Shown here: piece after piece, positions 1 to 64,000 of the stretch
Layout: each line of letters begins with the position of its first letter
Position numbering within the stretch: the first letter of the stretch is position 1
Assembly: GCF_023055435.1 (NCBI RefSeq)
Contig: NW_025963957.1
Location: 7,502,001 to 7,566,000, forward strand
Direction: 5' to 3'
Length of the DNA stretch: 64,000 bases
Source: Haliotis rufescens
Lineage: Eukaryota
Program-made: the position numbers and the translations under genes
The notes under the pieces: model-generated
Database searches by the model: none
The model's input: the letters and a program-made list of their open reading frames with translations, nothing else
Told to the model about the DNA's origin: nothing

Positions 1-344
1 TAATGTGTTCGGACGCCGGCGTGGACGCAATGTGATCTTGAACTGAACTAGAGACAGCAATACCTTGCACACCTGGAAGATCACATTGTTACTCTTCTAG
101 TGAGACATTATGTACGGGTATTTTTTGAAAAAAATACATAGTAAACATAACACGTCAATGCAAGAGAATAACCTGTATTGATTATCCGCCGAAACAGATT
201 CCATTTGGTAGAACCTACATAAATTGACCGCTGAAAATCAGCGATGACATCATGTGTTCGCGAAAAAGGATAAGCATGTCCTGCCCTACCGGTAGCACCC
301 GTCATCAACACAGTTTGCATGAATACTACTCTCGGTTAAGGTCA

Positions 345-1060
345 CTGTCAGTGCTGTGTTGTATTTCAGTACATAGGACAGGGTTGTACCGTTTACTGTT
401 AGTGTTGTGTTGTATTTCAGAACATAGGACAGGGTTGTACTGTTTACTTTCAGTGCTGTGTTGTATTTCAGAACATGGGACAGGGTTGTGCCGTTCACTG
501 TCAGTCTGTGTTGTATTTCAGAACATGGGACAGGTTTGACCGTTTACTTTCAGTGCTGTGTTGTATTTCAGAACATGGGACAGGGTTGTACCGTTTACTG
601 TTAGTGCTGTGTTGTATTTCAGAACATGGGACAGGGTTGTGCCGTTCACTGTCAGTCTGTGTTGTATTTCAGAACATGGGACAGGGTTGACCGTTTACTT
701 TCAGTGCTGTGTTGTATTTCAGAACATGGGACAGGGTTGTGCCTTTCACTGTCAGTCTGTGTTGTATTTCAGAACATGGGACAGGGTTGACCGTTTACTT
801 TCAGTGCTGTGTTGTATTTCAGAACATGGGACAGGGTTGTACCGTTTACTTTCAGTGCTGTGTTGTATTTCAGAACATGGGACAGGGTTGTGCCGTTCAC
901 TGTCAGTCTGTGTTGTATTTCAGAACATGGGACAGGGTTGTGCCGTTCACTGTCAGTCTGTGTTGTATTTCAGAACATGGGACAGGGTTGTGCCGTTCAC
1001 TGTCAGTCTGTGTTGTATTTCAGAACATGGGAAAGGGTTGTGCCGTTTACTGTCAGTGCT
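345..1060. repeat. Minisatellite, ~48-50 bp unit (tgtgttgtatttcagaacatgggacagggttg...)
   Basis: About 14 directly visible tandem copies. The ORFs called here are repeat translations. Confidence 0.95.
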
Positions 1061-1357
1061 GACTTCGGTTTCACAACATTACACATATTGATACATTGCC
1101 TGTCAGCGCTGGGTTGTATTTCATATAGGTGATGGATATCCGTCTTGTCATCAGTGCTGACGTGGGTTTTAAAACATAATTAGATATTGGTCGTAGAGGA
1201 GACACTATGCCTTGTTCCACGTGGTCAGTAGGGCGCACAGTTACAGATTAGACTGATAAGACCAACTAGTATACTCAAAGCCCCGACCTTGACATATTAT
1301 ATCTATCTATCGTCAGCTGCACCCACGACGTGAGAAGTAATTTAAAAAATGTAATTT

Positions 1358-1526
1358 GATTACAAAGTGGAGATTATTTGTGGATAACAACTTCTTTATT
1401 TACGTCAAGGTGCGTTCCGGTATACATCCTTATCTAGCAACGACGGTAGAAGGATCTATACCGAAACGTTGCCTTTACTGTAAATATAGAAGCTGTTATC
1501 CATAAAATATCTCCACTTTGTCATCC
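1358..1526. mobile_element. Fold-back of two Penelope-like 3' ends in inverted orientation
   Basis: gattacaaagtggagat..ggataacaacttct..ttta is the inverted partner of taaa..agaagctgttatcca..atctccactttgtcatc. It contains ...accgaaacgttg... and the agaagttgtt-atcc motif seen at the Penelope ends at 20590-20670 and 38455-38550. Confidence 0.55.
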
Positions 1527-1642
1527 GTCAACTGCTGAGTAACGCCTATCAAACAATTCAATTCAAGTCATTTGATTTGTCAACTGAGCATTAAAAAAAC
1601 AGTTTTGATATGTCCCGAGAGTATGTGAATCTGTGTACATAC

Positions 1643-1733
1643 CACAGTCCCTCCACTCCAGAGTGCCAGTGGATTGGAATCCTGGACGAACCCCGAAGGC
1701 AGGAACAGTCAGAGCAAGAACCAACAGGAACAT
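1643..1733 (-). CDS. First coding exon of a secreted/lysosomal protein, probably ML-domain (GM2-activator/NPC2-like); remainder not identified in the window
   Basis: ATG at 1733 gives MFLLVLALTVPAFG (signal peptide) then VRPGFQSTGTLEWRDC-G, followed by a phase-1 donor G|gtatgt. W-x-D-C-G just after the signal peptide is typical of the ML-domain N-terminus. TATA and CLEAR-like motifs lie upstream. Confidence 0.6.
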
Positions 1734-1809
1734 GGTGACTCTTGCACAGACCAAGTTATGACGCTCATCGACTGGGAAACAGTATTCAATTACTGATAAC
1801 AAAGTCTAA

Positions 1810-1864
1810 ATCACGTGACATGTGCCCTGACCTGAATTTGTCAGGGCACATTTATCTTTTTATA
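1810..1864 (-). promoter_or_regulatory. Core promoter: TATAAAA (1863-1857) and CLEAR/E-box GTCACGTGA (1819-1811)
   Basis: Motifs read on the minus strand 78-130 bp upstream of the ATG at 1733. Confidence 0.5.
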
Positions 1865-1896
1865 GCATATATTCTATTCAATTGTTCACCTTAACA

Positions 1897-2660
1897 ATAC
1901 TGGAACACATGGTACACTGGAACACATGGTACACTGGAACACATTGTCACTGGAACACATGGTACACTGGAACACATGGTACACTGGAACACATGGTACA
2001 CTGGAACACATGGTAGACTGGAACACATGGTACACTGGAACACATGGTAGACTGGAACACATGGTACACTGGAACACATGGTACACTGGAACACATGGTA
2101 CACTGGAACACATGGTACACTGGAACACATGGTACACTGGAACACATGGTAGACTGGAACACATGGTACACTGGAACACATGGTACACTGGAACACATGG
2201 TACACTGGAACACATGGTACACTGGAACACATGGTAGACTGGAACACATGGTAGACTGGAACACATGGTACACTGGAACACATGGTACACTGGAACACAT
2301 GGTAGACTGGAACACATGGTACACTGGAACACATGGTACACTGGAACACATGGTAGACTGGAACACATGGTACACTGGAACACATGGTACACTGGGACAC
2401 ATGGTACACTGGAACACATGGTACACTGGAACACATGGTACACTGGAACACATGGTACACTGGAACACATGGTAGACATGGTACACATGGTACACGTGGT
2501 ACAGCTCGACACATGGTACACTGGAACACATGGTACACATGGTACACGGGAACACTGGAACACATGGTACACTGGAACACATGGTACACATGGTACACGT
2601 GGTACACATGGTACAGCTCGACACATGGTACACATGGTACACTGGAACACATGGCACAGC
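1897..2660. repeat. 17-bp minisatellite (tggaacacatggtacac)n
   Basis: Direct tandem copies that degenerate to shorter units at the right end. Confidence 0.97.
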
Positions 2661-3864
2661 TCGACAAAAGATTACAGCGGACAGCATCTGTAGTCACTGA
2701 TTTTTTGTCCAAGTTCTCAATTTAAAAACATTACTCTTAAACAGGCGGATCCCAAAATGTACTTTCTGAAGTTCAATACCTGATCCCTGTATCACTGAAC
2801 GTTTTTCAAACTTTGTCCTCCGTTACTCCAGTTACTCTTACTATTAGTTAGGCCAAACTGTATCATACAAGAGTAATTGTCGCTGCAACAACAAATAAAT
2901 ACACCCAAGTGTGCATGTTTAGTTAAATTATTGATACACAAACAAAACTAGAAAGACAAATTGAAAAACTGGCGGCTCCCTTAACGATTCGGGCGGTAGA
3001 ACCTGCCGCGTGTTCAACTAGTTGGAGGTGAGTTGCACGACATAGCATCAGGACATGCACCGTTCGCAGTTTCGTATCCACTGTGTCATGAAAGCAACGT
3101 AAGTGTGCTATAAACGACTTGCTAAACAATGTCCAAGGAAAGCTACAAGGGAAGTTCAATTACACAGCTACCCGGGTGTGCGCTTGATTAAACATCAAGT
3201 CAGACAAGTCTCCAGTGACGCTACATAAGTTCCAGAAAGGTCGTAAACACGAACGCAGAAAATGAACCTCAATGTTGGATATTGTCGGCAGCAACATGTT
3301 TCCTACTCGTATGCCAGTAAAGAGAGGCGACTAATCACATCACATACATACGGTGCATACATCTCTGACTTCCTCATACCTGTAGCAATTAAATGACCAA
3401 TCTCTCATCATCACTTTTGGTAGTGATTCATAAACACAGGCTCATGAAATATTTGGAATCGTACTATCGTTTCTGAATTGGGCAAAAATTTCCATAAGTA
3501 TAGGGAAATTTCTGTCGTTTTCATTTATTATTTATTATATATTATCATATATTTATTATATGTCACAAACTCTGTGGTGTGAAACCTGCTGGTGGGAACA
3601 AGTAGTGAGAGAAAACGCCTGGTGTTAAACATTAACGTGTTATATTACTTCCAGAGAGCCACTCTTCAAAGTTGTTCAGCACATTTTCTGGGGCAGATTA
3701 TAATGATTAGGATACAAAATACAGAAATCTTGAGATGACGCCATGAGAGACTGATACCACGTGCAGCGGAGACGGTATTTATGATCCGTCCTATCCTTGC
3801 AGTCTCACGGTTAGAATAGACGTCATACAAACATATAGAAACACGCTCATGTTTGGATTGATAC

Positions 3865-4680
3865 TGATTACTAACATTACTCGGTATGAACATACGATTA
3901 ATAACATTACTCAGTATGTATAAACGATTACTAACATTACGCAGTATGTACATACGATTACTTACATTACTCAGTATGTACATACAATTACTTACATTAC
4001 TCAGTATGTACATACAATTACTAACATTACTCAGTATGTACATACGATTACTAACATTACTCAGTATGTACATACGATTACTAACATTACTCAGTATGTA
4101 CATACGATCACTAACATTACTCAGTATGTACATACGATTACCTACATTACTCAGTATGTACATACGATAACTAACATTACTCAGTATGTACATTCGATAA
4201 CTAACATTTCTCACTATGTACATACGATAACTAACATTACTCTCTTTGTACATACGATTACTTACATTACTCACTATGTACATACGATTACTTACATTAC
4301 TCAGTATGTACATACGATTACTTACATTACTCAGTATGTACATACGATCACTAACATTACTCAGTATGTACATACTATTGCTTACATTAATCAGTATGTA
4401 CATACGATAACTAACATTACTCAGTATGTACATACGATTACTAACATTACTCAGTAAGTACATGCGATTACTTACATTACTCAGAAAGTACATACAGTTA
4501 CTTACATTACTCAGTATGTACATACGATTACTTACACTACTCAGTATGTACATACAATTGCTTACATTACTCAGTATGTACATACGATTACTAACATTAC
4601 TCAGTATGTACATACAATTACCTACATTACTCAGTATGTATACGACTACATACGTTACACATTATGTACATACGATTACG
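3865..4680. repeat. 30-bp minisatellite (tacatacgattactaacattactcagtatg)n
   Basis: About 26 tandem copies. The 315-aa ORF is a 10-aa repeat translation. Confidence 0.97.
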
Positions 4681-5215
4681 TAATGAACGAACATTCGCTT
4701 CTGAAAATCCCGCCTACATCTGCCAGTGAACACACCTGTTGTGGAAGAGGGTCTCCCCAACTAAGTTATACGTGAACATTGTTGTACATATTTGGTATTT
4801 ACATTAATGTGTTAATATATTACAGCTATATGACCGCGGTTTGTACATAATCGTGTGCGAACCAGACAAACCAATGATTGACATCATGAGCATTTATCTG
4901 CGTGACCGGATTGTCAAGGGGGGTATTTTCTTTTCTTTACAGTTTCAGTCATGAAGTGTTGTGTGGGTACCCCTGAAGGTTCCTTTTCCCTCAATACATT
5001 TAATTACAGATCAGTTTAATGTTATTTCATGTTCACATTACTGGTGATGATTACATGAATGTAATGGTACCAGGTCTTCGGTAAATGGGAAGGAATTTTC
5101 TTATCAACTGGCACAAAAGGCATTTACTGTTTTTATTTGATACAAAAACTAATAATCAATTACGCCTATACATAACCACAATATTTTTTTATTCCATGAG
5201 TGAAAATATTTTTAG

Positions 5216-5350
5216 ACCCGTGAAGATTCCGGGGTAGAAAAGGTCTTCAGCAACCCATGCTTGCCGTAAAAGGCGACTATGCTTGTCGTAAAAGGCGACT
5301 AACGGGATCGGGTGGTCAGGCTGGCTGACTTGGTTGATGCATGTCATCGT
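5216..5350 (+). mobile_element. SINE family 1, 5' portion
   Basis: gacccgtgaagattccggggtag..cagcaacccatgcttgcc..aggcgactaacgggatcgggtggtcagg matches the reverse complement of 18420-18548 and 51380-51490. Confidence 0.75.
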
Positions 5351-5367
5351 ATAATTTACATATCATG

Positions 5368-7395
5368 TAATTTATTTGTTACTTTTAAATACTCTAACAC
5401 GCAGTGATGGGAGACTGTCCGCTTTGTGTGGATCAAACTAAATGCAAATTATCCATTTACAGCAGCATGCAATACATAGATCTCAAGTAAGGAGACTTCA
5501 GTAATAGAACTGATTATTTGTATATACATGATTGGACTTTCAGTGATGACACCAGGTGTGTGTGAGAATTGAAGTATTGTATATCACCAATATGACATGC
5601 ATTCGCTATGTAGGTAAACACATAGGTTTACTACTCATGGAAGAAGTGTGTCGGACACGCAGCGCTTCTACAGAACCACAATAGTCGGTATGGTGTTATG
5701 GGTTATGTATGCCTCTTTTCTGTTTCCGGTTGACAAATAATCCATGTGTTGTGTTCACACTCGGCTGCTTGGTCATGCCAATCTGTGCGCGTGTTGTGGT
5801 TGAAGATGGGAACTTTAATGTATGAATAAAGGATGTACGCTACTCTAATTCAACGTTAAGCTTATTTTATACAAATTATGCATATCCAGTAACATGTCAT
5901 ATTTCTACCACAACACAGGGAACTGAAGTTATCACAACCTAAGGGAAACAACAAATGATTAAATGGTTTGAACGTGACTACTGCAGTGGCGATACCAGGT
6001 GTAAGTGGTACTCGATACAGTACAAACTAACAATTTGCCAAGTGCCTCTCGGGCTGTACGTGGCCTGTCTGCTACTGCATACATTAATGAGAGGTGTCAT
6101 ACTTTAGCGAAAGCATGCCACTTTCAGATGTACATGTACCCATAATGAGTAATTTCCCCTGACTTTAATATATATCATCAGTTCAAAATGTTTCAGAACA
6201 GGGAATATACATTTACAAACCTCATACCAAATTTAATCAAATGGTCAGTGTGCGTTTTTCTTTTGTATATAGGAAATCAATTTGCTCGAAAAAACAACCT
6301 GTTAATAAAGGGGCGGGCATGTCACGTAGCTTTGATTCACATACATGGTTCATTTACGTGGGATGTCTGAACTGATGTCTGATGTCCAATAGCGTGGATC
6401 GATGCTCATGATGTCATTCACTGGATTGTTTGGTCCAGACTCGATTATTTACAGACCGCCGGCATATAGCTGGAATATTGCCTAGTGCGGCGTTAAACAA
6501 CAAACAGACAGACATATCTATCTTCAGAAGTTATACTATACCGTATAAGGTTATAACATTCAAGGCCTCAGTATAACTTACATGTCCGATGCAATTCCAT
6601 ATGTTGACTTTTACTATATGTTCCCGCGTTGTTTTCAGACAAACAATTGACTTGCCTTTGCATGTGTTTGTGACGTGTGCCTTCGGTGTTGCAGGATACG
6701 CTCACCTTTGCGCGAAGACCTGGCATCATCACTGATGGTGATTCATAAAAACATGCTCTTGTGATTATGGAAATGTTTTTCTTTATTTATACGAACAGCA
6801 TATTTAATATATCTATTGCTGTAAGAATGAATTGCTGTTAATCACTTCTTTAATTAGACACGATGACGAAATATATGCTGACGTTTTTAACAAGTACATT
6901 GTATGTACTCAGTGGTATTGGGAGTGTGGAGCATTGATCGTGTAGTATGGACATAACGTGGGCGATACAACAGACAGACATCTGCAGGTATATATTTTCG
7001 GATCAGAATATTGCATAAAATAAGATAAATTTAGGTTTTGCCGCTTTGCATATGGCATAATGTAACTGTCTGCGTGAGAATGTACATAGTGTATTTGTTA
7101 TGATGTAAAAAGTGCTTTTGTACAATGTACTTTTAGTAGAGATTTCGCGTCGTTGTGAAACGATTTTTGTCGCTTATATTTCATTGTATTGTTTGGGGGT
7201 TCAGTCTGGCTGCAGGTTTCACAGAGGCTCTGTGTTCATGTAGGGGCTTAAGTGCAGAGTTGCGTTCCTTTAAAGTGCCAGGATCTGCTGATAGTGTGGC
7301 AGATACGCTATATAGGGACTGACCATTTTATGCTTCGGGTGGGCAGGGCATTAAATAAATTGTCCCTAAAAATTCTTGAAAAATATAACTATGCT
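5368..7395 (+). repeat. Tandem segmental duplication, copy 1 (~2.0 kb)
   Basis: Near-identical to 7519-10487 apart from the insertion in copy 2. ORFs 6188 and 9280 are the same 60 aa except for one residue. Confidence 0.95.
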
Positions 7396-7518
7396 TCAGA
7401 CATTAGAAATAAATGCCTGCCACAAAAACGACACCGTTGCAAGGTGATTTGTATTTATAAAAATTCAGGCTTATATTTTTCAAACCAACCAACCACTTTT
7501 ATGTTTCCTTGAGACCTA

Positions 7519-10487
7519 TAATTTATTTGTTGTTACTTTTAAATACTCTAACACGCAGTGATGGGAGACTGTCCGCTTTGTGTGGATCAAACTAAATGCA
7601 AATTATCCATTTACAGTAGCATGCGATACATAGATCTCAAGTAAGGAGACTCCAGTAATAGATAGAGGTTATCACGCGAGTGTGTTTGGGGATGGTAAAT
7701 ATCCTGCATTAGGAATAAACATTGTATTTAGCGATCGTGATAACCTCTTTATCATATAATGTCATTCTTTAATTCTGTGCTTTAAAATCGCTTTCCCTCT
7801 CTCACAAACATTACCAAAATATTGCGAGTTTTCCTGGAATGGGCGCATTAATATTTATTACGTCACAGGGTAAGTGATGTGTCAGTCGGACAGTGACAGT
7901 AGCCAATATAGTTCCAACTGAAATCTGTTTCTTGTACAGTGGCGAAGCAACATATTCGCAAAACAACAGTTGTTTTTAATTGCCTTTCGCGGCAATCCAT
8001 CGGTCTGTCCGCTAGAGTAACTGCCCTTTATCAAAGGGAAGCTACTCTAACCCTAGTCTATGAGACGTCACGGCCACGTTCAGACGTTGTTGACAGTCGG
8101 TCTGTCCTGTCATTACGTTAAGAAGTGCAATCAGATGTACACACAGCGACTAAACGAAACAAGGTAACAATTCAAACATATTTCGGCAAAATCCAACTAT
8201 TTTAATTTGGGGAGAAGGTCTAAAAGCACAGATATGGCTACTGATCCCGCTTGGCTAGGCCTCGTGCCCTCGCAAAATTGTTTCGAAATTTATATCTCCA
8301 AAGTTGCCAAAACTTATAAAATGCCTTAGCTACGTCACAGTTGGACACTGATTTTCAGTATATTAGACTGTTCTTTTCATAATGATAGCAATTATCCCTG
8401 TAGTTTATCCAGATTCCCGATGGTTAATTCTGACTCGATCGCCGATTGACGAGGGCGACGCCATGTTTGTTTATAAACAGTGAAAGTAGTCCTACTTGAC
8501 CTTTGATATTTTCATCTCTATCCGCATATGACCCCAACGGATATCGTTTTTTATCCGTTGGCTTTATCCTGCCGAGAAACCTAGTAACCCATTATATGAA
8601 AAGACTGATTATTTGTATATACATGATTGGACTTTCAGTGATGACACCAGGTGTGTGTGAGAATTGAAGTATTGTATATCATCAATATGGCATGCATTCG
8701 CTATGTAGGTAAACACATAGGTTTACTACTCATGGAAGAAGTGTGTCGGACACGCAGCGCTTCTACAGAACCACAATAGTCGGTATGGTGTTATGGGTTA
8801 TGTATGCCTCTTTTCTGTTTCCGGTTGACAAATAATCCATGTGTTGTGTTCACACTCGGCTGCTTGGTCATGCCAATCTGTACGCGTGTTGTGGTTGAAG
8901 ATGGGAACTTTAATGTTGTGAATAAAGGATGTACGCTACTCTACTTCAACGTTGTGGTTATTGTATACAAATTATGCATATCCAGTAACATGTCATATTT
9001 CTACCACAACACAGGGAACTGAAGTTATCACAACCTAAGGGAAACAACAAATGATTAAATGGTTTGAACGTGACTACTGCAGTGGCGATACCAGGTGTTA
9101 GTGGTACTCGATACAGTACAAACTAACAATTTGCCAAGTGCCTCTCGGGTTGTACACGTTGCCTGTCTGCTTATGCATACATTAATGAGAGGTGTCACAC
9201 TTTAGCGAAAGCATGCCACTTTCAGATGTACCCATAATGAGTAATTTCCCCTTACTTTAATATATATCATCAGTTCAAAATGTTTCAGAACAGGGAATAT
9301 ACATTTACAAACCTCATACCAAATTTAATCAAATGGTCAGTGTGCGTTTTTCTTTTGTATATAGGAAAACAATTTGCTCGAAAAAACAACCTGTTAATAA
9401 AGGGGCGGGCATGTCACGTAGCTTTGATTCACATACATGGTTCATTTACGTGGGATGTCTGAACTGATGTCTGATGTCCAATAGCGTGGATCGATGCTCT
9501 TGATGTCATTCACTGGATTGTCTGGTCCAGACTCGATTATTTACAGACCGCCGGCATATAGCTGGAATATTGCCTAGTGCGGCGTTAAACAACAAACAGA
9601 CAGACATATCTATCTTCAGAAGTTATACTATACCGTATAAGGTTATAACATTCAAGGCCTCAGTATAACTTACATGTCCGATGCAATTCCATATGGTGAC
9701 TTTTACTATATGTCCCCGCGTTGTTTTCAGACAAACAATTGACTTGCCTTTGCATGAGTTTGTGACGTGTGCCTTCGGTGTTGCAGGATTCGCTCACGTT
9801 TGCGCGAAGACCTGGCATCATCACTGATGGTGATTCATAAACACATGCTCTTGTGATTATGGAAATGTTTTTCTTTATTTATACGAACAGCATATTTAAT
9901 ATATCTATTGCTGTAAGAAGGAATTGCTGTTAATCACTCCTTTAATTAGACACGATGACGAAATATATGCTGACGTTTTTAACAAGTACATTGTATGTAC
10001 TCAGTGGTATTGGGAGTGTGGAGCATTGATCGTGTAGTATGGACATAACGTTGGTGATACAACAGACAAACATCTGCAGGTATATATTTTAGGATCAGAA
10101 TATTGCATAAAATAAGATAAATTTAGGTTTTGTCGCTTTGCATATGGCATAATGTAACTGTCTGCGTGAGAATGTACATAGTGTATTTGTTATGATGTAA
10201 AAGGTGCTTTTGTACAATGTACTTTTAGTAGAGATTTCGCGTCGTTGTGAAACGATTTTTGTCGCTTATATTTCATTGTATTGTTTGGGGGTTCAGTCTG
10301 GCTGCAGGTTTCACTGAGGCTCTGTGTTCATGTAGGGGTTTAAGTGCAGAGTTGCGTTCCCTTAGAGTACCAGGATCCGCTGATAGTGTAGCAGATACGC
10401 TATATAGGGACTGACCATTTTATGCTTCGGGTGGGCAGGGCATAAAATAAATTGTCCCTAAAAATTCTTGAAAAATATAATTATGCT
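7519..10487 (+). repeat. Tandem segmental duplication, copy 2 (carries a ~940-bp insertion)
   Basis: Collinear with 5368-7395. Homology ends inside a small TIR element at ..aaatataa(c/t)tatgct. Confidence 0.95.
7663..8603 (+). mobile_element. Non-autonomous hairpin/subTIR element, family A (terminal hairpin partly deleted)
   Basis: Absent from duplication copy 1 (empty site taataga|actgatt). Second copy in reverse orientation at 31661-32683. Confidence 0.85.
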
Positions 10488-10593
10488 AAATACACGGTTT
10501 TGACGCTGAAGCTGAAAAATATATAATCTCGGGACAAAATCCCAGCATCCTCCCAACCCCTCCCCGCCATAATATGAAATGGTTGGCTCCGTA
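10405..10593. mobile_element. Small MITE-like element with imperfect TIRs
   Basis: Ends tagggactgaccattt ... aaatggttggctccgta. The left half is also present at 7313-7395. Confidence 0.45.
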
Positions 10594-11685
10594 TTATGTC
10601 CTTTGATTTGATGCTATCACAATCATACATTGAAGGTGTAAGTCCATGTATTAGGTTTCAACCAGGTTGTAATTATATACAATTAATAAACATGAAACAT
10701 AAAGCATGTAACATTATGGTGGAAAAGCATTTCACTGACATACATAATACATATAGTCATCGTCAGAGAACAACTAGTCTCGATTATCTCGATTATTCCA
10801 CTGGGAGTAATATAAATTCTACCATGAATTTGGAAATTACTCGATTCTGACTGGTCAATCAGAGGTTGTAAAATCACAATAAACCCCCTCTGATTGAAAT
10901 AGCCAATTTGACTTCCAAGCATAGCTAATACTCATGGAAAAGTACTTTTCCTTAGTCATTGTCGATAAGCATATTTAAATAATTATATTTGTAATTATAG
11001 GCTACAAGATGCAAAAATGCGGTTATTGCAATATTCAATGGATGTGTGTCAGTACTTTTCGTGCAAAAAAAGAAGAAATAAGATAGCAATCGACAGAGAG
11101 AATGTATCTAAAGTTTTGAGGGGATAAGAGAACTTAGAATTTGGCGCTTTTCTATATACAATGTACGACTGTGACGTCGTATCGTGTGCCTTACAATGAA
11201 CGGCATTATGACGTCACGATGGTGACGAGCGGTGTAGAAAAAAAGCATTTCAAGGCTTGCTTAGTTTTCTTTAGGGGTGTCCACCTCATGTTCGCTTACC
11301 AAGTTGTCGTGCTTATTTGCTTTCAATGCCTGTCATATGTTCGAGTGAAGTATTACTGTGTAAACAAACTGATTGAGTATATATAAAGAGAGCGCCAAAT
11401 TTTGTTAAAGGTTCTTGTCGGTGATACTTCCGTACTTCATGTCGACAATCCACTCAAAATACTGAACTCGGCGTTCGGTTCCAAATTCAATTTAGCGCTG
11501 TTAAATCTGCAGGTAACCCAGCTCCACATTGAAAACACAGTTTGCTTCTCTCCAAACTGATAATTGAAAATCAGTGATGAAACCAGGTGCCTGCGCAAAT
11601 GGGCAAGTGTGTCCTGACCTACAGGACAGCACCCGCCTCCCACAAAACATGCGGTACAAAGTATGTGTGTTGCCTGACAAAACAG

Positions 11686-11812
11686 GTTACGGCAATGCAA
11701 ACAGTTTACGGCAATACAAACAGTTTACGGCAATACAAACAATTTACGGCAATACAAATAGTTTACGGCAATACAAACAGGTTACGGCAATACAAACAGT
11801 TTACGGCAAATA
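11686..11812. repeat. 19-bp minisatellite (acagtttacggcaatacaa)n just upstream of the sulfotransferase ATG
   Basis: About 6 tandem copies. Confidence 0.9.
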
Positions 11813-12008
11813 CAATCGATTTCAATACAACTGTTTCCTTTCTTATTTCTTAAGAATAACTGCATCACCTGTACATTGAAGTAAAAACACTATGTTTCAT
11901 ATTGATTGACGTTATCGATTCCTTTACAACGTCTGTTGGATTAGCTCGAGAAATCCACACACTGACAGAGTACAGGTCCGACTGTTCAGCGCCTTACTGT
12001 ATCGCGCC

Positions 12009-12224
12009 ATGCTGGGAAGAGTGCATCTGAACCTCACATGTCTGGGCCTTCTCGTCCTCGTGTCTTTGTTGGTCGTTGCGCTCTTAAACGACAGTATCAT
12101 CCATAACATATCGTTTTCCACGCTTTCGGGACAGAGGTCCAGTCCTGGCCATGCTGCATCAAAGCCCATGCTGCCTTACTTGTACGATCAGCAGAAACGA
12201 AAAGCACTTGACATCATGAACACG
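12009..12224 (+). CDS. CHST15: CHST15-like carbohydrate sulfotransferase, exon 1 of 7 (type II membrane anchor)
   Basis: gccATG, short N-tail, TM helix LGLLVLVSLLVVALL, phase-0 donor ACG|gtgaga. Confidence 0.8.
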
Positions 12225-12365
12225 GTGAGATATAGTAGTTACACTGACATTTTCACTACCCACAATCTCACACTGTCAAGTCGAAGTAAAAGAATATATA
12301 TTTTGTGAAGGCTTGCCTGCAAGTGTACAACAGATTTACACTGGAAGTTAGCAAGGACGGTGTCC

Positions 12366-13106
12366 TGGCGGACTACTTTAACAACTGACAAATGATGGAT
12401 GCATGTACAGATGTACCCTTAGGTTAGGCTGAAAGTACGTAATGACGGTATATACACCAGGCGGACTACTTTAACAACTGACAACTGATGGATGCAAGTA
12501 CCCTTAGGTTAGGCTGGAAGTACGTAATGACGGTATATACACCAGGCGGACTTCTTTAACAACTGACAACTGATGGATGCAAGTACAGATGTACCCTTAG
12601 GTTAGGCTGGAAGTACGTAATGACGGTATATACACCAGGCGGACTTCTTTAACAACTGACAACTGATGGATGCAAGTACAGATGTACCCTTAGGTTAGGC
12701 TGGAAGTACGTAATGACGGTTTATACACTAGGCGGACTACTTTAACAACTGATGGATGCAAGTACAGATGTACCCTTAGGTTACGCTTGAAGTACGTAAT
12801 GACAGGATATACACTAGGCGGACTTCTTTAACAACTGACAACTGACGGATGCATGTACAGATATACCCTTGGGTTACGCTTGAAGTACGTAATGACAGTG
12901 TATACACTAGGCGGACTTCTTTAACAACTGACAACTGACGGATGCATGTATAGATGTACCCTTGGGTTATGCTTGAAGTACGTAATGGCAGTATATACAC
13001 TAGGCGGACTACTTTAACAAATGATGGATGCATGTACAGATGTACCCTTAGGTTAGGCTGGAAGTACGTAATGACGGTATATACACTAGGCGGACTACTT
13101 TAACAA
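12366..13106. repeat. ~93-bp tandem repeat (~8 copies) in sulfotransferase intron 1
   Basis: ggcggact(a/t)ctttaacaactgac...gaagtacgtaatgac..tatacac recurs at about 93-bp spacing. Confidence 0.95.
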
Positions 13107-13473
13107 GATTCGGGAAAAATATGGCAACTATGCGGGCCTCGCTTACGAAGCTTACGCTTCCTAAGTGCCAAGTTTCCCAACTCCCCAATGGTCTCGGTGC
13201 CTTAGGTTTGATACCTCCCAATCTGTTGACTGACATTGAGAGAGTACGAAAAGCTGTTCGACCAGTCAGCGCTTCCTGGGAGAAGTCCCATTCGCTGTCT
13301 GGGCTGCGTGTAAAGGGGGCAAGGGCCCTGAGCTGATGATGAGCCTAACCAGCCTGACTGTGCCAGGATCATCCGAACCTTCTTTTCTGCATTTATGCTT
13401 TTACTTATAATTATGATGATGGTATATGATGATGATGACTCCTTGCTTTCTGGCATTGAATGTTTCATTGCAG

Positions 13474-13756
13474 TCGATGTTTACATTCAACCAAGCATTT
13501 AAAAATCCATGCTGGTGGGAAACATCACTTGATGAGAGCAACTGTGTTGATCTGATGGAAGACGCACGGAAACCACTGCGACAAGCGCACAGAGACCTCA
13601 GGAGCAACAAGAGGATCCTGCGATGCCTGCCGTATTTCCAGATAGTGGGTCAGGCCAAATGTGGAACAACTGATCTCTTCAGTAAACTTCTCATGCACCC
13701 ACACGCAGTACCGACCATGGTGAAGGAGACGCAGTGGGTTAGCCGCGTGCGAACAA
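13474..13756 (+). CDS. CHST15: CHST15-like sulfotransferase, exon 2 (5'-PAPS-binding loop)
   Basis: ttgcag|SMFTF..FKNPCWWE..LRCLPYFQIVGQAKCGTTDLF..HP..KE..W, phase 0 to 1, donor A|gtacgt. Confidence 0.92.
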
Positions 13757-13946
13757 GTACGTTTCTCTAGCTGATCTATCTACGAGCTGTCAACATTTGC
13801 TCAACGTATAACCATCAACGTATATATCCCTACCCCCATCTCTTACATGAGTAAATGACGAATCGACAAACAACTTCATATGAAAGCTCTAGAGCTGAGC
13901 TTGTTGGCTGCTGTAATTAATAAATAATTATATTTTATCGTTTCAG

Positions 13947-14039
13947 ACCAGTTTTGTTCTCCCGTCAACACGTACGTGAACTACTTTCAAAAGAGTGCCA
14001 ATAGTATCAGACAAGGATTGCGGGATAAAGCTATAATAG
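13947..14039 (+). CDS. CHST15: CHST15-like sulfotransferase, exon 3
   Basis: tttcag|(N)QFCSPVNTYVNYFQKSANSIRQGLRDKAII(G)|gtaaac, phase 1 to 1. Confidence 0.85.
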
Positions 14040-14099
14040 GTAAACCACTTTGTCTTTGAGGTCTGATCATAATTTTTCATAGTTCTGTTTTAGATATTG

Positions 14100-15700
14100 A
14101 GATTACTACACTTACACACTTACGAGTTGTAAGATCAATGGTATCTGACAGGCACGAGTGCAGTAATCTGTTTCTTACACACCCGAAAATCGCACCTTTT
14201 TAGCATCGATTTGATCAATTTTGTCTATTCTCATGATCGCAGTAGCGCATTAATATATAACACCACTGTCATAAGCGACGTCATCCTATGTACTGCTTAC
14301 TACTCAGAAATAATGTGACCCTACACAATAAGGTTTCCGCCATATCTGCGGATTATCCAGGCATTGATGATAATGCAAACTATACAAAAAAAAGAACGCG
14401 TTTGGTGCCGAGTTAAAACAATGTTTACTTCCGTATGACATCACTACCTTTGACCGACTTTTACAAAATGGCTTCTTCACTGACAACAGTACGCGGGGTT
14501 TCTAGAGGAGGGTTTTCGTTGATTGAGGGATCGTAATACATAAATGTGTCACATAAGTAATCAAAAACATTCTGACAATCTGCCTACTGTTATTTGTTTA
14601 CCATGTTTTCCAATGTAACAAAGAGAATTGGTCAGAAATGCAAATAACTACCGTCATCGTTGAGCATGATTTAGCATCAGTCATAGCGTCACACAGGACG
14701 GAAACTTTTACGGCTTCTGTTGAATTTACCACATCATTGTAATGTATATATGTGTAATTCCATAATTAGGGCAACGATATTCTTCCCATGAATAATCTCA
14801 AACGCATGATCGAGCCAATGTATGCAACAATTAAACGAAAGTGCCTCTAAAAATGCTACACAGTGTAAAATCTGAATTTTGCTTTTTTACATTTCAGCAA
14901 GTACAGTTTTCGTTTCCATGCCTAATTTATTTCGCATGTTTTCATCTAGATTATTTGAATTGGTGACAAAGACCATTTGTCACTTGTTTCTAAAATGTAT
15001 GAGGAATTCAGGGATGCATGTATAGCAGCTGAGTTTGAAATATACCTTATAGAAAAGGCGTCTCATAACCGGCATTTTGTGAACACAATCCAATATGGCG
15101 GAATGTACACTTCGCATTCAATCCGATTATATATCAGCGACGTTTCAGAACTATCATGAGTGATTTGATACCCGTGATCACTAATATGCTATTTCCCTAC
15201 TTTAGTTATTCGAGTAATTTTCAGAAGTCACTTTCAGAAATTTTGATTTGCCTATAATGAAATTAAATGATAAACAGAAGGGTGAATACATTGTGAAGTG
15301 TATTAGTTTGCGTGATGTATTTTGAATCTTATTCGACTTAGAAGTGAGGGTTGAAGAGGGGGGACATATTTGTCGCTGTGGCATCCAGGGGGTTTACACT
15401 CTGAAAAACGATAACGTTGACATAACAACAGATAATGTAACTGATCATAATAACAAACTCGCAGACGAGGACGAGGTTGTTTATTTTTACACAGTCCTGT
15501 GGTTCAATGCAGACGCAGGTGAACATTCGACTGAAGCACAAGCCTCTCAGATTGACTTACACTCAGGAAAGTAGTCCGTTATCATCTGACCTCATGTCAT
15601 CACCATGGAGTAACCAATCACGGGCCTGGAATTCGATCTCACCCAAATTTTTGATACCAGTTATCTCAAATGGGTTTCTCACCCACAGGTGTGTAAGAAA
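14100..15700 (+). mobile_element. Non-autonomous hairpin/subTIR element, family C (~1.6 kb) in intron 3
   Basis: Terminal hairpin 14100-14169 (agattactacact..agtgcagtaatct), then tttcttacacacc (14171-14183), whose perfect inverted partner ggtgtgtaagaaa is at 15688-15700. Confidence 0.6.
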
Positions 15701-15703
15701 TGG

Positions 15704-16100
15704 AGAATCTAATCCGAGTGTTATTTGATATCAAATATATCAACACGCGTTGATGAAAATAAAAAGGGTTTTCTTCCACTTTTATCGACGAGTGTTGATA
15801 TATTTGATATCAAAAGACACGAGGGTGAGAATTTTTTTATCATCCAACATCATTCTTCCAACTTTTTAAGTTTGTAGACAGGAATAAGCTGTTGTGTCTT
15901 AAATGTAAAAGGTACTGCTAACAGCTTCGGCAGCAGAGCCATTCGTGATGTCATTTGATTGTGACGTCATGGTAACAATGACAACACAATGGTCTGCAAA
16001 GCATTGTGATGCGATTATATTGCAGCAACATCTACAATGTACACAACGCTTGATCTCACCCAAGCCATATCTCCTGTGGGAGCAAATTTGGGATGATAAA
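15704..16100 (+). mobile_element. Non-autonomous hairpin/subTIR element, family B
   Basis: Hairpin 15704-15833, then tttatcatcc (from 15836) with partner ggatgataaa (16091-16100). A related reversed copy lies at 28214-28500. Confidence 0.7.
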
Positions 16101-16868
16101 TTGGGATTGACCCCTTTTCGTATCCATGTGAAGTTCATGCCGGTGTGTTTATTTCGCACAAACACCTATGTAAAGGGTAGTGGTCTCATAAACGAGCTAT
16201 GTATTTGCAATTTCAAATTCCGAAATTTATGCAAAAAGTTGACGTAACCTAGGTTGATCTAACCAATAAAAAATGTCCATTTAAAAAGCGCCTAATTCCA
16301 AATCGATAACATTCTGATGTCGCATACAATGTTAGTTTAAAGAGACGTTAAAAAGATAAGTCATAATTTGCGCTTGAAAGCAGAATGGGTTTGCGTTATC
16401 CGAGGATAGTCTGGATGAGTGTTCCTCTTCCTGACTGCTCCTAGACTGAAGGATCGAAGGCCACATGATTAAAGTGTCCATCCGGGGACTTCAAGAAGAT
16501 GCTTAGGTCCTGAAAGCAAGACCCTTATGTGGCAGGATTCAGTGAGTAGGTCACAGAAGTAGCCAGAAGCAGAGCCGTTCACACGTCAAGGACAGCATCT
16601 TAAAGTCCTCTCCTGCTCTCACTTGCCGACACTGATGTGCTGGAGTGAAGCTGTCAAAGCTTAAGTGTTCTGAATCAGTTGTAGCCGAGGGATTAGGTCC
16701 TGAGCTATATTATGTAGCTAACTGTTGCCACAGTCACGGCAAGACAATATCAGGAATCGCCCGCACTGGACGCATGTCATTCCTACCTGTTGGAGACGCG
16801 TGGGATGTTGAAATCGCTTTATTAATTACGAATATGTTTTTATTGAACACGGACTAATTATTTTTCAG

Positions 16869-17025
16869 GGGAAGCTACTCCAAGCTATTTGTCGATTAAT
16901 CGATTGTGGGACCTGTTGCCAGGCAACGAGGGGTGCACGGAGCCATGTGTCACTAATGCTGACATTATCCACCACCTGAATCCAAACACGAAGATCATCA
17001 TAATTCTCCGCAATCCCACTGACAG
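16869..17025 (+). CDS. CHST15: CHST15-like sulfotransferase, exon 4 (3'-PB motif)
   Basis: tttcag|(G)EATPSYLSINRLWDLLPGNEGCTEPCVTNADIIHHLNPNTKIIIILRNPTD(R)|gtgact, phase 1 to 2. Confidence 0.93.
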
Positions 17026-17418
17026 GTGACTGGTGTGGAGCGGATCATGTACCAGGCAGCGTTATAACCCAGCTGACCCACGGGCACGACTCTGCCGGGA
17101 TGGGTCTCCCCTTTAGCTGTTCAACGATGTGCTGGCGTTCTAATCACATATTTAGAATTTGTCCCAATCCCCTATCTATTCATTTAAACTCGTGCTCGTA
17201 TGTTTCGTAACAGAACCAAACGTCTGAACTCGCTTAGCACATATGCAGGTCCTAATATTATTGACACGTCGCCCTGAGCATTGTTAAACTCATTCTCATC
17301 TCCGTGATTTAGTTTAGAGAGAAGAAGTATGTTTGATAATTCCTTTGAAGCATTCCTACATACAACCGTGAATGCAAATCATGCACTTCCTGATGCGTGT
17401 CTGTTGTTACGGTTGCAG

Positions 17419-17590
17419 ACTTTACTCCTACTACTTCCACGTGGAGCGAATAAGTAAAGAAAGGGCGTATAAGGGGGAGTTCCACCAGCTGGTGATGCGG
17501 GAGGTGGCAGAGTACCAGGACTGTCTCAAAACCAACACGCCCCGGAGATGCGCTTACAACTACACGTCTTCATCTGTACCTACGAAAAAG
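17419..17590 (+). CDS. CHST15: CHST15-like sulfotransferase, exon 5
   Basis: ttgcag|LYSYYF..EFHQLV..YQDCLKTNTPRRCAYN..KK|gtactt, phase 2 to 0. Confidence 0.9.
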
Positions 17591-17784
17591 GTACTTAGAC
17601 ACTTTGGGTATGATTTCTTCATCTTCATATGCCTAAAATAATTATACTACATGTATTGTATGCTAGGCGTCTTTGCCTAGGAACAGATGCACCCAATACT
17701 CAACATTCAAGTTCTTGGTCAACATCTTCACACGCTTATCTGCTTTCTGAGCTTCATCTTTCAGAGTATCATGGCATGTTACAG

Positions 17785-17932
17785 ATCGACCTCAGAAGAG
17801 GATTATATTCCATATTTGTCACAGACTGGATGAAAGTATACCCCTCGGAGCAGATGCTCATCCTCAGATTCGAAGACTACAAAAACAAAGTAGAAGAACA
17901 CCTCCAGCAGGTTTTCACTTTCCTCGACCTCA
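17785..17932 (+). CDS. CHST15: CHST15-like sulfotransferase, exon 6
   Basis: ttacag|IDLRRGLYSIFVTDWMKVYPSEQMLILRFEDY..LQQVFTFLDL|gtgaga, phase 0 to 1. Confidence 0.92.
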
Positions 17933-18284
17933 GTGAGAACTTGTTTATTTGAATCCGCCAAATCGTGTTGAATAGCAATGCATTTAGGAAACAATCCTAA
18001 CGCTAGCTGTGAACAAAACGCATATTCATATTTCATACACACGCACAAATACATTCCAAGTTGAAATATATTTTGTTCATCTTTCATAAACTGTGAAGTG
18101 TGTATTTTCTATATCTTAATCTGATGACACTTGGAGTCACACGGGTCGGACACGGCGCCACATTACCTGAGCAGTCCCATAGCTAGGATGCGATGATTAA
18201 TGACAGGCTGGACTAAACTCGCACATTCAGTATCACTTTCAATAAGTCAAAGCGTCTTTAAACCCAACTCACCCACTCACTCAC

Positions 18285-18548
18285 TAGTTTGTTTGTTTAT
18301 TGTTCAACGCCGCACTCAGCAATATTCCAGCTATATGACGGCAGTGTGTAAATAATGGAGTCTGAACCAGACAATCCAGCGATTGACATCGTGAACATCG
18401 ATCCACGCCTCTCGGATGCGATGACATGCATCAACCAAGTCAGCGAGCCTGACCATCCGACCCCGTTAGTGCCCTCTATCGGCATAGTCGCCTTTTATGG
18501 CAAGCATGGGTTGCTGAAAACCTATTCTACCCCGGATCTGCACGGGTC
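18285..18548 (-). mobile_element. SINE family 1, near full length (intron 6)
   Basis: Minus strand runs from gacccgtg to tatagctggaatattgctgagtgcggcgttgaacaataaacaaac. Other fragments at ~4820-4905 (-), 6385-6510, 9475-9600, 49560-49770, 51380-51610 and 52240-52400. Confidence 0.85.
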
Positions 18549-18923
18549 CACTTGCTATAAGACGAGAGTTGGGTGATCATGAGTATCTCACCGAAGGAAA
18601 TGAAGATATGTCACTTCCTGCAGCATACGCAAACAAACCTGAGGACAACATGACAGAACCTGATCCTCATCAGCTTTCAGTCAGGAAACCAGGTGTTCCA
18701 AATCGTTTGACAATATCCTCCTCTAAACAACGGATTCAGTGTTACTAAATTATATGTCTCCGAACATTTTGCCACTCATATGCCTTGTATATCACATACA
18801 TAGATATAACAATTCAATCGTTCATATAAGATGAAAACCACGTGCGTATGTACAAAGATGATACATGCACCAACGTAACGATTCAATTCACAGAGCTCGT
18901 AACCTGGCCATCTTATGTTTCAG

Positions 18924-19120
18924 TGCCACTTTCCCAGAAGAAGATTACATCAATAGCTAATTCCGCAATCCAAAATAAACGTCAAGCATCCAGTAGAAAG
19001 TTTGGTGACATGTGGACGTCGACAAGGGAGGTTCTCGATAGGTTCTACAAGCCATATAATGAACAGTTGTCTGCTCTACTACAGAACGAGCGTTACCTAT
19101 GGCGTAAAACTGTGAACTGA
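18924..19120 (+). CDS. CHST15: CHST15-like sulfotransferase, exon 7 (stop); full protein 421 aa
   Basis: tttcag|(M)PLSQKKI..NKR..GDMWTSTREVLDRFYKPYNEQLSALLQNERYLW..*. All seven exon phases are compatible (1266 nt). Confidence 0.92.
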
Positions 19121-19989
19121 AAGACTTTAGGTTAAACACTCTCATAGAAATCACGAGAAATTACTTCACATTCGTGGTAACTGAAATATTGATTCTCGTA
19201 AACAATTGCGCTTTACAAATGCCAACTATATGGTGGTACCGGGGATTACAGAGCACTTTAATTATCTACTGAATACTGTCATGTCAAATGTGCCTCTTCT
19301 CAACTCAAAACAATATTGCCAATAGTTTATGTTTGTATCAGATTGCGATACGTCTTTGTGGGCGTTAAATCGCAATATTTCTAGTATTTCAAGATCAGCT
19401 ATGATAAAAGTGCCTGGTATGAATCATTCTTATTTCTGACGCCTTTTCATTTTTTATACTATCTACATGCTTGAACACTTACCTAACAATAGAAGGTATT
19501 AATTTCCTTGATGCAAATGCAATACTGAAGGAGTCCGGGCTATCGACTGAATCCACCACGTGTTCATGCATACTAGGAAAACGCCTGCATGCATTGAATC
19601 CCGTTGCAACATCATGGGAAGAGGGTAGGGCATGTTTGAGTCCACTAGGTACACGGGCCGAGTAAATACTGAATCCCCAACTTGTATACAGGGGATGGAG
19701 TAAACATGATACATATATTGAATGCCTCAGGTGCAATTGCAAAATCGGAAGAGGGTTGCGATCACATACCATGAATAAGGCACTCGGGAATAACTAAAGA
19801 ACTGTTTTTAGATATAAAGTGTTTTACAATAACCGAAACAGTTACATTACATACGGTGATATTACTATTGTGATATAGCAGCCTTGATGACACCTGAAAA
19901 GATATAAACATGTCAGTTATTGAAATATGACCCATAATATCGGGATCATATCGGGAACATATCGGGGTCACATCGGGATCACAACTCTT

Positions 19990-20670
19990 GATATTGATAC
20001 TGTCGAAACAGGCCAACATTGATGTCGTGTTCAAGAGAAGTCACAACATTCAGAACACAATAAAAGCCACAGGAAACCTACCATCCAGCCACAAGCTGGG
20101 ACCATCAGGATCAGTGTACCACATTCCGTGCAATTGTGGACAGCCTTATATTGGCGAAACATCTTGGCCCCTCAAAACCCGAATTATAGAATATCAAAGC
20201 TCAGTCTCCAAAGATGACACTAAGTCAGCGTTATCAGACCACATCCGTGACAACCCAAGCCACAGCATCCAGTGGGACAAATTCAAAACCCTCACCACCA
20301 ACCTCAAAGACTTCAAAATCCGAAAACTACAAGAAGCCATCGACATCAAAAGACTCCAATCATCAACCATCATCAATGTAAGCTATTACATACCCCAGGC
20401 GCACCATCAAATCATCAAAGACCCCAAGCAGTCATAATCCTTTTGCTTATATTACCTGCTTCACCCTTTTGGGTACATAACAGGCTTCTCCACTCCAGAG
20501 TACTACACCTTAAATCTACTGTACTGTGTACACACTGCCTTCTACCCGTATATATACTTACCAACACACTCTGTCCATCACTTGCTTGATAACGATCTTA
20601 GGACCTACACCGAAACGTCGTTCCTAATTGTAATAAAGAAGTTGTTCATTCATATGTCTTATCCTTACTC
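19990..20670 (+). mobile_element. Penelope-like element, 5'-truncated: GIY-YIG endonuclease plus 3' end
   Basis: SGSVYHIPCNCGQPYIGET..LKTRI.E..SALSDH...H.IQW...RKLQEAIDIK. Ends in a tgataac..ccgaaacgtcg..aataaa module. Confidence 0.9.
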
Positions 20671-20846
20671 AGTACTCAAACTTCTAAATGCCTCTCAAAG
20701 AAGGTATTCTGGAGTTTGACTCTTAACCTGAATCCCTAAGTACGTATAGACCTGACCTTCCACGAGATCGGCAATGACTCCTTCCCCAAGTAAACTGACC
20801 GATCCTCCATCTTCTTCTTCTTCTTGTTGATAACTTTCTTTACAGT

Positions 20847-21007
20847 AGTGAGTGAGTGAGTGAGTTTGGTTTAACGCCGCTTTAAGCAATATTCCAGTAA
20901 TATCGAGGCGGGACATGGGCTTCCAACATTGTACCCATGTCGGGAATCGAGCCGGGTCTTCGGCGTGACGAGCGAACGCTTTAACCACTAGGCTACCCGA
21001 CCGTCCC
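20847..21007 (-). mobile_element. tRNA-derived SINE (family 2)
   Basis: Head gggacggtcgggtagcctagtggttaaagcgttcgctcgtcacgccgaagacccggctcgattccc has A/B-box-like motifs, and there is an (ACTC)n tail. Related pieces at ~35030-35135 (-), 46770-46860, 50950-51080 and 51830-51920. Confidence 0.85.
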
Positions 21008-21029
21008 TTCTGATGATCCGACATTTATA

Positions 21030-21460
21030 CAAGAAGTTGGCATCGCCATGGGCACCAGTTGTTCTCACCTCCTTGCTGATCTGTTTCTTATGCAGATGAA
21101 TGGGAACACAGGAAGATGTGGCCAAGAAATTTAATAACTTAATTTTCATGTATATTGATGATCTGATATCGATCAATAATTGTCAAATAGACAATTACCT
21201 TCAACGTTCCGTGAATAAAAAAGAACAGTGACATTTGGTTCATGTTTAGATTGGTGCAGTCAAGTTACAGTAAAGTATCCACAGGATTGTAGAACAAGAG
21301 GTATCACTTTAACTTTTCAAAAGTCAACTTTTCCTTTATGTCGAGCAATATTCCAGCGGCTCCAGCCTTTGGTGATTACATTAGGTTTGAAGTACAATCG
21401 AGCCTGCCTTTTCAATGAAGATTTCAAAGAGCGGCATGTGATTGTTGCTAAAAATGTTTG
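21030..21460 (+). mobile_element. Decayed Penelope-type reverse transcriptase fragment
   Basis: Frameshifted motifs QEVGIAMGTSCSHLLADLFL, YIDDLISINN and (VNFPF)MSSNIPAAPAFG. Further fragments at 40030-40240 (KRDNFNF..FLSSNIPAAPAY) and 59175-59360. Confidence 0.8.
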
Positions 21461-22007
21461 AATAGGGTTATAACGACTGGTACCATTCCCTGTACCACAT
21501 GATCCCATATTTAGTTGAAGGTGAGCAGCTGACTTGCCCTTGAATGTGTTTGTGACGAGCGTCACCCCTGGGGAAGGGTATGCACACCCTTTGCGAACAC
21601 CTGGTGTCCTCGCTATTAAACAGTGATTCTTAAACACAAGCTCATGATACACTTAAAATCGTACAATGTACTTTCTGCTTTTAGAAGTGATTTCTTATCA
21701 TTATGGTTATTGTGTGGTTTATATTCACATCATTCGATGCCTCAGTAAAGCTTTCGAAATGTTTTATGTGGAAGACATTTCCAAATTTCACGCGTCAGTA
21801 GCCACAGTTATGTTTTTCAGGTGAAGACTGTTCTTGCCTTTGCATGTGTTTGTGAAAGATGGCATGGGGATGAATACGCTAACTGCGTGTTTGTTCTCTA
21901 ATGCCGTACTCGGCAATATTCCAGTTATATGTCGGTCGTCTGTTTTCAATGGACCCTGGACCGTGGACCCTGGACCCTGGAGCAGTCAATACAGTGGTTA
22001 TCATCAC

Positions 22008-25000
22008 GAGCAACAATGTGTGGAGTTGGGACACGATGACATACATCAATCAAGTTAGCGACCCTGACACCCGATCCCGTTAGCAGAGCAACAATGTGTG
22101 GAGTTGGGACACGATGACATACATCAATCAAGTTAGCGACCCTGACACCCGATCCCGTTAGCAGAGCAACAATGTGTGGAGTTGGGACACGATGACATAC
22201 ATCAATCAAGTTAGCGACCCTGACACCCGATCCCGTTAGCAGAGCAACAATGTGTGGAGTTGGGACACGATGACATACATCAATCAAGTTAGCGACCCTG
22301 ACACCCGATCCCGTTAGCAGAGCAACAATGTGTGGAGTTGGGACACGATGACATACATCAATCAAGTTAGCGACCCTGACACCCGATCCCGTTAGCAGAG
22401 CAACAATGTGTGGAGTTGGGACACGATGACATACATCAATCAAGTTAGCGACCCTGACACCCGATCCCGTTAGCAGAGCAACAATGTGTGGAGTTGGGAC
22501 ACGATGACATACATCAATCAAGTTAGCGACCCTGACACCCGATCCCGTTAGCAGAGCAACAATGTGTGGAGTTGGGACACGATGACATACATCAATCAAG
22601 TTAGCGACCCTGACACCCGATCCCGTTAGCAGAGCAACAATGTGTGGAGTTGGGACACGATGACATACATCAATCAAGTTAGCGACCCTGACACCCGATC
22701 CCGTTAGCAGAGCAACAATGTGTGGAGTTGGGACACGATGACATACATCAATCAAGTTAGCGACCCTGACACCCGATCCCGTTAGCAGAGCAACAATGTG
22801 TGGAGTTGGGACACGATGACATACATCAATCAAGTTAGCGACCCTGACACCCGATCCCGTTAGCAGAGCAACAATGTGTGGAGTTGGGACACGATGACAT
22901 ACATCAATCAAGTTAGCGACCCTGACACCCGATCCCGTTAGCAGAGCAACAATGTGTGGAGTTGGGACACGATGACATACATCAATCAAGTTAGCGACCC
23001 TGACACCCGATCCCGTTAGCAGAGCAACAATGTGTGGAGTTGGGACACGATGACATACATCAATCAAGTTAGCGACCCTGACACCCGATCCCGTTAGCAG
23101 AGCAACAATGTGTGGAGTTGGGACACGATGACATACATCAATCAAGTTAGCGACCCTGACACCCGATCCCGTTAGCAGAGCAACAATGTGTGGAGTTGGG
23201 ACACGATGACATACATCAATCAAGTTAGCGACCCTGACACCCGATCCCGTTAGCAGAGCAACAATGTGTGGAGTTGGGACACGATGACATACATCAATCA
23301 AGTTAGCGACCCTGACACCCGATCCCGTTAGCAGAGCAACAATGTGTGGAGTTGGGACACGATGACATACATCAATCAAGTTAGCGACCCTGACACCCGA
23401 TCCCGTTAGCAGAGCAACAATGTGTGGAGTTGGGACACGATGACATACATCAATCAAGTTAGCGACCCTGACACCCGATCCCGTTAGCAGAGCAACAATG
23501 TGTGGAGTTGGGACACGATGACATACATCAATCAAGTTAGCGACCCTGACACCCGATCCCGTTAGCAGAGCAACAATGTGTGGAGTTGGGACACGATGAC
23601 ATACATCAATCAAGTTAGCGACCCTGACACCCGATCCCGTTAGCAGAGCAACAATGTGTGGAGTTGGGACACGATGACATACATCAATCTAATTAGCGAC
23701 CCTGACACCCGATCCCGTTAGCAGAGCAACAATGTGTGGAGTTGGGACACGATGACATACATCAATCTAATTAGCGACCCTGACACCCGATCCCGTTAGC
23801 AGAGCAACAATGTGTGGAGTTGGGACACGATGACATACATCAATCTAATTAGCGACCCTGACACCCGATCCCGTTAGCAGAGCAACAATGTGTGGAGTTG
23901 GGACACGATGACATACATCAATCTAATTAGCGACCCTGACACCCGATCCCGTTAGCAGAGCAACAATGTGTGGAGTTGGGACACGATGACATACATCAAT
24001 CAAGTTAGCGACCCTGACACCCGATCCCGTTAGAAGAACAACAATGTGTGGAGTTGGGACACGATGACATACATCAATCTAATTAGCGACCCTGACACCC
24101 GATCCCGTTAGCAGAGCAACAATGTGTGGAGTTGGGACACGATGACATACATCAATCAAGTTAGCGACCCTGACACCCGATCCCGTTAGAAGAACAACAA
24201 TGTGTGGAGTTGGGACACGATGACATACATCAATCTAATTAGCGACCCTGACACCCGATCCCGTTAGCAGAGCAACAATGTGTGGAGTTGGGACACGATG
24301 ACATACATCAATCTAATTAGCGACCCTGACACCCGATATCGTTAGCAGAGCAACAATGTGTGGAGTTGGGACACGATGACATACATCAATCTAATTAGCG
24401 ACCCTGACACCCGATCCCGTTAGCAGAGCAACAATGTGTGGAGTTGGGACACGATGACATACATCAATCTAATTAGCGACCCTGACACCCGATCCCGTTA
24501 GCAGAGCAACAATGTGTGGAGTTGGGACACGATGACATACATCAATCTAATTAGCGACCCTGACACCCGATCCCGTTAGCAGAGCAACAATGTGTGGAGT
24601 TGGGACACGATGACATACATCAATCAAGTTAGCGACCCTGACACCCGATCCCGTTAGCAGAGCAACAATGTGTGGAGTTGGGACACGATGACATACATCA
24701 ATCAAGTTAGCGACCCTGACACCCGACCCCGTTAGCAGAGCAACAATGTGTGGAGTTGGGACACGATGACATACATCAATCTAATTAGCGACCCTGACAC
24801 CCGATCCCGTTAGCAGAGCAACAATGTGTGGAGTTGGGACACGATGACATACATCAATCAAGTTAGCGACCCTGACACCCGATCCCGTTAGCAGAGCAAC
24901 AATGTGTGGAGTTGGGACACGATGACATACATCAATCAAGTTAGCGACCCTGACACCCGATCCCGTTAGCAGAGCAACAATGTGTGGAGTTGGGACACGA

Positions 25001-26562
25001 TGACATACATCAATCTAATTAGCGACCCTGACACCCGATCCCGTTAGCAGAGCAACAATGTGTGGAGTTGGGACACGATGACATACATCAATCAAGTTAG
25101 CGACCCTGACACCCGACCCCGTTAGCAGAGCAACAATGTGTGGAGTTGGGACACGATGACATACATCAATCTAATTAGCGACCCTGACACCCGATCCCGT
25201 TAGCAGAGCAACAATGTGTGGAGTTGGGACACGATGACATACATCAATCAAGTTAGCGACCCTGACACCCGACCCCGTTAGAAGAACAACAATGTGTGGA
25301 GTTGGGACACGATGACATACATCAGTCTAATTAGCGACCCTGACACCCGATCCCGTTAGCAGAGCAACAATGTGTGGAGTTGGGACACGATGACATACAT
25401 CAATCAAGTTAGCGACCCTGACACCCGACCCCGTTAGCAGAGCAACAATGTGTGGAGTTGGGACACGATGACATACATCAATCTAATTAGCGACCCTGAC
25501 ACCCGATCCCGTTAGCAGAGCAACAATGTGTGGAGTTGGGACACGATGACATACATCAATCAAGTTAGCGACCCTGACACCCGACCCCGTTAGAAGAACA
25601 ACAATGTGTGGAGTTGGGACACGATGACATACATCAATCAAGTTAGCGACCCTGACACCCGACCCCGTTAGAAGAACAACAATGGGTGGAGTTTGGACAC
25701 GATGACATACATCAATCAAGTTAGCGACCCTGACACCCGACCCCGTTAGCAGAGCAACAATGTGTGGAGTTGGGACACGATGACATACATCAATCTAATT
25801 AGCGACCCTGACACCCGATCCCGTTAGCAGAGCAACAATGTGTGGAGTTGGTACACGATGACATACATCAATCAAGTTAGCGACCCTGACACCCGACCCC
25901 GTTAGAAGAACAACAATGGGTGGAGTTTGGACACGATGACATACATCAATCAAGTTAGCGACCCTGACACCCGACCCCGTTAGCAGAGCAACAATGTGTG
26001 GAGTTGGGACACGATGACATACATCAATCAAGTTAGCGACCCTGACACCCGATCCCGTTAGCAGAGCAACAATGTGTGGAGTTGGGACACGATGACATAC
26101 ATCAATCAAGTTAGCGACCCTGACACCCGACCCCGTTAGCAGAGCAACAATGTGTGGAGTTGGGACACGATGACATACATCAATCAAGTTAGCGACCCTG
26201 ACACCCGATCCCGTTAGCAGAGCAACAATGTGTGGAGTTGGGACACGATGACATACATCAATCAAGTTAGCGACCCTGACACCCGACCCCGTTAGCAGAG
26301 CAACAATGTGTGGAGTTGGGACACGATGACATACATCAATCAAGTTAGCGACCCTGACACCCGACCCCGTTAGCAGAGCAACAATGTGTGGAGTTGGGAC
26401 ACGATGACATACATCAATCAAGTAAGCGACCCTGACACCCGACCCCGTTAGCAGAGCAACAATGTGTGGAGTTGGGACACGATGACATACATCAATCAAG
26501 TTAGCGACCCTGACACCCGACCCCGTTAGCAGAGCAACAATGTGTGGAGTTGGGACACGATG
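22008..26562. repeat. 78-bp satellite array (~58 copies) derived from an internal segment of SINE family 1
   Basis: Period 78 (identical line starts every 780 bp). The unit aligns to 18393-18470, and the flank 21890-22007 is the rest of the SINE. Confidence 0.97.
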
Positions 26563-26762
26563 ATATATCCTTGTTTGGGCATATGTAGGTGTCAGGTACA
26601 GATGTGAGTTTGATATATCTTTCTTTGGGCATATGTAGGTGTAAGGTACAGATGTGAGTTTGATATATCCTTGTTTGGGCATATGTAGGTTTCAGGTACA
26701 GATGTGAGTTTGATATCTCTCTGTGCATATGTAGGTGTCAGGTACAGATGTGAGTTTGATAT
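26563..26762. repeat. 50-bp minisatellite (4 copies) sharing the core tgtaggtgtcaggtacagat with the 43-bp array
   Basis: Direct tandem copies. Confidence 0.9.
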
Positions 26763-26779
26763 ATGTTTGTAAGAAAATG

Positions 26780-28174
26780 CATGGAAATGTTTTTGCTTGT
26801 GTTCGTACGGGAAATTTAGAAATTTTAGAACTGACGCATTTCCGACCGATTTAGATAATAGTGCAACAAAAGGTATTTTTGTGAATGAGTTTATTGATGA
26901 AATCAAATTGTTGCTGTTTGCGGATTACATTGTCTTTGTAGCAGAACTCTGTAATTGAGCATCTTTTTGTGATACCTGGGGTCTGGGAGTGAACCTGGAT
27001 AAATCAAATATAATTGTATTCAGAATTAAAGGTGTTATAACACCACTTGGAAAAATGGAACTATAAAAATACAGAACTGAAAATAGTGACATAAAATAAA
27101 TACTTGGGCATTGTCTTTCCATCACGTCTTCTGTTGTCTTAGGTCTGTGACACCCTAGCAACACAGGCCAAGAAAACATGTTTTCCTAGTTTTAAGTTGA
27201 CTAAGCTCTATCCGTACATGCCATTTAAGGTAATTGTTTCTATATTCGATAGTAAAATAGCTTCGATCGCTTGTTATGGAAGTGAAATTTGAGGATTTAT
27301 ATTTGGAGAAAGTATAGAAAAAGTCCAAAGTGTTTTAAAGATATTTGCAAATAAGTAATAAAGCATCATCTAATGCGGTTCTTGGAGAAGTTGGCCGTTA
27401 TCATCTGAATGTTATTTATTTCAGCCGATGTATAAGATATTGGTGTAGATTGATGCGCAGGAATTCAAATCGACTGCCACATGCTTGTTATAAATGCTGA
27501 AAGTACAAGATGATAATGGTGGTGTAAATTGGGCATCTCATGCGAGAATGCTTTTGTTTAAATCTGGTAATGGTTATGCGTGGATATCACAGGACTGTGG
27601 ACATATACATTGTTTTATGGAATTATTCAAGAGATGAAGTATTGTCATGGTTGTACAAAACTGGACTCTAAACATTAACAATTCTGTGTTCTTGAACCAT
27701 TATGCGTCAAATAAATCTCTATTTGAAACTAAACTCTATATAACCTCATGCTTTGATAAGGATCTTGTAAGAGTTTAAGCGAAATTTCGATGTTTAGCAC
27801 ATGGTTTAAAAGAACAAAAACAGCGCTTTAGCAAGCAGTTTATGCAACCGGAATTTGTATTCTGTGAAAAGTGTGATTTATAATAATTAGAAAATGAATA
27901 TCATTTTGCACTAGTTTGCCGATATTACCAGAAAAGCAGAGATAGTTTAATTCCCCGTTATCTTCATCATTGTCCATAAAAACTGAAATTTGCCTCCCTG
28001 ATGTCCCCCCAGAATGTTAATGTATAAGAGGTTTTGTTCTTTATCTAAAGAGAAGTTTGCCAGTTTATCATTCAACAGAACTGTTAATCTGTATTAAAGA
28101 TAGTACGCATGTTATATGAAAAATAATTGTACTCTAGGCCACCAGGCCTTCAATACTGAGTAAACTCTCTCTCT
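26780..28174 (+). mobile_element. 5'-truncated, decayed non-LTR retrotransposon (RT C-terminal region and Cys/His knuckle)
   Basis: Broken motifs WGLGVNLDKSNIIVFR, YLG, FDSKIASIACYGSEI*GF, IEKVQ, SSNAVLGEVGRY, IRYWCRL, C..C..ENEYHFALVC..Y..R; (CT)n tail. Confidence 0.85.
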
Positions 28175-28213
28175 GTAAGGATATGTGCAGGTGTCAGGTA
28201 CTTATGTGAAGTT

Positions 28214-28500
28214 CATTTATCAACCAAAACTGACTTCTACGGGAGATATGTTGTAGAAGTCGCTGCAATGAAATTACGTAACAATGCTTTGCAAACCATT
28301 GTGATGTATTTTGGTCCATGACGTCACAATCAAATGACATCACTAATGTTACTCTAATGGCTCTGTTACTGAAGCTGTTAGCAGTACTCTTAAGACACTG
28401 CTTATTACTGTCTACATACTGAAAGTGGAAAAAACTCCTCGGCAAGTTTCGTGTTTTTTGTTGATATTTGATATCAAAAGACACGAGGGTGAGATTCTCT
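28214..28500 (-). mobile_element. Family B hairpin/subTIR element, reversed and internally deleted
   Basis: catgacgtcacaatcaaatgacatcac is the reverse complement of 15945-15971. The outer hairpin arm is at 28460-28500. Confidence 0.7.
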
Positions 28501-30030
28501 ATATATCTTTGTTTGGGTATGTGTAGGTGTCAGGTAATAATGTGAGTTTGAAATATCTTTGTCCGGGTACATATAGGTGTCAGGTGCAGATGGATATGTC
28601 ATTGTCTGAGTGTCTGTAGGTGTCAGGTGCAGATTGATATGTCATTGTCTGAGTGTCTGTAGGTGTCAGGTACAGATTGATATGTCATTGTCCGAGTGTC
28701 TGTAGGTGTCAGGTGCAGATTGATATGTCATTGTCTGAGTGTCTGTAGGTGTCAGGTACAGATTGATATGTCATTGTCTGAGTGTCTGTAGGTGTCAGGT
28801 GCAGATAGATATGTCTTGTCTGAGTGTCTGTAGGTGTCAGGTACAGATTGATATGTCATTGTCTGAGTGTCTGTAGGTGTCAGGTGCAGATGGATATGTC
28901 TTGTCTGAGTGTCTGTAGGTGTCAGGTACAGATTGATATGTCATTGTCTGAGTGTCTGTAGGTGTCAGGTGCAGATTGATATGTCATTGTCTGAGTGTCT
29001 GTAGGTGTCAGGTACAGATTGATATGTCATTGTCCGAGTGTCTGTAGGTGTCAGGTACAGATTGATATGTCATTGTCCGAGTGTCTGTAGGTGTCAGGTG
29101 CAGATGGATATGTCATTGTCTGAGTGTCTGTAGGTGTCAGGTGCAGATTGATATGTCATTGTCTGAGTGTCTGTAGGTGTCAGGTACAGATTGATATGTC
29201 ATTGTCTGAGTGTCTGTAGGTGTCAGGTGCAGATGGATATGTCTTGTCTGAGTGTCTGTAGGTGTCAGGTACAGATTGATATGTCATTGTCTGAGTGTCT
29301 GTAGGTGTCAGGTGCAGATGGATATGTCTTGTCTGAGTGTCTGTAGGTGTCAGGTACAGATTGATATGTCATTGTCTGAGTGTCTGTAGGTGTCAGGTGC
29401 AGATGGATATGTCTTGTCTGAGTGTCTGTAGGTGTCAGGTACAGATTGATATGTCATTGTCTGAGTGTCTGTAGGTGTCGGGTACAGATTGATATGTCAT
29501 TGTCCGAGTGTCTGTAGGTGTCAGGTACAGATTGATATGTCATTGTCTGAGTGTCTGTAGGTGTCAGGTACAGATGGTTATGTCACTGTCTGAGTGTCTG
29601 TAGGGGTCAGGTGCAGATGGATATGTCATTGTCTGAGTGTCTGTAGGTGTCAGGTACATATGGATATATCATTGTCTGAATGTTTGTAGGTGTCAGGTAC
29701 AGTTAGATACACTAATTAAGACGGGCCGACCTTGTGTTCATGGTCTGGTGAACACAGGTCAATGGCCGCTCATTAACTCAAGATTCACATCTCACTGTTT
29801 TGATTTATCTCACTTTCCATTTGATATATTTTCCAACTTCAACTGAAACCCGGTCCCGTGTTACACGCATGGCACACGCGTGTGCAACGAGTGACACACG
29901 CGTTCTTAACGCGTGTCAGGGGAATGAACTTTTAGGCAGTAGTGTATGTCATTGTCCGAGTGTCTGTAGGTGTCAGGTACAGATGGTTATGTCACTGTCT
30001 GAGTGTCTGTAGGTGTCAGGTGCAAATGGA
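28501..30030. repeat. 43-bp minisatellite (tgtctgtaggtgtcaggtRcagattgatatgtcattgtctgag)n, interrupted at ~29705-29945
   Basis: Direct tandem copies. Confidence 0.95.
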
Positions 30031-30666
30031 CAGACGAAGCCTTCGTTTGTTGACAAATTCACTTTTATTTGGTTGTGAATATTACACTAATTAGACATCA
30101 CACAGGACATACATCTGATCTTGTATCAAGATTTAAATCATCCCTTACTTGTGTGTTAATATGTTTTTCGTATTTATGAAAATATACCAATTATTGATAA
30201 ATTTGTGTTCCAATGAATAACTGCTAGTGTACTAACACAAATACAAATAATTACTCTGGATGAGGTCATTCCAGTGACCTAGCTGCGAACCGAAAATGTT
30301 AATGTACCTGACGCCATCTTGTTTTCTCCTTGACGGGTCAATGTTCATCACGTGACAGGTCAAAACCGATCATGTTACGAGTCAATATTCGAGGTCAGCG
30401 TCAGTCACACGATTTGGGGGTCTTCATTGAAATGTATTGTTTTGTCCCGTGTTACGGATTAACCAATGGAGTTTCAAGATTCTCAATCTTTAACAACGTG
30501 AAATGATAGAAACGGTTTATATACATGGGAAAGTCTTGAGAACAACTTTATCACTGCAGACCTTCTGACATCACTACCTACCAACTATCGCTACACCAAG
30601 AGTCCGCCTTACAGACAAGGTGCTGAGACTGCTGAACCATCCTTGCTGGATGTCGGGATGAGATGG

Positions 30667-30845
30667 TCAGCCCGCAAACGCGTACTTCGTGTAAGTGATA
30701 ATTGGGTGTTCGCAGACTTTGCAAGCACCGCAACATTTGAGATTTCCCGGGCACTGATAGTCGAAGGTACATTCCGGAGGTTGGCCACACAACACACGGC
30801 CCCGGTGATAGTGATACACAGCGGCTGGGCAGAAGCCTCGTCTCA
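30667..30845 (-). CDS. Secreted repeat/WAP protein, exon 4 of 4: WAP four-disulfide core and stop
   Basis: ctttcag|(V)RRGFCPAAVYHYHRGRVLCGQPPECTFDYQCPGNLKCCGACKVCEHPIITYTKYAFAG*. 8 Cys in WAP spacing; this frame is not in the ORF track. Candidate AATAAA at 30069-30064. Confidence 0.88.
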
Positions 30846-31038
30846 CTGAAAGAGATGAAATATAATTGCAGACAGTGACGTGAACAGTTTACATATTGGT
30901 ATGTCGTGTCATGGTTACAACAGAAATGGAGCGTATTGCTGACCGGTTAAGTCTATTATGCCCAGTTGAATACTTTTTCAGACTGGTCTGATCATGATTT
31001 GTTTATAAATTGGGTTTGTTATCGCCTCCTCTTGTACG

Positions 31039-31204
31039 NNNNNNNNNNNNNNNNNNNNNNNNNNNNNNNNNNNNNNNNNNNNNNNNNNNNNNNNNNNNNN
31101 NNNNNNNNNNNNNNNNNNNNNNNNNNNNNNNNNNNNNNNNNNNNNNNNNNNNNNNNNNNNNNNNNNNNNNNNNNNNNNNNNNNNNNNNNNNNNNNNNNNN
31201 NNNN
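31039..31204. other. Assembly gap (N run) within intron 3 of the WAP gene
   Basis: Run of N. Confidence 1.
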
Positions 31205-31378
31205 CCGGACTGATGCTGATTTATAGTGATAACTGCCAGGGATACCCCACTTAGACACAGTATACTGACTCCGAGCCGATCAGTCCTTGTTTTAGCCCCT
31301 TAACGCCGAGCGGCAGACAGGGTAACAACAAGTGCCATCTTTTAACGCATTTTGGTATGACGATCCCGGGGATCGACG
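31205..31378 (-). mobile_element. SINE fragment (family 3, molluscan-type core)
   Basis: cagtatactgactccgagccgatcagtc..aacgccgagcggcagacagggtaacaacaagtgccatctttt..tggtatgacg..ggggatcga resembles widespread molluscan SINE cores (from memory). Single copy here. Confidence 0.5.
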
Positions 31379-31660
31379 GTTGATTATAATTCAACATGCC
31401 ATCCAACGACTACAACACGTTACATCGAGTGTCCTTTGAATTCACAAACTGAATGACATAGTTTTCTCCAATAGAGGAGTTGTCTGTCAAAGTGGCTGCT
31501 GCGGTGGTTATTAACAACATTCAAGGTGTCAGCTGTAACATGCATGTGGCTATTTTAAAATACGTTAATTTGATGTTAGGCGATTCCGAGAAAGGATCAA
31601 CGCTGACACAACGGAGAAAACAGGTAGTATTTTACTGTAAACAACAGACACATATCTTTG

Positions 31661-32683
31661 TTTATCATATAATGGTTAGGTTTCTCGGCAGGATAAAGCC
31701 AACGGATAAAAACGATATCCGTTGGGGTCATATGCGGATAGAGATGCAAATATCAAAGGTCATGTAGGGATTACTTTCACTGTTTATAAACAAACATGGC
31801 GTCGCCCTCGTCAATCGGCGATCGAGTCAGAATTACCCATCGGGAATGTGGATAAACTACAGAGATAATTGCTTTCATTATCAAAAGAACAGTCTAATAT
31901 ACTGAAAATCAGTGTCTAACTGTGACGTAGCTAAGGCATTTTATAAGTTTTGGCAACTTTGGAGATATAAATTTCGACACAATTTTGCGAGGGCACGAGG
32001 CCTAGCCAAGCGGGATCAGTAGCCATATCTGTGCTTGTAGACCTCTGCGGCTTGAACCTTTCTCCACAATTTAAAATAGTTGGATTTTGCCGAAATATGT
32101 TTTAATTGTTACATTGTTTCGTTTTGTCGCTGTGTGTACATCTGACTACACTTCTTAACGTTATGACAGGACAGACCGACTGTCAACAACGTCCGACCGT
32201 GGCCGCGACGTCTCATAGACTAGGGTTAGAGTAGCTTCCCTTTGACAAAGGGCAGTTACTCAAGCAGACAGACCGATGGATTTCCGCGAAAGGCAATTAA
32301 GAACAATTGTTGTTTTGCGTATATGTTGCTTCGCCACTGTATAAGAAAGAGATTTCAGTTGGAACTATATTGGCTACTGTCACTGTCCAACTGTCACATC
32401 CCTTACCCTGTGACGTAATAAATATTAATGCGCGCATTCCAGGAAAACTCGCAATGTTTCGGTATTGTTTGTGAGAGAGGGAAAGCGATTTTGAAGCAAA
32501 GAATTAAAGAATGACATTATATGATAAAGAGGTTATCACGCTTGTGTGTTTGGGGATGGTAAATATCTTGTATTAGGAATAAACAGTATGTATTTAGCTC
32601 GCCAAGGCTCGCTAAATACAATGTTTATTCCTAATGCAGGATATTTACCATCCCCAAACACACTCGCGTGATAACCTCTTTAT
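31661..32683 (-). mobile_element. Family A hairpin/subTIR element, intact hairpin
   Basis: Reverse complement of 7663-8603. About 160-bp palindrome at 32524-32683, subTIR tttatcatataatg / cattatatgataaa. Confidence 0.88.
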
Positions 32684-32725
32684 ATTGCGTGGAGAATATT
32701 ATATTTCTGTAATCAGTTGAAATAC

Positions 32726-32816
32726 CTTTGGGGACACACTCGGCCTGGGGGGTGCAATACTGGGGTGTCGGACATCTAATGCTGCGACACAGTTGGCCGC
32801 GTGGGCATCGCACATC
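32726..32816 (-). CDS. Secreted repeat/WAP protein, exon 3: Cys-rich module
   Basis: ccttgcag|DVRCPRGQLCRSIRCPTPQYCTPQAECVPK-G|gtattt, phase 0 to 1. Completes a 6-Cys DPC..V.C..G..C (follistatin-N-like) pattern with exon 2. Confidence 0.85.
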
Positions 32817-33330
32817 CTGCAAGGAAAATGCTCAGTGGAGATACTGGGGACTCAACGACTGCTACGAGGATGAAAACATATTCCAAGATGACATCCATGA
32901 TAAACGCGACACGTCCAACCTCTTAAATGAGGTATTGTTAATGTCAAATCTTTAAATTTAAAATAGGCTATGATACAATAAAACATACACACAATCTGAT
33001 CAGATGCATCCATCTATTTATCGAATTGAATAGATGTTGCCTTCGCTTTTCATAATCTCGATACATGGCAAAATGTCATACTTGTGTCAAAATCCTGCTT
33101 GTTTCTTTCGTAAATACTGATATGACATGTAAAGGACAACACAACACAAATATTATAATGCCTATCGTTACACAAGTTACCGAGCCGAAGAAATTCCAAA
33201 TGAATTAATATATCAACGTGTTAAATTTACGAAATTAGACACTTTAGTACACCAACTGAAAACTATAGGAAAAAATAAGTCAATGTTTTTATATCTTATA
33301 AATGTGAATTTGTATCTATGTAACACATAC

Positions 33331-34233
33331 CGCACAGGGATCCGGCTGAGCTGGTCTTTGTCCTGTACCTTGTGCTGGCCTTTGTCTTCTACCTTGTTCT
33401 GGAGCAGGAGGCAGTGGATGTGCTGATCTTTGTCTTATTCCTGGTGCTGGATCTACTGGTAGTCCACTTCCTTGTCCAATTCCTGCTGCTGTGTCTACTG
33501 GTAGTCCACTTTCTTGTCCTATTCCTAGTGCTGGATCTACTGGTAGTCCACTTCCTTGTCCAATTCCTAGTGCTGGATCTACTGGTAGTCCACTTCCTCG
33601 TCCTATTCCTAGTGCTGGGTCTACTGGTAGTCCACTTCCTTGTCCTATTCCTAGTGCTGGGTCTACTGGTAGTCCATTTCCTTGTCCTATTCCTAGTGCT
33701 GGATCTACTGATAGTGCACTTCCTTGTCCTATTCCTAGTGCTGGATCTACTGATCCTTGTCCAATTCCTGGTGCTGGATCTACTGGAAATGCACTTCCTT
33801 GTCCTATTCCTGCTGCTGGATCTACTGGTAGTGCATTTCCTTGTCCTATTCCTGCTGCTGGATCTACTGACAGAACACTTCCTTGTCCTAATGCTAGTGC
33901 TGGGTCTACTGGTAGTGCATTTCCTTGTCCTATCCCGGGTGTTTGATCTAGTGGTAGCGGATGTGCTAGTCCGTGAACTGTGCCTAGTGCTGGATCTTGT
34001 GTCAGTGGCTGTATCTGAGTGTGTGCTGCTGACGGTACTGCAGCCGCTGCTGGTTGTGACGCCGCTGCTGGTGCTGCTGCAAGTGCGACTGGATGTACGT
34101 GTGCCGCTGTGTGTGCAACAAGCAGTGGCTGTCCATATGTAACCATGTGGTCAGCTGGGTGGGTCATCCACCAGTGGTAGGGAACCATCTTAACAAGCAT
34201 CCCATAACTTGTCGCCCACACAGAGGCAAGTAT
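33331..34233 (-). CDS. Secreted repeat/WAP protein, exon 2: end of signal peptide, His/Ala/Pro-rich region, 14-aa Gly/Pro repeats, basic linker
   Basis: cttgcag|ILASVWATSYG...(GIGQGSGLPVDPAL)~13...QPDPCA|gtatgt. 903 nt, phase 0 to 0, open through non-repetitive flanks. Confidence 0.85.
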
Positions 34234-35584
34234 CTGCAAGTCAGGAGAATGACAATGTTATCTAATGAGTGTTTCCAGAATAGTTATCATAGCAATATTT
34301 CTATTAATAGATTAACTTAATTTATATCAGCATGCAATGCTAATTATTTAACTTGAAAAACTACTATTTATAACAGTACTTTGATTGTCGACCTGAGTGT
34401 ATATCACAATACTGCTTGTCACCCTCACCAATCAATCACACCCTTCCGTGTCACTGTCAACAGGTGTTGGGGTGTAGGATATGAAACTCTTATCTTAACT
34501 TTTGATTTGACGGTGACAAGAAAAGATACCAAAATGCTGTCGATCGGTATTTCTTTACCTGATCCAATAATTGGATAACACCATCATTCTTTAAAGTGTA
34601 ATGGACAAAATTTACATGCCATTCTAGAATTTAGAAAATTCCTCCATATACTTTGAATATAAGTGCTATTGTCCATTACAGTATAGAATTCATCACATTG
34701 TTTATTACATAATAGTATTCATTCCATTTTTTGTCGTGACATATGAAACACTTATACACACAACGACAGAGAAACATTGTACAACGAGTGAATCAAGGGG
34801 TTTATATACATTGTGTACGGCATCAAGTTTTCTATTTGTGGATTGGTGATGAAATAACATGGGTAGTTTCCTGTTCTGCCTCCCTTCCAGTGTTACATGA
34901 GAAGTGTTCATGTTCATCCTTTATCTTAAATGTAAACAAGCTTCAGATCAAACTCACATAGAGGTACAGCCACTGTACGGAATGTAACGATGACTCGATA
35001 CACCCAGGAATGGAGTTGAGTTTTCATGGTACTAATGTTGTATTCAAGTAGTATTCTGGCTATAAATAGGGGAACACCGGACATTGAAATACAACGTTGT
35101 ACATATCTGAACGCTTGAACAACTAGACCACCCAACCGATCCTTCTTACATATAGACATATCATAAAACAACTGATGTCTGTGTTTGACAGTAGCCACAA
35201 CTTCTGCTACAGCTAATCAACTCCAACGAAAAAGATGGAATTAAAGTATCAAATTGAAGATCACACCGCCCGACGTCGCCCAAAGATAACCGGTAAATAT
35301 AAAACAATAACGATACACTAACGAAAGGTAACGTGATGTTATTTGCACATCTTCCATGCTAAAGGTGCACCTAAACAATCTTTTCAAATGATTTACAAAG
35401 TTGACTTAAGAATTCACTGACTCTAAATTATGCTTAAACATTAAAACCAGCTGTTGGTTATGATCGGCCTCACCTCTATCGACGTTTAGTTTTGTTTTCA
35501 ACAACCAAAATGAAACATATTCTACATGCTACTGTTGAAAAGACAATGCTGCTACTGACAATAAACTGCTTAACAGACAATATT

Positions 35585-35755
35585 GCTACTTACAAACTAC
35601 AATAGGAAAGACATTGTTCCAACTTACAAACATTCGTAGGAAAGACATTGTTGCCACTTACAAACATTCGTAGGAAAGACATTGTTGCCACTTACAAACA
35701 TCTGTAGGAAAGACATTGTTCCTACTTACAAATAACTGTAGGAAAGACATTGTTG
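35585..35755 (-). repeat. 34-bp minisatellite (5 copies), each containing ATG + 6 codons + gtaagt donor
   Basis: ATGs at 35750, 35716, 35682, 35648 and 35614, each followed 21 nt later by gtaagt. Confidence 0.92.
35730..35750 (-). CDS. Secreted repeat/WAP protein, exon 1 coding part (MSFLQLF)
   Basis: acaATG TCT TTC CTA CAG TTA TTT|gtaagt, phase 0. Joins to give signal peptide MSFLQLFILASVWATSYG. Confidence 0.8.
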
Positions 35756-35806
35756 CTCCTCCGTATAACTGTGTAACCTTGCTCTGATCTCTTGGTTGAC
35801 GTGGTC

Positions 35807-35813
35807 TTTTATA
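35807..35813 (-). promoter_or_regulatory. TATA box of the WAP gene
   Basis: cTATAAAAg 57-63 bp upstream of the ATG at 35750. Confidence 0.7.
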
Positions 35814-36777
35814 GGACCTCCCTCGTAACGCCATACATGACTGGTCCTTCATCGTCCAAGGAGGCCATGTCGTTCATGTTCATGACGAACATTGACACAT
35901 GATGACGAACAGTGACGCGATTGTTTGGGGAGGAGGACATAAAATGTCAATGCATCTTTTTTTATCGGAATAGCTGTCAGTTCGTCTGCCGGCAATGCGA
36001 CCACATAAAGAACTGGCTTGGTACAATCGTAAGGGTGAATGAGATCTGTTCAAGACTTCCGTTTGAAGGGTATACCTTTTAGGTTAGTTAAACATATAAT
36101 TCGTTTGGGAAAGAAAGACGTTTTTTCATCCACTGTGTGTTGCAAATAGTTTTGTATATTTTGTATAGTTTTTTTAATATTTTATATATATCAATGTATA
36201 AATGCAATGCAATAGCAATGCAATATAGCAATATAGCAATATATGTAAATAACAAATGAAATATACCAAATTTATAAAGTGATAAAGTGAAGTCAGTTTT
36301 AAACTTCATTTTGATCTGAATTCAACACTTTATATTTCGTTTTTCACTCGGAAGGTAGGGTTGGGCAGTGGTCGCTGCTATCGTGGTTGAGAATGTTTAC
36401 ACAGATTTAGATAAATAATATTATGTCATGACCTGATTTGCTCCAATGACTTATATTAATGATAAACACGATTAACCTTTGGCGTATACGAGTATATCTT
36501 GAGAGAAAGCAGCAATGGATGACTGTCATGTTGTTTTACTGAACTTGACCTTTGTTGGAAGTATGAGACAGATCGCCAGTAGGTAAACATTGATGCATTG
36601 CTTTTTTATTATAGCTTATCAATTATGTCTCAACGTAGTTTTCAGCATATGCAATAAAGTCGCGGTCAAGTCAGTAAGTGACACGGAAGTCACGCGTGAT
36701 GATCTCATGTAGGGGTTCTCTGTAACTTTCACCCATTACCTGTATCAGGTCATGAGCGAAGGAAGGCGAAAATATTA

Positions 36778-37960
36778 ACCTGTATGGATGTTGTGAGAAC
36801 AATTAAAACATTTGGTCAACATAAATAGTTAGGATCTCATTGTTTATTACCTCTGGATCATGGTTCGTATCTATGAATTATGTTTTGTGATTTGTGGATT
36901 ATGTTTTGTGATCTCTGGGTCATGGTTTGTGATCTCTGGGTCATGGTTTGTGATCTCTGGGTCATGGTTTGTGATCTCTGGGTCATGGTTTGTGATCTCT
37001 GGGTTATGGTTCGTATCTCTTGGTCATGGTTTGTGATCTCCGGGTCATGGTTTGTGATCTCTGGGTCATGGTTTGTGATCTCTGGGTCATGTTTTGTGAT
37101 CTCTGGGTCATTGTTTGTGATCTATGGATCATGACGGTGGAAATACAACCTGTATTGATGTTGTGAGAACAATTAAAACATTTAGTCAACATAAATAGTT
37201 AGGATCTCATTGTTTATTACCTCTGGATCATGGTTCGTATCTATGGATTATGTTTTGTGATCTCTGGGTCATGGTTCGTATCTCTGGATTATGATTCGTA
37301 TCTCAGGATTATGTTTTGTGATCTCTGGGTCATGATTTGTGATCTCTGGGTCATGGTTTGTGATCTCTGGGTCATGGTTTGTGATCTCTGGGTCATGGTT
37401 TGTGATCTATGGGTCATGGTTTGTGATCTCTGGGTTATGGTTCGTATCTCTTGGTCATGGTTTGTGATCTCCGGGTCATGGTTTGTGATCTCTGGGTCAT
37501 GGTTTGTGATCTCTGGGTCATGTTTTGTGATCTCTGGGTCATTGTTTGTGATCTATGGATCATGACGGTGGAAATATAACCTGTATTGATGTTGTGAGAA
37601 CAATTAAAACATTTAGTCAACATAAATAGTTAGGATCTCATTGTTTATTACCTCTGGATCATGGTTCGTATCTATGGATTATGTTTTGTGATCTCTGGGT
37701 CATGGTTCGTATCTATGGATTATGATTCGTATCTCAGGATTATGTTTTGTTATCTCTGGGTCATGATTTGTGATCTCTGGGTCATGGTTTGTGATCTCTG
37801 GGTCATGGTTTGTGATCTCTGGGTCATGGTTTGTGATCTCTGGGTCATGTTTTGTGATCTCTGGGTCATGGTTTGTGATCTCTGGGTCATGGTTTGTGAT
37901 CTCTGGGTCATGGTTTGTGATCTCTGGGTCATGGTTTGTGATCTCTGGGTCGTGGTTTGG
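36778..37960. repeat. Higher-order repeat: three 370-431-bp units, each a unique head plus 21-bp subrepeats (gggtcatggtttgtgatctct)
   Basis: Head acctgtat.gatgttgtgagaacaattaaaac recurs at ~36778, 37148 and 37579. Confidence 0.93.
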
Positions 37961-38454
37961 CAAGTATATGTTAAATATATGTAAGTATATGTCTCTTCTT
38001 GAATTCACGTTTTTCATAAACAATTGACAATGACAATGTTACTTACTGACATTTAGATATCAATATCTTGATCTATACCTGAAGATTTAGAGTTCCACCT
38101 CTACGTAACTATATAACAGAATAAATCTCAAACAGCTGAAACAGTACATTAATTAACCATAGTGCTGCTGATAAGGTTTCATTGCGATAACGGCAACCCC
38201 TTGAAAAACTTGTGTTACGATGTGATTTCCAATTCTGTTCGCCTTGAAATTTCATTTTCAGCTCTTTCGGTTCAGTTACCTTCTTATTGTTCTTCAATCA
38301 GCTAATTAAGCAATTCAAAATCAGCAAGAGGAATCAAAATTTTCGAACGTTCAGAATTTTGCCACTGTCTTATAACCGGTCTGTCTCCGTTCTTTAATAG
38401 TGTTGGAAGCTGGTATGAATTATGTGTTTTCGAAAAGACATCCAATTGTCAATT

Positions 38455-39370
38455 AGCAATTAAGTAGGGATAAGAATTTATGGATGAACAACTTCTTTAT
38501 TGCAATAAAGAGCGACGTTTCGGTGTAGGTTCTAACACCGTTATCATGCAAGTGATATACAGAGTGTGGTGTTAAGTATATATACAAGTAGGAGGCAATG
38601 TTTGTACAGTAGAGTAGATATTGTTACTAGTGGTGTAACGATACATCGAACTATCGATTGATTGCGATTGCTTGTCTCACGATAGTACACTGTCGATTGC
38701 AACTTGAAACAATCGATACTATTGGCGATAGTTCGTCTAACTATCGATAGTTTCCATTGTTAATTTGTTTGGTACATTTACTTTCTTAAAAAAACAATTA
38801 AAGAGTTTTACAGTTTGTATAGTCAAATACTAGTCATTCAATCACATTTATTCACATTGGTGCTAAAACACTAAAGTAACCTAAGACTTAACCAGTTACA
38901 TGAAGTGAAAATGTTTTTTCCATGTTTTTGAAATGTCAATTTGAACTTGTTTTCTTTTCATTTCTTGTTTTCTTTACAAATAGTATCAGAAAGTTATAAT
39001 TATTTTGATGGTGTCAGTCAAAATGCTGAAATATATGCTGCTAAAGCCTGCTATAATTGCAAGTGAAAACTATCGCAATAGTATCGCAGCAGTAGGGCCA
39101 CTATCGCAATACTATCGCAATAGTTCTTTTAACTATCGCAATAGTATCGCAATAGCCAAAATGCCTCAATAGTCACCCCTTATTGTTACACTGCAGTAGA
39201 ATAGCCTGTTATGTACACACAAGGGTAGTGATGACAATCATAGGTGACGTCAGCGACATAAGCAAAGGATTAAGCCAGTAATATAAACAACGGGATTGGG
39301 GTCTTTGATGAGTTGATGGTACGCCGGGGGTATGCCTTGGTTACGGTTGATTGACGGCTGGAGTCTTTGG
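38455..39370 (-). mobile_element. Penelope-like 3' fragment (same family as 19990-20670), split by a MITE
   Basis: 38455-38620 matches the reverse complement of 20515-20670, and 39190-39370 matches that of 20345-20500. Confidence 0.8.
38628..39181. mobile_element. hAT-type MITE with 8-bp TSD
   Basis: Termini tagtggtg...cacccctt, TSD attgttac at 38620-38627 and 39182-39189, subterminal atcgat/tatcgcaata repeats. Confidence 0.8.
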
Positions 39371-41446
39371 GCCATCAAGTCCAGAGACTCTCTTCATTTT
39401 CAAAAAGTGCAGAAGTCTAGACTTGCTCACCGGACTGGATGTATATAGTGGATATATGTGTTTCCTTGTTGAGGGGGATATAACTTACACTTGGACGAGA
39501 CCCCGGGGCATCCAGAGGCAGGCACACACATTCGTGGCCTCAGTTGATTGAAAGCTCGTGTTGTAAGGTTTACACATTTTCACCTCAGGTTACAACACCT
39601 GCCTTCTTGACCCCACGTATTATTTGTTTGTCTTTGAGTGATTTTCTTTTGACTCGACGCCATGCTATATATTTCCCAGACTAAAAAATCGATAAATGAA
39701 ATAATAGCGACAAAAACAAAGGTCTGTTGTGCGATTCCGTTCAAGCACTAAAACGTAATGACAGTCACGTATGACTTAATCCTAGCTGTCAAATCTGTTG
39801 TTTTTCAAGTTGATACATTTGCGCTGATAAGTCCGCGTGGGACGGACGACTGACAGCACGTCAGTTCATATTTCGACTTAATACATAAAGATTCGGGGTG
39901 ACGAAACCCGCAACACTTCATGACAAGGGGGATGAAGTCAGTCAACTGTGTGTAAATCTATTGATTATCAAGATTATGAATGGATGACTTTAGCCATCCA
40001 ATAGTAAATAATTGTGAAACAACCAATCATCGTTCACAAACTTAACCTGAATTAAAGAAGCAAGTGACACCGCCTCGTCTGTTTTATATTTAGATATGTG
40101 CATACCACATTCAGAGTCTCAATAACGTGCCCAGAAGAGTATGAGAAGAGGGATAACTTCAACTTTCCAAAATTCAAGTTGTCCTTCCTGTCGAGCAATA
40201 TTCCAGCAGCTCCAGCCTACGATGTCATGTCACGAGGTTTGAGGTACAAACTAAGACCATCATGCGGCTCTTGCTCAAAGGTTGTTTGATCAGGGTTACA
40301 CAATTTATAACTTCGTTTTACCAGTGAGCTAACATTGTTCCCACGTAAAGTGTAGGCCTGTTCAGCACTAATGTGTAGTTTCAACAATTTATAACTTTGT
40401 TTTACCAGTGAGCTAACATTGTTCCCACATAAAGTGTAGGCCTGTTCAGCATTAATGTGTAGTTTCCACAAGAAGTACATAAAAACTGTAAAAGCGAAGG
40501 CAGGGCGGGACAACTTAGGAATGGCCAGGAGTCCGAACTTGACCACACAGAAGGAAGCGAGCTACAAAAACATGTTTTATATCACTGGAAAGCTCTCGAG
40601 GAGACGAATCCAAATAATGTGTGTCCCAGTGTGTTCACATGTTCATAAGCTCAAAAATTGGCTGAGAAAATGCATTACTGCAGAAATTTCTGGCAGAATT
40701 TTTTTTTTCTGCAGAAATTTCTGGCAGTATTTTTTTTTTCTACAGAAATTTCTGGCCGAATTTTTTTTTTTCTACAGAAATTTCTGGCAGAAATTTTTTC
40801 TGCAGTAATATTTAGCAGAATTATTTTAATTCAGGAGAAATAAGATTCAATCATTGGATAGTTTAACCTGGAGTTGGTTCAAATGACCTTTTTCCTCAAA
40901 ACAAACATTTTTAGTTGACATGATTACAAGCAATAAAATAAAACTAATTTCGTGAGATATTTCAAAAAATTATTTATTCACATGCTATATTACAAGACAA
41001 TTCCTTGGGAGACTTTGCACTTTTCATTCTCATGAATGAGTCGTATTTTCTTGGGTGAGGTGATTTTTTCAGAGATGAGTCCTGTCACAAAAGAAAAGAT
41101 GTATAGATGAGTGGATCCATATTGACTAATATAATGGATACTGGCAGCCTATACGCAGCTAGAGTTTAACTTTACAATAGAGCCTGTGGAATAAAATGTA
41201 TTATGAATGTAAATAGTGTGCTTTACTTACGTTTTCTTCTCAACATACTTGAAATGAATTCTTTTTTTCGTCTGGTCATTGAAAGCTATGTGCACATATT
41301 CTGAAAAGATATGAAAAAAACATTAAAATGCTTTTCATTTCAGTAATTAACACATTCCACAAGCTTTAGACACATGAACAAAGTAAGATAGGTGAGTTGA
41401 AATTAGGTTGAATGTCGCGTCCAAGATAATTGCACTTATATAGCGA

Positions 41447-41448
41447 TG

Positions 41449-41480
<32 letters not shown>

Positions 41481-41519
41481 TGTGTGCGTGCATGTGTGTA
41501 TGTGTGTGTGTGTGCGTGC
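41447..41519. repeat. (TGCG)n/(TG)n microsatellite
   Basis: Directly visible. Confidence 0.95.
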
Positions 41520-42337
41520 TTGTACTAGTCGTCTGCATCTTCCGTTTTGTACAGGTCACTCCATAAGTTGTCAGTGACTGCATATTTGTGTAGGGGGCAC
41601 TCAATGTTGACACTGTCATGAAGCTGAAATTATATAAGGATGAGTATACTGCGAAAATTACATTGAATTAATTCGTTAAAAGAGACTTATGTATCATGTT
41701 TGGGAGAGGCATTCAGATAAGCAAAATTTGCTTGTTTGCCAATCCCTCCACTTTTGGAAATAAATATGTTTATATCAAGAGACTTCTAAACCATAACCGA
41801 ACTCAAAACTAACCCCATGTGTCGTAAATGGGTGCTCTAAGGTAAAAGGATGGTAAACACGTGTTTCATTGGCAAGGGATACTCAACCCTTATGATCGGA
41901 AAGGGGGTCCAAGGACAAAGGAGAGACCAGACCTACTACCCACAGGAGCCAGCCTGGTATAAGACTTAGTGTAAAGCTAGCCTAGTCTATGTCATCAGCA
42001 GCTGGTCAATGCGGCGGAATGTGGTTTTGGCGTTGCTGTTCAAGTTCGAATTTCCGATAGGCCTGTCTCCACTAAAAAAAAATAGATAAATTTTCGGACA
42101 GCATAATCTGGTGTCAGATCTTAAAAAAGTTCCGAACGACTGTGAAACCATGGTAAGAAGTATTATTATTATTGAAGCAACCTTCCCAAATGTGTGTGCT
42201 GCATAAGCTGGAGTGGTTCCCCTTGATTTTTTTCAGAATATGAATCGACAGACGAAACGAAAATTAGTTCGCTTGACATATCCAGTTGGGGGTTATTCTT
42301 TTTTAGTTTGGTGGAAAAATGATATGAAACACTGGGG

Positions 42338-43300
42338 TCTGACTGACTGATATAGGAGATTTAACGTGCGCTTTCCGACTGTAGCGTATTTAGCACACGG
42401 GCCTGGCCGGACCATTTATTGTATTCCGAAAAGGGTGAAAGTGATGTGTGCAACCCAAGCGGGGGCTTTTAGGGGTTGCTTATGTTGAAGTTTTGGAATT
42501 TTTAAATTTGGAATAAATGCCGAGGTGGGTGGAGGAGGGAACTAAGGGAGTCGGGTGAGGTGGGTGTTTGTATGTTTATTGGATTTTGGATTGGTAGATT
42601 AATTAGTTTTTAGATGCGCTTAATTAGGTCTGTTTTGATTAGGAATACGCCTAGGGCCTTAAAGTTTTCTAGTTTATTTTGAGGGTTTAGTATTTCATCT
42701 AGAATAGGAACCTTATTTAGATTGAGGGTGGTTTGTAGTGTGGTTCTGTGTGTTTGATAGTGGGTGCAGTGGATGGGTGCGTGTTCTGTGGTTTCAGATT
42801 GTTTGCAGTGGGGGCAGTTGCCTGTAGTGTGTCTTTTAAGTTTTTTTAGGTGGTTATTTAGGTTCGTGTGTCCTGTTTGGAGTTTTGTAATGAATCTGTC
42901 AATTTTTTTAGAGGGGTGTAGGATTTTAGGTTTGGCTAGTGGTTTTCTGAGCACTTTTTTGATTTGGCTATTTGAGTTTTGATATTGATTATGCCATTTT
43001 TTGGTTATTTTTTGTTTGTTTACACTTTTAATTTCTGATTTTGAGATGGGTAGGTTTAGGCTTATTACTGGTATTTTGAGAGATAATTTAGCTGCTTTAT
43101 CGGCGCTTTCGTTGCCGTAAATTCCTACGTGGGCGGGGGTCCACAAGAAGGTTATTTGTTTGCCTGCTTTTGTTAGGTCGTCGGAGCTTTTAAGTATTTG
43201 GTTCATTAATTTAGGTCGTTTTTTGGTATTTTTGTTTTGGAGGGCTTTTATTCCACTAAGGGAGTCGGTGAGAATTAGGATTTTATTGTTGTTTTTAGAT
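42338..43300 (-). mobile_element. 5'-truncated I-group (Nimb/I-like) LINE: RNase H, Cys/His knuckle and 3' UTR
   Basis: ILTDSLS..ITFLWTPAHVGIYGNESADKAAK..LQTGH..CPHC..ETTEH..HC in ORF 42610-43383. The tail ends gcgcacgttaaatc..(TCAG)3. Confidence 0.88.
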
Positions 43301-43403
43301 TGGGGCTGCCCAAGGACTAAATATATCATACAATTATTGAAATACCCGTATACATTCTGATTGTCGAGTGACCCTGTGAACAACCAACACCCTCCTCCCC
43401 CCC

Positions 43404-43434
<31 letters not shown>

Positions 43435-45687
43435 AGTAGCACGCTTACGGTTTTCAATATATACGATAACATACTACTTAGATGCGAACAGTTTAATTGA
43501 CAGCTGTTAATTGGTAACGGTCAAGCCTCAGTGAATTTGCATTGGGGGTGTGTGTGTGAGGGGGCGTCTGAAATAAAGGTGGATTCAGTCGGAATAAAGA
43601 TAAGATAATGATCTCATAAATTTTATTGAAGGCTTTGAAAGTTTAGGATCGGCGAGACCGTAACACAGAGTAATTAACAAAACGATCACGTGATCGTGGC
43701 GCTGATAGACAATACCCACCGACCACGTGCGCGAGACAATGTACCACCGTATGAAGTGACAATACCCGAGGATATTTAATTGCCAAGTTGGCAGGAAGTC
43801 TGGCGGCACGGCACGTACAATATGCGTCGTTTGGGTATTCTTAATTGTCTCAGCACCAGCTTTGATGGGGCATTAAGAGAAGATGATATATATGTTTATT
43901 TTAGGAAAACATTAATACAACAATTTGTTATATTAATTAACATTGGGACTATAAAGTTAGTTTTATCTAAATATTTCTAACGTTATAAATAATAGAAAAC
44001 TCGCATGTAAATTATCAAAATACTGCATGGATTGGTATTTTGTAATTTTCCGTGTTTTCACTTTCACTGATCACCACAGGCAAATTCATGGTCACATAGC
44101 TACACTACAAGTGTCGCCATACAGCTACAATAAGTTGCCTAATGTCCTTGAGACAGTATACAAGTCGCAATAACACCACAGGGGATGGAGATATCTCCTT
44201 TTCAGATTAGTTTGTTTGCGTATTTTTTTATCAAAAGTGGTAGAAATAAATACACTAAAATTAGACACTTACAAAACGCGTTTCGCATGGCAGCAGAGCC
44301 ACACATTCACTGTTTGGAGTACAGGTTGTTATTTGGTTGTTGTTATATGAAATAACCGTGTTACCAAAATTCCACGTTCTAGGGTCGGCGTTTCCAGAAA
44401 TAAAACAATAAATATTTTGACGTCTTACCTGTATCGTAATTGCAAGACGGTAACCAGACGCTGTAACTCTGCTGACTGCACGTGGTTCGGGATCTTTGCT
44501 GTGGCTGAAATAAAGAGTGCTATTTTTTACAGAAAGAGACCACGTTGCTTGTGCCATTGTGCAAAGACATTGTGCGAAGGCACGATTCTGAATATACACG
44601 AATATATACAAGTCACATGACAAAGAAGGTATTTACATGAAAGATATTTTAAATCTCGATGTTAGAGACCTTGAGAAATGTAGATTTAACTGAATCCAAT
44701 CCGATTTAGGGTTACTATCATTCATTACAAATGGATAATACGATATTGCATTATAGAGAGGGTAATTATAGCTACCTGAAGGAGCAACCATATGTCCACT
44801 CTTTGAAGTTGCCGCCAAACCGGACGCGTAATTGAAACTCGCAAGAACACTGTGTACACAGCTTCTTTCTAAATTTGGAGAAGCGTAAGTGTGGTGAAAG
44901 AACAATATGAATGTAAGTCAGGCATGAAGTTGCACGGAGGAACCAACGTGAGACTTTATAATCACATGGTTGTTCATATATGTTATTTAATGCGTGATAG
45001 GTATTACCGCTTAAAAGGTGGTTTTGTATTTATAATAAAAACTGATCGTTTACATTGTCTGGGTAGCAACATAACTGTTGCATAGGGTATGTTGTTTAAT
45101 GATAATACTATATGAAAATTCCTCGAGCCAGCTGACTTACACTATGGATAGTGTACAAGACAACAGTTATAGAACATCACGTGATAAGGTTGATGGAAAC
45201 GGCAAAATATTTATTTACAATATATGTGTTTCCAGGGGAAGAGCCTGTTACAAAATATGTGTCTAAAAAAAAGTAAACTCGCTCCTTGTCGGACAAAACT
45301 GAATGTAATTAAGTTAACTACCTATGTACATTATCAGTGGAGTACTTGAATTAATATCAAATTGTAACCCGAGATGCTGGTGCCACACCTTATTACGTGA
45401 CCACCCAGTGAGGCGTGAACACTCAAGGGGGCATGATATACACCCTTGTGTTTGATTTGATATACCAATCAGCCGTGGACGCCCGACCATAAAAATGGTA
45501 TATATAGATTTAACCCTAATCAGGTATCGTTAAATATCGTTAAATCGTCGAGAACGTTCTGTCAGACGATCAAACGATAACTATTCAACAAGTCGGTAAA
45601 TCACATCGAAAACCCAAGTTCTGGTCGCAGTGAGAAGCTCTAGATGCCTTGAGGAGGGTTCACCAGCTCTGCTTCAACAACGTTGAC

Positions 45688-48600
45688 ATGGGTAAGAAGC
45701 ATTTTATTCTATTTTTGTACACCAAACACCGTATATATCTTGAAGAACCTTTGCCTTCTGTTTGGATCATGGTTTCTTTATGAACATATTCACTGAACAT
45801 GTTGCTACGCTATTACAGATCTTACCAACGTGATCAACAGTCAAGGCAGACATCTTTCTTCAAGAAATCTGCCCAAAAGGAAAAACACTGAAATTGGTAA
45901 GTAATGTTCATGTGCAATGTCGTCAACTATAGTTCGTTTATTGCATCGGCACTATTAGGTAGAGTTGAGCTACGAACGCGAAAATAAACTGGTACGGCGA
46001 ATGTAGGGGTGAGGTACTCCATCGGTCTTGCGTTGCGCTGGGTTTTTTTACCACCACCGACTGTGTTGCCAATTTAAATTTCGTTTCGGAATCAAAGCAC
46101 GGTGCATTTTTTTTTTTTTATCAAAATGTCAACATGAGCTAGGAAAGGAAGAGCGAGGGCTCTGCGAACATACGCGGATTGTGTAGCCTTTATTTATATA
46201 TGGCTTCGCGTGGCATTATATTGGTGTTACGTACGTAGAATACCAGGTAAGTGTTGCTCTCGTTGCCCACAGGGCCATGACTTAATTAGGGTGCGAGTTG
46301 GTGGGTGGCTCGGTCTACTCGGTGGTGCTAACAGTAGGCGTAGGGCTAGGCAAGTTTACGAGACATACTCTCGCGTGGACCTAGTGATAGAACCCTTTCT
46401 TCGTTTTGAGAGGACATGTCGATATCGAATTTCGCGAATTTTCTTCTCGAATTTCTGAAAGCCCAGGAATATTGCAAAATCTATATTAATAATTGCTGTT
46501 TCCAACTGGATACATATAAAAGCGATCTTCAAAATGGAACCGAATTTAGCATGGAAACAATATTCGATAAACGTAAGGGTTTGGCAAGGAGTATTACTGT
46601 TAAGACCTTGAATAACTTATCGATACCAACTGTATACATACACTACCAGGCATTGCAATTGGGCATTTATTGTTGGTTTGAATCCCTGTTCGCCCAATGT
46701 TTCTAGGTTGTCGGCACCATATCTGTGCTCGTGGGCTTAATCGAAGTGGTAAACGTCAGAGATCTGCATCACTTTGGACTTTCCTCCCACAATAAGCTGA
46801 CACGCCACGATATAACGGGAATACTGTTAAAAGCGGTGTTAAACCAAACACAATCATTCAAGACTCACAACTTTACCGTTGATCCAATGTTTTCTGGTGC
46901 GTGTGGGGCTTTGTTAGTGATGAGTCACAACTGTATATTTTAGGTTTCCCAAACATGCTTCAAACATTTTTATTCTAAAATGATATGTCATATTATCACA
47001 GGAGCAGTAATCATAACATACAAATAAGTTGACAGCATTGATTGCTTATTCCTATGTAATAAGAACGTGAAGTGGCCCACACAAGCAGGTGTGTCACGTC
47101 TGTTAACAGGTGAATGGGTTGTCTGATATGGTCTTGTATGATAACACAGTATCACATGCTGAAAGTAATTAGTACTATTGCACATACACAGTATCAATGA
47201 ATGTATTTCTTTGAACTATTGTTTCATTATTACTACAAAGCACACATTTGCTATCTGCATAATAAACCTAACTTATTTCTCATCAATTTACAAACAAGTT
47301 AAACATTATTAATTTTCATTGAAATAACTTGTTGATACAATAAGGCAAAACCTTCAAATACGTATATGAATAGATTCAATTCTCTATGCACAAGCCAACA
47401 GTTGAATGTTGTGATTACGAAAGGTTGGGAGTGTCAGATCATATGTACCTGGTAACTCTTTTTGGGACAAAGTGTCTAAAACATAATTTAGTATTTATTC
47501 ATATTCAAGGCATCTATTCTCAAATCTCACATATTATCATCTTTGGTACATACTTTTTCAACCAAAATTTTGTGAAACAGGAATAATCTTGTGAAAATAA
47601 TAACATGTCTTTGCTCCCTGAGGTAACAAGGTTATCAAAAACATTGACAAGAATCATTCATCACCAGTCAGAATGTGGATAAGCATTAAGGAACTTTGAC
47701 GAATCATTCGTTCATATAATCGCGAAATCGTCATTACAAAGCACATCAGTAACAGAATTCCGTTGCATAAATTGTAGTTGTAATAAAGATAGGATCATGT
47801 TTTTAGAGTTTGGCATAAGAAAAAGACTATGAATAAACATAGTCTGATGTTTGTCAGGTCATTCATACTGTTCAGTGTATTCATATTATTGTTTCACAAG
47901 GGGTTTGTCAGCTAGGTTAAATGTAAGTTTAGATAAGCGGACAAAAATTCATGTTCATGACTGTCCTTTAGTGTAAAATGCTTTTAAAAGTCTATTAAAG
48001 TCTTGTCACTAACATTGATTTCAGATGTAGAATACGACTTATCTTGACGTGCCTATTTTAAAGTTTTATGATAATAAGAATTTTAAATGGAAGAAATTCG
48101 GTAGTCATTGTTAGGGTTATGTAAACTAGATAAATATCTAAATAGATAATTGTCACTCTTGAGTTAAATCTGACAATGATTAACATAACATTCTATTATA
48201 CAATTTTTTTTTTTTTATGGAAGCATGTGTACAATGTATGAAAGACAAAGTTGATATTCACCAAAAGTTTTTTCAGTAGTGAAATCTTGAGACAAATCAA
48301 CAATTATTCTTTTTCACAAGCAGTGCTATAAAAGAGATGATTAATTGATGTTTTATTAAGTTTTTGGATAACCATTAACATTTCAAGAAATCTTTAATCT
48401 TAAGTTGCCCCTGCACATCCTTAATGTTTGTCTGCACTGTTTGCTGATCCCTACAAGATACTTACATTATATTAATGGCAGATTGCCTTCCAAATATGAT
48501 GTTTTTATTGGTAATTCATGTTTTATATAAATATACACATTATAACTTATTTCTACTTATGTCATAAAAAAACAATAACTGCTGACATTGGTTTAGGGAA

Positions 48601-51600
48601 AATGAATGTAATTTAATAGCCAACTGGATACTTTTTACATTATTATTTTAATTGCCCATTCAAGCAAAAAAACAAACCCACCCACTTGCGATTTTTATGT
48701 CAATTGTTTCATCTTCAATATCAATTAAAAATATACACTTGGAAATAAAAAAGATGGTATAATTACATCAGCTTGGAATAATTACGTGAGATAATACTGT
48801 TTTAATATCTCTAAGGTTTAATTTTTTTATATACAGCAACATGCGAGCGTGACTGTAACATTGATGCAATTATAGGATCTATAGGATCTATAGGCTACAT
48901 GTATCTGAGAGAACTTGATTAATCTTGACAAATGTTGTATGATTTATTCATCATTCTTGTTGTGAATTTCAACCAGTTCCGAACACTACATCTGTGGCAC
49001 TGACAATATGGCCCAAAACCATACAGTTTATGTTAAGTGCGCAAGACATTGTCACAATACTTAATGATAGATTGTCATTTTGAAAAAAACATGACACTGA
49101 TCTTATTGCATCACAGTTTTGTGAAATGTTTGTTTATGAATGTTTTTTGTATTGCATTATCAAAATGTTTAAAAATCAAGTTTTCATTAAAACATGACAT
49201 TTTCAGTATTACATGACATTTTCAGACTAACTAGTGTCTATAGACTTGTAATTTATATCATTCTCATGTTACTGTCACTCTATCTAACTATAACTAGTGT
49301 CTGTAGACTTGTAATTCATATCATTCTCATGTTACTGTCTCTCTATCTAACTCTATTAATACCTATATATATGCTACCAATTTTATTCAGTATTTAATCA
49401 GGAGATAAAAATACTGTGTTTTCAATGTTTCACTTGGTAACCTGTAAACTGCACTGAATTGAATTTGGAAACGAAAACAGAGAATGAGGTTTCAAATCTT
49501 AAATTAAGCTTGGATAAATCTACAGGTAACCATGCTCCACGTTAAAAACATGTTGTGTTTATGCTTGTTGTAAGAGGCGACTGACAGGATTGGGTGGTCA
49601 GGCTTATTGACATGGTTGACACTTGTCACCATATCCCAAATCATAGATTGATGTTCATGATGTCAATCACTTTATTGTCTGGTCCAGACTTCTGTACAGA
49701 CCACCGTCATATAGCTGAAATATTGTTGGAGTGCGGTGTTAAACAAAAAAGTGAACAAACAAACAAAATCACCGACAGTGGTGCTGTATATGCTTAAACA
49801 GTTTGTTTACACATAGGTCAGGCATTGAAAGCATGTAGCACAAAAACCACCATGAAGTGGGCACCCCAAAAGAAAACTAAGCTAGCCACTAGGATGACAT
49901 ATCACTCACTGTGACACAAAAGATATGACGTAACAGTCCTAAAATGAAAAGTGCCAATGTCAAGCTCTCTGTTGTCCTCAAAACTTGAAAATCATTCTCT
50001 CTGTAGATTTTTTATGGTTTTCTGCACAAAATGTATTGCCACACATCCTTTCAATATTGTAGTGAAACTTTGCATGTTGTATCCTATAAATGTAAATATT
50101 TTAAAATGCTTATTGACAATGACTGTAAAAAAGTACTACTTTATAAAATATTAGTTTCCAAATCAGCCTTTTTAATAAGAGGGGGATTATTGTGATTTCA
50201 TAACCTGATTGTCCAATCAGAATCAAGTTATTTCCATCAAGTATTTGTGGGAAATCAACTCATCAAAAATGGAATTGGAATTGACTGCCACTTAGCCGTC
50301 TTAGATTTAGAACAAATCTACTCCAAAACTTCAAGAGTGTTGATGCCATAACAACAATATTGATAATGCTATTTATGGCCATTACTTCTGAAGTCATTTT
50401 TGTTTGAAAGGTGATACATGTGCAGTAATTTTAGTGCTCTTGTTAAATTACACATTTTAACTTGACCTCATCACATCCAGCTTTCGAAAAGATGAAACTT
50501 CTTTTGGACATTACTGAGCCATGTTTGTACAATATGTAATGAAATCCAGTAGAGATTGTAATGGGGATCATCACAGATTCTGTTTTCGTAATGTTTTATA
50601 TTTTGACCATTACATGCCCTTAATTTGCACTCTCTCAAAATGCAATTCTTTGCACAATACAAGCAATCTTCTCAAGATACCACTGGACAATGAAACTTTA
50701 CCTGATTGACAACCCCAATTTCTTGAATTGGATATTTGCCACCCATAACTCGGTTATTGCTCAAAATAATGAAATTTGGTTAGTTGGTAGTGGGACTCAA
50801 CACTTGTTCCTTTTCGCATTATAATGACATAATAATTCTTCCAATATTAAGGGTGTTTTTCACTTCTTACTCCCGCGGTTTATATTCTTTAGTGCAGAGT
50901 TTTGTCCCTGGATGTGTTCGGTTCATGGTTCAGCAACATACACATGCTCATGGGTTTGACCAGTGGTAAATGTCTAAGACCTACATAACTCTGGGCTTTC
51001 CTCCCACATCAAGTTGACACGCCGTGATATACCTGAAATACTGTTCAAAGCAGCGTCTAACCTAACTCACTCACTCATTCCAGGTGAGCGGGTGTTCATG
51101 TGCCACAGTGAATAAAAGAAACCATAATTATTATAAGGAAGTATGTTGCACAAAGTTATTTAATTAAATGTTACATCCAGTTTCATAGTAAGTCAATTTG
51201 TCCATATGTCTCAGTAACTGATGGCAACCAATGAAACAACACTTTCAGTACAAAAGTTCCCCCAAAGTACTAGTTACATGTGCCATAAGCCAAAATTAGC
51301 TGCCCGCTGTGGCTCAGTGTATACTCCTGAATGGAATTTGCTAATATTAGCCATATATATGACATGCATAGTTCTCACAATAGGTCTCCAGCAATCCATG
51401 CTTGCCATAAGAGGCGACCATGCTTGTTGTAAGAGGCGACTAACGAGATCAGATGGTCAGACTTGCTGACTTGCTTGATGTGTGTCATCGTATCCCAATT
51501 GCGTAACCTGATGCTCATGATATCAGTCACTGGATGGACTGGTCCAAACTCAAATATTTACAGAATGCTGTCATATAGCTGGAATATAGTTATAGAAACA

Positions 51601-53480
51601 AGCAAATAAACACAACAATGAGTTCACTGCTGCGTCCTAGCAACAGTATTTTTAGAAACTGCTCATTTGTAAGCCTGTTCTGATTGAATAGATGAATTTT
51701 GGCAAAACACACAGCCATTTCTGTCCGTATAATTGTTTTTTTTTATGTGCATGCATGTTCAGTTTGTCCATGTATTACTGCATTATGGATGTTGTGTCGA
51801 AACCTTCAGTGCTTTCTTCTTTACCCTCGAGTGGTTGTGTAGCCCAGTGGTGAAAGTGTTCGCTCATCACGCCAAAGACCTGGTTTTGATTCTCCACATG
51901 GGCACAGTGTGTGAAGCCCTTTTTATTTGTTGCATTTCATGTCAAAACAGAAAACGACTTCCATGTTACGAAAAAAATGTATGCCATGAAGACCAAAATT
52001 TTTAGAATCTGTCTTATACCCACTCATAAATGCTGTTCATTTAATAACTGCTTTAATAAAACTACTTAAGTTCATTCTGGAAGATCTAGAACGATGGAAT
52101 ATGCCTTGTATCTTTACATGAAAAAAAAAGTTTCTGCAAAGAATAATTATAAGATTTAATGGGTCATTATTGTGTAATTGGTATCCAAGCACAACATGTC
52201 TTTTTGTGATATTTCCTTTCCAGTTTCCAGTGAATTCTATGCTTGTCTTAAGAGGCGACTAACAGTATCGCGTGGTCACTTGCATTGATGCTCATGATAT
52301 GAATCTCTGAAATGTCTGGTCCAGATTCGATTAATTACAGACCGCTGTCATATAGGTGGAATATTGCTGAATGCGGCAGTAAACAACAAACCAAACCAAA
52401 ACATATATTACTGTCTACATATCCTCTTGGTAGGGAGTTATGTAGATTCTTATTTAGAAACCAGTGGAGCTTAGTATCCACAGTGCACATATATGGGTTA
52501 CGTTATTGTAGTTAGTCCAGTATTATTAGTAAAGGATGTAATGGGATTTGTTTTGTAATAGGATCGTGCCATGTATGTCAAGACATTTGTTTGTACATTA
52601 TATTTGTAACACACGTTTAGAAGGATAGAAATTTATCTTTGTCTTAGCTAAATGCTTGGTACGGGCCTGTTGAATAAATTCAATGTTTGTCTGGTAGGCT
52701 TGTCTAATTTTGGAGGAATTGTGGATATCTGAGAATGGAAATTGGCAATTGTTATATTTGTATGACTATCCAATTACATTAAAGTTGCAATTTATGTATT
52801 GTTCAAATATTTATTTGACATTTCCAGGACCAGTAAAGCTGCAAGATTTTGTCGGCCAGTCAAAAGTGGACGCTGCAATCCAAGGTATCACTTTTAGTGC
52901 TATCATGAAGATAGTTATCAATGAAATTATTGGTATATGATTCCACATACAATATCATGTATAGCGTATTTATTCCTTGAGGCTATACTATACAATTCAA
53001 AGTAAATGCTGAAGTCACATGTGGTTAATATTTTTATAATTTATGTAAATTGTTTTAAACCACATTAGAATTGTTTTGAAGCAAGTATTTTATGTCCAGT
53101 TGCTCATCCTAAGTATAAAAGAATCTGCACACTATGTTGAAACTTTTTAAATGCACAAGATTGATTTTTCTCTCAATATTCTCAATACTCAAATCAGTAT
53201 TCTGTAAATAAACAAGTTTTGTACAATTTGATTTGTTTTCATAGTGATAATACTGATGTAAATACTATTTTCAGGTGAAACTTTCTTTCTCATGGTGGGG
53301 CACACGCATGAAGATGTGGATCAACCGTTTAGTGTATTTGCAAGGGAACTTAGACAGAAGCCTGCAACAACCCGCGATGCCCTCCTTCAAGATTGGGGAC
53401 ATCCGGACACCCACCACCAAGCTATCAGACTTAAAGCCCTTCATGCCTGCCCCAAGGGAAGCGACAACCCTCCCAACTAA
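45688..53480 (+). pseudogene. Spliced remnant of the element's transposase (candidate exons 45688-45691, 45819-45896, 52828-52884, 53275-53480/53532, 53739-)
   Basis: Canonical GT-AG boundaries. The first four exons join in phase 1 to a 114-aa ORF containing FLMVGHTHEDVDQPFS; most of a DDD domain is missing. Confidence 0.55.
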
Positions 53481-55317
53481 AGTTCAAGAGGCAATAGAGA
53501 AGAACAATGAAAAACTGCAAAAACAATCAAAGGTAATTTCAATAAATATTGCATTTCTTTTGAAATATGTATTGTGATGTGTAATATTAGGGTTAGTCAG
53601 CGTTACTTAGGATATGTGTAATGTGGGCAGAGAAACAACCCAACTTCATGAGGTTACTATTTTTGCTTTTATTGTATAGATGCACTGTGATTTTAATTAT
53701 GTTCTCATATTCTTTACATTTTCTTTCTTTACTTTCAGATCACTCTGACAAAGCACCGAAGACAAGCGTTAGTATCAGAACAATAAAGAAGGAGCAGCAA
53801 GTTTTGCTGAAATGAACATATTTTTTGTCTAAGCTATGTGGCTGAGATATTGCCGAGGATTGCATTGCAGGAGTTTTGTAATGTGTATGTTTTTGTTTCT
53901 TAGTAAAGCTGTGTATTTAGAATTATATATATATATATACATATAAAAGATGAGATGAGATGTGCACAATGAAATTTATGAAACAATATATGCAGTTATA
54001 TTGTAAAATCTTGGTTGTGTTCTATTTTTTTCCATGTCTGAAGTTAACCTACTTTCAGAGTACCGTATATCACATGTAGGTTGTTTCTTTGAATTCCAAC
54101 TGGGGATTATATATTTGGTTGGCCCCATGGAATAATTATGAAATTTATTTTTTGAGAATCACATTCACCTTTACTGTTGTACACTTCAAAGTCGTAAAAA
54201 GGCCATTGAAAAATGGTCACTGAAATTCTCATAATAATTTAGATTAAATATAGGGTAAGCTCAAGGTTCAATGATTTGCATCTGTCTAGTATACAAAGGT
54301 ATGAGGCCAACATGTTGTTCCATTGTTTAATTCGAGTGACGTCAACTTTTCTTGATAAATTTGGTAAATATAATACCAAGATAAATATCTTCAATTGCTG
54401 AAATCAATTTAAACTCTCCAAAGATTGATGGTTGATATTACTGCAGAAAAAAATTCTGCCAGAAATTTCTGTAGAAAAAAAAAATTCTGCCAGAAATTTC
54501 TGTAAAAAAAAAAAATACTGCCAGAAATTTCTGCAGAAAAAAAAAATTCTGCCAGAAATTTCTGCAGTAATGCATTTTCTCAGCCAATTTTTGAGCTTGT
54601 GAACATGTGAACACACTGGGACACACATTATTTGGATTCGACTCCTCGAGAGCTTTCCAATGATATAAAACATGTTTTTGTAGCTCGCTTCCTTCTGTGT
54701 GGTCAAGTTCGGACTCCTGGCCATTCCTAAGTTGTCCCGCCCTGCCTTAGCGTAAAGAACACATTTTGCACGAGGTCCGAGTCTATATAGTCAGTGTAGT
54801 ATGGGGCTGCTCAATCGTCAAGGCAACACCCTTTGCTGTGCGTCCCTTTCGCATAACAGAAACCCACCACCATGGGCTCATCGCCACGACATCTGCAACT
54901 TTAATAACCGATCTACTGATGAAGATATCCATTTGTGTTCTCATGATGGTCACAAGCAAGAGCATTTGTAACCAGAACAAGTGTTTTGTTTAGACATTTG
55001 CTAAACAGTTGTTGCCACACAACATCAAATCAGAGGATATTCTAATTACGATTGATTGACGTTTATTCTGAATCGGGGACGCTAAGACACGGGTACACAA
55101 CGTGAGACTTCCCTTCTGTTTCCGGAACAGCAAAATGTTTTAATCGGAACTCGGTCAGTCAGGATGAATTTGCATCGTAACTTTCCTGTTAGGCCAGATT
55201 TAGTTGAATTCCCACAGAACAATTCCAATTTTGCGTGCTTTCGGCTTACTCAAAATATCGCTTTCTGTCTAAATCGTCATGATTAGTCCAGAAAAGGAGT
55301 GTCGTCTATTCGTGTTA

Positions 55318-57195
55318 CATGGCCAAACAGAGGATACATCACATCGTATACTCGTGATACACGGACACACAGAGGATACATCACATCGTATACTCGTGAT
55401 ACACGGACACACAGAGGGTACATCACATCATATTCTCGTGATACACGGACATACAGAGGATACATCACATCGTATACTCGTGATACCCGGACACACATAG
55501 GATACATCACATCGTATACTCGTGATACACGGACACACAGAGGATACATCACATCGTATACTCGGGGTACATGGCCACACAGAGGATACATCACTGTGTA
55601 TACTCGTGATACACGGACACACAGAGGATACATCACATCGAATACTCGTGATACACGGACACACAGAGGATACATCACATCGTATACTCGTGATACACGG
55701 ACACACAGAGGATACATCACATCGTATACTCGTGATACACGGACACACAGAGGATACATCACATCGTATACTCGTGGTACATGGCCACACAGAGGATACA
55801 TCACTCTGTATACTCGTGATACACGGACACACAGAGGATACATCACATCGTATACTCGGGGTACATGGCCACACAGAAGATACATCACATCGTATACTCG
55901 TGATACACGGACACACAGAGGATACATCACATCGTATACTCGTGGTACATGGCCACACAGAGGATATATCACATCGTATACTCGTGGTACATGGCCACAC
56001 AGAGGATACATCACTCTGTATACTCGTGATACACGGACATACAGAAGGTACGTCACATCGTATACTCGTGATACACGGACATACCGAAGGTACGTCACAT
56101 CGTATACTCGTGATACACGGACACACAGAGGATACATCACATCGTATACTCGTGATACACGGACACACAGAGGATACATCACATCGTATACTCGGGGTAC
56201 ATGGCCACACAGAGGATACATCACATCGTATACTCGTGATACACGGACATACAGAAGGTACGTCACATCGTATACTCGTGATACACGGACATACAGAAGG
56301 TACGTCACATCGTATACTCGTGATACACGGACACACAGAAGATACATCACATCGTATACTCGTGATACACGGCCACACAGAGGATACATCACATCGTATA
56401 CTCGTGGTACATGGCCACACAGAGGATACATCACATCGTATACTCGTGATACACGGACATACAGAAGGTACGTCACATCGTATACTCGTGATACACGGAC
56501 ACACAGAAGATACATCACATCGTATACTCGTGATACACGGACACACAGAGGATATATCACATCGTATACTCGTGGTACATGGCCACACAGAGGATACATC
56601 ACATCGTATACTCGTGATACACGGACATACAGAAGGTACGTCACATCGTATACTCGGATTACATGGCCACACGAAGGGTACATCATATTCTATCCTCGGG
56701 GTACACAAACACACAGAGGGTACACCACCTCGTATACTCGGGGTACACGGACACACGAAGGGCACATCACATCGTATACTCGGATTACATGGCCACACGA
56801 AGGGTACATCACATCGTATACTCGGGGTACACGGCCACACGGAGGGTACATCACATCGTATACTCAGGATACATGGCCACACAGAGGATATACTACATCG
56901 GATACTCGGGGTACACGAACACACATAAGGTAGGTACATCACATCGTATACTCGGGGTACACAAACACACAGAGGGTACATCACATCGTACAGTCGGGAC
57001 ACGAAGACACACAGAGGGTACATCACATCGTTTACTCGGATTACATGACACCAGGAAGGGTACATCACATCGTATATATGGGGTACACGGCCCCACGGAG
57101 GGTACATCACATCTCATACTCGGATTACATGGCCACAAGAAGGGTACATCACATCGTATACTCGGGGTACACGGTCACACCGACGGTACATCACG
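55318..57195. repeat. 42-bp minisatellite (acacacagaggatacatcacatcgtatactcgtgatacacgg)n
   Basis: About 44 copies, diverging at the right end. Open in several frames on both strands. Confidence 0.96.
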
Positions 57196-57509
57196 TTGTG
57201 TAGTCAAACCAGTTCTTTGACAAGAACCCATCCTCGACAGCGTCGGACAGATCCTGAAGCCGGGACGGAGCTGTCCTTCTATGATGTCAGCGCTGGGGAA
57301 CCTCCAACCTGTTTTGATCGGACTCATTCCTTAAAATATCCTGGCCAAAGTACTAATATCGAGGTAGGATACTCTTTCCCGCCTCAGCTTTCACAAATAT
57401 GTATTTAATGATTCAACAAGTGCACAAGATGTGTAAATGTTCATCTTAGGCCTCCACTGTTACACCAAAACTGTACTCAAGGTAGATTTGGTAAATGATA
57501 TGAGTGCAG

Positions 57510-57930
57510 GGAGAACACCAGTGTGAGTGCATGAAGAACACCAGTGTGAGAGTACGAAGAACACCAGTGTGAGAGTATGAAGAACACCATTGTGAGAGTA
57601 TGGAGAACACCAGTGTGAGAGTATGGAGAACACCAGTGTGAGAGTATGAAGAACACCAGTGTGAGAGTATGGAGAACACCAGTGTGAGAGTATGAAGAAC
57701 ACCAGTGTGAGAGTATGGAGAACACCAGTTTGAGAGTATGAAAAACACCAGTGTGAGAGTATGGAGAACACCAGTGTGAGAGTATGAAGAACACCAGTGT
57801 GAGAGTATGAAGAACACCAGTGTGAGAGTATGAAGAACACCAGTGTGAGAGTATGAAGAACACCAGTGTGAGAGTATGAAGAACACCAGTGTGAGAGTAT
57901 GAAGAACACCAGTGTGAGAGTATGAAGAAC
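57510..57930. repeat. 23-bp minisatellite (gaagaacaccagtgtgagagtat)n
   Basis: About 18 copies. Confidence 0.96.
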
Positions 57931-59369
57931 CTAAGTGGTCCTTCTTTGTTTGGCCGCTATTGTTTTGGTAGCCTGCTTGATGTATGTTCTGAGGGGATAA
58001 AGCTGAACTCAAACCTTGAGTATTTTGAGGTGTTGGGCTGAATTTCCCTGTTTCAGAAATGATCGACTTATGAGATGAACGTAGGCATCCTCAGTGTCTA
58101 ACCAAAAGATTTTCAAATCCTGGGCCCAAACCAACCGCAGAGAGGTGATGTGTATATATGACATAGGAACTTCTGCTCACACACTTGGATGTGAACACAA
58201 TGTGAGCCCATGTATTTTCTCATACCGTTTAACTGTTACCTGCTATATGAACTAGCAAACTACTCTTGTTATCTTACACGTGGGTTGTTGGAATATGACC
58301 TAATGTCAGGTTGCACATCTGTGTTGCAGGACAGAACAATGTGACCATTTCGTTGAAGCTCCATAAAATATTCCATCTATCACTAACAAGAAGAGTATCA
58401 AATCAAAGGATTGTTTTACAATCTCAGAATAGAACCAACCGCAATTCTGACACCGGTTGTGGAGGATAGTTACGCTCACCCTTCGCGAACACCGGGTGTC
58501 ATCACTATTTCATAGTGATTAATGGACACACGGCTGTTTCAAATGACATGGTCAGTTACCGCCATATTCAAACATTTGGTCCCTGAGAACGGGAAGACAC
58601 AGTTGGAAAAATGCTAGTTTAAAATGAAACCCGAAGACCCGAAAGTTGTTGAACCGTGGCGAGCGGGAAAACAAACAGGCGAGCGAGCCTGCACGTTTGA
58701 TCTTTCATTCCTTCTCCGTCTTCGGTCTCAAAAGGTTGTTTGGACAACGACATATACATATATTTCGCTAAATGTCCTGTGCATGACGATGTACGTGAGC
58801 AGAATGGGAATTCCCTCGACTGTAATATTTGGATTCCACGACATTTCTTAGGGATAAAAGTAGTTCGCTTCAGGGGGCGTGGCCTAACCTTTCACATTCA
58901 TTGGGAAATGAAAGCAATAACGCTTGACCAATTCCGGTAATCAGAATGCAGGAATTTCAATGAACACAACGAAAATCTATTTGTAAACATTTAACAATAA
59001 ACTATCCTTTTGACAAAACGGCTTACTTGCTTACCCTTTTTGCTAACACCTGGTGTCGTCAGTCATGTTCAGCGATCCAGTCATATAATGTACACCGCTG
59101 TTTTGGCTTTTGCGCCAAAAGATTTCGGATGATAATCGAGACTGATTATTCTCTGACGTTATCTGTTATACATGTATTCCATTTCCAATAGTTAACTTTC
59201 CCTTCATGTCGAGCAATATTCCAGCAGCTCCTGTCGGTTGATGAACAGTCGAGCATGTTCTTTCAAAAAGCGTCATAGGACTCTTACAAAAAAATACTTG
59301 ATCAAAGTTACAACTATTGAGGCCACACAGAGGCTATCAAAAAGCTTCATAGTAAACATGAGAGAGAGC

Positions 59370-59697
59370 ACCCCCCTGAATCGCCCTGCATCCCCCTGGA
59401 TCCCCTTGCATCCCCCCTACACCCCCTGCGCCCCCCTTGATCCCCCTGCATCGCCTGCGTCCCCTGCCCCCCCCCCCCTGCATCCCCTGGATCCCCCTGC
59501 ACCCCCCTGTATCCCCCTGCATCCCCCCTACACCCCCTGCGCCCCCCTTGAATCCCCTGCGTCCCCTACATCCCCCTGCACCCTCCTGGATCCCCCTGCA
59601 TTCCCATACACCCCCTGCACCCCCCTGGACCCCCCTGCATCCCCCTACACCCCCCTGGATCCCCCTGGATCCCCCTGCATTCCCCCTGCATCCCCCG
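59370..59697. repeat. C-rich low-complexity repeat (ccccctg[c/g]at)n
   Basis: Dense C4-C6 runs at ~10-bp spacing, with an internal ~110-bp periodicity. Confidence 0.9.
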
Positions 59698-60045
59698 TGA
59701 GTAAATCGTGCTGCGCAATTCATTCATCCATGGATCCATTCACTTATGATGCTTGTAACTCGACTCGTAGAAATATCCTCCTATTTCAGTTACTCCAAAC
59801 GTGTATAACTGAGCAGGAATAGAATGTCACCGAAATTATTGTTTCGTTATGCATGTTAAATGAATTGAGAATTAAATATTGATAAAACAAAGTATTTTCC
59901 AAGAGTTACAACATTCAAGGCCTCAGTGAAGCTGTCAAAAGGTTTCATGGCAGACATATGGAGGTAATTTCCAAATCTAGCGCATCAGTGGCAAACATGA
60001 CGTCTGTTGCGATTTCCTATTTAACGATATGTTCCCATGTACCCC

Positions 60046-60916
60046 TACTGGGATGTTGTCTGTGGTGTGACCTGGCTCTTGTACTGGGATGTTGTCTGTA
60101 GTGTGACCTGGCTCTTGTACTGGGATGTTGTCTGTAGTGTGACCTGGCTCTTGTACTGGGATGTTGTCTGTAGTGTGACCTGGCTCTTGTACTGGGATGT
60201 TGTCTGTAGTGTGACCTGGCTCTTGTACTGGGATGTTGTCTGTAGTGTGACCTGGCTCTTGTACTGGGATGTTGTCTGTAGTGTGACCTGGCTCTTGTAC
60301 TGGGATGTTGTCTGTAGTGTGACCTGGCTCTTGTACTGGGATGTTGTCTGTACTGTGACCTGGCTCTTGTACTGGGATGTTGTCTGTAGTGTGACCTGGC
60401 TCTTGTACTGGGATGTTGTCTGTAGTGTGACCTGGCTCTTGTACTGGGATGTTGTCTGTAGTGTGACCTGGCTCTTGTACTGGGATGTTGTCTGTAGTGT
60501 GACCTGGCTCTTGTACTGGGATGTTGTCTGTAGTGTGACCTGGCTCTTGTACTGGGATGTTGTCTGTAGTGTGACCTGGCTCTTGTACTGGGATGTTGTC
60601 TGTAGTGTGACCTGGCTCTTGTACTGGGATGTTGTCTGTAGTGTGACCTGGCTCTTGTACTGGGATGTTGTCTGTAGTGTGACCTGGCTCTTGTACTGGG
60701 ATGTTGTCTGTAGTGTGACCTGGCTCTTGTACTGGGATGTTGTCTGTGGTGTGACCTGGCTCTTGTACTGGGATGTTGTCTGTAGTGTGACCTGGCTCTT
60801 GTACTGGGATGTTGTCTGTAGTGTGACCTGGCTCTTGTACTGGGATGTTGTCTGTAGTGTGACCTGGCTCTTGTACTGGGATGTTGTCTGTAGTGTGACC
60901 TGGCTCTTGTACTGGG
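60046..60916. repeat. 36-bp minisatellite (tactgggatgttgtctgtagtgtgacctggctcttg) x24
   Basis: Near-perfect tandem copies. Confidence 0.97.
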
Positions 60917-61520
60917 CTGAAGGGAAACAAACTCCCTAGAGGCTGTAGCTCGACATTGACAGATGATGACAGTTTGGTTGATTTCTTCTAAAGAAATATT
61001 AATATGATTTATTTCCGTCCCTGGCAGAGTACGAATGGTCGTCACTTTTGATAGTTTTTAATGTGCTGTGGAATGATTGACATCAGATTGAATTAACTGA
61101 GAATGAATAGTGGACTCGACTGTGTGAATGTATAGGGATGCATCAGTGGAGATTATCAACGTCCAATTGATGGCTGGACAAATAATTGTCTACATATGTA
61201 ATATGTAAGTGGCTAGACGTATTACAACGTGTTCTGATTGGTCGGTATGACGTTGAATGTGGAAATGCTGCCTGTTATGATTCTACACCTACAAAGAGGT
61301 GTGGCAGATGTTGTAGACTTCAGATCAGACGCGGCATGTTAGTGGTATTCGTGAGTGTACGTTGCTATGAATGTGTCCATGGCTCGTGTAGGTATTGTGT
61401 ATCAATAGCCCTGGCTCCTTTACGTGTTATGTTCAGCGTCATTTCTCAACGGGTGCCACCAGTAAGAAGGATACGCTCACCGCCTAGACTTCCAGTTGTC
61501 GGGCTTTCGTTTTTTGTGGA

Positions 61521-61610
61521 AGCCTCGGTGGCTGAGTGGGTTAGATCGCTGGCTTTGTGTGCTGGCGATTAGGTGCCTCACTCTGGCAATGTGGGTCCGA
61601 ATCCCGGACA
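61521..61610 (+). mobile_element. tRNA-like SINE head
   Basis: gcctcggtggctgagtgggttagatcgctgg..gtgggtccgaatcccgg has A/B-box-like motifs but no valid cloverleaf. Confidence 0.5.
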
Positions 61611-62254
61611 AAAAACACGTACGGGAATCTGTACTTTATAGTGAATGTTTGACACAGTGTCATCACCAAAAATACTCTTGAGGCTCACGTGGATTTACAT
61701 CTGTATTTCCACTACCAAGACATTGTCATGCAAGTCCTTAAATCTATCAAAATTTGGCATGACACACTGGTGTCAAACCTAACAGTACTTGTTACCGACC
61801 ATCCAGCAAATATCTGGTTGTAGACAAATACATGGTTCGAACCTCGTCCAGCCGATGAAATGGTGCAGAGCTCTAAAATTTACAAACTTCGACGACAAAT
61901 TCTTTTAAATCTGAAACTAAAGGAACTATATTGACTATGAAATGTACCTTTTGATATTTTTAAGAGAACTAATTGTGTTGCATGTCTTAGAATGACAATC
62001 GATTAATTAGCATCCATTTATCCGACTTGTATTGGATTATTTGCCATTTACACATTTGTCTATTCTTACTTTCACGAGGTTATTTTTAATATTTCTGTGG
62101 TTTACACATACAACCTAATACTATATTAATATCTTACACATCACATTCAATCTTATCAAGTGCTTGAAACCCGTAATCAACCTAATAACAAAATAGAGAC
62201 AATAGAAAATGGATTTGTAAAAGGGGACTAAAACTTAATTGTTACCACAGCAGC

Positions 62255-64000
62255 TGACACAAGGACACTTACATTGTTGACACAGGGACACTTACATTGT
62301 TGACACAAGGACACTTACATTGTTGACACAGGGACACTTACATTGTTGACACAGGGACACTTACATTGTTGACACAAGGACACTTACATTGTTGACACAA
62401 GGACACTTACATTGTTGACACAAGGATACTTACATTGTTGACACAAGGACACTTACATTGTTGACACAGGGACACTTACATTGTTGACACAAGGACACTT
62501 ACATTGTTGACACAGGGACACTTATATTGTTGACACAAGGACACTTACATTGTTGACACAGGGACACTTACATTGTTGACACAGGGACACTTACATTGTT
62601 GACACAAGGACACTTACATTGTTGACACAGGGACACTTACATTGTTGACACAGGGACACTGACATTGTTGACACAAGGACACTTACATTGTTGACACAGG
62701 GACACTTACATTGTTGACACAGGGACACTTACATTGTTGACACAAGGACACTTACATTGTTGACAGAGGGACACTTACATTGTTGACACAGGGACACTTA
62801 CATTGTTGACACAAGGACACTTACATTGTTGACACAAGGACACTTACATTGTTGACACAGGGACACTTACATTGTTGACACAAGGACACTTACATTGTTG
62901 ACACAGGGACACTTACATTGTTGACACAGGGACACTTACATTGTTGACACAAGGACACTTACATTGTTGACAAAGGGACACTTACATTGTTGACAAAGAG
63001 ACACTTACATTGTTGACACAAGGACACTAACATTGTTGACACAGGAGCAGATACATTGTTGACACAGGGACACTTACATTGTTGACACAGGGACTCTTAC
63101 ATTGTTGACACAAGGACACTAACATTGTTGACACAGGAGCAGATACATTGTTGACACAGGGACACTTACATTGTTGACACAGGGACTCTTACATTGTTGA
63201 CACAGGGACACTCACATTGTTGACACAGGGACACTTACATTGTTGACACAAGGACACTTACATTGTTGACACAGGGACTCTTACATTGTTGACACAGGGA
63301 CACTTACATTGTTGACACAGGAGCAGATACATTGTTGACACAAGGACACTTACATTGTTGACACAGGGACACTTACATTGTTGACACAGGGACTCTTACA
63401 TTGTTGACAGAGGGACACTTACATTGTTGACACAGGGACACTTACATTGTTGACACAAGGACACTTACATTGTTGACACAGGGACTCTTACATTGTTGAC
63501 ACAGGGACACTTACATTGTTGACACAGGAGCAGATACATTGTTGACACAGGGACACTTACATTGTTGACGCAGGGACACTTACATTGTTGACACAGGGAC
63601 ACTTACATTGTTGACACAAGGACACTTACATTGTTGACACAGGGACACTTACATTGTTGACACAGGGACACTTACATTGTTGACACAGGAGCAGATACAT
63701 TGTTGACACAAGGACACTTACATTGTTGACACAGGGACACTTACATTGTTGACACAGGGACACTTACATTGTTGACACAGGGACACTTACATTGTTGACA
63801 CAGGGACACTTACATTGTTGACACAGGGACACTTACATTGTTGACACAGGGACACTTACATTGTTGACACAAGGACACTTACATTGTTGACACAGGGACA
63901 CTTACATTGTTGACACAGGAGCAGATACATTGTTGACACAGGGACACTTACATTGTTGACACATGGACATTTACATTGTTGACACAGGGACACTTATATT
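62255..64000. repeat. 23-bp minisatellite (gacacagggacacttacattgtt)n running off the window
   Basis: About 75 copies. Confidence 0.97.

Follow-up and report, generated by a model that had tools for sequence, protein, structure and literature searches.

Hairpin-ended, gene-less CryptonA transposons in Haliotis rufescens and their proposed movement as a folded single strand

Results

The 64-kb window, that is, the whole stretch of Haliotis rufescens DNA that was analyzed, contains copies of three non-coding element families, A (A1 and A2), B (B1 and B2), and C (Table 1), with ATAGAG as their common start. The families have different bodies, as originally predicted, their similarity being confined to matches of 12 to 33 nucleotides (nt), which is the chance level. 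The architecture attributed to them, a hairpin plus a split inverted repeat, was borne out, with the three subterminal motifs at the predicted places. The far motif of A1 has one mismatch, and B2 is without the internal motif. A supposed 3-bp gap between C and B turned out to be no gap: the two are directly fused, and B begins with an ATAGAG variant at 15700. GATCTCACCCAA, reported as common to B and C, is present in 26 of 28 B copies and in 1 of 23 C copies and so is no common feature of the two. An Rfam scan of positions 7000 to 33000 returned no match, and a tblastn search of the window with four tyrosine recombinase (YR) proteins detected no YR remnant in the bodies of A, B, or C; the sole match in the window, to the first 43 residues of the frame of the A partner, lies within the shared far end. 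Contigs from four runs showed no empty allele for positions 13500 to 16700 among the joints listed. Steps in read depth, which are not a copy number, agree with the element bounds in this interval.

Table 1. Elements of families A, B, and C and their parts in the window. The corrected bounds of A1, C, B1, B2, and A2 are each ±1 owing to a shared A; b is the far-end arm and b' the internal complement of the far end.
Feature	Position	Strand	Remark
Duplicate of the A1 flank, without element	5368..6500	+	96-97%; empty site 5508/5509, no target duplication
Family A copy A1, predicted nonautonomous CryptonA	7662..8602	+	Hairpin partly deleted; empty paralogous site at 5508
A1 terminal hairpin remnant	7663..7748	+	86/153 nt
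A1 b'	7749..7761	+	
A1 b	8590..8602	+	One mismatch
Family C copy, predicted nonautonomous CryptonA	14096..15699	+	Partner L129/L139
C hairpin remnant	14097..14171	+	75/153 nt
C b'	14172..14183	+	
C b	15688..15699	+	Joined directly to B1
Family B copy B1, predicted nonautonomous CryptonA	15700..16099	+	Partner L115/L174
B1 terminal hairpin	15701..15836	+	Apex lost
B1 b'	15837..15845	+	
B1 b	16091..16099	+	
Family B copy B2	28217..28502	-	Internal deletion; most of hairpin and b' gone
Family A copy A2	31662..32681	-	Full length
A2 b	31662..31674	-	
A2 b'	32515..32527	-	
A2 hairpin	32528..32680	-	Intact, 153 nt; apex CGAG-N6-CGAG

Family A has more than 1,200 exact ends in 1.33 Gb. Genome-wide, the boundaries of the copies fall at the start of the hairpin and at the far motif, a point on which the original prediction had staked itself. 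Automatic end-finding missed copies that start with TTAGAG or carry indels, and those ends were read separately. Insertions show the target preference A-K-A-H|(A)N6-T, with A at position -2 in 70 of 73 cases and T at +7 in 53 of 73, and position -3 tracks the far end of the family itself (T in 21 of 25 A cases and G in 12 of 22 C cases). Three of four non-tandem empty sites revealed no duplication, and for one C copy (L079) the target is duplicated over 11 bp, which is the exception to the lack of ordinary terminal inverted repeats (TIRs) as well as target site duplications (TSDs) that the families have in common with CryptonA. A 4- to 6-bp terminal direct repeat of the Crypton F/S type was not found, one base being shared and this not always.

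A search for long elements with the same ends, which had been suggested with the original prediction, yielded YR frames for all three families: every family has its own parent, in which the same ends surround a DUF3504 YR frame. The ends of A enclose a frame of 540 amino acids (aa) that matches PF12012 (E value of 1.8e-31) and PF00589 (E value of 3.2e-7), both above the cut-off, and A2 matches the element L095 at both ends (84.5% over 297 nt at one and 90.6% over 191 nt at the other). C corresponds to L129, a 2,492-nt element with a 542-aa frame, and B to L115/L174. The R, HxxR, and H..Y motifs were found in the A and C partners, with all of the catalytic R-H-R-Y retained in L093 (A) and in L129 (C), and the R-H-R-Y of the B partner is spread across the broken copies L115 and L174; among the A and B parents retrieved, none combines an intact frame with intact ends. 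The three parents are 2.2 to 2.5 kb long, with one YR frame per element of 1.9 to 2.5 kb. PF12012 (DUF3504), PF00589 (integrase), and PF25561 (QRICH1) were the only domains in five scanned proteins, including the A partner, and no reverse transcriptase (RT), DDE transposase, or C-terminal GCR1_C domain was detected in these five. The best PDB match of the predicted YR structure was Cre (E value of 4.8e-9; mean pLDDT, 61.9), and the integron integrase 2a3v was not singled out by this model (rank 35). Judged by sequence, A, B, and C are thus almost certainly CryptonA transposons without genes, whose ends are also those of three different YR-coding parents; the assignment is made through DUF3504, which is tied to CryptonA in PMC3212892, and the tree comprises this genome's proteins only. 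The original prediction had left the superfamily unassigned, which the DUF3504 YRs of the same-end parents now allow to be assigned, and one of its candidate enzymes, a tyrosine recombinase, is what these parents encode. A contig of 1,614 nt covers the YR frame, but the RNA nature of its run is a guess and the contig is not taken as a sign of expression; no recorded source of these sequences is labeled as RNA.

The modal length of the terminal hairpin is 153 nt in all three families (18 of 29 A copies, 17 of 29 B copies, and 13 of 25 C copies). The predicted long hairpin is real, and the range of 70 to 160 bp given for it reflects deletions. Relative to shuffled sequences, the hairpins of A1 (z, -4.0), B1 (z, -9.3), and A2 (z, -17.0) folded more strongly, and the C hairpin of the window, which retains only 75 of 153 nt, folded no better (z, -1.0). 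A, B, and C have G·A loops in common at positions 16-17 and 72-73 of the stem, and B and C have a further one at positions 47-49. Among 14 hand-picked family representatives, the two-base loops read GA/AG on one strand in 29 of 33 cases and TC/CT in none. This GA strand tracks the hairpin end and not the direction of the gene, the hairpin being located 3' of the gene in nine families and 5' in six (one tentative), in two clades with support of 100/100. At 80 metagenome loci, 20 of the 23 loop-bearing hairpins obeyed the strand rule (2 were contrary and 1 was mixed), and 19 of 42 metagenome hairpins were without a GA/AG-type loop. An inverted apex was observed in three of nine copies of one coding family and in one A copy, which form no clade; the polarity of the apex may not be strict, or these copies may have flipped after insertion. 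As imperfect palindromes with strand-specific unpaired bases, the A, B, and C hairpins resemble integron sites. Arm conversion, considered as a possible trace of folding in vivo, gave 7 of 210 mismatch cells for A, 7 of 198 for B, and 0 of 132 for C (in the ungapped register), too few for use.

Joining of the two element ends creates a dyad around a 7-nt spacer, and the segment that follows the hairpin is complementary to this end-to-end junction, 2 nt shorter (a 5-nt spacer, versus 7 nt in the real junction). The far end paired with the internal copy at 9 of 9 positions in all 12 of 12 whole-element folds. Since the junction has an internal complement, a single strand, once folded, would keep the two ends together. 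The fold energy model preferred neither strand, and the choice of strand is therefore based solely on loop identity.

The junctions are one-sided. In family A, the spacer begins with A at 1,209 of 1,232 hairpin junctions, versus 963 of 1,125 far junctions (P = 4e-32), and the 7-nt spacer of this family always stays with the hairpin end. No reciprocal product was found genome-wide among ∼1,100 far ends of family A, in a test that presumes that the cuts are staggered in the canonical way about an overlap of 7 nt and that repair is not directed; eight far ends have the spacer after them, all of them being fusions to another hairpin element.

At 8 of 85 hairpin-end flanks, the neighboring sequence was the far end of another element, and there were eight exact B-to-A fusions, versus 0.06 to 0.2 expected from the loose target consensus, in agreement with the prediction that the ends of related elements are targeted. 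End-targeting may have no other basis than that the far end amounts to a perfect half-site: the number expected rises to 8.9 if all A insertions used ATGATAAA. The original prediction had also envisaged a coherent mobile system served in trans by a single enzyme. The coherent system stands, but one recombinase that mobilizes A, B, and C in trans is improbable: the common ATAGAG start, the similar target bias, and the cross-family fusions (B-A, B-C, and C-B) speak for it, whereas each family matches its own coding element, the target base at -3 follows the far end of the family, and the recombinases of the B and C partners share 40 to 49% identity with the A partner where aligned, the partners not being sisters in the tree. 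A single shared enzyme is not needed.

Discussion

We propose, with a probability of roughly 60%, that A, B, and C move as one folded strand, with the recombinase linking it to the target through single-strand exchange. The hairpin-first strand would be single-stranded, with arm a pairing with a' and the far end b with b', and this pairing would lay both ends on one continuous strand, producing a site for recombination in which about 2 bases are unpaired. The recombinase would cut 5' of the first base of the spacer, only the cut strand would be swapped with the target, and the junction would be resolved by replication, as happens at integron attC sites; loops of the GA/AG kind may mark the strand or may be read as structure. 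We lean, a little less firmly, toward the broader view that animal CryptonA elements are the eukaryotic counterpart of integron cassettes, with a YR acting on self-splinted, bulged single-stranded DNA, one strand exchanged, and replication finishing the reaction, and that the end design (a long hairpin with GA loops and a junction copy 2 nt short) is general across animal hosts.

According to a 2026 review (PMC13565253), Crypton transposition is without experimental demonstration and a double-stranded circle is assumed. Movement of these CryptonA elements through such a circle, with the hairpin acting as a cruciform, as a primer of replication, or as additional arms for recombinase binding and with one-directional repair of junction mismatches, is possible and appreciably less probable than the folded strand. 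It is the standing model (PMC13565253, PMC3212892), the joined-end dyad around the 7-nt spacer resembles a classic YR site, the closest fold of the predicted recombinase is Cre, and clean excisions of CryptonF are described in Chlamydomonas (PMC9977147). However, two-strand exchange over a mismatched spacer predicts a far-end spacer in about half of the cases, and none was found among the ∼1,100 far ends of family A, while a cruciform offers no reason for GA loops on one strand or for a junction copy that is always 2 nt short. As an indirect footprint, the one-sided junctions are in better agreement with one-strand exchange of the integron type than with the double-stranded circle that is assumed.

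Two further routes can be weighed against the folded strand. DIRS elements are YR elements whose internal complementary region (ICR) pairs with both outer ends (PMC6681497), and the same topology is seen here, so that an RNA intermediate with an RT borrowed from DIRS elements, the internal complement serving as the ICR, deserves mention. We consider it quite unlikely, given that only DUF3504, integrase, and QRICH1 matches were obtained in the five proteins, that the parents measure 2.2 to 2.5 kb, and that the polarity of the structure is independent of gene direction; weakly against it, no hairpin small-RNA read was found in two runs (X21 and X22, with 1 and 25 reads mapped) of one study, possibly of another species. 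Unlike in DIRS, the complement adjoins one end and forms a long hairpin, and no RT was seen. Membership in DIRS itself was rejected, with no RT/RNase H frame seen and one YR frame per 1.9- to 2.5-kb element. Nonautonomous Helentron/HINE (Helitron2) elements share with A, B, and C the asymmetric terminal inverted repeats, a hairpin beside one of them, and the lack of a TSD, but, as described in PMC3627910, have a RepHel enzyme, a short hairpin, and a T-run target. The long elements found with the present ends encode a YR and not RepHel, the inner repeat lies ∼153 nt from the end and not 20 to 30, and the target is A-K-A-H|N7-T and not a T run, which makes this origin exceedingly improbable, and we rejected it.

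The elements agree with CryptonA as described by Kojima and Jurka in 2011 (PMC3212892) in the single DUF3504-type YR frame with R-H-R-Y, in abundant gene-less derivatives that share both ends, and in having no standard TIR/TSD; the parents are ∼2.2 to 2.5 kb, versus 1.2 to 2.3 kb for the CryptonA published there. A 4- to 6-bp terminal direct repeat is absent (there is only a partly shared A), and that account gives none for CryptonA: terminal repeats of animal Cryptons were not found, and supplement 1 lists "n.d." for all CryptonA. Unlike the CryptonA presented in PMC3212892, A, B, and C combine a hairpin of fixed length with a split inverted repeat and show a defined bias in their targets. 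The likeness that we infer to integron attC × attI recombination and to CTXphi (PMC4792948) concerns a YR whose substrate is a folded single strand, conservation of structure rather than sequence, strand choice by unpaired bases, and one exchange resolved by replication. In contrast to those systems, the site would be assembled from the two ends of the element and an internal complement, the target is a loose genomic sequence, the host is eukaryotic, and the enzyme belongs to the DUF3504 lineage.

In the literature searched, we found no description of a hairpin or single-strand model for Cryptons; Repbase, Repbase Reports, and Dfam may have one. A, B, and C supply precise ends, a consensus for the target, a candidate site of cleavage, and a DNA substrate that is defined, and the mechanism is therefore testable with oligonucleotides and one protein. 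If the proposal is true, they would represent a eukaryotic YR that works on folded single-stranded DNA, known in the literature examined only from integrons and CTXphi, a structural signature for classing abundant gene-less repeats that resemble Helentrons, and a compact integrase, usually without duplication. By their description, Eulor5/Eulor6 and the salmon elements Crypton-N1_SSa as well as CryptonA-N2_SSa are also nonautonomous CryptonA relatives (PMC5753468, PMC3495686), for which we found neither an end structure nor a mechanism in these accounts, and mouse Eulor5A was once annotated as a pre-miRNA hairpin (PMC5753468, PMC3495686), a hint that the vertebrate relics also fold.

Classification and abundance of the repeat families

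The repeat families A, B, and C are real, nonautonomous CryptonA elements, as judged by the enzyme of their coding relatives, its catalytic residues, and the absence of TIR and TSD, with a tree that covers this genome's proteins only. Their novelty within CryptonA lies in the end structure and the insertion footprint. In the relevant passages, animal Cryptons lacked terminal repeats in the analysis by Kojima and Jurka (PMC3212892), a 2022 guide names a short direct repeat as the only Crypton end feature (PMC8969392), the 2026 Glomhopper paper could detect no repeats (PMC13465315), and a 2026 review describes the Crypton transposition mechanism as not demonstrated (PMC13565253). A literature search with Repbase and Dfam outside its scope returned no description of these Crypton ends.

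The eukaryotic assembly containing the window (G000, 1.33 Gb) yielded 2,788 (A), 2,123 (B), and 2,591 (C) candidates, of which the best 40 each were scored and the best 30 each taken; these are top-scoring copies, not a random sample. Exact end patterns gave genome-wide counts of at least 1,232 A hairpin ends and at least 1,125 A and 1,768 B far ends (the ends opposite the hairpin). The bodies of the families resemble each other at chance level only. Hairpin folding in window copies A1, A2, and B1 clearly exceeds that of shuffled sequences; the hairpin of the C copy folds no better than shuffles because its center is lost, and B2 is internally deleted. The end motifs of the original prediction were found in place, and its copy bounds held approximately, with exact positions off by a few bases. 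The 3-bp gap that it placed between C and B is absent, the two being directly fused, and GATCTCACCCAA, proposed as common to both, is a B feature (present in 26/28 B but only 1/23 C copies). Given a candidate exon immediately upstream, C and B may be intronic.

Recombinase-coding parents

A search for PF12012 (DUF3504) was followed by scoring of 150/500 candidates, and 90 of the 150 were examined with flanks of 1.5 kb (30 loci) or 2.5 kb (60 loci). These 90 loci comprise 14 multicopy families and 8 singletons. A ends enclose L093, L095, L098, and L124; B ends, L115 and L174; and C ends, L129 and L139. The 540-amino-acid frame of the A partner matches DUF3504 and phage integrase, both over the cutoff, and its predicted structure (mean pLDDT, 61.9) has Cre as best match; R, HxxR, and H..Y are retained in the A and C partners. 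The enzyme differs from those in the relevant descriptions of Replitrons (PMC10288648), Helitron2 (PMC3627910), and DIRS (PMC6681497). In the tyrosine recombinase (YR) tree, the partners of the three families do not group as sisters.

At least one copy in 13 of the 14 multicopy families carries a long terminal hairpin, and the 14th is tentative. Nine families, among them the A, B, and C parents, have the hairpin 3' of the gene and six have it 5' (singleton L121 and the tentative family being counted here), and the two types form two clades (support, 100/100). On one contig, clustered DUF3504 matches perhaps represent a tandem family of domesticated genes; L161, the one locus of this cluster examined, had no hairpin.

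A conserved hairpin and an internal junction complement

The modal hairpin length is 153 nt in all three families (A, 18/29; B, 17/29; C, 13/25), compared with 147 to 166 nt in the other measured 3'-type families, and the apex in A, B, and C is CGAG-N6-CGAG. Among 14 representatives picked by hand as intact, two-base loops on the hairpin-first strand were GA/AG in 29/33 cases and TC/CT in 0/33. Since this rule holds with the hairpin on either side of the gene, the polarity tracks the end of the element rather than the transcript. At 80 metagenome loci with related YRs, presumably host DNA, 42 hairpins were detected; 20 of the 23 with two-base loops fit the strand rule, 2 were contrary, and 1 was mixed. 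A partner repeat across the gene was present at 5 of the 80.

Directly after the hairpin comes a reverse-complement copy of the end-to-end junction, in which the spacer measures 5 nt (CCTCT in A, TTTAT in B, and TCTGT in C) instead of 7 nt. The 7-nt junction is directly visible in fusions of A, B, and C elements, and the same 2-nt shortfall was read by eye from conserved ends of other families. In 12/12 whole-element folds, on either strand, the far end paired with the internal complement.

Target sites and fusions

All three families start with (A)TAGAG and terminate in GATAA (A and B) or AAGAA (C). After tandem and duplicate flanks were dropped (left, 85 to 73; right, 78 to 73), the target read A (46/73), K (66/73), A (70/73), H, followed by a spacer with mostly A first and T at +7 (53/73; P = 6e-12). 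Microsatellite targeting is described for CryptonV in the relevant part of PMC8869645. The empty sites of A1, L058 (B), and L069 (a C copy inserted in another C) lack a target duplication, in contrast to that of L079 (C), which has one of 11 bp.

Head-to-tail fusions (A-A, B-A, B-B, B-C, and C-C) have one A common to both partners. Eight exact B-A fusions were observed, versus 0.06 to 0.2 expected from a loose target consensus and 8.9 if every insertion used a perfect half-site. Insertion at the ends of related elements is real, and a special mechanism is not required.

Mechanism of insertion

Genome-wide, the first spacer base in family A is A at 1,209/1,232 hairpin junctions versus 963/1,125 far junctions (P = 4e-32). 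This difference suggests that the base is element derived on one side and target derived on the other, and hence that the cut falls directly before it. By general YR chemistry, canonical two-strand exchange with a mismatched 7-nt spacer would, after replication, leave the reciprocal arrangement in about half of the copies. Only eight A far ends have the spacer next to them, seven running on into another A and one into another hairpin family. The missing reciprocal products, the loops confined to one strand, and the self-splinted junction with its bulge would be explained if the YR exchanged one strand with the target and replication resolved the product, as described for attC and CTXphi in the relevant passages of PMC4792948. 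From these sequence patterns, we give single-strand exchange a probability of about 0.6. Against it count the fold energies, which prefer neither strand, the inverted apexes in independent copies (L101, L104, L120, and L019), and the L079 duplication; a double-stranded circle whose junction mismatch is repaired in one direction is a less probable rival.

Positions of further features in the window and elsewhere in the genome
Feature	Position	Remarks
Imperfect hairpin (79%), ~168 nt	window 1358-1525	Matches L095 over a short stretch; may be an older element with this architecture
Local duplication, A1 empty site	window 5368-6500	96-97% identical to the flanks of A1; lacks the element
Local duplication, copy with A1	window 7519-9592
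Candidate exon	window 13947-14039	AG/GT bounds, open frame
Minisatellite array	window 22008-26567	Period 78
Minisatellite array	window 28574-29709	Period 43
Minisatellite array	window 55302-57194	Period 42
Minisatellite array	window 62255-64000	Period 23
Very common short dispersed repeat	window 5209-5352, 6385-6520, 9477-9612, 18284-18548, 49555-49767, 51379-51591, 52237-52406	Pieces
Further hairpin family	L265:1516-1730; L160	Stem of ~190 nt; joined to the far end of an A element
DUF3504 cluster	G000 contig C323, 3.19-3.52 Mb	Open frames of 515-925 amino acids
Second DUF3504 clade	L112, L116, L121, L134, L136, L147, L149, L150, L155-157, L159, L162, L166, L175	GA-looped hairpin of 115-185 nt upstream of gene

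What the first reader, a model, noticed from the sequence alone, without database searches (positions are those of the whole stretch)
30667..35813. Complete 397-aa secreted modular protein: Gly/Pro elastomer-like repeats, Cys module and WAP inhibitor domain (lustrin-like design)
Seen: TATA, then four exons with matching phases (35750-35730, 34233-33331, 32816-32726, 30845-30667). They encode a signal peptide, a His/Trp/Met-rich start (VPYHWWMTHPADH), an Ala/Pro tract, ~13 copies of GIGQGSGLPVDPAL, a basic RQRPAQG linker, a 6-Cys module and an 8-Cys WAP domain. The ORF track misses the WAP frame. Known: abalone lustrin A combines Cys-rich, Pro-rich, Gly/Ser-rich, basic and C-terminal WAP domains, and perlwapin is a WAP shell protein. 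Inference: a shell-matrix, mucus or adhesive protein pairing an extensible repeat with protease protection. I do not recognise this repeat from a named protein. The N gap in intron 3 could hide an extra exon.
Basis: partly seen in the sequence, partly recalled or inferred. Interest (0 to 1): 0.8.

Follow-up and report, generated by a model that had tools for sequence, protein, structure and literature searches.

The report
Secreted repeat-plus-WAP protein beside abalone lustrin
A real, spliced abalone gene encodes a 397-residue secreted protein that joins about a dozen novel 14-residue Gly/Pro/Asp repeats to a small cysteine module and a protease-inhibitor-type WAP domain. It sits in the same gene row as the nacre proteins lustrin and perlwapin, but where it is made and what it does are untested.

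Summary
Transcript contigs from three runs join the exons exactly at those borders. The assembly gap lies inside intron 3, and the transcript crosses that intron with no extra letters.

- **WAP domain:** the last exon passes Pfam WAP (29 bits, cut-off 20.8) and models as a WAP fold.
- **Novel parts:** the repeat exon, the 6-Cys module and this WAP variant each occur once in the genome. No relative turned up in protein searches or in the papers searched.
- **Family membership:** it is not a crustin (no second Cys-Cys pair), not a trappin and not a lustrin homologue (no Lustrin_cystein domain).
- **New context:** the gene ends a same-strand row holding a lustrin-type gene, two perlwapin-like three-WAP genes and another divergent terminal WAP exon.

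Best reading: a matrix-tethered WAP protein of the shell or an epithelial secretion. The function is inferred, and the tissue of expression is unknown. This is a new variant of a known design, of moderate interest.

The first-exon minisatellite was noted before on this same window (s1-812822).

The parts
35806..35813 (-). TATA-like motif upstream of exon 1. Its role as the promoter is unproven.
   Evidence: Read. A contig in X3 extends to 35801, only 5 nt downstream, so the start site is at or upstream of 35801.
35730..35801 (-). Exon 1 as seen in RNA: 5' UTR of at least 51 nt plus 7 coding codons (35750-35730) for the start of the signal peptide.
   Evidence: joint 34233|35730 in X3, 72 letters on the exon-1 side.
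35575..35757 (-). 34-bp minisatellite. About five copies each carry an ATG, 21 nt and a GT donor. Copy 1 is the annotated exon 1, and the copy-2 donor (exon end 35696) is also used.
   Evidence: TRF. Joint 34233|35696 in X2.
33331..34233 (-). Exon 2 (301 codons). It holds the rest of the signal peptide, a His/Trp/Met-rich stretch, an Ala/Pro tract, the repeat array, a basic Arg/Gln/Pro linker and the first Cys of the Cys module.
   Evidence: RNA contigs cover 33330-33473 and 33764-34216.
33442..33936 (-). Array of 12 copies of a 14-aa unit (consensus GIGQGSGLPVDPAL). Composition: Gly 24%, Pro 13%, Ala 12%, one Asp and one Gln per unit, no Lys, Cys or aromatic residues.
32726..32816 (-). Exon 3 (91 nt, ends in phase 1). 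It carries five Cys, which with the last Cys of exon 2 form a 6-Cys module spaced x4, x5, x4, x5, x5.
   Evidence: No Pfam, NCBIfam or PDB match. Unique in the genome.
31039..31204 (.). Assembly gap inside intron 3. It was not filled or looked up.
   Evidence: The transcript joins 30845 to 32726 directly.
30667..30845 (-). Exon 4: a phase-1 acceptor, a WAP four-disulfide-core domain (Cys1 to Cys8 at 30831-30712), a 14-aa tail and the stop codon.
   Evidence: Pfam PF00095 at 29.0 bits against 20.8. Alignment A1. Model and Foldseek matches.
30051..30666 (-). 3' UTR of about 615 nt, with AATAAA at 30069-30064.
   Evidence: Contigs of 1029 and 1033 nt run about 400 nt beyond 30450. The signal was read.

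Best explanation
This is a genuine, single-copy, transcribed and polyadenylated abalone gene for a 397-aa secreted modular protein. In order it holds:
- a signal peptide;
- a His/aromatic-rich N-terminal piece and an Ala/Pro tract;
- twelve acidic Gly/Pro/Asp/Gln 14-mers with no confident fold;
- an Arg-rich linker;
- a 14-Cys C-terminal head, made of a novel 6-Cys module and a divergent WAP domain.

I think it most likely works as a matrix-tethered WAP protein of the lustrin/perlwapin gene row. The long low-complexity part would act as a flexible, hydrated spacer that embeds in, or is cross-linked to, an extracellular matrix. That matrix could be the shell organic matrix or an epithelial secretion. 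The disulfide-knotted head would do the specific job: protease inhibition, or binding of mineral or microbes.

Shown: the exon structure, splicing, polyadenylation signal, WAP membership, uniqueness in the genome and linkage to the lustrin-type locus. Inferred: secretion, disorder of the repeats, tethering, and any inhibitory, antimicrobial or mineral activity.
For: Splice joints at every predicted border in three runs, with no letters between E3 and E4. AATAAA sits 13-17 nt before the contig ends.

The WAP domain is above Pfam's gathering score. It keeps all 8 Cys, the conserved Asp and the CPG..KCC core when aligned with 36 WAP domains of the same genome. The model matches omwaprin, SLPI, elafin and nawaprin at Foldseek probability 0.51-0.99.

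An even count of 14 Cys allows full disulfide pairing. The hydrophobic start with Ser at -3 and Gly at -1 fits a signal peptide (read by eye). The repeat exon gives only a low-confidence model, pLDDT 48.

Same-strand row on contig C179: a lustrin-type gene (Lustrin_cystein exons with the NVNCT motif, a GS-domain exon and a terminal WAP exon), two three-WAP genes, and a divergent terminal WAP exon sharing the rare x5...x2,x2 Cys spacing. The lustrin features are as described in PMC5850307.

Every terminal WAP exon I inspected has a phase-1 acceptor, which fits exon shuffling.
Against: - No tissue or condition information: run names are coded and all rows are labelled only 'RNA?'.
- The WAP loops are atypical: spacing 13,5,5,5,0,2,2 against the genome's usual 8-10,3,5,5,0,3,3. 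Inhibitory function and specificity cannot be read off.
- The repeats have no Lys, so they could only be the Gln side of a transglutaminase cross-link.
- The Gly and Pro content is just below the elastomer range as I recall it from Rauscher et al. 2006 (own knowledge).
- Differences among repeat copies show no coding bias: 9 synonymous against 17 non-synonymous.
- Linkage to lustrin does not prove co-expression.
- Translation has not been shown.
Confidence: 0.55

Rival explanations
1. A crustin-like humoral or mucosal antimicrobial effector. It would be a convergent mollusc counterpart of type II crustins, in which the Cys module plus WAP kills or binds bacteria and the Gly-rich repeats are a variable spacer.
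For: The order of parts matches type II crustins: signal peptide, tandem Gly-rich repeats, a Cys-rich region and a single C-terminal WAP (PMC9680087). The C-terminal exons are basic, with net about +3 and +4. The closest structural match is the antibacterial snake WAP omwaprin.
Against: The crustin signature needs 12 Cys with two Cys-Cys pairs (PMC10363340). Here the pre-WAP module has six single Cys and no Cys-Cys pair. The repeats are acidic and only 24% Gly, against above 30% by one crustin scheme (PMC9680087) and about 50% by the same group's figures (PMC10363340); my count is. The whole protein is about neutral to slightly acidic. No infection-induced expression data are available.
Confidence: 0.2
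2. A structural, calcium-responsive repeat protein of nacre, a 'mini-lustrin'. The 14-mers would fold into a regular beta-solenoid or roll, or act as an entropic spring, and would set mechanical or crystal-growth properties. The WAP would be a mineral-binding or crystal-growth-inhibiting module, as reported for perlwapin.
For: The AlphaFold model places one short strand per 14-aa unit with strict periodicity. There is one Asp per unit. The gene is linked to lustrin- and perlwapin-type genes. Perlwapin is reported to inhibit CaCO3 crystal growth (reference list of PMC6003135).
Against: The model's pLDDT is only 50-59 in the repeats and comes from a single sequence. No match to any calcium-binding repeat family appears in Pfam at E up to 10. 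The protein is not reported in the abalone shell proteomes I read, although trypsin would hardly cut the repeats.
Confidence: 0.15
3. A young, lineage-restricted transcript without a settled protein function. A minisatellite-derived exon happened to be spliced onto a duplicated terminal WAP exon. It is transcribed but poorly translated or not translated.
For: No relative of the repeat exon or the Cys module was found anywhere. All frames of the repeat are open. There is no synonymous excess among copies. The first exon is itself a minisatellite, and an alternative donor puts an out-of-frame upstream ATG ahead of the ORF.
Against: About 230 non-repeat codons stay open across four exons with matching phases; the chance is about 1e-5 by (61/64)^230. 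A good signal peptide, an even Cys count and an intact WAP core are all kept. Expression reaches a contig depth of about 200 in one run. Parts of exon 2 are held by runs of four other organism labels.
Confidence: 0.1

Closest known systems
Lustrin A (Haliotis rufescens nacre matrix protein)
   Same: A secreted modular protein with Cys-rich, Pro-rich and Gly-rich low-complexity parts, a basic stretch and a C-terminal WAP-type domain encoded by a terminal exon. Its probable gene lies about 90 kb away on the same strand (PMC5850307).
   Different: Lustrin A is about 1428 aa, with ten Lustrin_cystein domains, eight Pro-rich domains and a Gly/Ser domain. This protein is 397 aa and has no Lustrin_cystein match. 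Its Cys module is a different 6-Cys type, its repeat is an unrelated Gly/Pro/Asp/Gln 14-mer, and its WAP is divergent.
Type II crustins (crustacean antimicrobial WAP proteins)
   Same: [quoted passage not shown]
   Different: The crustin signature of 12 Cys with two Cys-Cys pairs is not met. The repeats here are 14-mers with 24% Gly and one Asp each, not tetra- or pentapeptides. The repeat region is acidic. The host is a mollusc. No sequence relationship beyond the WAP fold was seen.
Trappins / pre-elafin (mammalian anchored elastase inhibitors)
   Same: N-terminal short tandem repeats containing Gly-Gln and Pro-Val, followed by one C-terminal WAP. This is the functional idea of an inhibitor tethered to matrix (PMC2831891).
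   Different: Trappin repeats are hexamers (KGQDPV) with both Lys and Gln, they lie on the same exon as the WAP, and the family is eutherian-specific. Here the units are 14-mers without Lys, on a separate exon, with an extra Cys module. Transglutaminase use is untested.
Perlwapin (abalone nacre protein of three WAP domains)
   Same: An abalone secreted WAP protein. Two perlwapin-like three-WAP genes lie 57-73 kb away in the same row.
   Different: Perlwapin is made of WAP domains only. This protein has one divergent WAP and about 340 residues of non-WAP sequence.

Membership tests
WAP / four-disulfide core (Pfam PF00095) | Profile score at or above Pfam's gathering threshold | tested here: met
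   29.0 bits against 20.8, E 1.3e-6, profile positions 2-41 of 41.
WAP / four-disulfide core (Pfam PF00095) | Eight Cys in the pattern C..C..C-x5-C-x5-CC..C..C, with the CP start and the conserved Asp | tested here: met
   All 8 Cys, P6, D28 and CPG..KCC align with 36 WAP domains of the same genome. The loop lengths are unusual: 13,5 and 2,2.
WAP / four-disulfide core (Pfam PF00095) | WAP fold | tested here: met
   The AF2 model has pLDDT 72.7. Top PDB matches are omwaprin, SLPI, elafin and nawaprin, with TM-score 0.53-0.60 normalised by my model's length and 0.59-0.72 normalised by the matched chain's length. The test is partly circular, because the alignment consisted of WAP domains.
WAP / four-disulfide core (Pfam PF00095) | Protease-inhibitory loop of the elafin/SLPI type | tested here: inconclusive
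   phmmer aligns the loop to SLPI only weakly (E 0.44), and Cys2 is displaced. No activity can be inferred.
Crustin (types I/II) | 12-Cys signature: a 4-Cys region ending in a Cys-Cys pair plus the 8-Cys WAP, giving two Cys-Cys pairs | tested here: not met
   The pre-WAP module has six single Cys and no Cys-Cys pair, so the protein has only one such pair. The criterion is from PMC10363340 and PMC9680087.
Crustin (type II) | Gly-rich N-terminal domain of tandem tetra- or pentapeptides, Gly above about 30% | tested here: not met
   Tandem repeats are present, but as 14-mers with 24% Gly.
Crustin (type II) | [quoted passage not shown] | tested here: met
   The signal peptide was judged by eye only.
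Trappin | Transglutaminase-substrate domain of KGQDPV-type hexapeptide repeats with Lys and Gln | tested here: not met
   The units are 14 aa, with Gln but no Lys. The definition is from PMC2831891.
Trappin | Repeats and WAP encoded on one exon; eutherian distribution | tested here: not met
   The repeats, the Cys module and the WAP lie on three exons. The host is a mollusc.
Lustrin family | Lustrin_cystein domains (Pfam PF14625; NVNCT-type C domains) | tested here: not met
   No exon matches in the full Pfam scan at E up to 10. The same model finds 16 exons elsewhere in this genome, 11 of them on this contig and none in the gene.
Lustrin family | Gly/Ser-rich 'GS' domain | tested here: not met
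   The repeats are Gly/Pro/Ala/Leu/Asp/Gln, with Ser at 7%. A true GS exon is seen in the neighbouring gene.
Lustrin family | C-terminal WAP-type domain on a terminal exon | tested here: met
   Pairwise similarity to the lustrin-type gene's WAP is only generic: 46% over 26 aa.
Perlwapin | Three consecutive WAP domains and little else | tested here: not met
   There is one WAP only.

The most novel reading that the evidence does not exclude
An unannotated, abalone-restricted member of the lustrin/perlwapin nacre locus. It would have been built recently by splicing a minisatellite-born repeat exon and a new 6-Cys exon onto a duplicated phase-1 terminal WAP exon. It would act in the shell matrix as a compact extensible or calcium-responsive tether with a protective or crystal-modulating WAP head. 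It would have been missed by shell proteomics because trypsin cannot cut its repeats.
Probability: 0.2. Interest if true: 0.6.

Novelty: new variant of a known kind. Interest (0 to 1): 0.4.

Why it matters
It adds a compact, experimentally tractable member to the row of genes that encodes the classic abalone nacre proteins lustrin and perlwapin. It is a clean example of how shell or secretory proteins are assembled: a repeat exon born from a minisatellite, a small new Cys module and a shuffled WAP exon.

The layout 'repeat spacer, then Cys region, then terminal WAP' has now arisen separately in crustaceans (crustins), mammals (trappins) and abalone. That recurrence suggests a general solution for placing a small disulfide-knotted effector in a matrix.

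If the protein is in nacre, its near lack of tryptic sites would explain why proteomics missed it. Its 165-residue repeat region would also be a convenient model for testing elastomeric or calcium-dependent behaviour.

Tried and rejected
- **Word-index protein searches.** Exon 2 and its first 104 residues gave no hit. A control with a neighbouring perlwapin-like piece also gave nothing, so blanks from this tool are weak evidence for abalone proteins.
- **Exhaustive HMMER search with the WAP exon.** It returned only three hits, all translated satellites. There is therefore no close orthologue in that library, but a 58-aa query cannot reach distant WAPs at library-wide E-values.
- **Own-genome search with exon 2.** It gave 130 other hits. 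Those I opened were unrelated periodic satellites, so I rejected them as paralogues.
- **Full-text searches.** Nine peptide strings from the protein found nothing.
- **Family and structure libraries.** NCBIfam and PDB sequence searches gave nothing meaningful for exons 2 and 3. A weak resemblance of exon 3 to the chicken eggshell-membrane Cys-rich module (E 5.3) is at chance level.
- **Rfam and tRNA scans of the gene region.** Nothing found.
- **Tree of 39 WAP domains.** It was unresolved and does not place this WAP with its neighbour.


Full report

Yes. On the minus strand the four proposed exons read exactly as described.
- E1 (35750-35730) encodes seven residues and is followed by GTAAGT.
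- E2 (34233-33331) follows a ...TTGCAG acceptor and encodes 301 residues.
- E3 (32816-32726) is 91 nt and ends in phase 1.
- E4 (30845-30667) follows ...TTTCAG, completes the split codon and runs to a TGA.

The lengths sum to 1194 nt, which is 397 codons plus the stop. Outside the repeats about 230 codons stay open across four exons. By (61/64)^230 that has a chance of roughly 1e-5.

**2. The gap and the splicing.**

I tested this first, as asked. Exon 2 was used to find runs, and four of them were laid on 30450-35900. Contigs in X1, X2 and X3 (one study, organism A) carry three joints: 30845|32726, 32815/6|33330/1 and 34233|35730. Each is flanked by CT..AC on the + strand, which is GT..AG on the gene strand.

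One contig of 1029 nt (depth about 207 in X1) holds 143 nt of E2, then 91 nt, then E4 and 3' UTR. Nothing lies between E3 and E4, so the gap (31039-31204) is purely intronic in this transcript. Introns 1 and 2 have essentially zero depth, so the runs labelled 'RNA?' do behave as RNA. The depth inside intron 3 comes from mismatched copies of repeated elements.

The contigs run about 400 nt past 30450 and end 13-17 nt after an AATAAA at 30069-30064.

**3. The 5' end.**

A TATA-like motif sits at 35813-35806, but an X3 contig reaches 35801. The start site is therefore at or upstream of that base, and the TATA is not proven to be the promoter.

Exon 1 is one unit of a 34-bp minisatellite with about five copies (already noted on this window as s1-812822). 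New here: a contig in X2 uses the donor of the second copy (joint 34233|35696). In that isoform the first ATG is out of frame, because 34 is not a multiple of 3, and its reading frame stops 14 codons into exon 2. The main ORF would then have to start at the second copy's ATG.

**4. What the protein is made of.**

E1 plus the first 11 residues of E2 form an uncharged, hydrophobic stretch ending in Ser at -3 and Gly at -1. This is a typical signal peptide by the -3/-1 rule. I read it by eye, because no predictor was available.

After the signal peptide the parts follow in this order:
- A His/Trp/Met/Tyr-rich stretch.
- An Ala/Pro tract.
- A degenerate repeat copy.
- Twelve clear copies of a 14-aa unit with consensus GIGQGSGLPVDPAL. 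Two copies are shortened to 13 and 11 residues.
- A second degenerate copy.
- An Arg/Gln/Pro-rich basic linker.

The repeat region is 24% Gly, 13% Pro and 12% Ala. Each unit has one Asp and one Gln and carries no Lys, Cys or aromatic residue, so its net charge is about -1.

AlphaFold on E2 alone gives no confident fold (mean pLDDT 48). It does draw one short strand per unit at pLDDT 50-59, which is at best a hint.

The last Cys of E2 plus five Cys in E3 form a 6-Cys module spaced x4, x5, x4, x5, x5. It matches nothing in Pfam, NCBIfam or the PDB.

E4 is a WAP domain.
- Pfam PF00095 scores 29.0 bits against a cut-off of 20.8.
- All eight Cys, the CP start, the conserved Asp and the CPG..KCC core align with 36 other WAP domains of this genome.
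- A model with pLDDT 72.7 matches omwaprin, SLPI, elafin and nawaprin best.

It is an outlier within the family. Its Cys spacing is 13,5,5,5,0,2,2, against the genome's usual 8-10,3,5,5,0,3,3. The alignment to the SLPI inhibitory loop is weak, with Cys2 displaced. Protease specificity, or even inhibitory activity, cannot be inferred from it.

**5. Relatives.**

Each of E2, E3 and E4 is single-copy in the 1.33-Gb genome. The other E2 hits are periodic satellites.

Outside the genome I found no relative.
- Word-index searches with E2 and with its non-repetitive start found nothing.
- The exhaustive search with the WAP exon returned only translated satellites.
- Nine peptide strings are absent from the paper library.

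Two cautions apply. A control search with a neighbouring perlwapin-like piece also found nothing, so these blanks are weak evidence. And the joined protein was not searched, by instruction.

Runs labelled with four other organisms hold 5-28% of exon 2's 31-mers. Close relatives probably carry the gene, but I had no further read-laying run to check this.

**6. Surroundings.**

The window itself is mostly satellites and transposons and holds no other WAP-like frame.

Pfam searches of the whole genome show that contig C179 is a hot spot. It carries 11 of the 16 Lustrin_cystein exon hits and 12 of the 51 WAP hits.

Reading the minus strand from high to low coordinates, the row runs as follows:
- **A lustrin-type gene, about 7,672-7,627 kb.** It has Lustrin_cystein exons with the NVNCT motif, a Pro-rich repeat exon, a Gly/Ser exon of 202 or more residues, and a terminal WAP exon. 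These are the hallmarks of lustrin A as summarised in PMC5850307.
- **Two nearly identical three-WAP, perlwapin-like genes,** at 7,610 kb and 7,595 kb.
- **A divergent terminal WAP exon at 7,573 kb.** It has a phase-1 acceptor, a stop and an AATAAA. It shares this gene's rare x5...x2,x2 spacing and is its best pairwise match (42% over 33 residues, E 2e-8).
- **A lone Lustrin_cystein exon at 7,567 kb,** 1.1 kb beyond the window's end.
- **This gene, at 7,537.8-7,532.05 kb.**

A tree of 39 WAP domains is unresolved. The kinship with the 7,573-kb exon therefore rests on spacing and pairwise score only. The three terminal WAP exons I inspected all begin in phase 1, as expected for shuffled WAP exons.

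Notes by other agents call this genome red abalone. I did not verify the species, but the lustrin-type gene fits an abalone.

**7. How it most likely works.**

Shown: a spliced, polyadenylated mRNA for a protein with a signal-peptide-like start, a long low-complexity acidic repeat, a basic linker and a 14-Cys head ending in a true WAP domain, encoded at the end of the lustrin/perlwapin row.

Inferred: the protein is secreted, the repeat region is a flexible, hydrated spacer that embeds in or is cross-linked to an extracellular matrix, and the disulfide-knotted head does the specific work.

I put about 0.55 on this 'matrix-tethered WAP protein' reading. Because of linkage, I favour shell matrix somewhat over an epithelial or mucus setting.

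The rivals, with my confidence in each:
- A crustin-like antimicrobial effector (0.2).
- A calcium-responsive structural 'mini-lustrin' whose repeats fold regularly (0.15).
- A young transcript without a settled protein function (0.1).

'Elastomer-like' is possible but not demonstrated. As I recall the Gly/Pro criterion of Rauscher et al. 2006 (own knowledge), the unit falls just below the elastomer range.

**8. Comparison with what is known.**

In layout and size the closest designs are type II crustins (PMC9680087), which run signal peptide, tandem Gly-rich repeats, Cys-rich region and one C-terminal WAP, and trappins (PMC2831891), which run short Gln-containing repeats and then a WAP.

Membership fails for both.
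- The crustin signature needs 12 Cys with two Cys-Cys pairs (PMC10363340); this protein has only one such pair and six single Cys.
- Trappin repeats are Lys/Gln hexamers on the same exon as the WAP, in eutherians only.

Lustrin A shares the design and the locus but none of its defining modules. Perlwapin is made of WAP domains only.

The protein is a bona fide WAP-domain protein and a new variant of the 'repeat spacer plus terminal WAP' kind. It is not a new kind of system.

**9. Verdict.**

The gene is real and apparently undescribed, and it is nicely placed next to lustrin. But WAP shuffling onto low-complexity repeats is a familiar theme in mollusc secretomes, and the function is untested.

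Orthologous loci and sample metadata could therefore not be obtained.

Noticed in passing
window 35575-35757: Exon 1 is one unit of a 34-bp minisatellite whose copies each carry an ATG and a GT donor. RNA contigs use the donors of both copy 1 (35730) and copy 2 (35696). The copy-2 isoform places an out-of-frame upstream ATG ahead of the ORF.
   Followed up: partly
window 31205-31359 (beside the N gap): A short element next to the gap has an enormous summed contig depth (16,000-53,000) in all four runs, with shared loose ends pointing into the gap. It is probably a very abundant SINE-like repeat and the reason for the gap. There is no Rfam or tRNA match.
   Followed up: partly
window 32536-32671 (intron 3): A near-perfect palindrome: mirror-image ORFs on both strands give the same peptide. 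Several runs show contigs that skip 31753-32604 with 6 extra letters, as expected of transposon copy variants.
   Followed up: no
L044 7269-7421 (G000:C179:7573269-7573421, minus): A terminal WAP exon with a phase-1 acceptor, a stop and an AATAAA. It shares this gene's rare Cys spacing (9,5,5,5,0,2,2). Its upstream exons were not found within 16 kb, and a 29-aa-period satellite lies just upstream.
   Followed up: partly
L044 1076-1243 (G000:C179:7567076-7567243, minus; 1.1 kb beyond the window's right end): A lone Lustrin_cystein (PF14625) exon lies between the divergent WAP exon and this gene. I could not tell which gene it belongs to, or whether it is ever spliced to this gene.
   Followed up: no
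L012, L045-L048 (G000:C179:7627431-7672302, minus): A probable lustrin A gene. It has Lustrin_cystein exons with the NVNCT motif (three tandem copies 1622 bp apart), a Pro-rich GYATPLPGYPTPLPGY-type repeat exon, a Gly/Ser exon of 202 or more residues and a terminal WAP exon. About 4.4 kb of satellite with every frame open lies just upstream of the WAP exon.
   Followed up: partly
L010 4357-5261 and L011 5036-5585 (G000:C179:7594357-7595261 and 7610036-7610585, minus): Two nearly identical three-WAP, perlwapin-like genes in tandem, 15.7 kb apart.
   Followed up: partly
window 1886-2712, 3666-4613, 55283-57220, 59977-61045: Long satellites whose repeats keep several reading frames open on both strands. 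They produce 250-560-aa 'ORFs' that are not genes.
   Followed up: no
G000:C445:40960295-40964326: A 1410-aa open frame holding several WAP domains, with more WAP exons nearby at 41.02-41.15 Mb. This is a second large WAP locus in the genome.
   Followed up: no

Follow-up and report, generated by a model that had tools for sequence, protein, structure and literature searches.

A minisatellite carrying the start codon and first splice donor of an abalone WAP-domain gene, with use of a downstream donor

Introduction

What becomes of a gene when its start codon and its first splice donor lie together in the unit of a minisatellite? The question is raised by a locus of Haliotis rufescens within the 64-kb stretch of DNA analysed here (the window), in which five tandem 34-bp units each hold an ATG and the same donor. 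Such an array asks which of the donors is chosen, what the skipped start codons do to the message, and whether the arrangement is kept by selection or left by slippage.

Minisatellites that span a splice donor are already known, and what is new at this locus is a start codon within the unit. The known ones are described in human F7 intron 7 (37 bp, 5-9 copies), IFI6/6-16, CBS intron 13, LAMIN B2 and PDGF intron 4 (PMC1557585); two further donors are used in IFI6 and CBS, the extra donors of F7, LAMIN B2 and PDGF are silent, and human F7 is spliced from the first donor only. The amphioxus 'mirage' minisatellites of Adh3, BflGb6 and BflGb9 are reported not to disturb splicing (PMC3087553). A search of literature titles and abstract openings, a coverage outside of which most subscription papers lie, found no minisatellite with a start codon and a donor in one unit.

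Two other kinds of gene organisation bear on the locus. In unproductive splicing coupled to upstream open reading frames (uORFs) and decay, an alternative donor puts an out-of-frame AUG first, with an early stop far before the last junction, and the rules of scanning and decay hold that such a message makes little protein. In variable first-exon clusters of the protocadherin and UGT1A type, every first exon is driven by a promoter of its own and codes for a different domain.

Results

The gene that carries the array

The array lies at the start of a minus-strand gene that we modelled with four exons, three GT-AG introns and one open frame of 397 amino acids containing 14 cysteines. The gene is single-copy, with one match for each query in its own genome, and its product is probably a secreted protein, judging from a hydrophobic signal-like start. 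A TATA-like box with a putative promoter function is located at 35807-35813, upstream of the points at which two RNA contigs begin (35801 and 35773). Exon 1, when spliced from the first donor, extends over 35730-35801 and codes in 35750-35730 only, that is for 7 codons (21 bases). Intron 1 (34234-35729), defined by RNA joints, is 1496 nt long from donor 1 and 1462 nt from donor 2, and its acceptor TTGCAG is located just before 34233. Exon 2 (33331-34233; 301 codons), whose 5' part is covered by RNA and whose 3' end was placed from a GT and the frame, encodes the remainder of the signal peptide, a stretch rich in His, Ala and Pro, and some 13 repeats of 14 amino acids (33430-33957). At the DNA level these are 12.8 copies of a 42-bp coding repeat, a second repeat-driven part of the gene. 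AG/GT ends and frame continuity point to a Cys-rich module in exon 3 (32726-32816), and Pfam and frame continuity to a WAP domain in the coding part of exon 4 (30667-30845; stop at 30669-30667), where PF00095 scored 29 bits against a gathering cut-off of 20.8. No WAP domain was found in exons 2 and 3.

Searches for relatives of this protein gave little. None was found for the exon 2 protein, nor for exon 4 among longer proteins, and a protein atlas search gave no usable match. A search of representative proteins gave 83 matches, all of them on the repeat tract and none on the start of exon 2, exon 3 or exon 4, while solved structures gave just two weak antileukoproteinase matches (E 0.44 and 0.56). 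Because no orthologue was found in these searches, the start codon region could be compared with none. The nearest known likeness is to perlwapin, an abalone WAP-domain secreted protein (PMC6003135) that has three WAP domains according to a title cited there. The signal peptide, the low-complexity tandem repeats and the WAP four-disulfide domain are shared with perlwapin-type proteins; unlike perlwapin, the present protein has one WAP domain, placed after a long 14-amino-acid repeat tract. A role in shell or mucus, suggested by this likeness, would be a guess.

Several features of the surrounding sequence were noted in passing. Intron 3 contains a run of 166 N at 31039-31204, 194 bases upstream of exon 4, which could hide a small exon, and the gene model is in frame without one. 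The same intron holds a near-perfect palindromic element (32524-32683) with 62-nt arms that are 94% complementary and an inner 15-nt hairpin, probably a small transposon. A 36-base piece of intron 1 (35374-35409) matches unrelated contigs in runs X9 and X15 at less than 90% and is likely a dispersed repeat fragment. Elsewhere in the window, large homogeneous minisatellites are present at 22008-26567 (78 bp x 58), 55302-57194 (42 bp x 45), 60046-60916 (36 bp x 24 at 99%) and 62255-64000 (23 bp x 76), several of them with long open frames that may be repeat by-products. A 287-codon open frame on the minus strand at 42610-43473 looks by eye like the terminal portion of a non-LTR retrotransposon that includes an RNase H-like part.

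Five units with one donor and one start context

The initial annotation had described five 34-bp units with their donors and acceptor and five short peptides, and our re-reading of the sequence bore this out. The units occupy 35753-35584 of the minus strand, and each contains an ATG and the donor TTT/GTAAGT, the GTAAGT lying 21 bases past the ATG in every unit. TRF reported the array at 35575-35757 with a period of 34, 5.4 copies, 88% matches and a score of 230. Unit 1 (35720-35753) has its ATG at 35750, unit 2 (35686-35719) at 35716, unit 3 (35652-35685) at 35682, unit 4 (35618-35651) at 35648 and unit 5 (35584-35617) at 35614, and units 2, 3 and 4 have a second in-frame ATG, absent from the initial annotation, at 35701, 35667 and 35633, respectively. 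The GTAAGT begins at 35729, 35695, 35661, 35627 and 35593, which places the donors after 35730, 35696, 35662, 35628 and 35594. From -3 to +6 there is no difference among the five donors, and the context ACAATGT is common to the five ATGs, so that ATG1 has an A at -3 like the others.

The same annotation had every ATG in frame with exon 2 through its own donor. This holds for units 1 to 4, whereas unit 5, in register, carries an in-frame TAG (35599-35597) that makes a full protein impossible; there are therefore four coding first exons. The productive units vary at codons 5 and 6 only (QL, QM or RM). Units 3 and 4 are separated by 2 differences and unit 5 shows 5-7; beyond unit 5 lie two decayed copies at 35583-35550 and 35549-35516 (together 35516-35583; 23 and 19 of 34 matches to the unit) in which the ATG is lost and the donor changed.

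The unit is peculiar to this locus. Its pattern has 5 matches in the 1,334,454,214-base genome, all in the array, and 0 when read backwards as a control; the looser pattern ATG-N18-GTAAGT has 5 in the window, all on the strand of the array, and a DNA search with the 301-base array region returned only itself. An assembly artefact was ruled out: units 1-2 and 2-4 are matched by RNA contigs without a single difference, and every pair of adjacent units is spanned by DNA contigs from a relative.

Eight columns of the unit are variable, and all of them fall outside the 16 columns of the ATG context and the donor (naive P 0.002). When the columns were rotated so as to keep their clustering, 1 of 34 rotations avoided the ATG context and donor, and 15 of 34 did so when only the ATG and GT were considered. 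Clustering of changes also occurred in other five-unit blocks of the window, at P <0.005 in 3 of 30 and at P <0.05 in 5 of 30. After these controls, the clustered differences are a weak sign of selection, suggestive only.

Predicted outcome of splicing from each donor

Spliced through its own donor, each of units 1 to 4 would give a product of 397 amino acids, and the second ATGs of units 2 to 4 one of 392. When transcription starts upstream of ATG1, the donor-1 form would give the full protein from its first AUG. In the donor-2 form, the frame opened by ATG1 would be 32 codons long, would run over ATG2 and would end about 950 nt upstream of the last junction, while the forms from donors 3 and 4 would have 3 and 5 out-of-frame or terminated AUGs, respectively, ahead of the productive one, and donor 5 would allow no full product from exon 1. 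These frames agree with the earlier proposal that use of a downstream donor turns the upstream ATGs into out-of-frame or terminated uORFs. The stop that had been given for the frame of ATG1 was also confirmed, as a TAA in unit 3 (35660-35658, minus strand) that ends a predicted uORF of 30 codons (35658-35750), which would be whole only with splicing at donor 4 or 5 or with the intron retained.

In the gene model, the forms from donors 2-5 have their stops 924-1058 nt upstream of the last junction, on the assumption of a start upstream of ATG1 and of exons 3 and 4 as modelled. The two features of unproductive splicing, an out-of-frame first AUG and a stop far before the last junction, are both present in this model, and messages spliced from downstream donors are predicted to make little protein and to be prone to decay.

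The initial annotation had also supposed that the array could vary the signal peptide. This proposal is weakened, because only codons 5-6 differ, the hydrophobic core barely changes (peak hydropathy over 9 residues of 2.33 against 2.12 among unit variants) and ribosomes would have to skip ATG1. Signal-peptide variation of consequence is therefore unlikely.

Donor use in RNA contigs

Donor use was read from contigs assembled from five runs of organism A (X1 to X5; contigs 95-100% like the window), of which X1 to X4 belong to one study (P1). Eight of the 24 matching runs, most of them available as contigs, were compared with the window; none of the 24 is labelled RNA in its record, and it is the spliced joints that show X2, X3 and X4 to be RNA. 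Contigs crossing the junction were obtained from three of the five organism-A runs, all from P1, and since a contig keeps one path, the two donor-1 contigs and the one donor-2 contig give no donor proportions, and X3 and X4 may also use later donors.

The joint of X3 and X4 runs from 35730 to 34233 (donor 1), in contigs that reach 35801 and 35773, respectively. That of X2 runs from 35696 to 34233 (donor 2), an exact GT-AG skip of 1462 nt, and the contig covers 35696-35747 with 0 differences and hence reads through an intact donor 1, including the spacer behind it. Over these 52 letters the exon-1 side of the contig differs from the donor-1 form at 23 positions and from the later forms at 6, 8 and 9, which excludes a misplaced donor-1 or later-donor form. 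Word depth, a rough arithmetic that is unreliable for proportions, was 9-17 on the donor-2 side and 19-23 in exon 2. The first base of the X2 contig, 35747, lies immediately 3' of ATG1 and abuts a sequencing adapter, which leaves ATG1 outside the part of the message that is covered; a transcription start inside unit 1 was considered from this contig end and rejected, the adapter marking a fragment end, as at the end of X1 inside exon 2.

X1 gave no junction contig but a 64-nt array contig (35637-35700, in unit 3 and partly in unit 4) at a depth of 15.3, compared with 58.5 for exon 2. Of its 34 words, 0, 0, 10, 34 and 34 are present in the forms from donors 1 to 5, respectively, so that donor 3 must be read through. 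The simplest reading is that part of the messages are spliced at donor 4 or 5; the 34 words form a closed loop, and the contig could alternatively be unspliced RNA from an allele with many identical units. The stretch of intron 1 from 34248 to 35615 gave no contig in any of the four runs examined over it. Of the other runs, X5 (organism A) touches exon 2 only and X9 (organism D) also covers exon 2 only, stopping at 34218; neither has an exon-1 contig, and neither is informative on the absence of exon-1 forms. X6 (organism B) has no match to the window.

The downstream donor 2 is used, and splicing from later copies is likely as well. The earlier claim that downstream donors are used was upheld by the X2 joint and by the X1 array RNA past donor 3, and exclusive use of donor 1, which had been named beforehand as refuting, is not what the contigs show.

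A 7-bp hairpin in unit 1 was considered as a cause of the bypass of donor 1 and rejected. Its folding energy is -7.2 kcal/mol, compared with -2 to -4 in the other units, but 12 of 200 shuffled sequences fold equally well, so that the difference lacks significance, and when the whole region is folded donor 1 is paired to no greater extent than donors 2-4. For sites >40 nt apart, double occupancy has been described to favour the downstream one (PMC5933811). By analogy this rule would be inapplicable to neighbouring donors (34 nt) and could apply between alternate ones (68 nt).

A second haplotype of exon 2 was seen in X2 and X3, with variants at 34087, 34118 and 34143 (and 34159 in X2), at depths below that of the window's (6.7 against 12.3 and 3.9 against 6.6) that are too shallow for a call of imbalance. 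These variants are usable as markers of allele-specific expression.

Copy number in a relative

Run X15 (organism E) behaves as DNA, its intron and promoter being continuous at a depth of 39-40 with about 3% differences from the window (51 in contig 1 and 36 in contig 8). Its array breaks into at least six short contigs, at depths of 44, 134, 38, 107, 109 and 87, which show 1, 0, 0, 0, 0 and 2 differences from the units of the window. The six listed contigs amount to 238 flank-normalised words, compared with 105 expected for five units, which corresponds to at least 9 units, or about 10-13 when the unexplained depth is added. A loose end at 35670, with a unit-1-type middle behind a later-type start, showed that the order of the units also differs.

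The earlier expectation that repeat number varies was borne out, as a difference between genomes (5 in the window and at least 9 in X15). Organism E differs from the window by about 3% and has the same unit types; the array and these types therefore predate the split from that relative, and the copy number has changed since. Compared with the window, a 3-base in-frame insertion at 34023, within the Ala-rich part of exon 2, is common to organisms D and E.

Discussion

A probable slippage-born array that leaks output

We consider it probable that this splice-donor minisatellite was born by slippage and leaks output through its downstream donors and uORFs. That one 34-bp unit contains both the ATG and the donor would simply follow from the shortness of the coding part of exon 1 (21 bases). 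Identical donors at a spacing of 34 nt would then compete, and the first would not always be the winner. Scanning ribosomes would meet ATG1 first and, on a donor-2 message, would enter the 32-codon frame and make the message a substrate for decay, full protein from a downstream-spliced message requiring leaky scanning to the ATG of the last unit. More units would mean more leak. Since the downstream forms are predicted to be poor and the variants have nearly the same hydrophobicity, the likely effect is lost output, not a new signal peptide.

An origin by slippage, which had been offered earlier as the neutral alternative, fits well, because the unit is unique to the locus, 21 counted arrays cover 26% of the 64-kb window, the distal copies are decayed, unit 5 has a stop, and the relative differs in unit number and order. 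The use of downstream pseudo-sites in IFI6 and CBS would be a precedent for the leak. Several observations count against it: pure drift does not predict that all variable columns avoid the ATG context and donor, although this objection is weak after the controls; the large donor-2 share suggested by the rough depths sits ill with a wasteful, decay-prone form; the start of the X2 contig leaves ATG1 outside the covered message; the X1 loop contig could be unspliced RNA; and the first-donor-only splicing of human F7 would, as an analogy, speak for a silent array.

Other readings of the array

Donor 1 may instead do nearly all of the work, the downstream signals coming from splicing at trace level, from unspliced RNA or from the path taken by the assembly through a repeat. 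Two of the three junction contigs do use donor 1, contigs are a poor measure of abundance, and F7, LAMIN B2, PDGF and the amphioxus mirages splice solely at the authentic site (PMC1557585, PMC3087553). The donor-2 joint is, however, an exact GT-AG skip whose 52 matching letters take in the spacer that follows donor 1, its path was the one kept in the X2 assembly, and the X1 array RNA reaches a depth of 15 in an intron that is otherwise without contigs. We regard an almost silent array as unlikely. Productive alternative first exons, in which transcription starts inside the array or ATG1 is freely skipped to give full protein with slightly different signal peptides, are very unlikely. The 397- and 392-amino-acid products of the units would allow them, the X2 contig begins just 3' of ATG1, and decay would make a large donor-2 share harder to explain. 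Yet the single TATA-like box lies upstream of unit 1, the contigs from X3 and X4 have their 5' ends at 35801 and 35773, the X2 end abuts an adapter and is a fragment end, ATG1 has the same A at -3 as the other units, and the peptide changes are small.

The initial annotation had also raised a dosage rheostat. A selected one, in which repeat number and donor choice are kept in order to tune the secreted protein through uORFs and decay, is in our view improbable, and the wider idea of a mutable expression dial, in which each copy adds a competing donor and a uORF, copy number sets the output of secreted WAP protein and selection keeps the ATG and donor, is doubtful. The use of a downstream donor is real and may be large, the copy number is 5 in the window and at least 9 in the relative, the unit types persist there, and the variable columns avoid the ATG context and donor. 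The 31-bp repeat of CBS is, in addition, reportedly associated with reduced activity. Against a selected rheostat, changes cluster in other arrays of the window too, multi-copy arrays keep old variants without selection, the distal copies decay and unit 5 has a stop.

Comparison with known systems

The array shares with those of human F7, IFI6 and CBS a first unit that spans the exon-intron boundary, identical donors repeated exactly into the intron and a copy number that varies, here between genomes. It differs in that the abalone unit also holds the start codon and all exon-1 coding bases of an invertebrate first exon, and in that RNA hints at read-through past the third donor. Because the start codon is in the unit, skipped units become uORFs here, compared with inserted or frameshifting sequence in the human arrays. 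Like the amphioxus mirages, it is an invertebrate tandem duplication of an exon-intron boundary, of unstable length, homogenised inside and divergent at its edges; unlike them, it has a downstream donor in use and a start codon in the unit, a term that does not occur in PMC3087553.

The likeness to unproductive splicing, an out-of-frame first AUG and an early stop, holds in the gene model, in which the switch would be a repeat of changeable copy number, unlike the known cases. Unlike the protocadherin and UGT1A clusters, the units are 34 bp long with 7 codons, and one TATA-like box lies upstream of unit 1.

Most described donor-spanning minisatellites keep their extra donors silent, and here a downstream donor is used. 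As a small natural experiment, the array allows first-come donor selection to be examined at a first exon, with five identical donors 34 nt apart and units whose own codons let reads be assigned to donors; it likewise tests whether repeat turnover can create translation control from nothing. Any one gain or loss of units would affect the choice of donor and the number of uORFs at the same time. Should the downstream forms prove scarce or have no effect, the array would be an ordinary repeat scar.

What the first reader, a model, noticed from the sequence alone, without database searches (positions are those of the whole stretch)
40497..54748. Giant 14.25-kb TIR transposon with young ends and an old, cargo-filled interior
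Seen: ~314-bp TIRs differ by only a handful of substitutions and poly-T lengths and carry four cagaaatttctggc subrepeats. A perfect AGCG TSD flanks the element. The interior holds decayed SINEs, a LINE fragment, microsatellites and a broken transposase. Known: Sola elements have 4-bp TSDs, can have long TIRs, and have a GH..D motif at the last catalytic Asp. Inference: a non-autonomous element moved recently as a unit, carrying other repeats as passengers. AAGG termini with a GC-rich TSD do not match the termini I recall for the Sola subgroups, so this may be a distinct lineage.
Basis: partly seen in the sequence, partly recalled or inferred. Interest (0 to 1): 0.7.

Follow-up and report, generated by a model that had tools for sequence, protein, structure and literature searches.

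The report
Giant intron-bloated Sola-like transposon derivative
This 14-kb stretch is one crippled copy of a family of unusually large (8-25 kb) jumping DNA elements, likely in an abalone; it lost the core of its own transposase gene and was likely moved whole, old repeats included, by the enzyme of a fuller relative that is still spliced into RNA-like contigs.

Summary
The element is real: 40497-54748, 315/314-bp inverted ends (6 mismatches, 1 gap), AGCG duplication. It is one of at least 29 two-ended copies (7.8-25.3 kb) in its genome; 22 of 29 have their own perfect 4-bp duplication, and nested SINE/LINE pieces sit at the same junctions in siblings, so it moved as a unit. The ends are not younger than the interior (arms differ by 1.9%, the interior differs from siblings by mostly 1.2-2.8%, and the three arm mismatches checked are inherited). 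The family's target is AT-rich (GC 25/88), not GC-rich. New anatomy: about 58% of the element is likely the transposase gene itself, with most SINEs inside a predicted 6.9-kb intron; exons 4-11 are deleted. A 25.3-kb relative holds a 13-exon, 669-codon DDD transposase model (DUF7869); exons 4-13 are joined at GT-AG sites in contigs of two probable RNA runs. It works like a Sola element and is not Sola2. It is Sola3-like by recalled motif, but lacks the TTAA target recalled for Sola3 (0 of 22). Giant Sola elements with fixed nested repeats are already described in Ectocarpus. Verdict: new variant of a known kind, moderate interest.

The parts
40493..40496 (.). left target-site duplication AGCG
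40497..40811 (+). left terminal inverted repeat, begins AAGG; four 31-bp-period subrepeats at 40681-40788
42339..43400 (-). nested LINE 3' fragment (RNase H), shortened and inverted relative to the 25-kb copy; same junctions in 7 of 9 siblings tested
43400..46600 (.). CpG-retaining region (o/e about 0.8-1.2); inferred unmethylated promoter and 5' end of the transposase gene
45590..45691 (+). predicted transposase exon 1, ATG at 45688; the start at about 45590 is inferred; about 90% conserved in an old copy whose neighbouring blocks are 75-85%
45819..45896 (+). predicted exon 2 (AG..GT, in frame)
45897..52827 (+). predicted intron 2, 6931 bp, CpG-depleted from 47 kb on; holds SINE-like pieces at 46669-46875, 49559-49773, 50930-51080, 51377-51612, 51833-51923, 52237-52410
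52828..52884 (+). predicted exon 3 (AG..GT, in frame)
52966..52971 (.). junction of a 4.7-kb deletion that removed exons 4-11 (first two catalytic Asp and the Cys-rich N-terminal region)
53275..53532 (+). remnant of exon 12 with GHTHEDVD (third catalytic Asp); 1-bp deletion near its start and 362-bp deletion at about 53389
53739..53790 (+). last coding exon (13)
54435..54748 (-). right terminal inverted repeat, ends CCTT; four subrepeats at 54458-54564
54749..54752 (.). right target-site duplication AGCG

Best explanation
This is an internally deleted, non-autonomous copy of a large Sola-like cut-and-paste DNA transposon, likely moved in trans by the DDD transposase of a fuller relative. Shown: inverted ends, 4-bp duplications at many different sites, colinear siblings with shared nested repeats, loss of exons 4-11, and a relative whose exons 4-13 are joined at GT-AG sites in contigs. 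Inferred: the element is large mainly because its transposase gene is built like a host gene. It has 13 exons and a CpG-rich 5' region, and its long introns absorbed SINEs and LINEs without losing the reading frame. Inferred: gap repair with template switching after excision made the derivative series (14-17 kb, 9-10 kb, 8.3-8.6 kb), with deletions, small inversions and right ends lengthened by copying the left end. The transposase would bind the subterminal 14-bp repeats, cut at AAGG ends and insert with a 4-base stagger and only a mild AT preference.
For: 127 end candidates, 40 scored. 29 of 42 regions examined had both ends; 22 of 29 perfect 4-bp TSD, 1 with one mismatch, 6 none. The three longer siblings C24b, C445a and C112a share the junctions of 8, 7 and 8 of 8 nested pieces. 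The 25,262-bp copy C26:122951-148212 (TSD CTAG) gives a 669-codon model, all 12 introns GT-AG, with one 1-nt break and D337/D421/D461. These Asp positions are invariant or at least 90% conserved in 61 relatives. A relative's model (pLDDT 83) has TnsB and IstA as top fold hits, then Mos1 and foamy-virus integrase (weak, best E 5e-4). Laid contigs: 9 GT-AG joints across exons 4-13 in X17, 8 of the 9 in X15, and all four runs read one extra base at the break. TIR length is 219-434 bp by subfamily, with the extra right-end sequence matching the left end.
Against: Exons 1-3 were not seen joined to exon 4. They rest on splice sites, phase, conservation and 235 unplaced upstream bases in the X17 contig, of which exons 2+3 explain 135. 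The runs are only guessed to be RNA. No intact transposase was found in this assembly (lower bound). 6 of 29 copies lack a TSD. The Sola label rests on recalled motifs plus the 4-bp TSD; no curated Sola1/Sola3 sequence could be compared. Mobility today is not shown.
Confidence: 0.85

Rival explanations
1. Exons 1-3 and the 41-52 kb interior are a captured host gene fragment (Pack-MULE-like), and the transposase gene proper begins at exon 4.
For: The X15 contig begins just upstream of exon 4 inside my intron 3, so a second start there is possible. The joint from exon 3 to exon 4 was not seen. Two diverged interior homologues (C2, C312, about 75%) showed no ends or transposase in the 20-30 kb fetched.
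Against: Exons 1-4 join in one open frame with GT-AG sites. X17 continues 235 nt upstream of exon 4. The old C90 copy keeps the exon-1 region at about 90% next to transposase exons and an end. CpG depletion runs from 47 kb through the 3' exons. All of the 28 strongest matches of the 44.7-46.0 kb interior that I fetched sat in family copies.
Confidence: 0.12
2. The transposase belongs to an undescribed superfamily-level lineage rather than Sola.
For: No TTAA targets (0 of 22) and AAG rather than the GAG ends I recall for Sola3; motifs differ from Sola2 and from intronless FD(L/Y)-type elements in this genome.
Against: A 4-bp TSD plus a DDD triad ending in GH...D is the Sola pattern (recalled). 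DUF7869 also hits the intronless type weakly. The family is huge and widespread (12,799 representatives; molluscs, lancelets, urchins, corals, liverwort), so it is unlikely to have been missed.
Confidence: 0.08
3. Two independent short inverted-repeat elements happen to flank ordinary repeat-rich DNA, or the copies arose by segmental duplication.
For: Some ends had no partner within the stretch fetched (13 of 42 regions).
Against: Colinear interiors end sharply at the termini, with different flanks and each copy's own TSD.
Confidence: 0.01

Closest known systems
Sola3 group of the Sola superfamily (Bao et al. 2009; paper not held, features recalled)
   Same: DDD triad with D..DQ / Q.DN / GHTHED motifs (recalled as Sola3), multi-exon gene, long TIRs of several hundred bp, 4-bp TSD.
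   Different: No TTAA target (0 of 22); ends AAG (GAG only at the left end of C26); size 8-25 kb; variable TIR length.
Giant Sola1-1_Ec32 (21.5 kb) and giant KDZ/EnSpm of Ectocarpus (PMC12477816, passages read)
   Same: More than 10 kb, nested unrelated TEs fixed among copies, transposase often broken, movement in trans implied.
   Different: Brown alga; Sola1; carries a ParB-methyltransferase accessory gene. No accessory gene was found here; size comes from predicted introns and 5' region.
Sola2 (alignment in PMC3627910 supplement S10, part 1 of 2 read; passages)
   Same: 4-bp AT-rich TSD; GH...D before the last Asp.
   Different: Sola2 has DFAENY / SDG / TSHGKSPCD motifs; the amoebozoan families described there have 12-21-bp TIRs.
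Ds-like / P-element-like deletion derivatives and Pack-MULEs (established knowledge; PMC6431247 section 5 read)
   Same: Non-autonomous series with intact ends, moved in trans.
   Different: Much larger than Pack-MULEs (1-7 kb per that review); no host coding fragment identified.

Membership tests
Sola superfamily | 4-bp target-site duplication | tested here: met
   22 of 29 two-ended copies
Sola superfamily | DDD transposase with RNase H-like fold | tested here: met
   D337/D421/D461, conserved; fold hits TnsB, IstA, Mos1, integrase, weak E-values, on a relative's model
Sola superfamily | terminal inverted repeats | tested here: met
   219-434 bp
Sola superfamily | sequence similarity or tree placement with curated Sola transposases | not testable with these tools
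   Defining papers not held; supplements searched gave no Sola1/Sola3 sequence, some files unread
Sola3 | TTAA target site (recalled) | tested here: not met
   0 of 22 TSDs
Sola3 | GAG...CTC termini (recalled) | tested here: not met
   AAGG left end in 27 of 29 copies, GAGG in one, AATG in one; right end CCTT in 27 of 29
Sola3 | long TIRs and intron-rich transposase gene (recalled) | tested here: met
Sola3 | GHTHED-type catalytic motifs (recalled) | tested here: inconclusive
   Motif present; its link to Sola3 is from memory only
Sola2 | DFAENY / SDG / TSHGKSPCD catalytic motifs | tested here: not met
Sola1 | FD(L/Y) / SD.C..QN motifs and AWWT-type target (recalled) | tested here: not met
   Elements of that motif type exist separately in this genome and score far lower on DUF7869 (40 versus 235-253 bits); AWWT in 3 of 22 TSDs

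The most novel reading that the evidence does not exclude
A Sola3-derived lineage that has shed TTAA specificity and is still active in abalones. Its transposase moves 15-25-kb units naturally, and it grew giant by behaving like a host gene whose introns soak up other repeats. Spliced transcripts from its many deletion derivatives outnumber the transposase mRNA and act as the brake.
Probability: 0.3. Interest if true: 0.6.

Novelty: new variant of a known kind. Interest (0 to 1): 0.36.

Why it matters
Natural cut-and-paste elements are usually a few kb, and efficiency is reported to fall above about 6 kb (PMC6431247). Here 9-17-kb units copied repeatedly in an animal. The spliced helper gives a named, testable transposase for a poorly studied superfamily, with large natural cargo and loose target choice. 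It also ties Pfam DUF7869 to a TIR/TSD-bounded element, and shows that such elements redistribute old SINE/LINE copies, which confounds repeat dating and gene annotation.

Tried and rejected
Empty allele: no match in this assembly (0 hits with 1 mismatch). In one search one X1 contig begins on the window at 54749 with 156 other letters before it, and one X12 contig at 54753 with 194. This fits an empty site, but the letters were not shown, so it stays open. No listed run was on record as RNA, so 'RNA' is a guess. Dating by TIR mismatch was rejected. A nested-insertion origin for the 5.7 kb missing from the 9-kb class was rejected: it is ancestral, and the 9-kb class has an inverted internal piece in its place. 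Accessory gene: two candidate ORFs gave no Pfam hit above cut-off, and a conserved block at 44.7-45.0 kb has no shared open frame of note. First structure model was unusable (pLDDT 50). PDB sequence search was uninformative (its top hit, NIPBL, matches only the profile's tail). ESM Atlas returned DUF7869 clusters and unnamed ones, one with a minor ISAZ013 share. Literature: 10 searches found no description of this family and no use of DUF7869 among the 20 of 61 papers listed; subscription papers and Repbase are not covered. Three look-ups of earlier findings were empty.

Full report
OBSERVATION. The element runs from 40497 to 54748 (14,252 bp) between two AGCG copies. Its arms align over 315/314 bp with 6 mismatches and 1 gap, each with four 14-bp subrepeats. 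The interior holds a LINE RNase H fragment and a DUF7869 remnant with GHTHEDVD, six SINE-like high-copy pieces at mean 78-82% identity to copies elsewhere and simple repeats. The best protein relative is from Haliotis asinina at 72%, so the host is probably an abalone (inference).

FAMILY. The end sequence gave 127 candidates in the 1.33-Gb genome, 40 scored. Of 42 regions examined, 29 had both ends and 13 had one within the stretch fetched. Lengths are 7.8-25.3 kb; 22 of 29 have a perfect 4-bp duplication, 1 has one mismatch, 6 have none. The TSDs are AT-rich (25 GC of 88; window GC 40%), none is TTAA and 3 are AWWT. All but one old copy are colinear with a 25,262-bp copy on C26. Three longer siblings share the junctions of 7-8 of 8 nested pieces, while C26 shares both junctions for only one. 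So most nested pieces were gained or rearranged on the derivative lineage before it multiplied, then carried along.

AGE. The window copy differs from siblings by mostly 1.2-2.8% across four interior segments and from C26 by 3-6% in the main blocks. The arms differ by 1.9%. The three arm mismatches within the first 190 bp are family-wide left/right differences, and some copies have homogenised arms. There is therefore no young-end/old-interior contrast; the nested repeats are old because they entered early. The copy's own branch is about 0.6% (tree). An empty allele was not shown; two contigs are compatible with one.

TRANSPOSASE. C26 is the only near-complete copy found. A 13-exon model gives 669 codons, GT-AG at all 12 introns, and one 1-nt break. 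Laid contigs of two probable RNA runs (X17 organism B, X15 organism A) show 9 and 8 GT-AG joints across exons 4-13, and all four runs laid read one extra base at the break. An open helper transcript therefore likely exists, and the break is private to this copy or an assembly error. The catalytic Asp positions are at least 90% conserved in 61 relatives. A confident model of a relative resembles TnsB, IstA, Mos1 and foamy-virus integrase, with weak E-values. The window copy lacks exons 4-11 (4.7 kb) and 362 bp of exon 12. The 362-bp deletion is in 25 of 29 copies and the 4.7-kb junction was matched in 24.

WHY IT IS BIG. Three small upstream exons (ATG 45688; 45819-45896; 52828-52884) join exon 4 in frame. 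The X17 contig has 235 bases upstream of exon 4 that lay outside the stretch laid; exons 2+3 account for 135. The exon-1 region is about 90% conserved in the old C90 copy against 75-85% for neighbouring blocks. CpG is retained at 43.4-46.6 kb and depleted from 47 to 54.5 kb, as expected for an unmethylated promoter and a methylated gene body in invertebrates (established knowledge). On this reading 58% of the element is transposase gene and all six SINE-like pieces lie in a 6.9-kb intron. The joint of exons 1-3 to exon 4 is inferred, not seen.

DYNAMICS. TIR length varies by subfamily (about 314, 368, 433 bp), the added right-end sequence being a copy of the left end. The 9-kb class replaced 5.7 kb with an inverted internal piece. 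These fit template switching during gap repair (inference). Contig depth is a poor copy measure (tool caveat), but the contrast is large. In X1 the transposase core is at 8-9 against flank 10-12, and the 362-bp deletion joint at 318. In X12 the core is at about 570-620 against flank 34-37, and that joint is not listed. This suggests a recent burst of full-transposase copies in organism B. In X15 the deletion joint has depth 58 against 6-8 for the full exon chain.

COMPARISON. It works like a Sola element. It is not Sola2 (motifs). It differs from intronless FD(L/Y)-type elements in the same genome, which I recall as Sola1. The motifs, introns and long TIRs match my recollection of Sola3, but TTAA and GAG ends are not met, so I do not file it as Sola3. 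The defining papers were not held. Unread supplements (PMC3985635 file 1 and the cut part of file 2; PMC10294476 files 13-33; closed bioRxiv files) may hold curated Sola sequences or a mollusc relative. Papers seen: passages of PMC5751038, PMC4455052, PMC3627910 (plus supplements S5 and S10 part 1), PMC10294476, PMC5199201, PMC3985635, PMC5753468, bioRxiv 2021.09.26.461848 and PMC12477816; passages and section 5 of PMC6431247. PMC10294476 gives a mean of 5.4 kb for curated mollusc Sola1. PMC12477816 already reports giant Sola1/KDZ/EnSpm with fixed nested TEs and trans-mobilisation.

VERDICT. A real, well-supported giant non-autonomous transposon; the general phenomenon is known. What is new is this family, its intron-based route to size, relaxed targeting and a spliced helper. 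Interest 0.36.

Noticed in passing
window 45688-53480: A 1-bp deletion at the start of exon 12 puts a predicted exon 3 to exon 12 splice in frame, giving a 114-aa mini-ORF in this copy and three others; it is cut to 67 aa in the 9.2-kb class, so probably chance.
   Followed up: partly
G000 C31:553515 (L137), C583:59.85 Mb, C268, C576: Intronless Sola1-type transposase ORFs, one open for 799 aa, with weak DUF7869 hits.
   Followed up: partly
G000 C556:35.132-35.137 Mb, C68:25.787 Mb: More distant intron-containing relatives of this transposase; their ends were not found.
   Followed up: partly
G000 C90:30.10-30.17 Mb; C1:57289063-57296883: Old copies at about 72-90% identity; C1 keeps AAGG ends and an ATCC duplication, so the end sequence is old.
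   Followed up: partly
L069 core region, run X12: Transposase core about 17 times flank depth at about 99% identity in organism B against about 1 time in X1: possible recent burst of the helper.
   Followed up: no
window 44618-45010: Block up to 89% conserved in an old copy with splice-like motifs but no shared long ORF; possible regulatory or non-coding exon.
   Followed up: partly
window 7657-8602 and 31662-32686: About 880-bp inverted pair at 93% identity, 23 kb apart; probably two copies of another repeat.
   Followed up: no
window 22008-26567, 55302-57205, 60046-60919, 62255-64000: Long minisatellite arrays (78-bp unit at 97-98% identity and others); 84-bp tandem duplication at 40300-40471 just left of the insertion.
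   Followed up: no
P0014-P0016, P0019: Lancelet relatives of this transposase carry an extra PF02902 (Ulp1-type peptidase, name recalled) domain.
   Followed up: no
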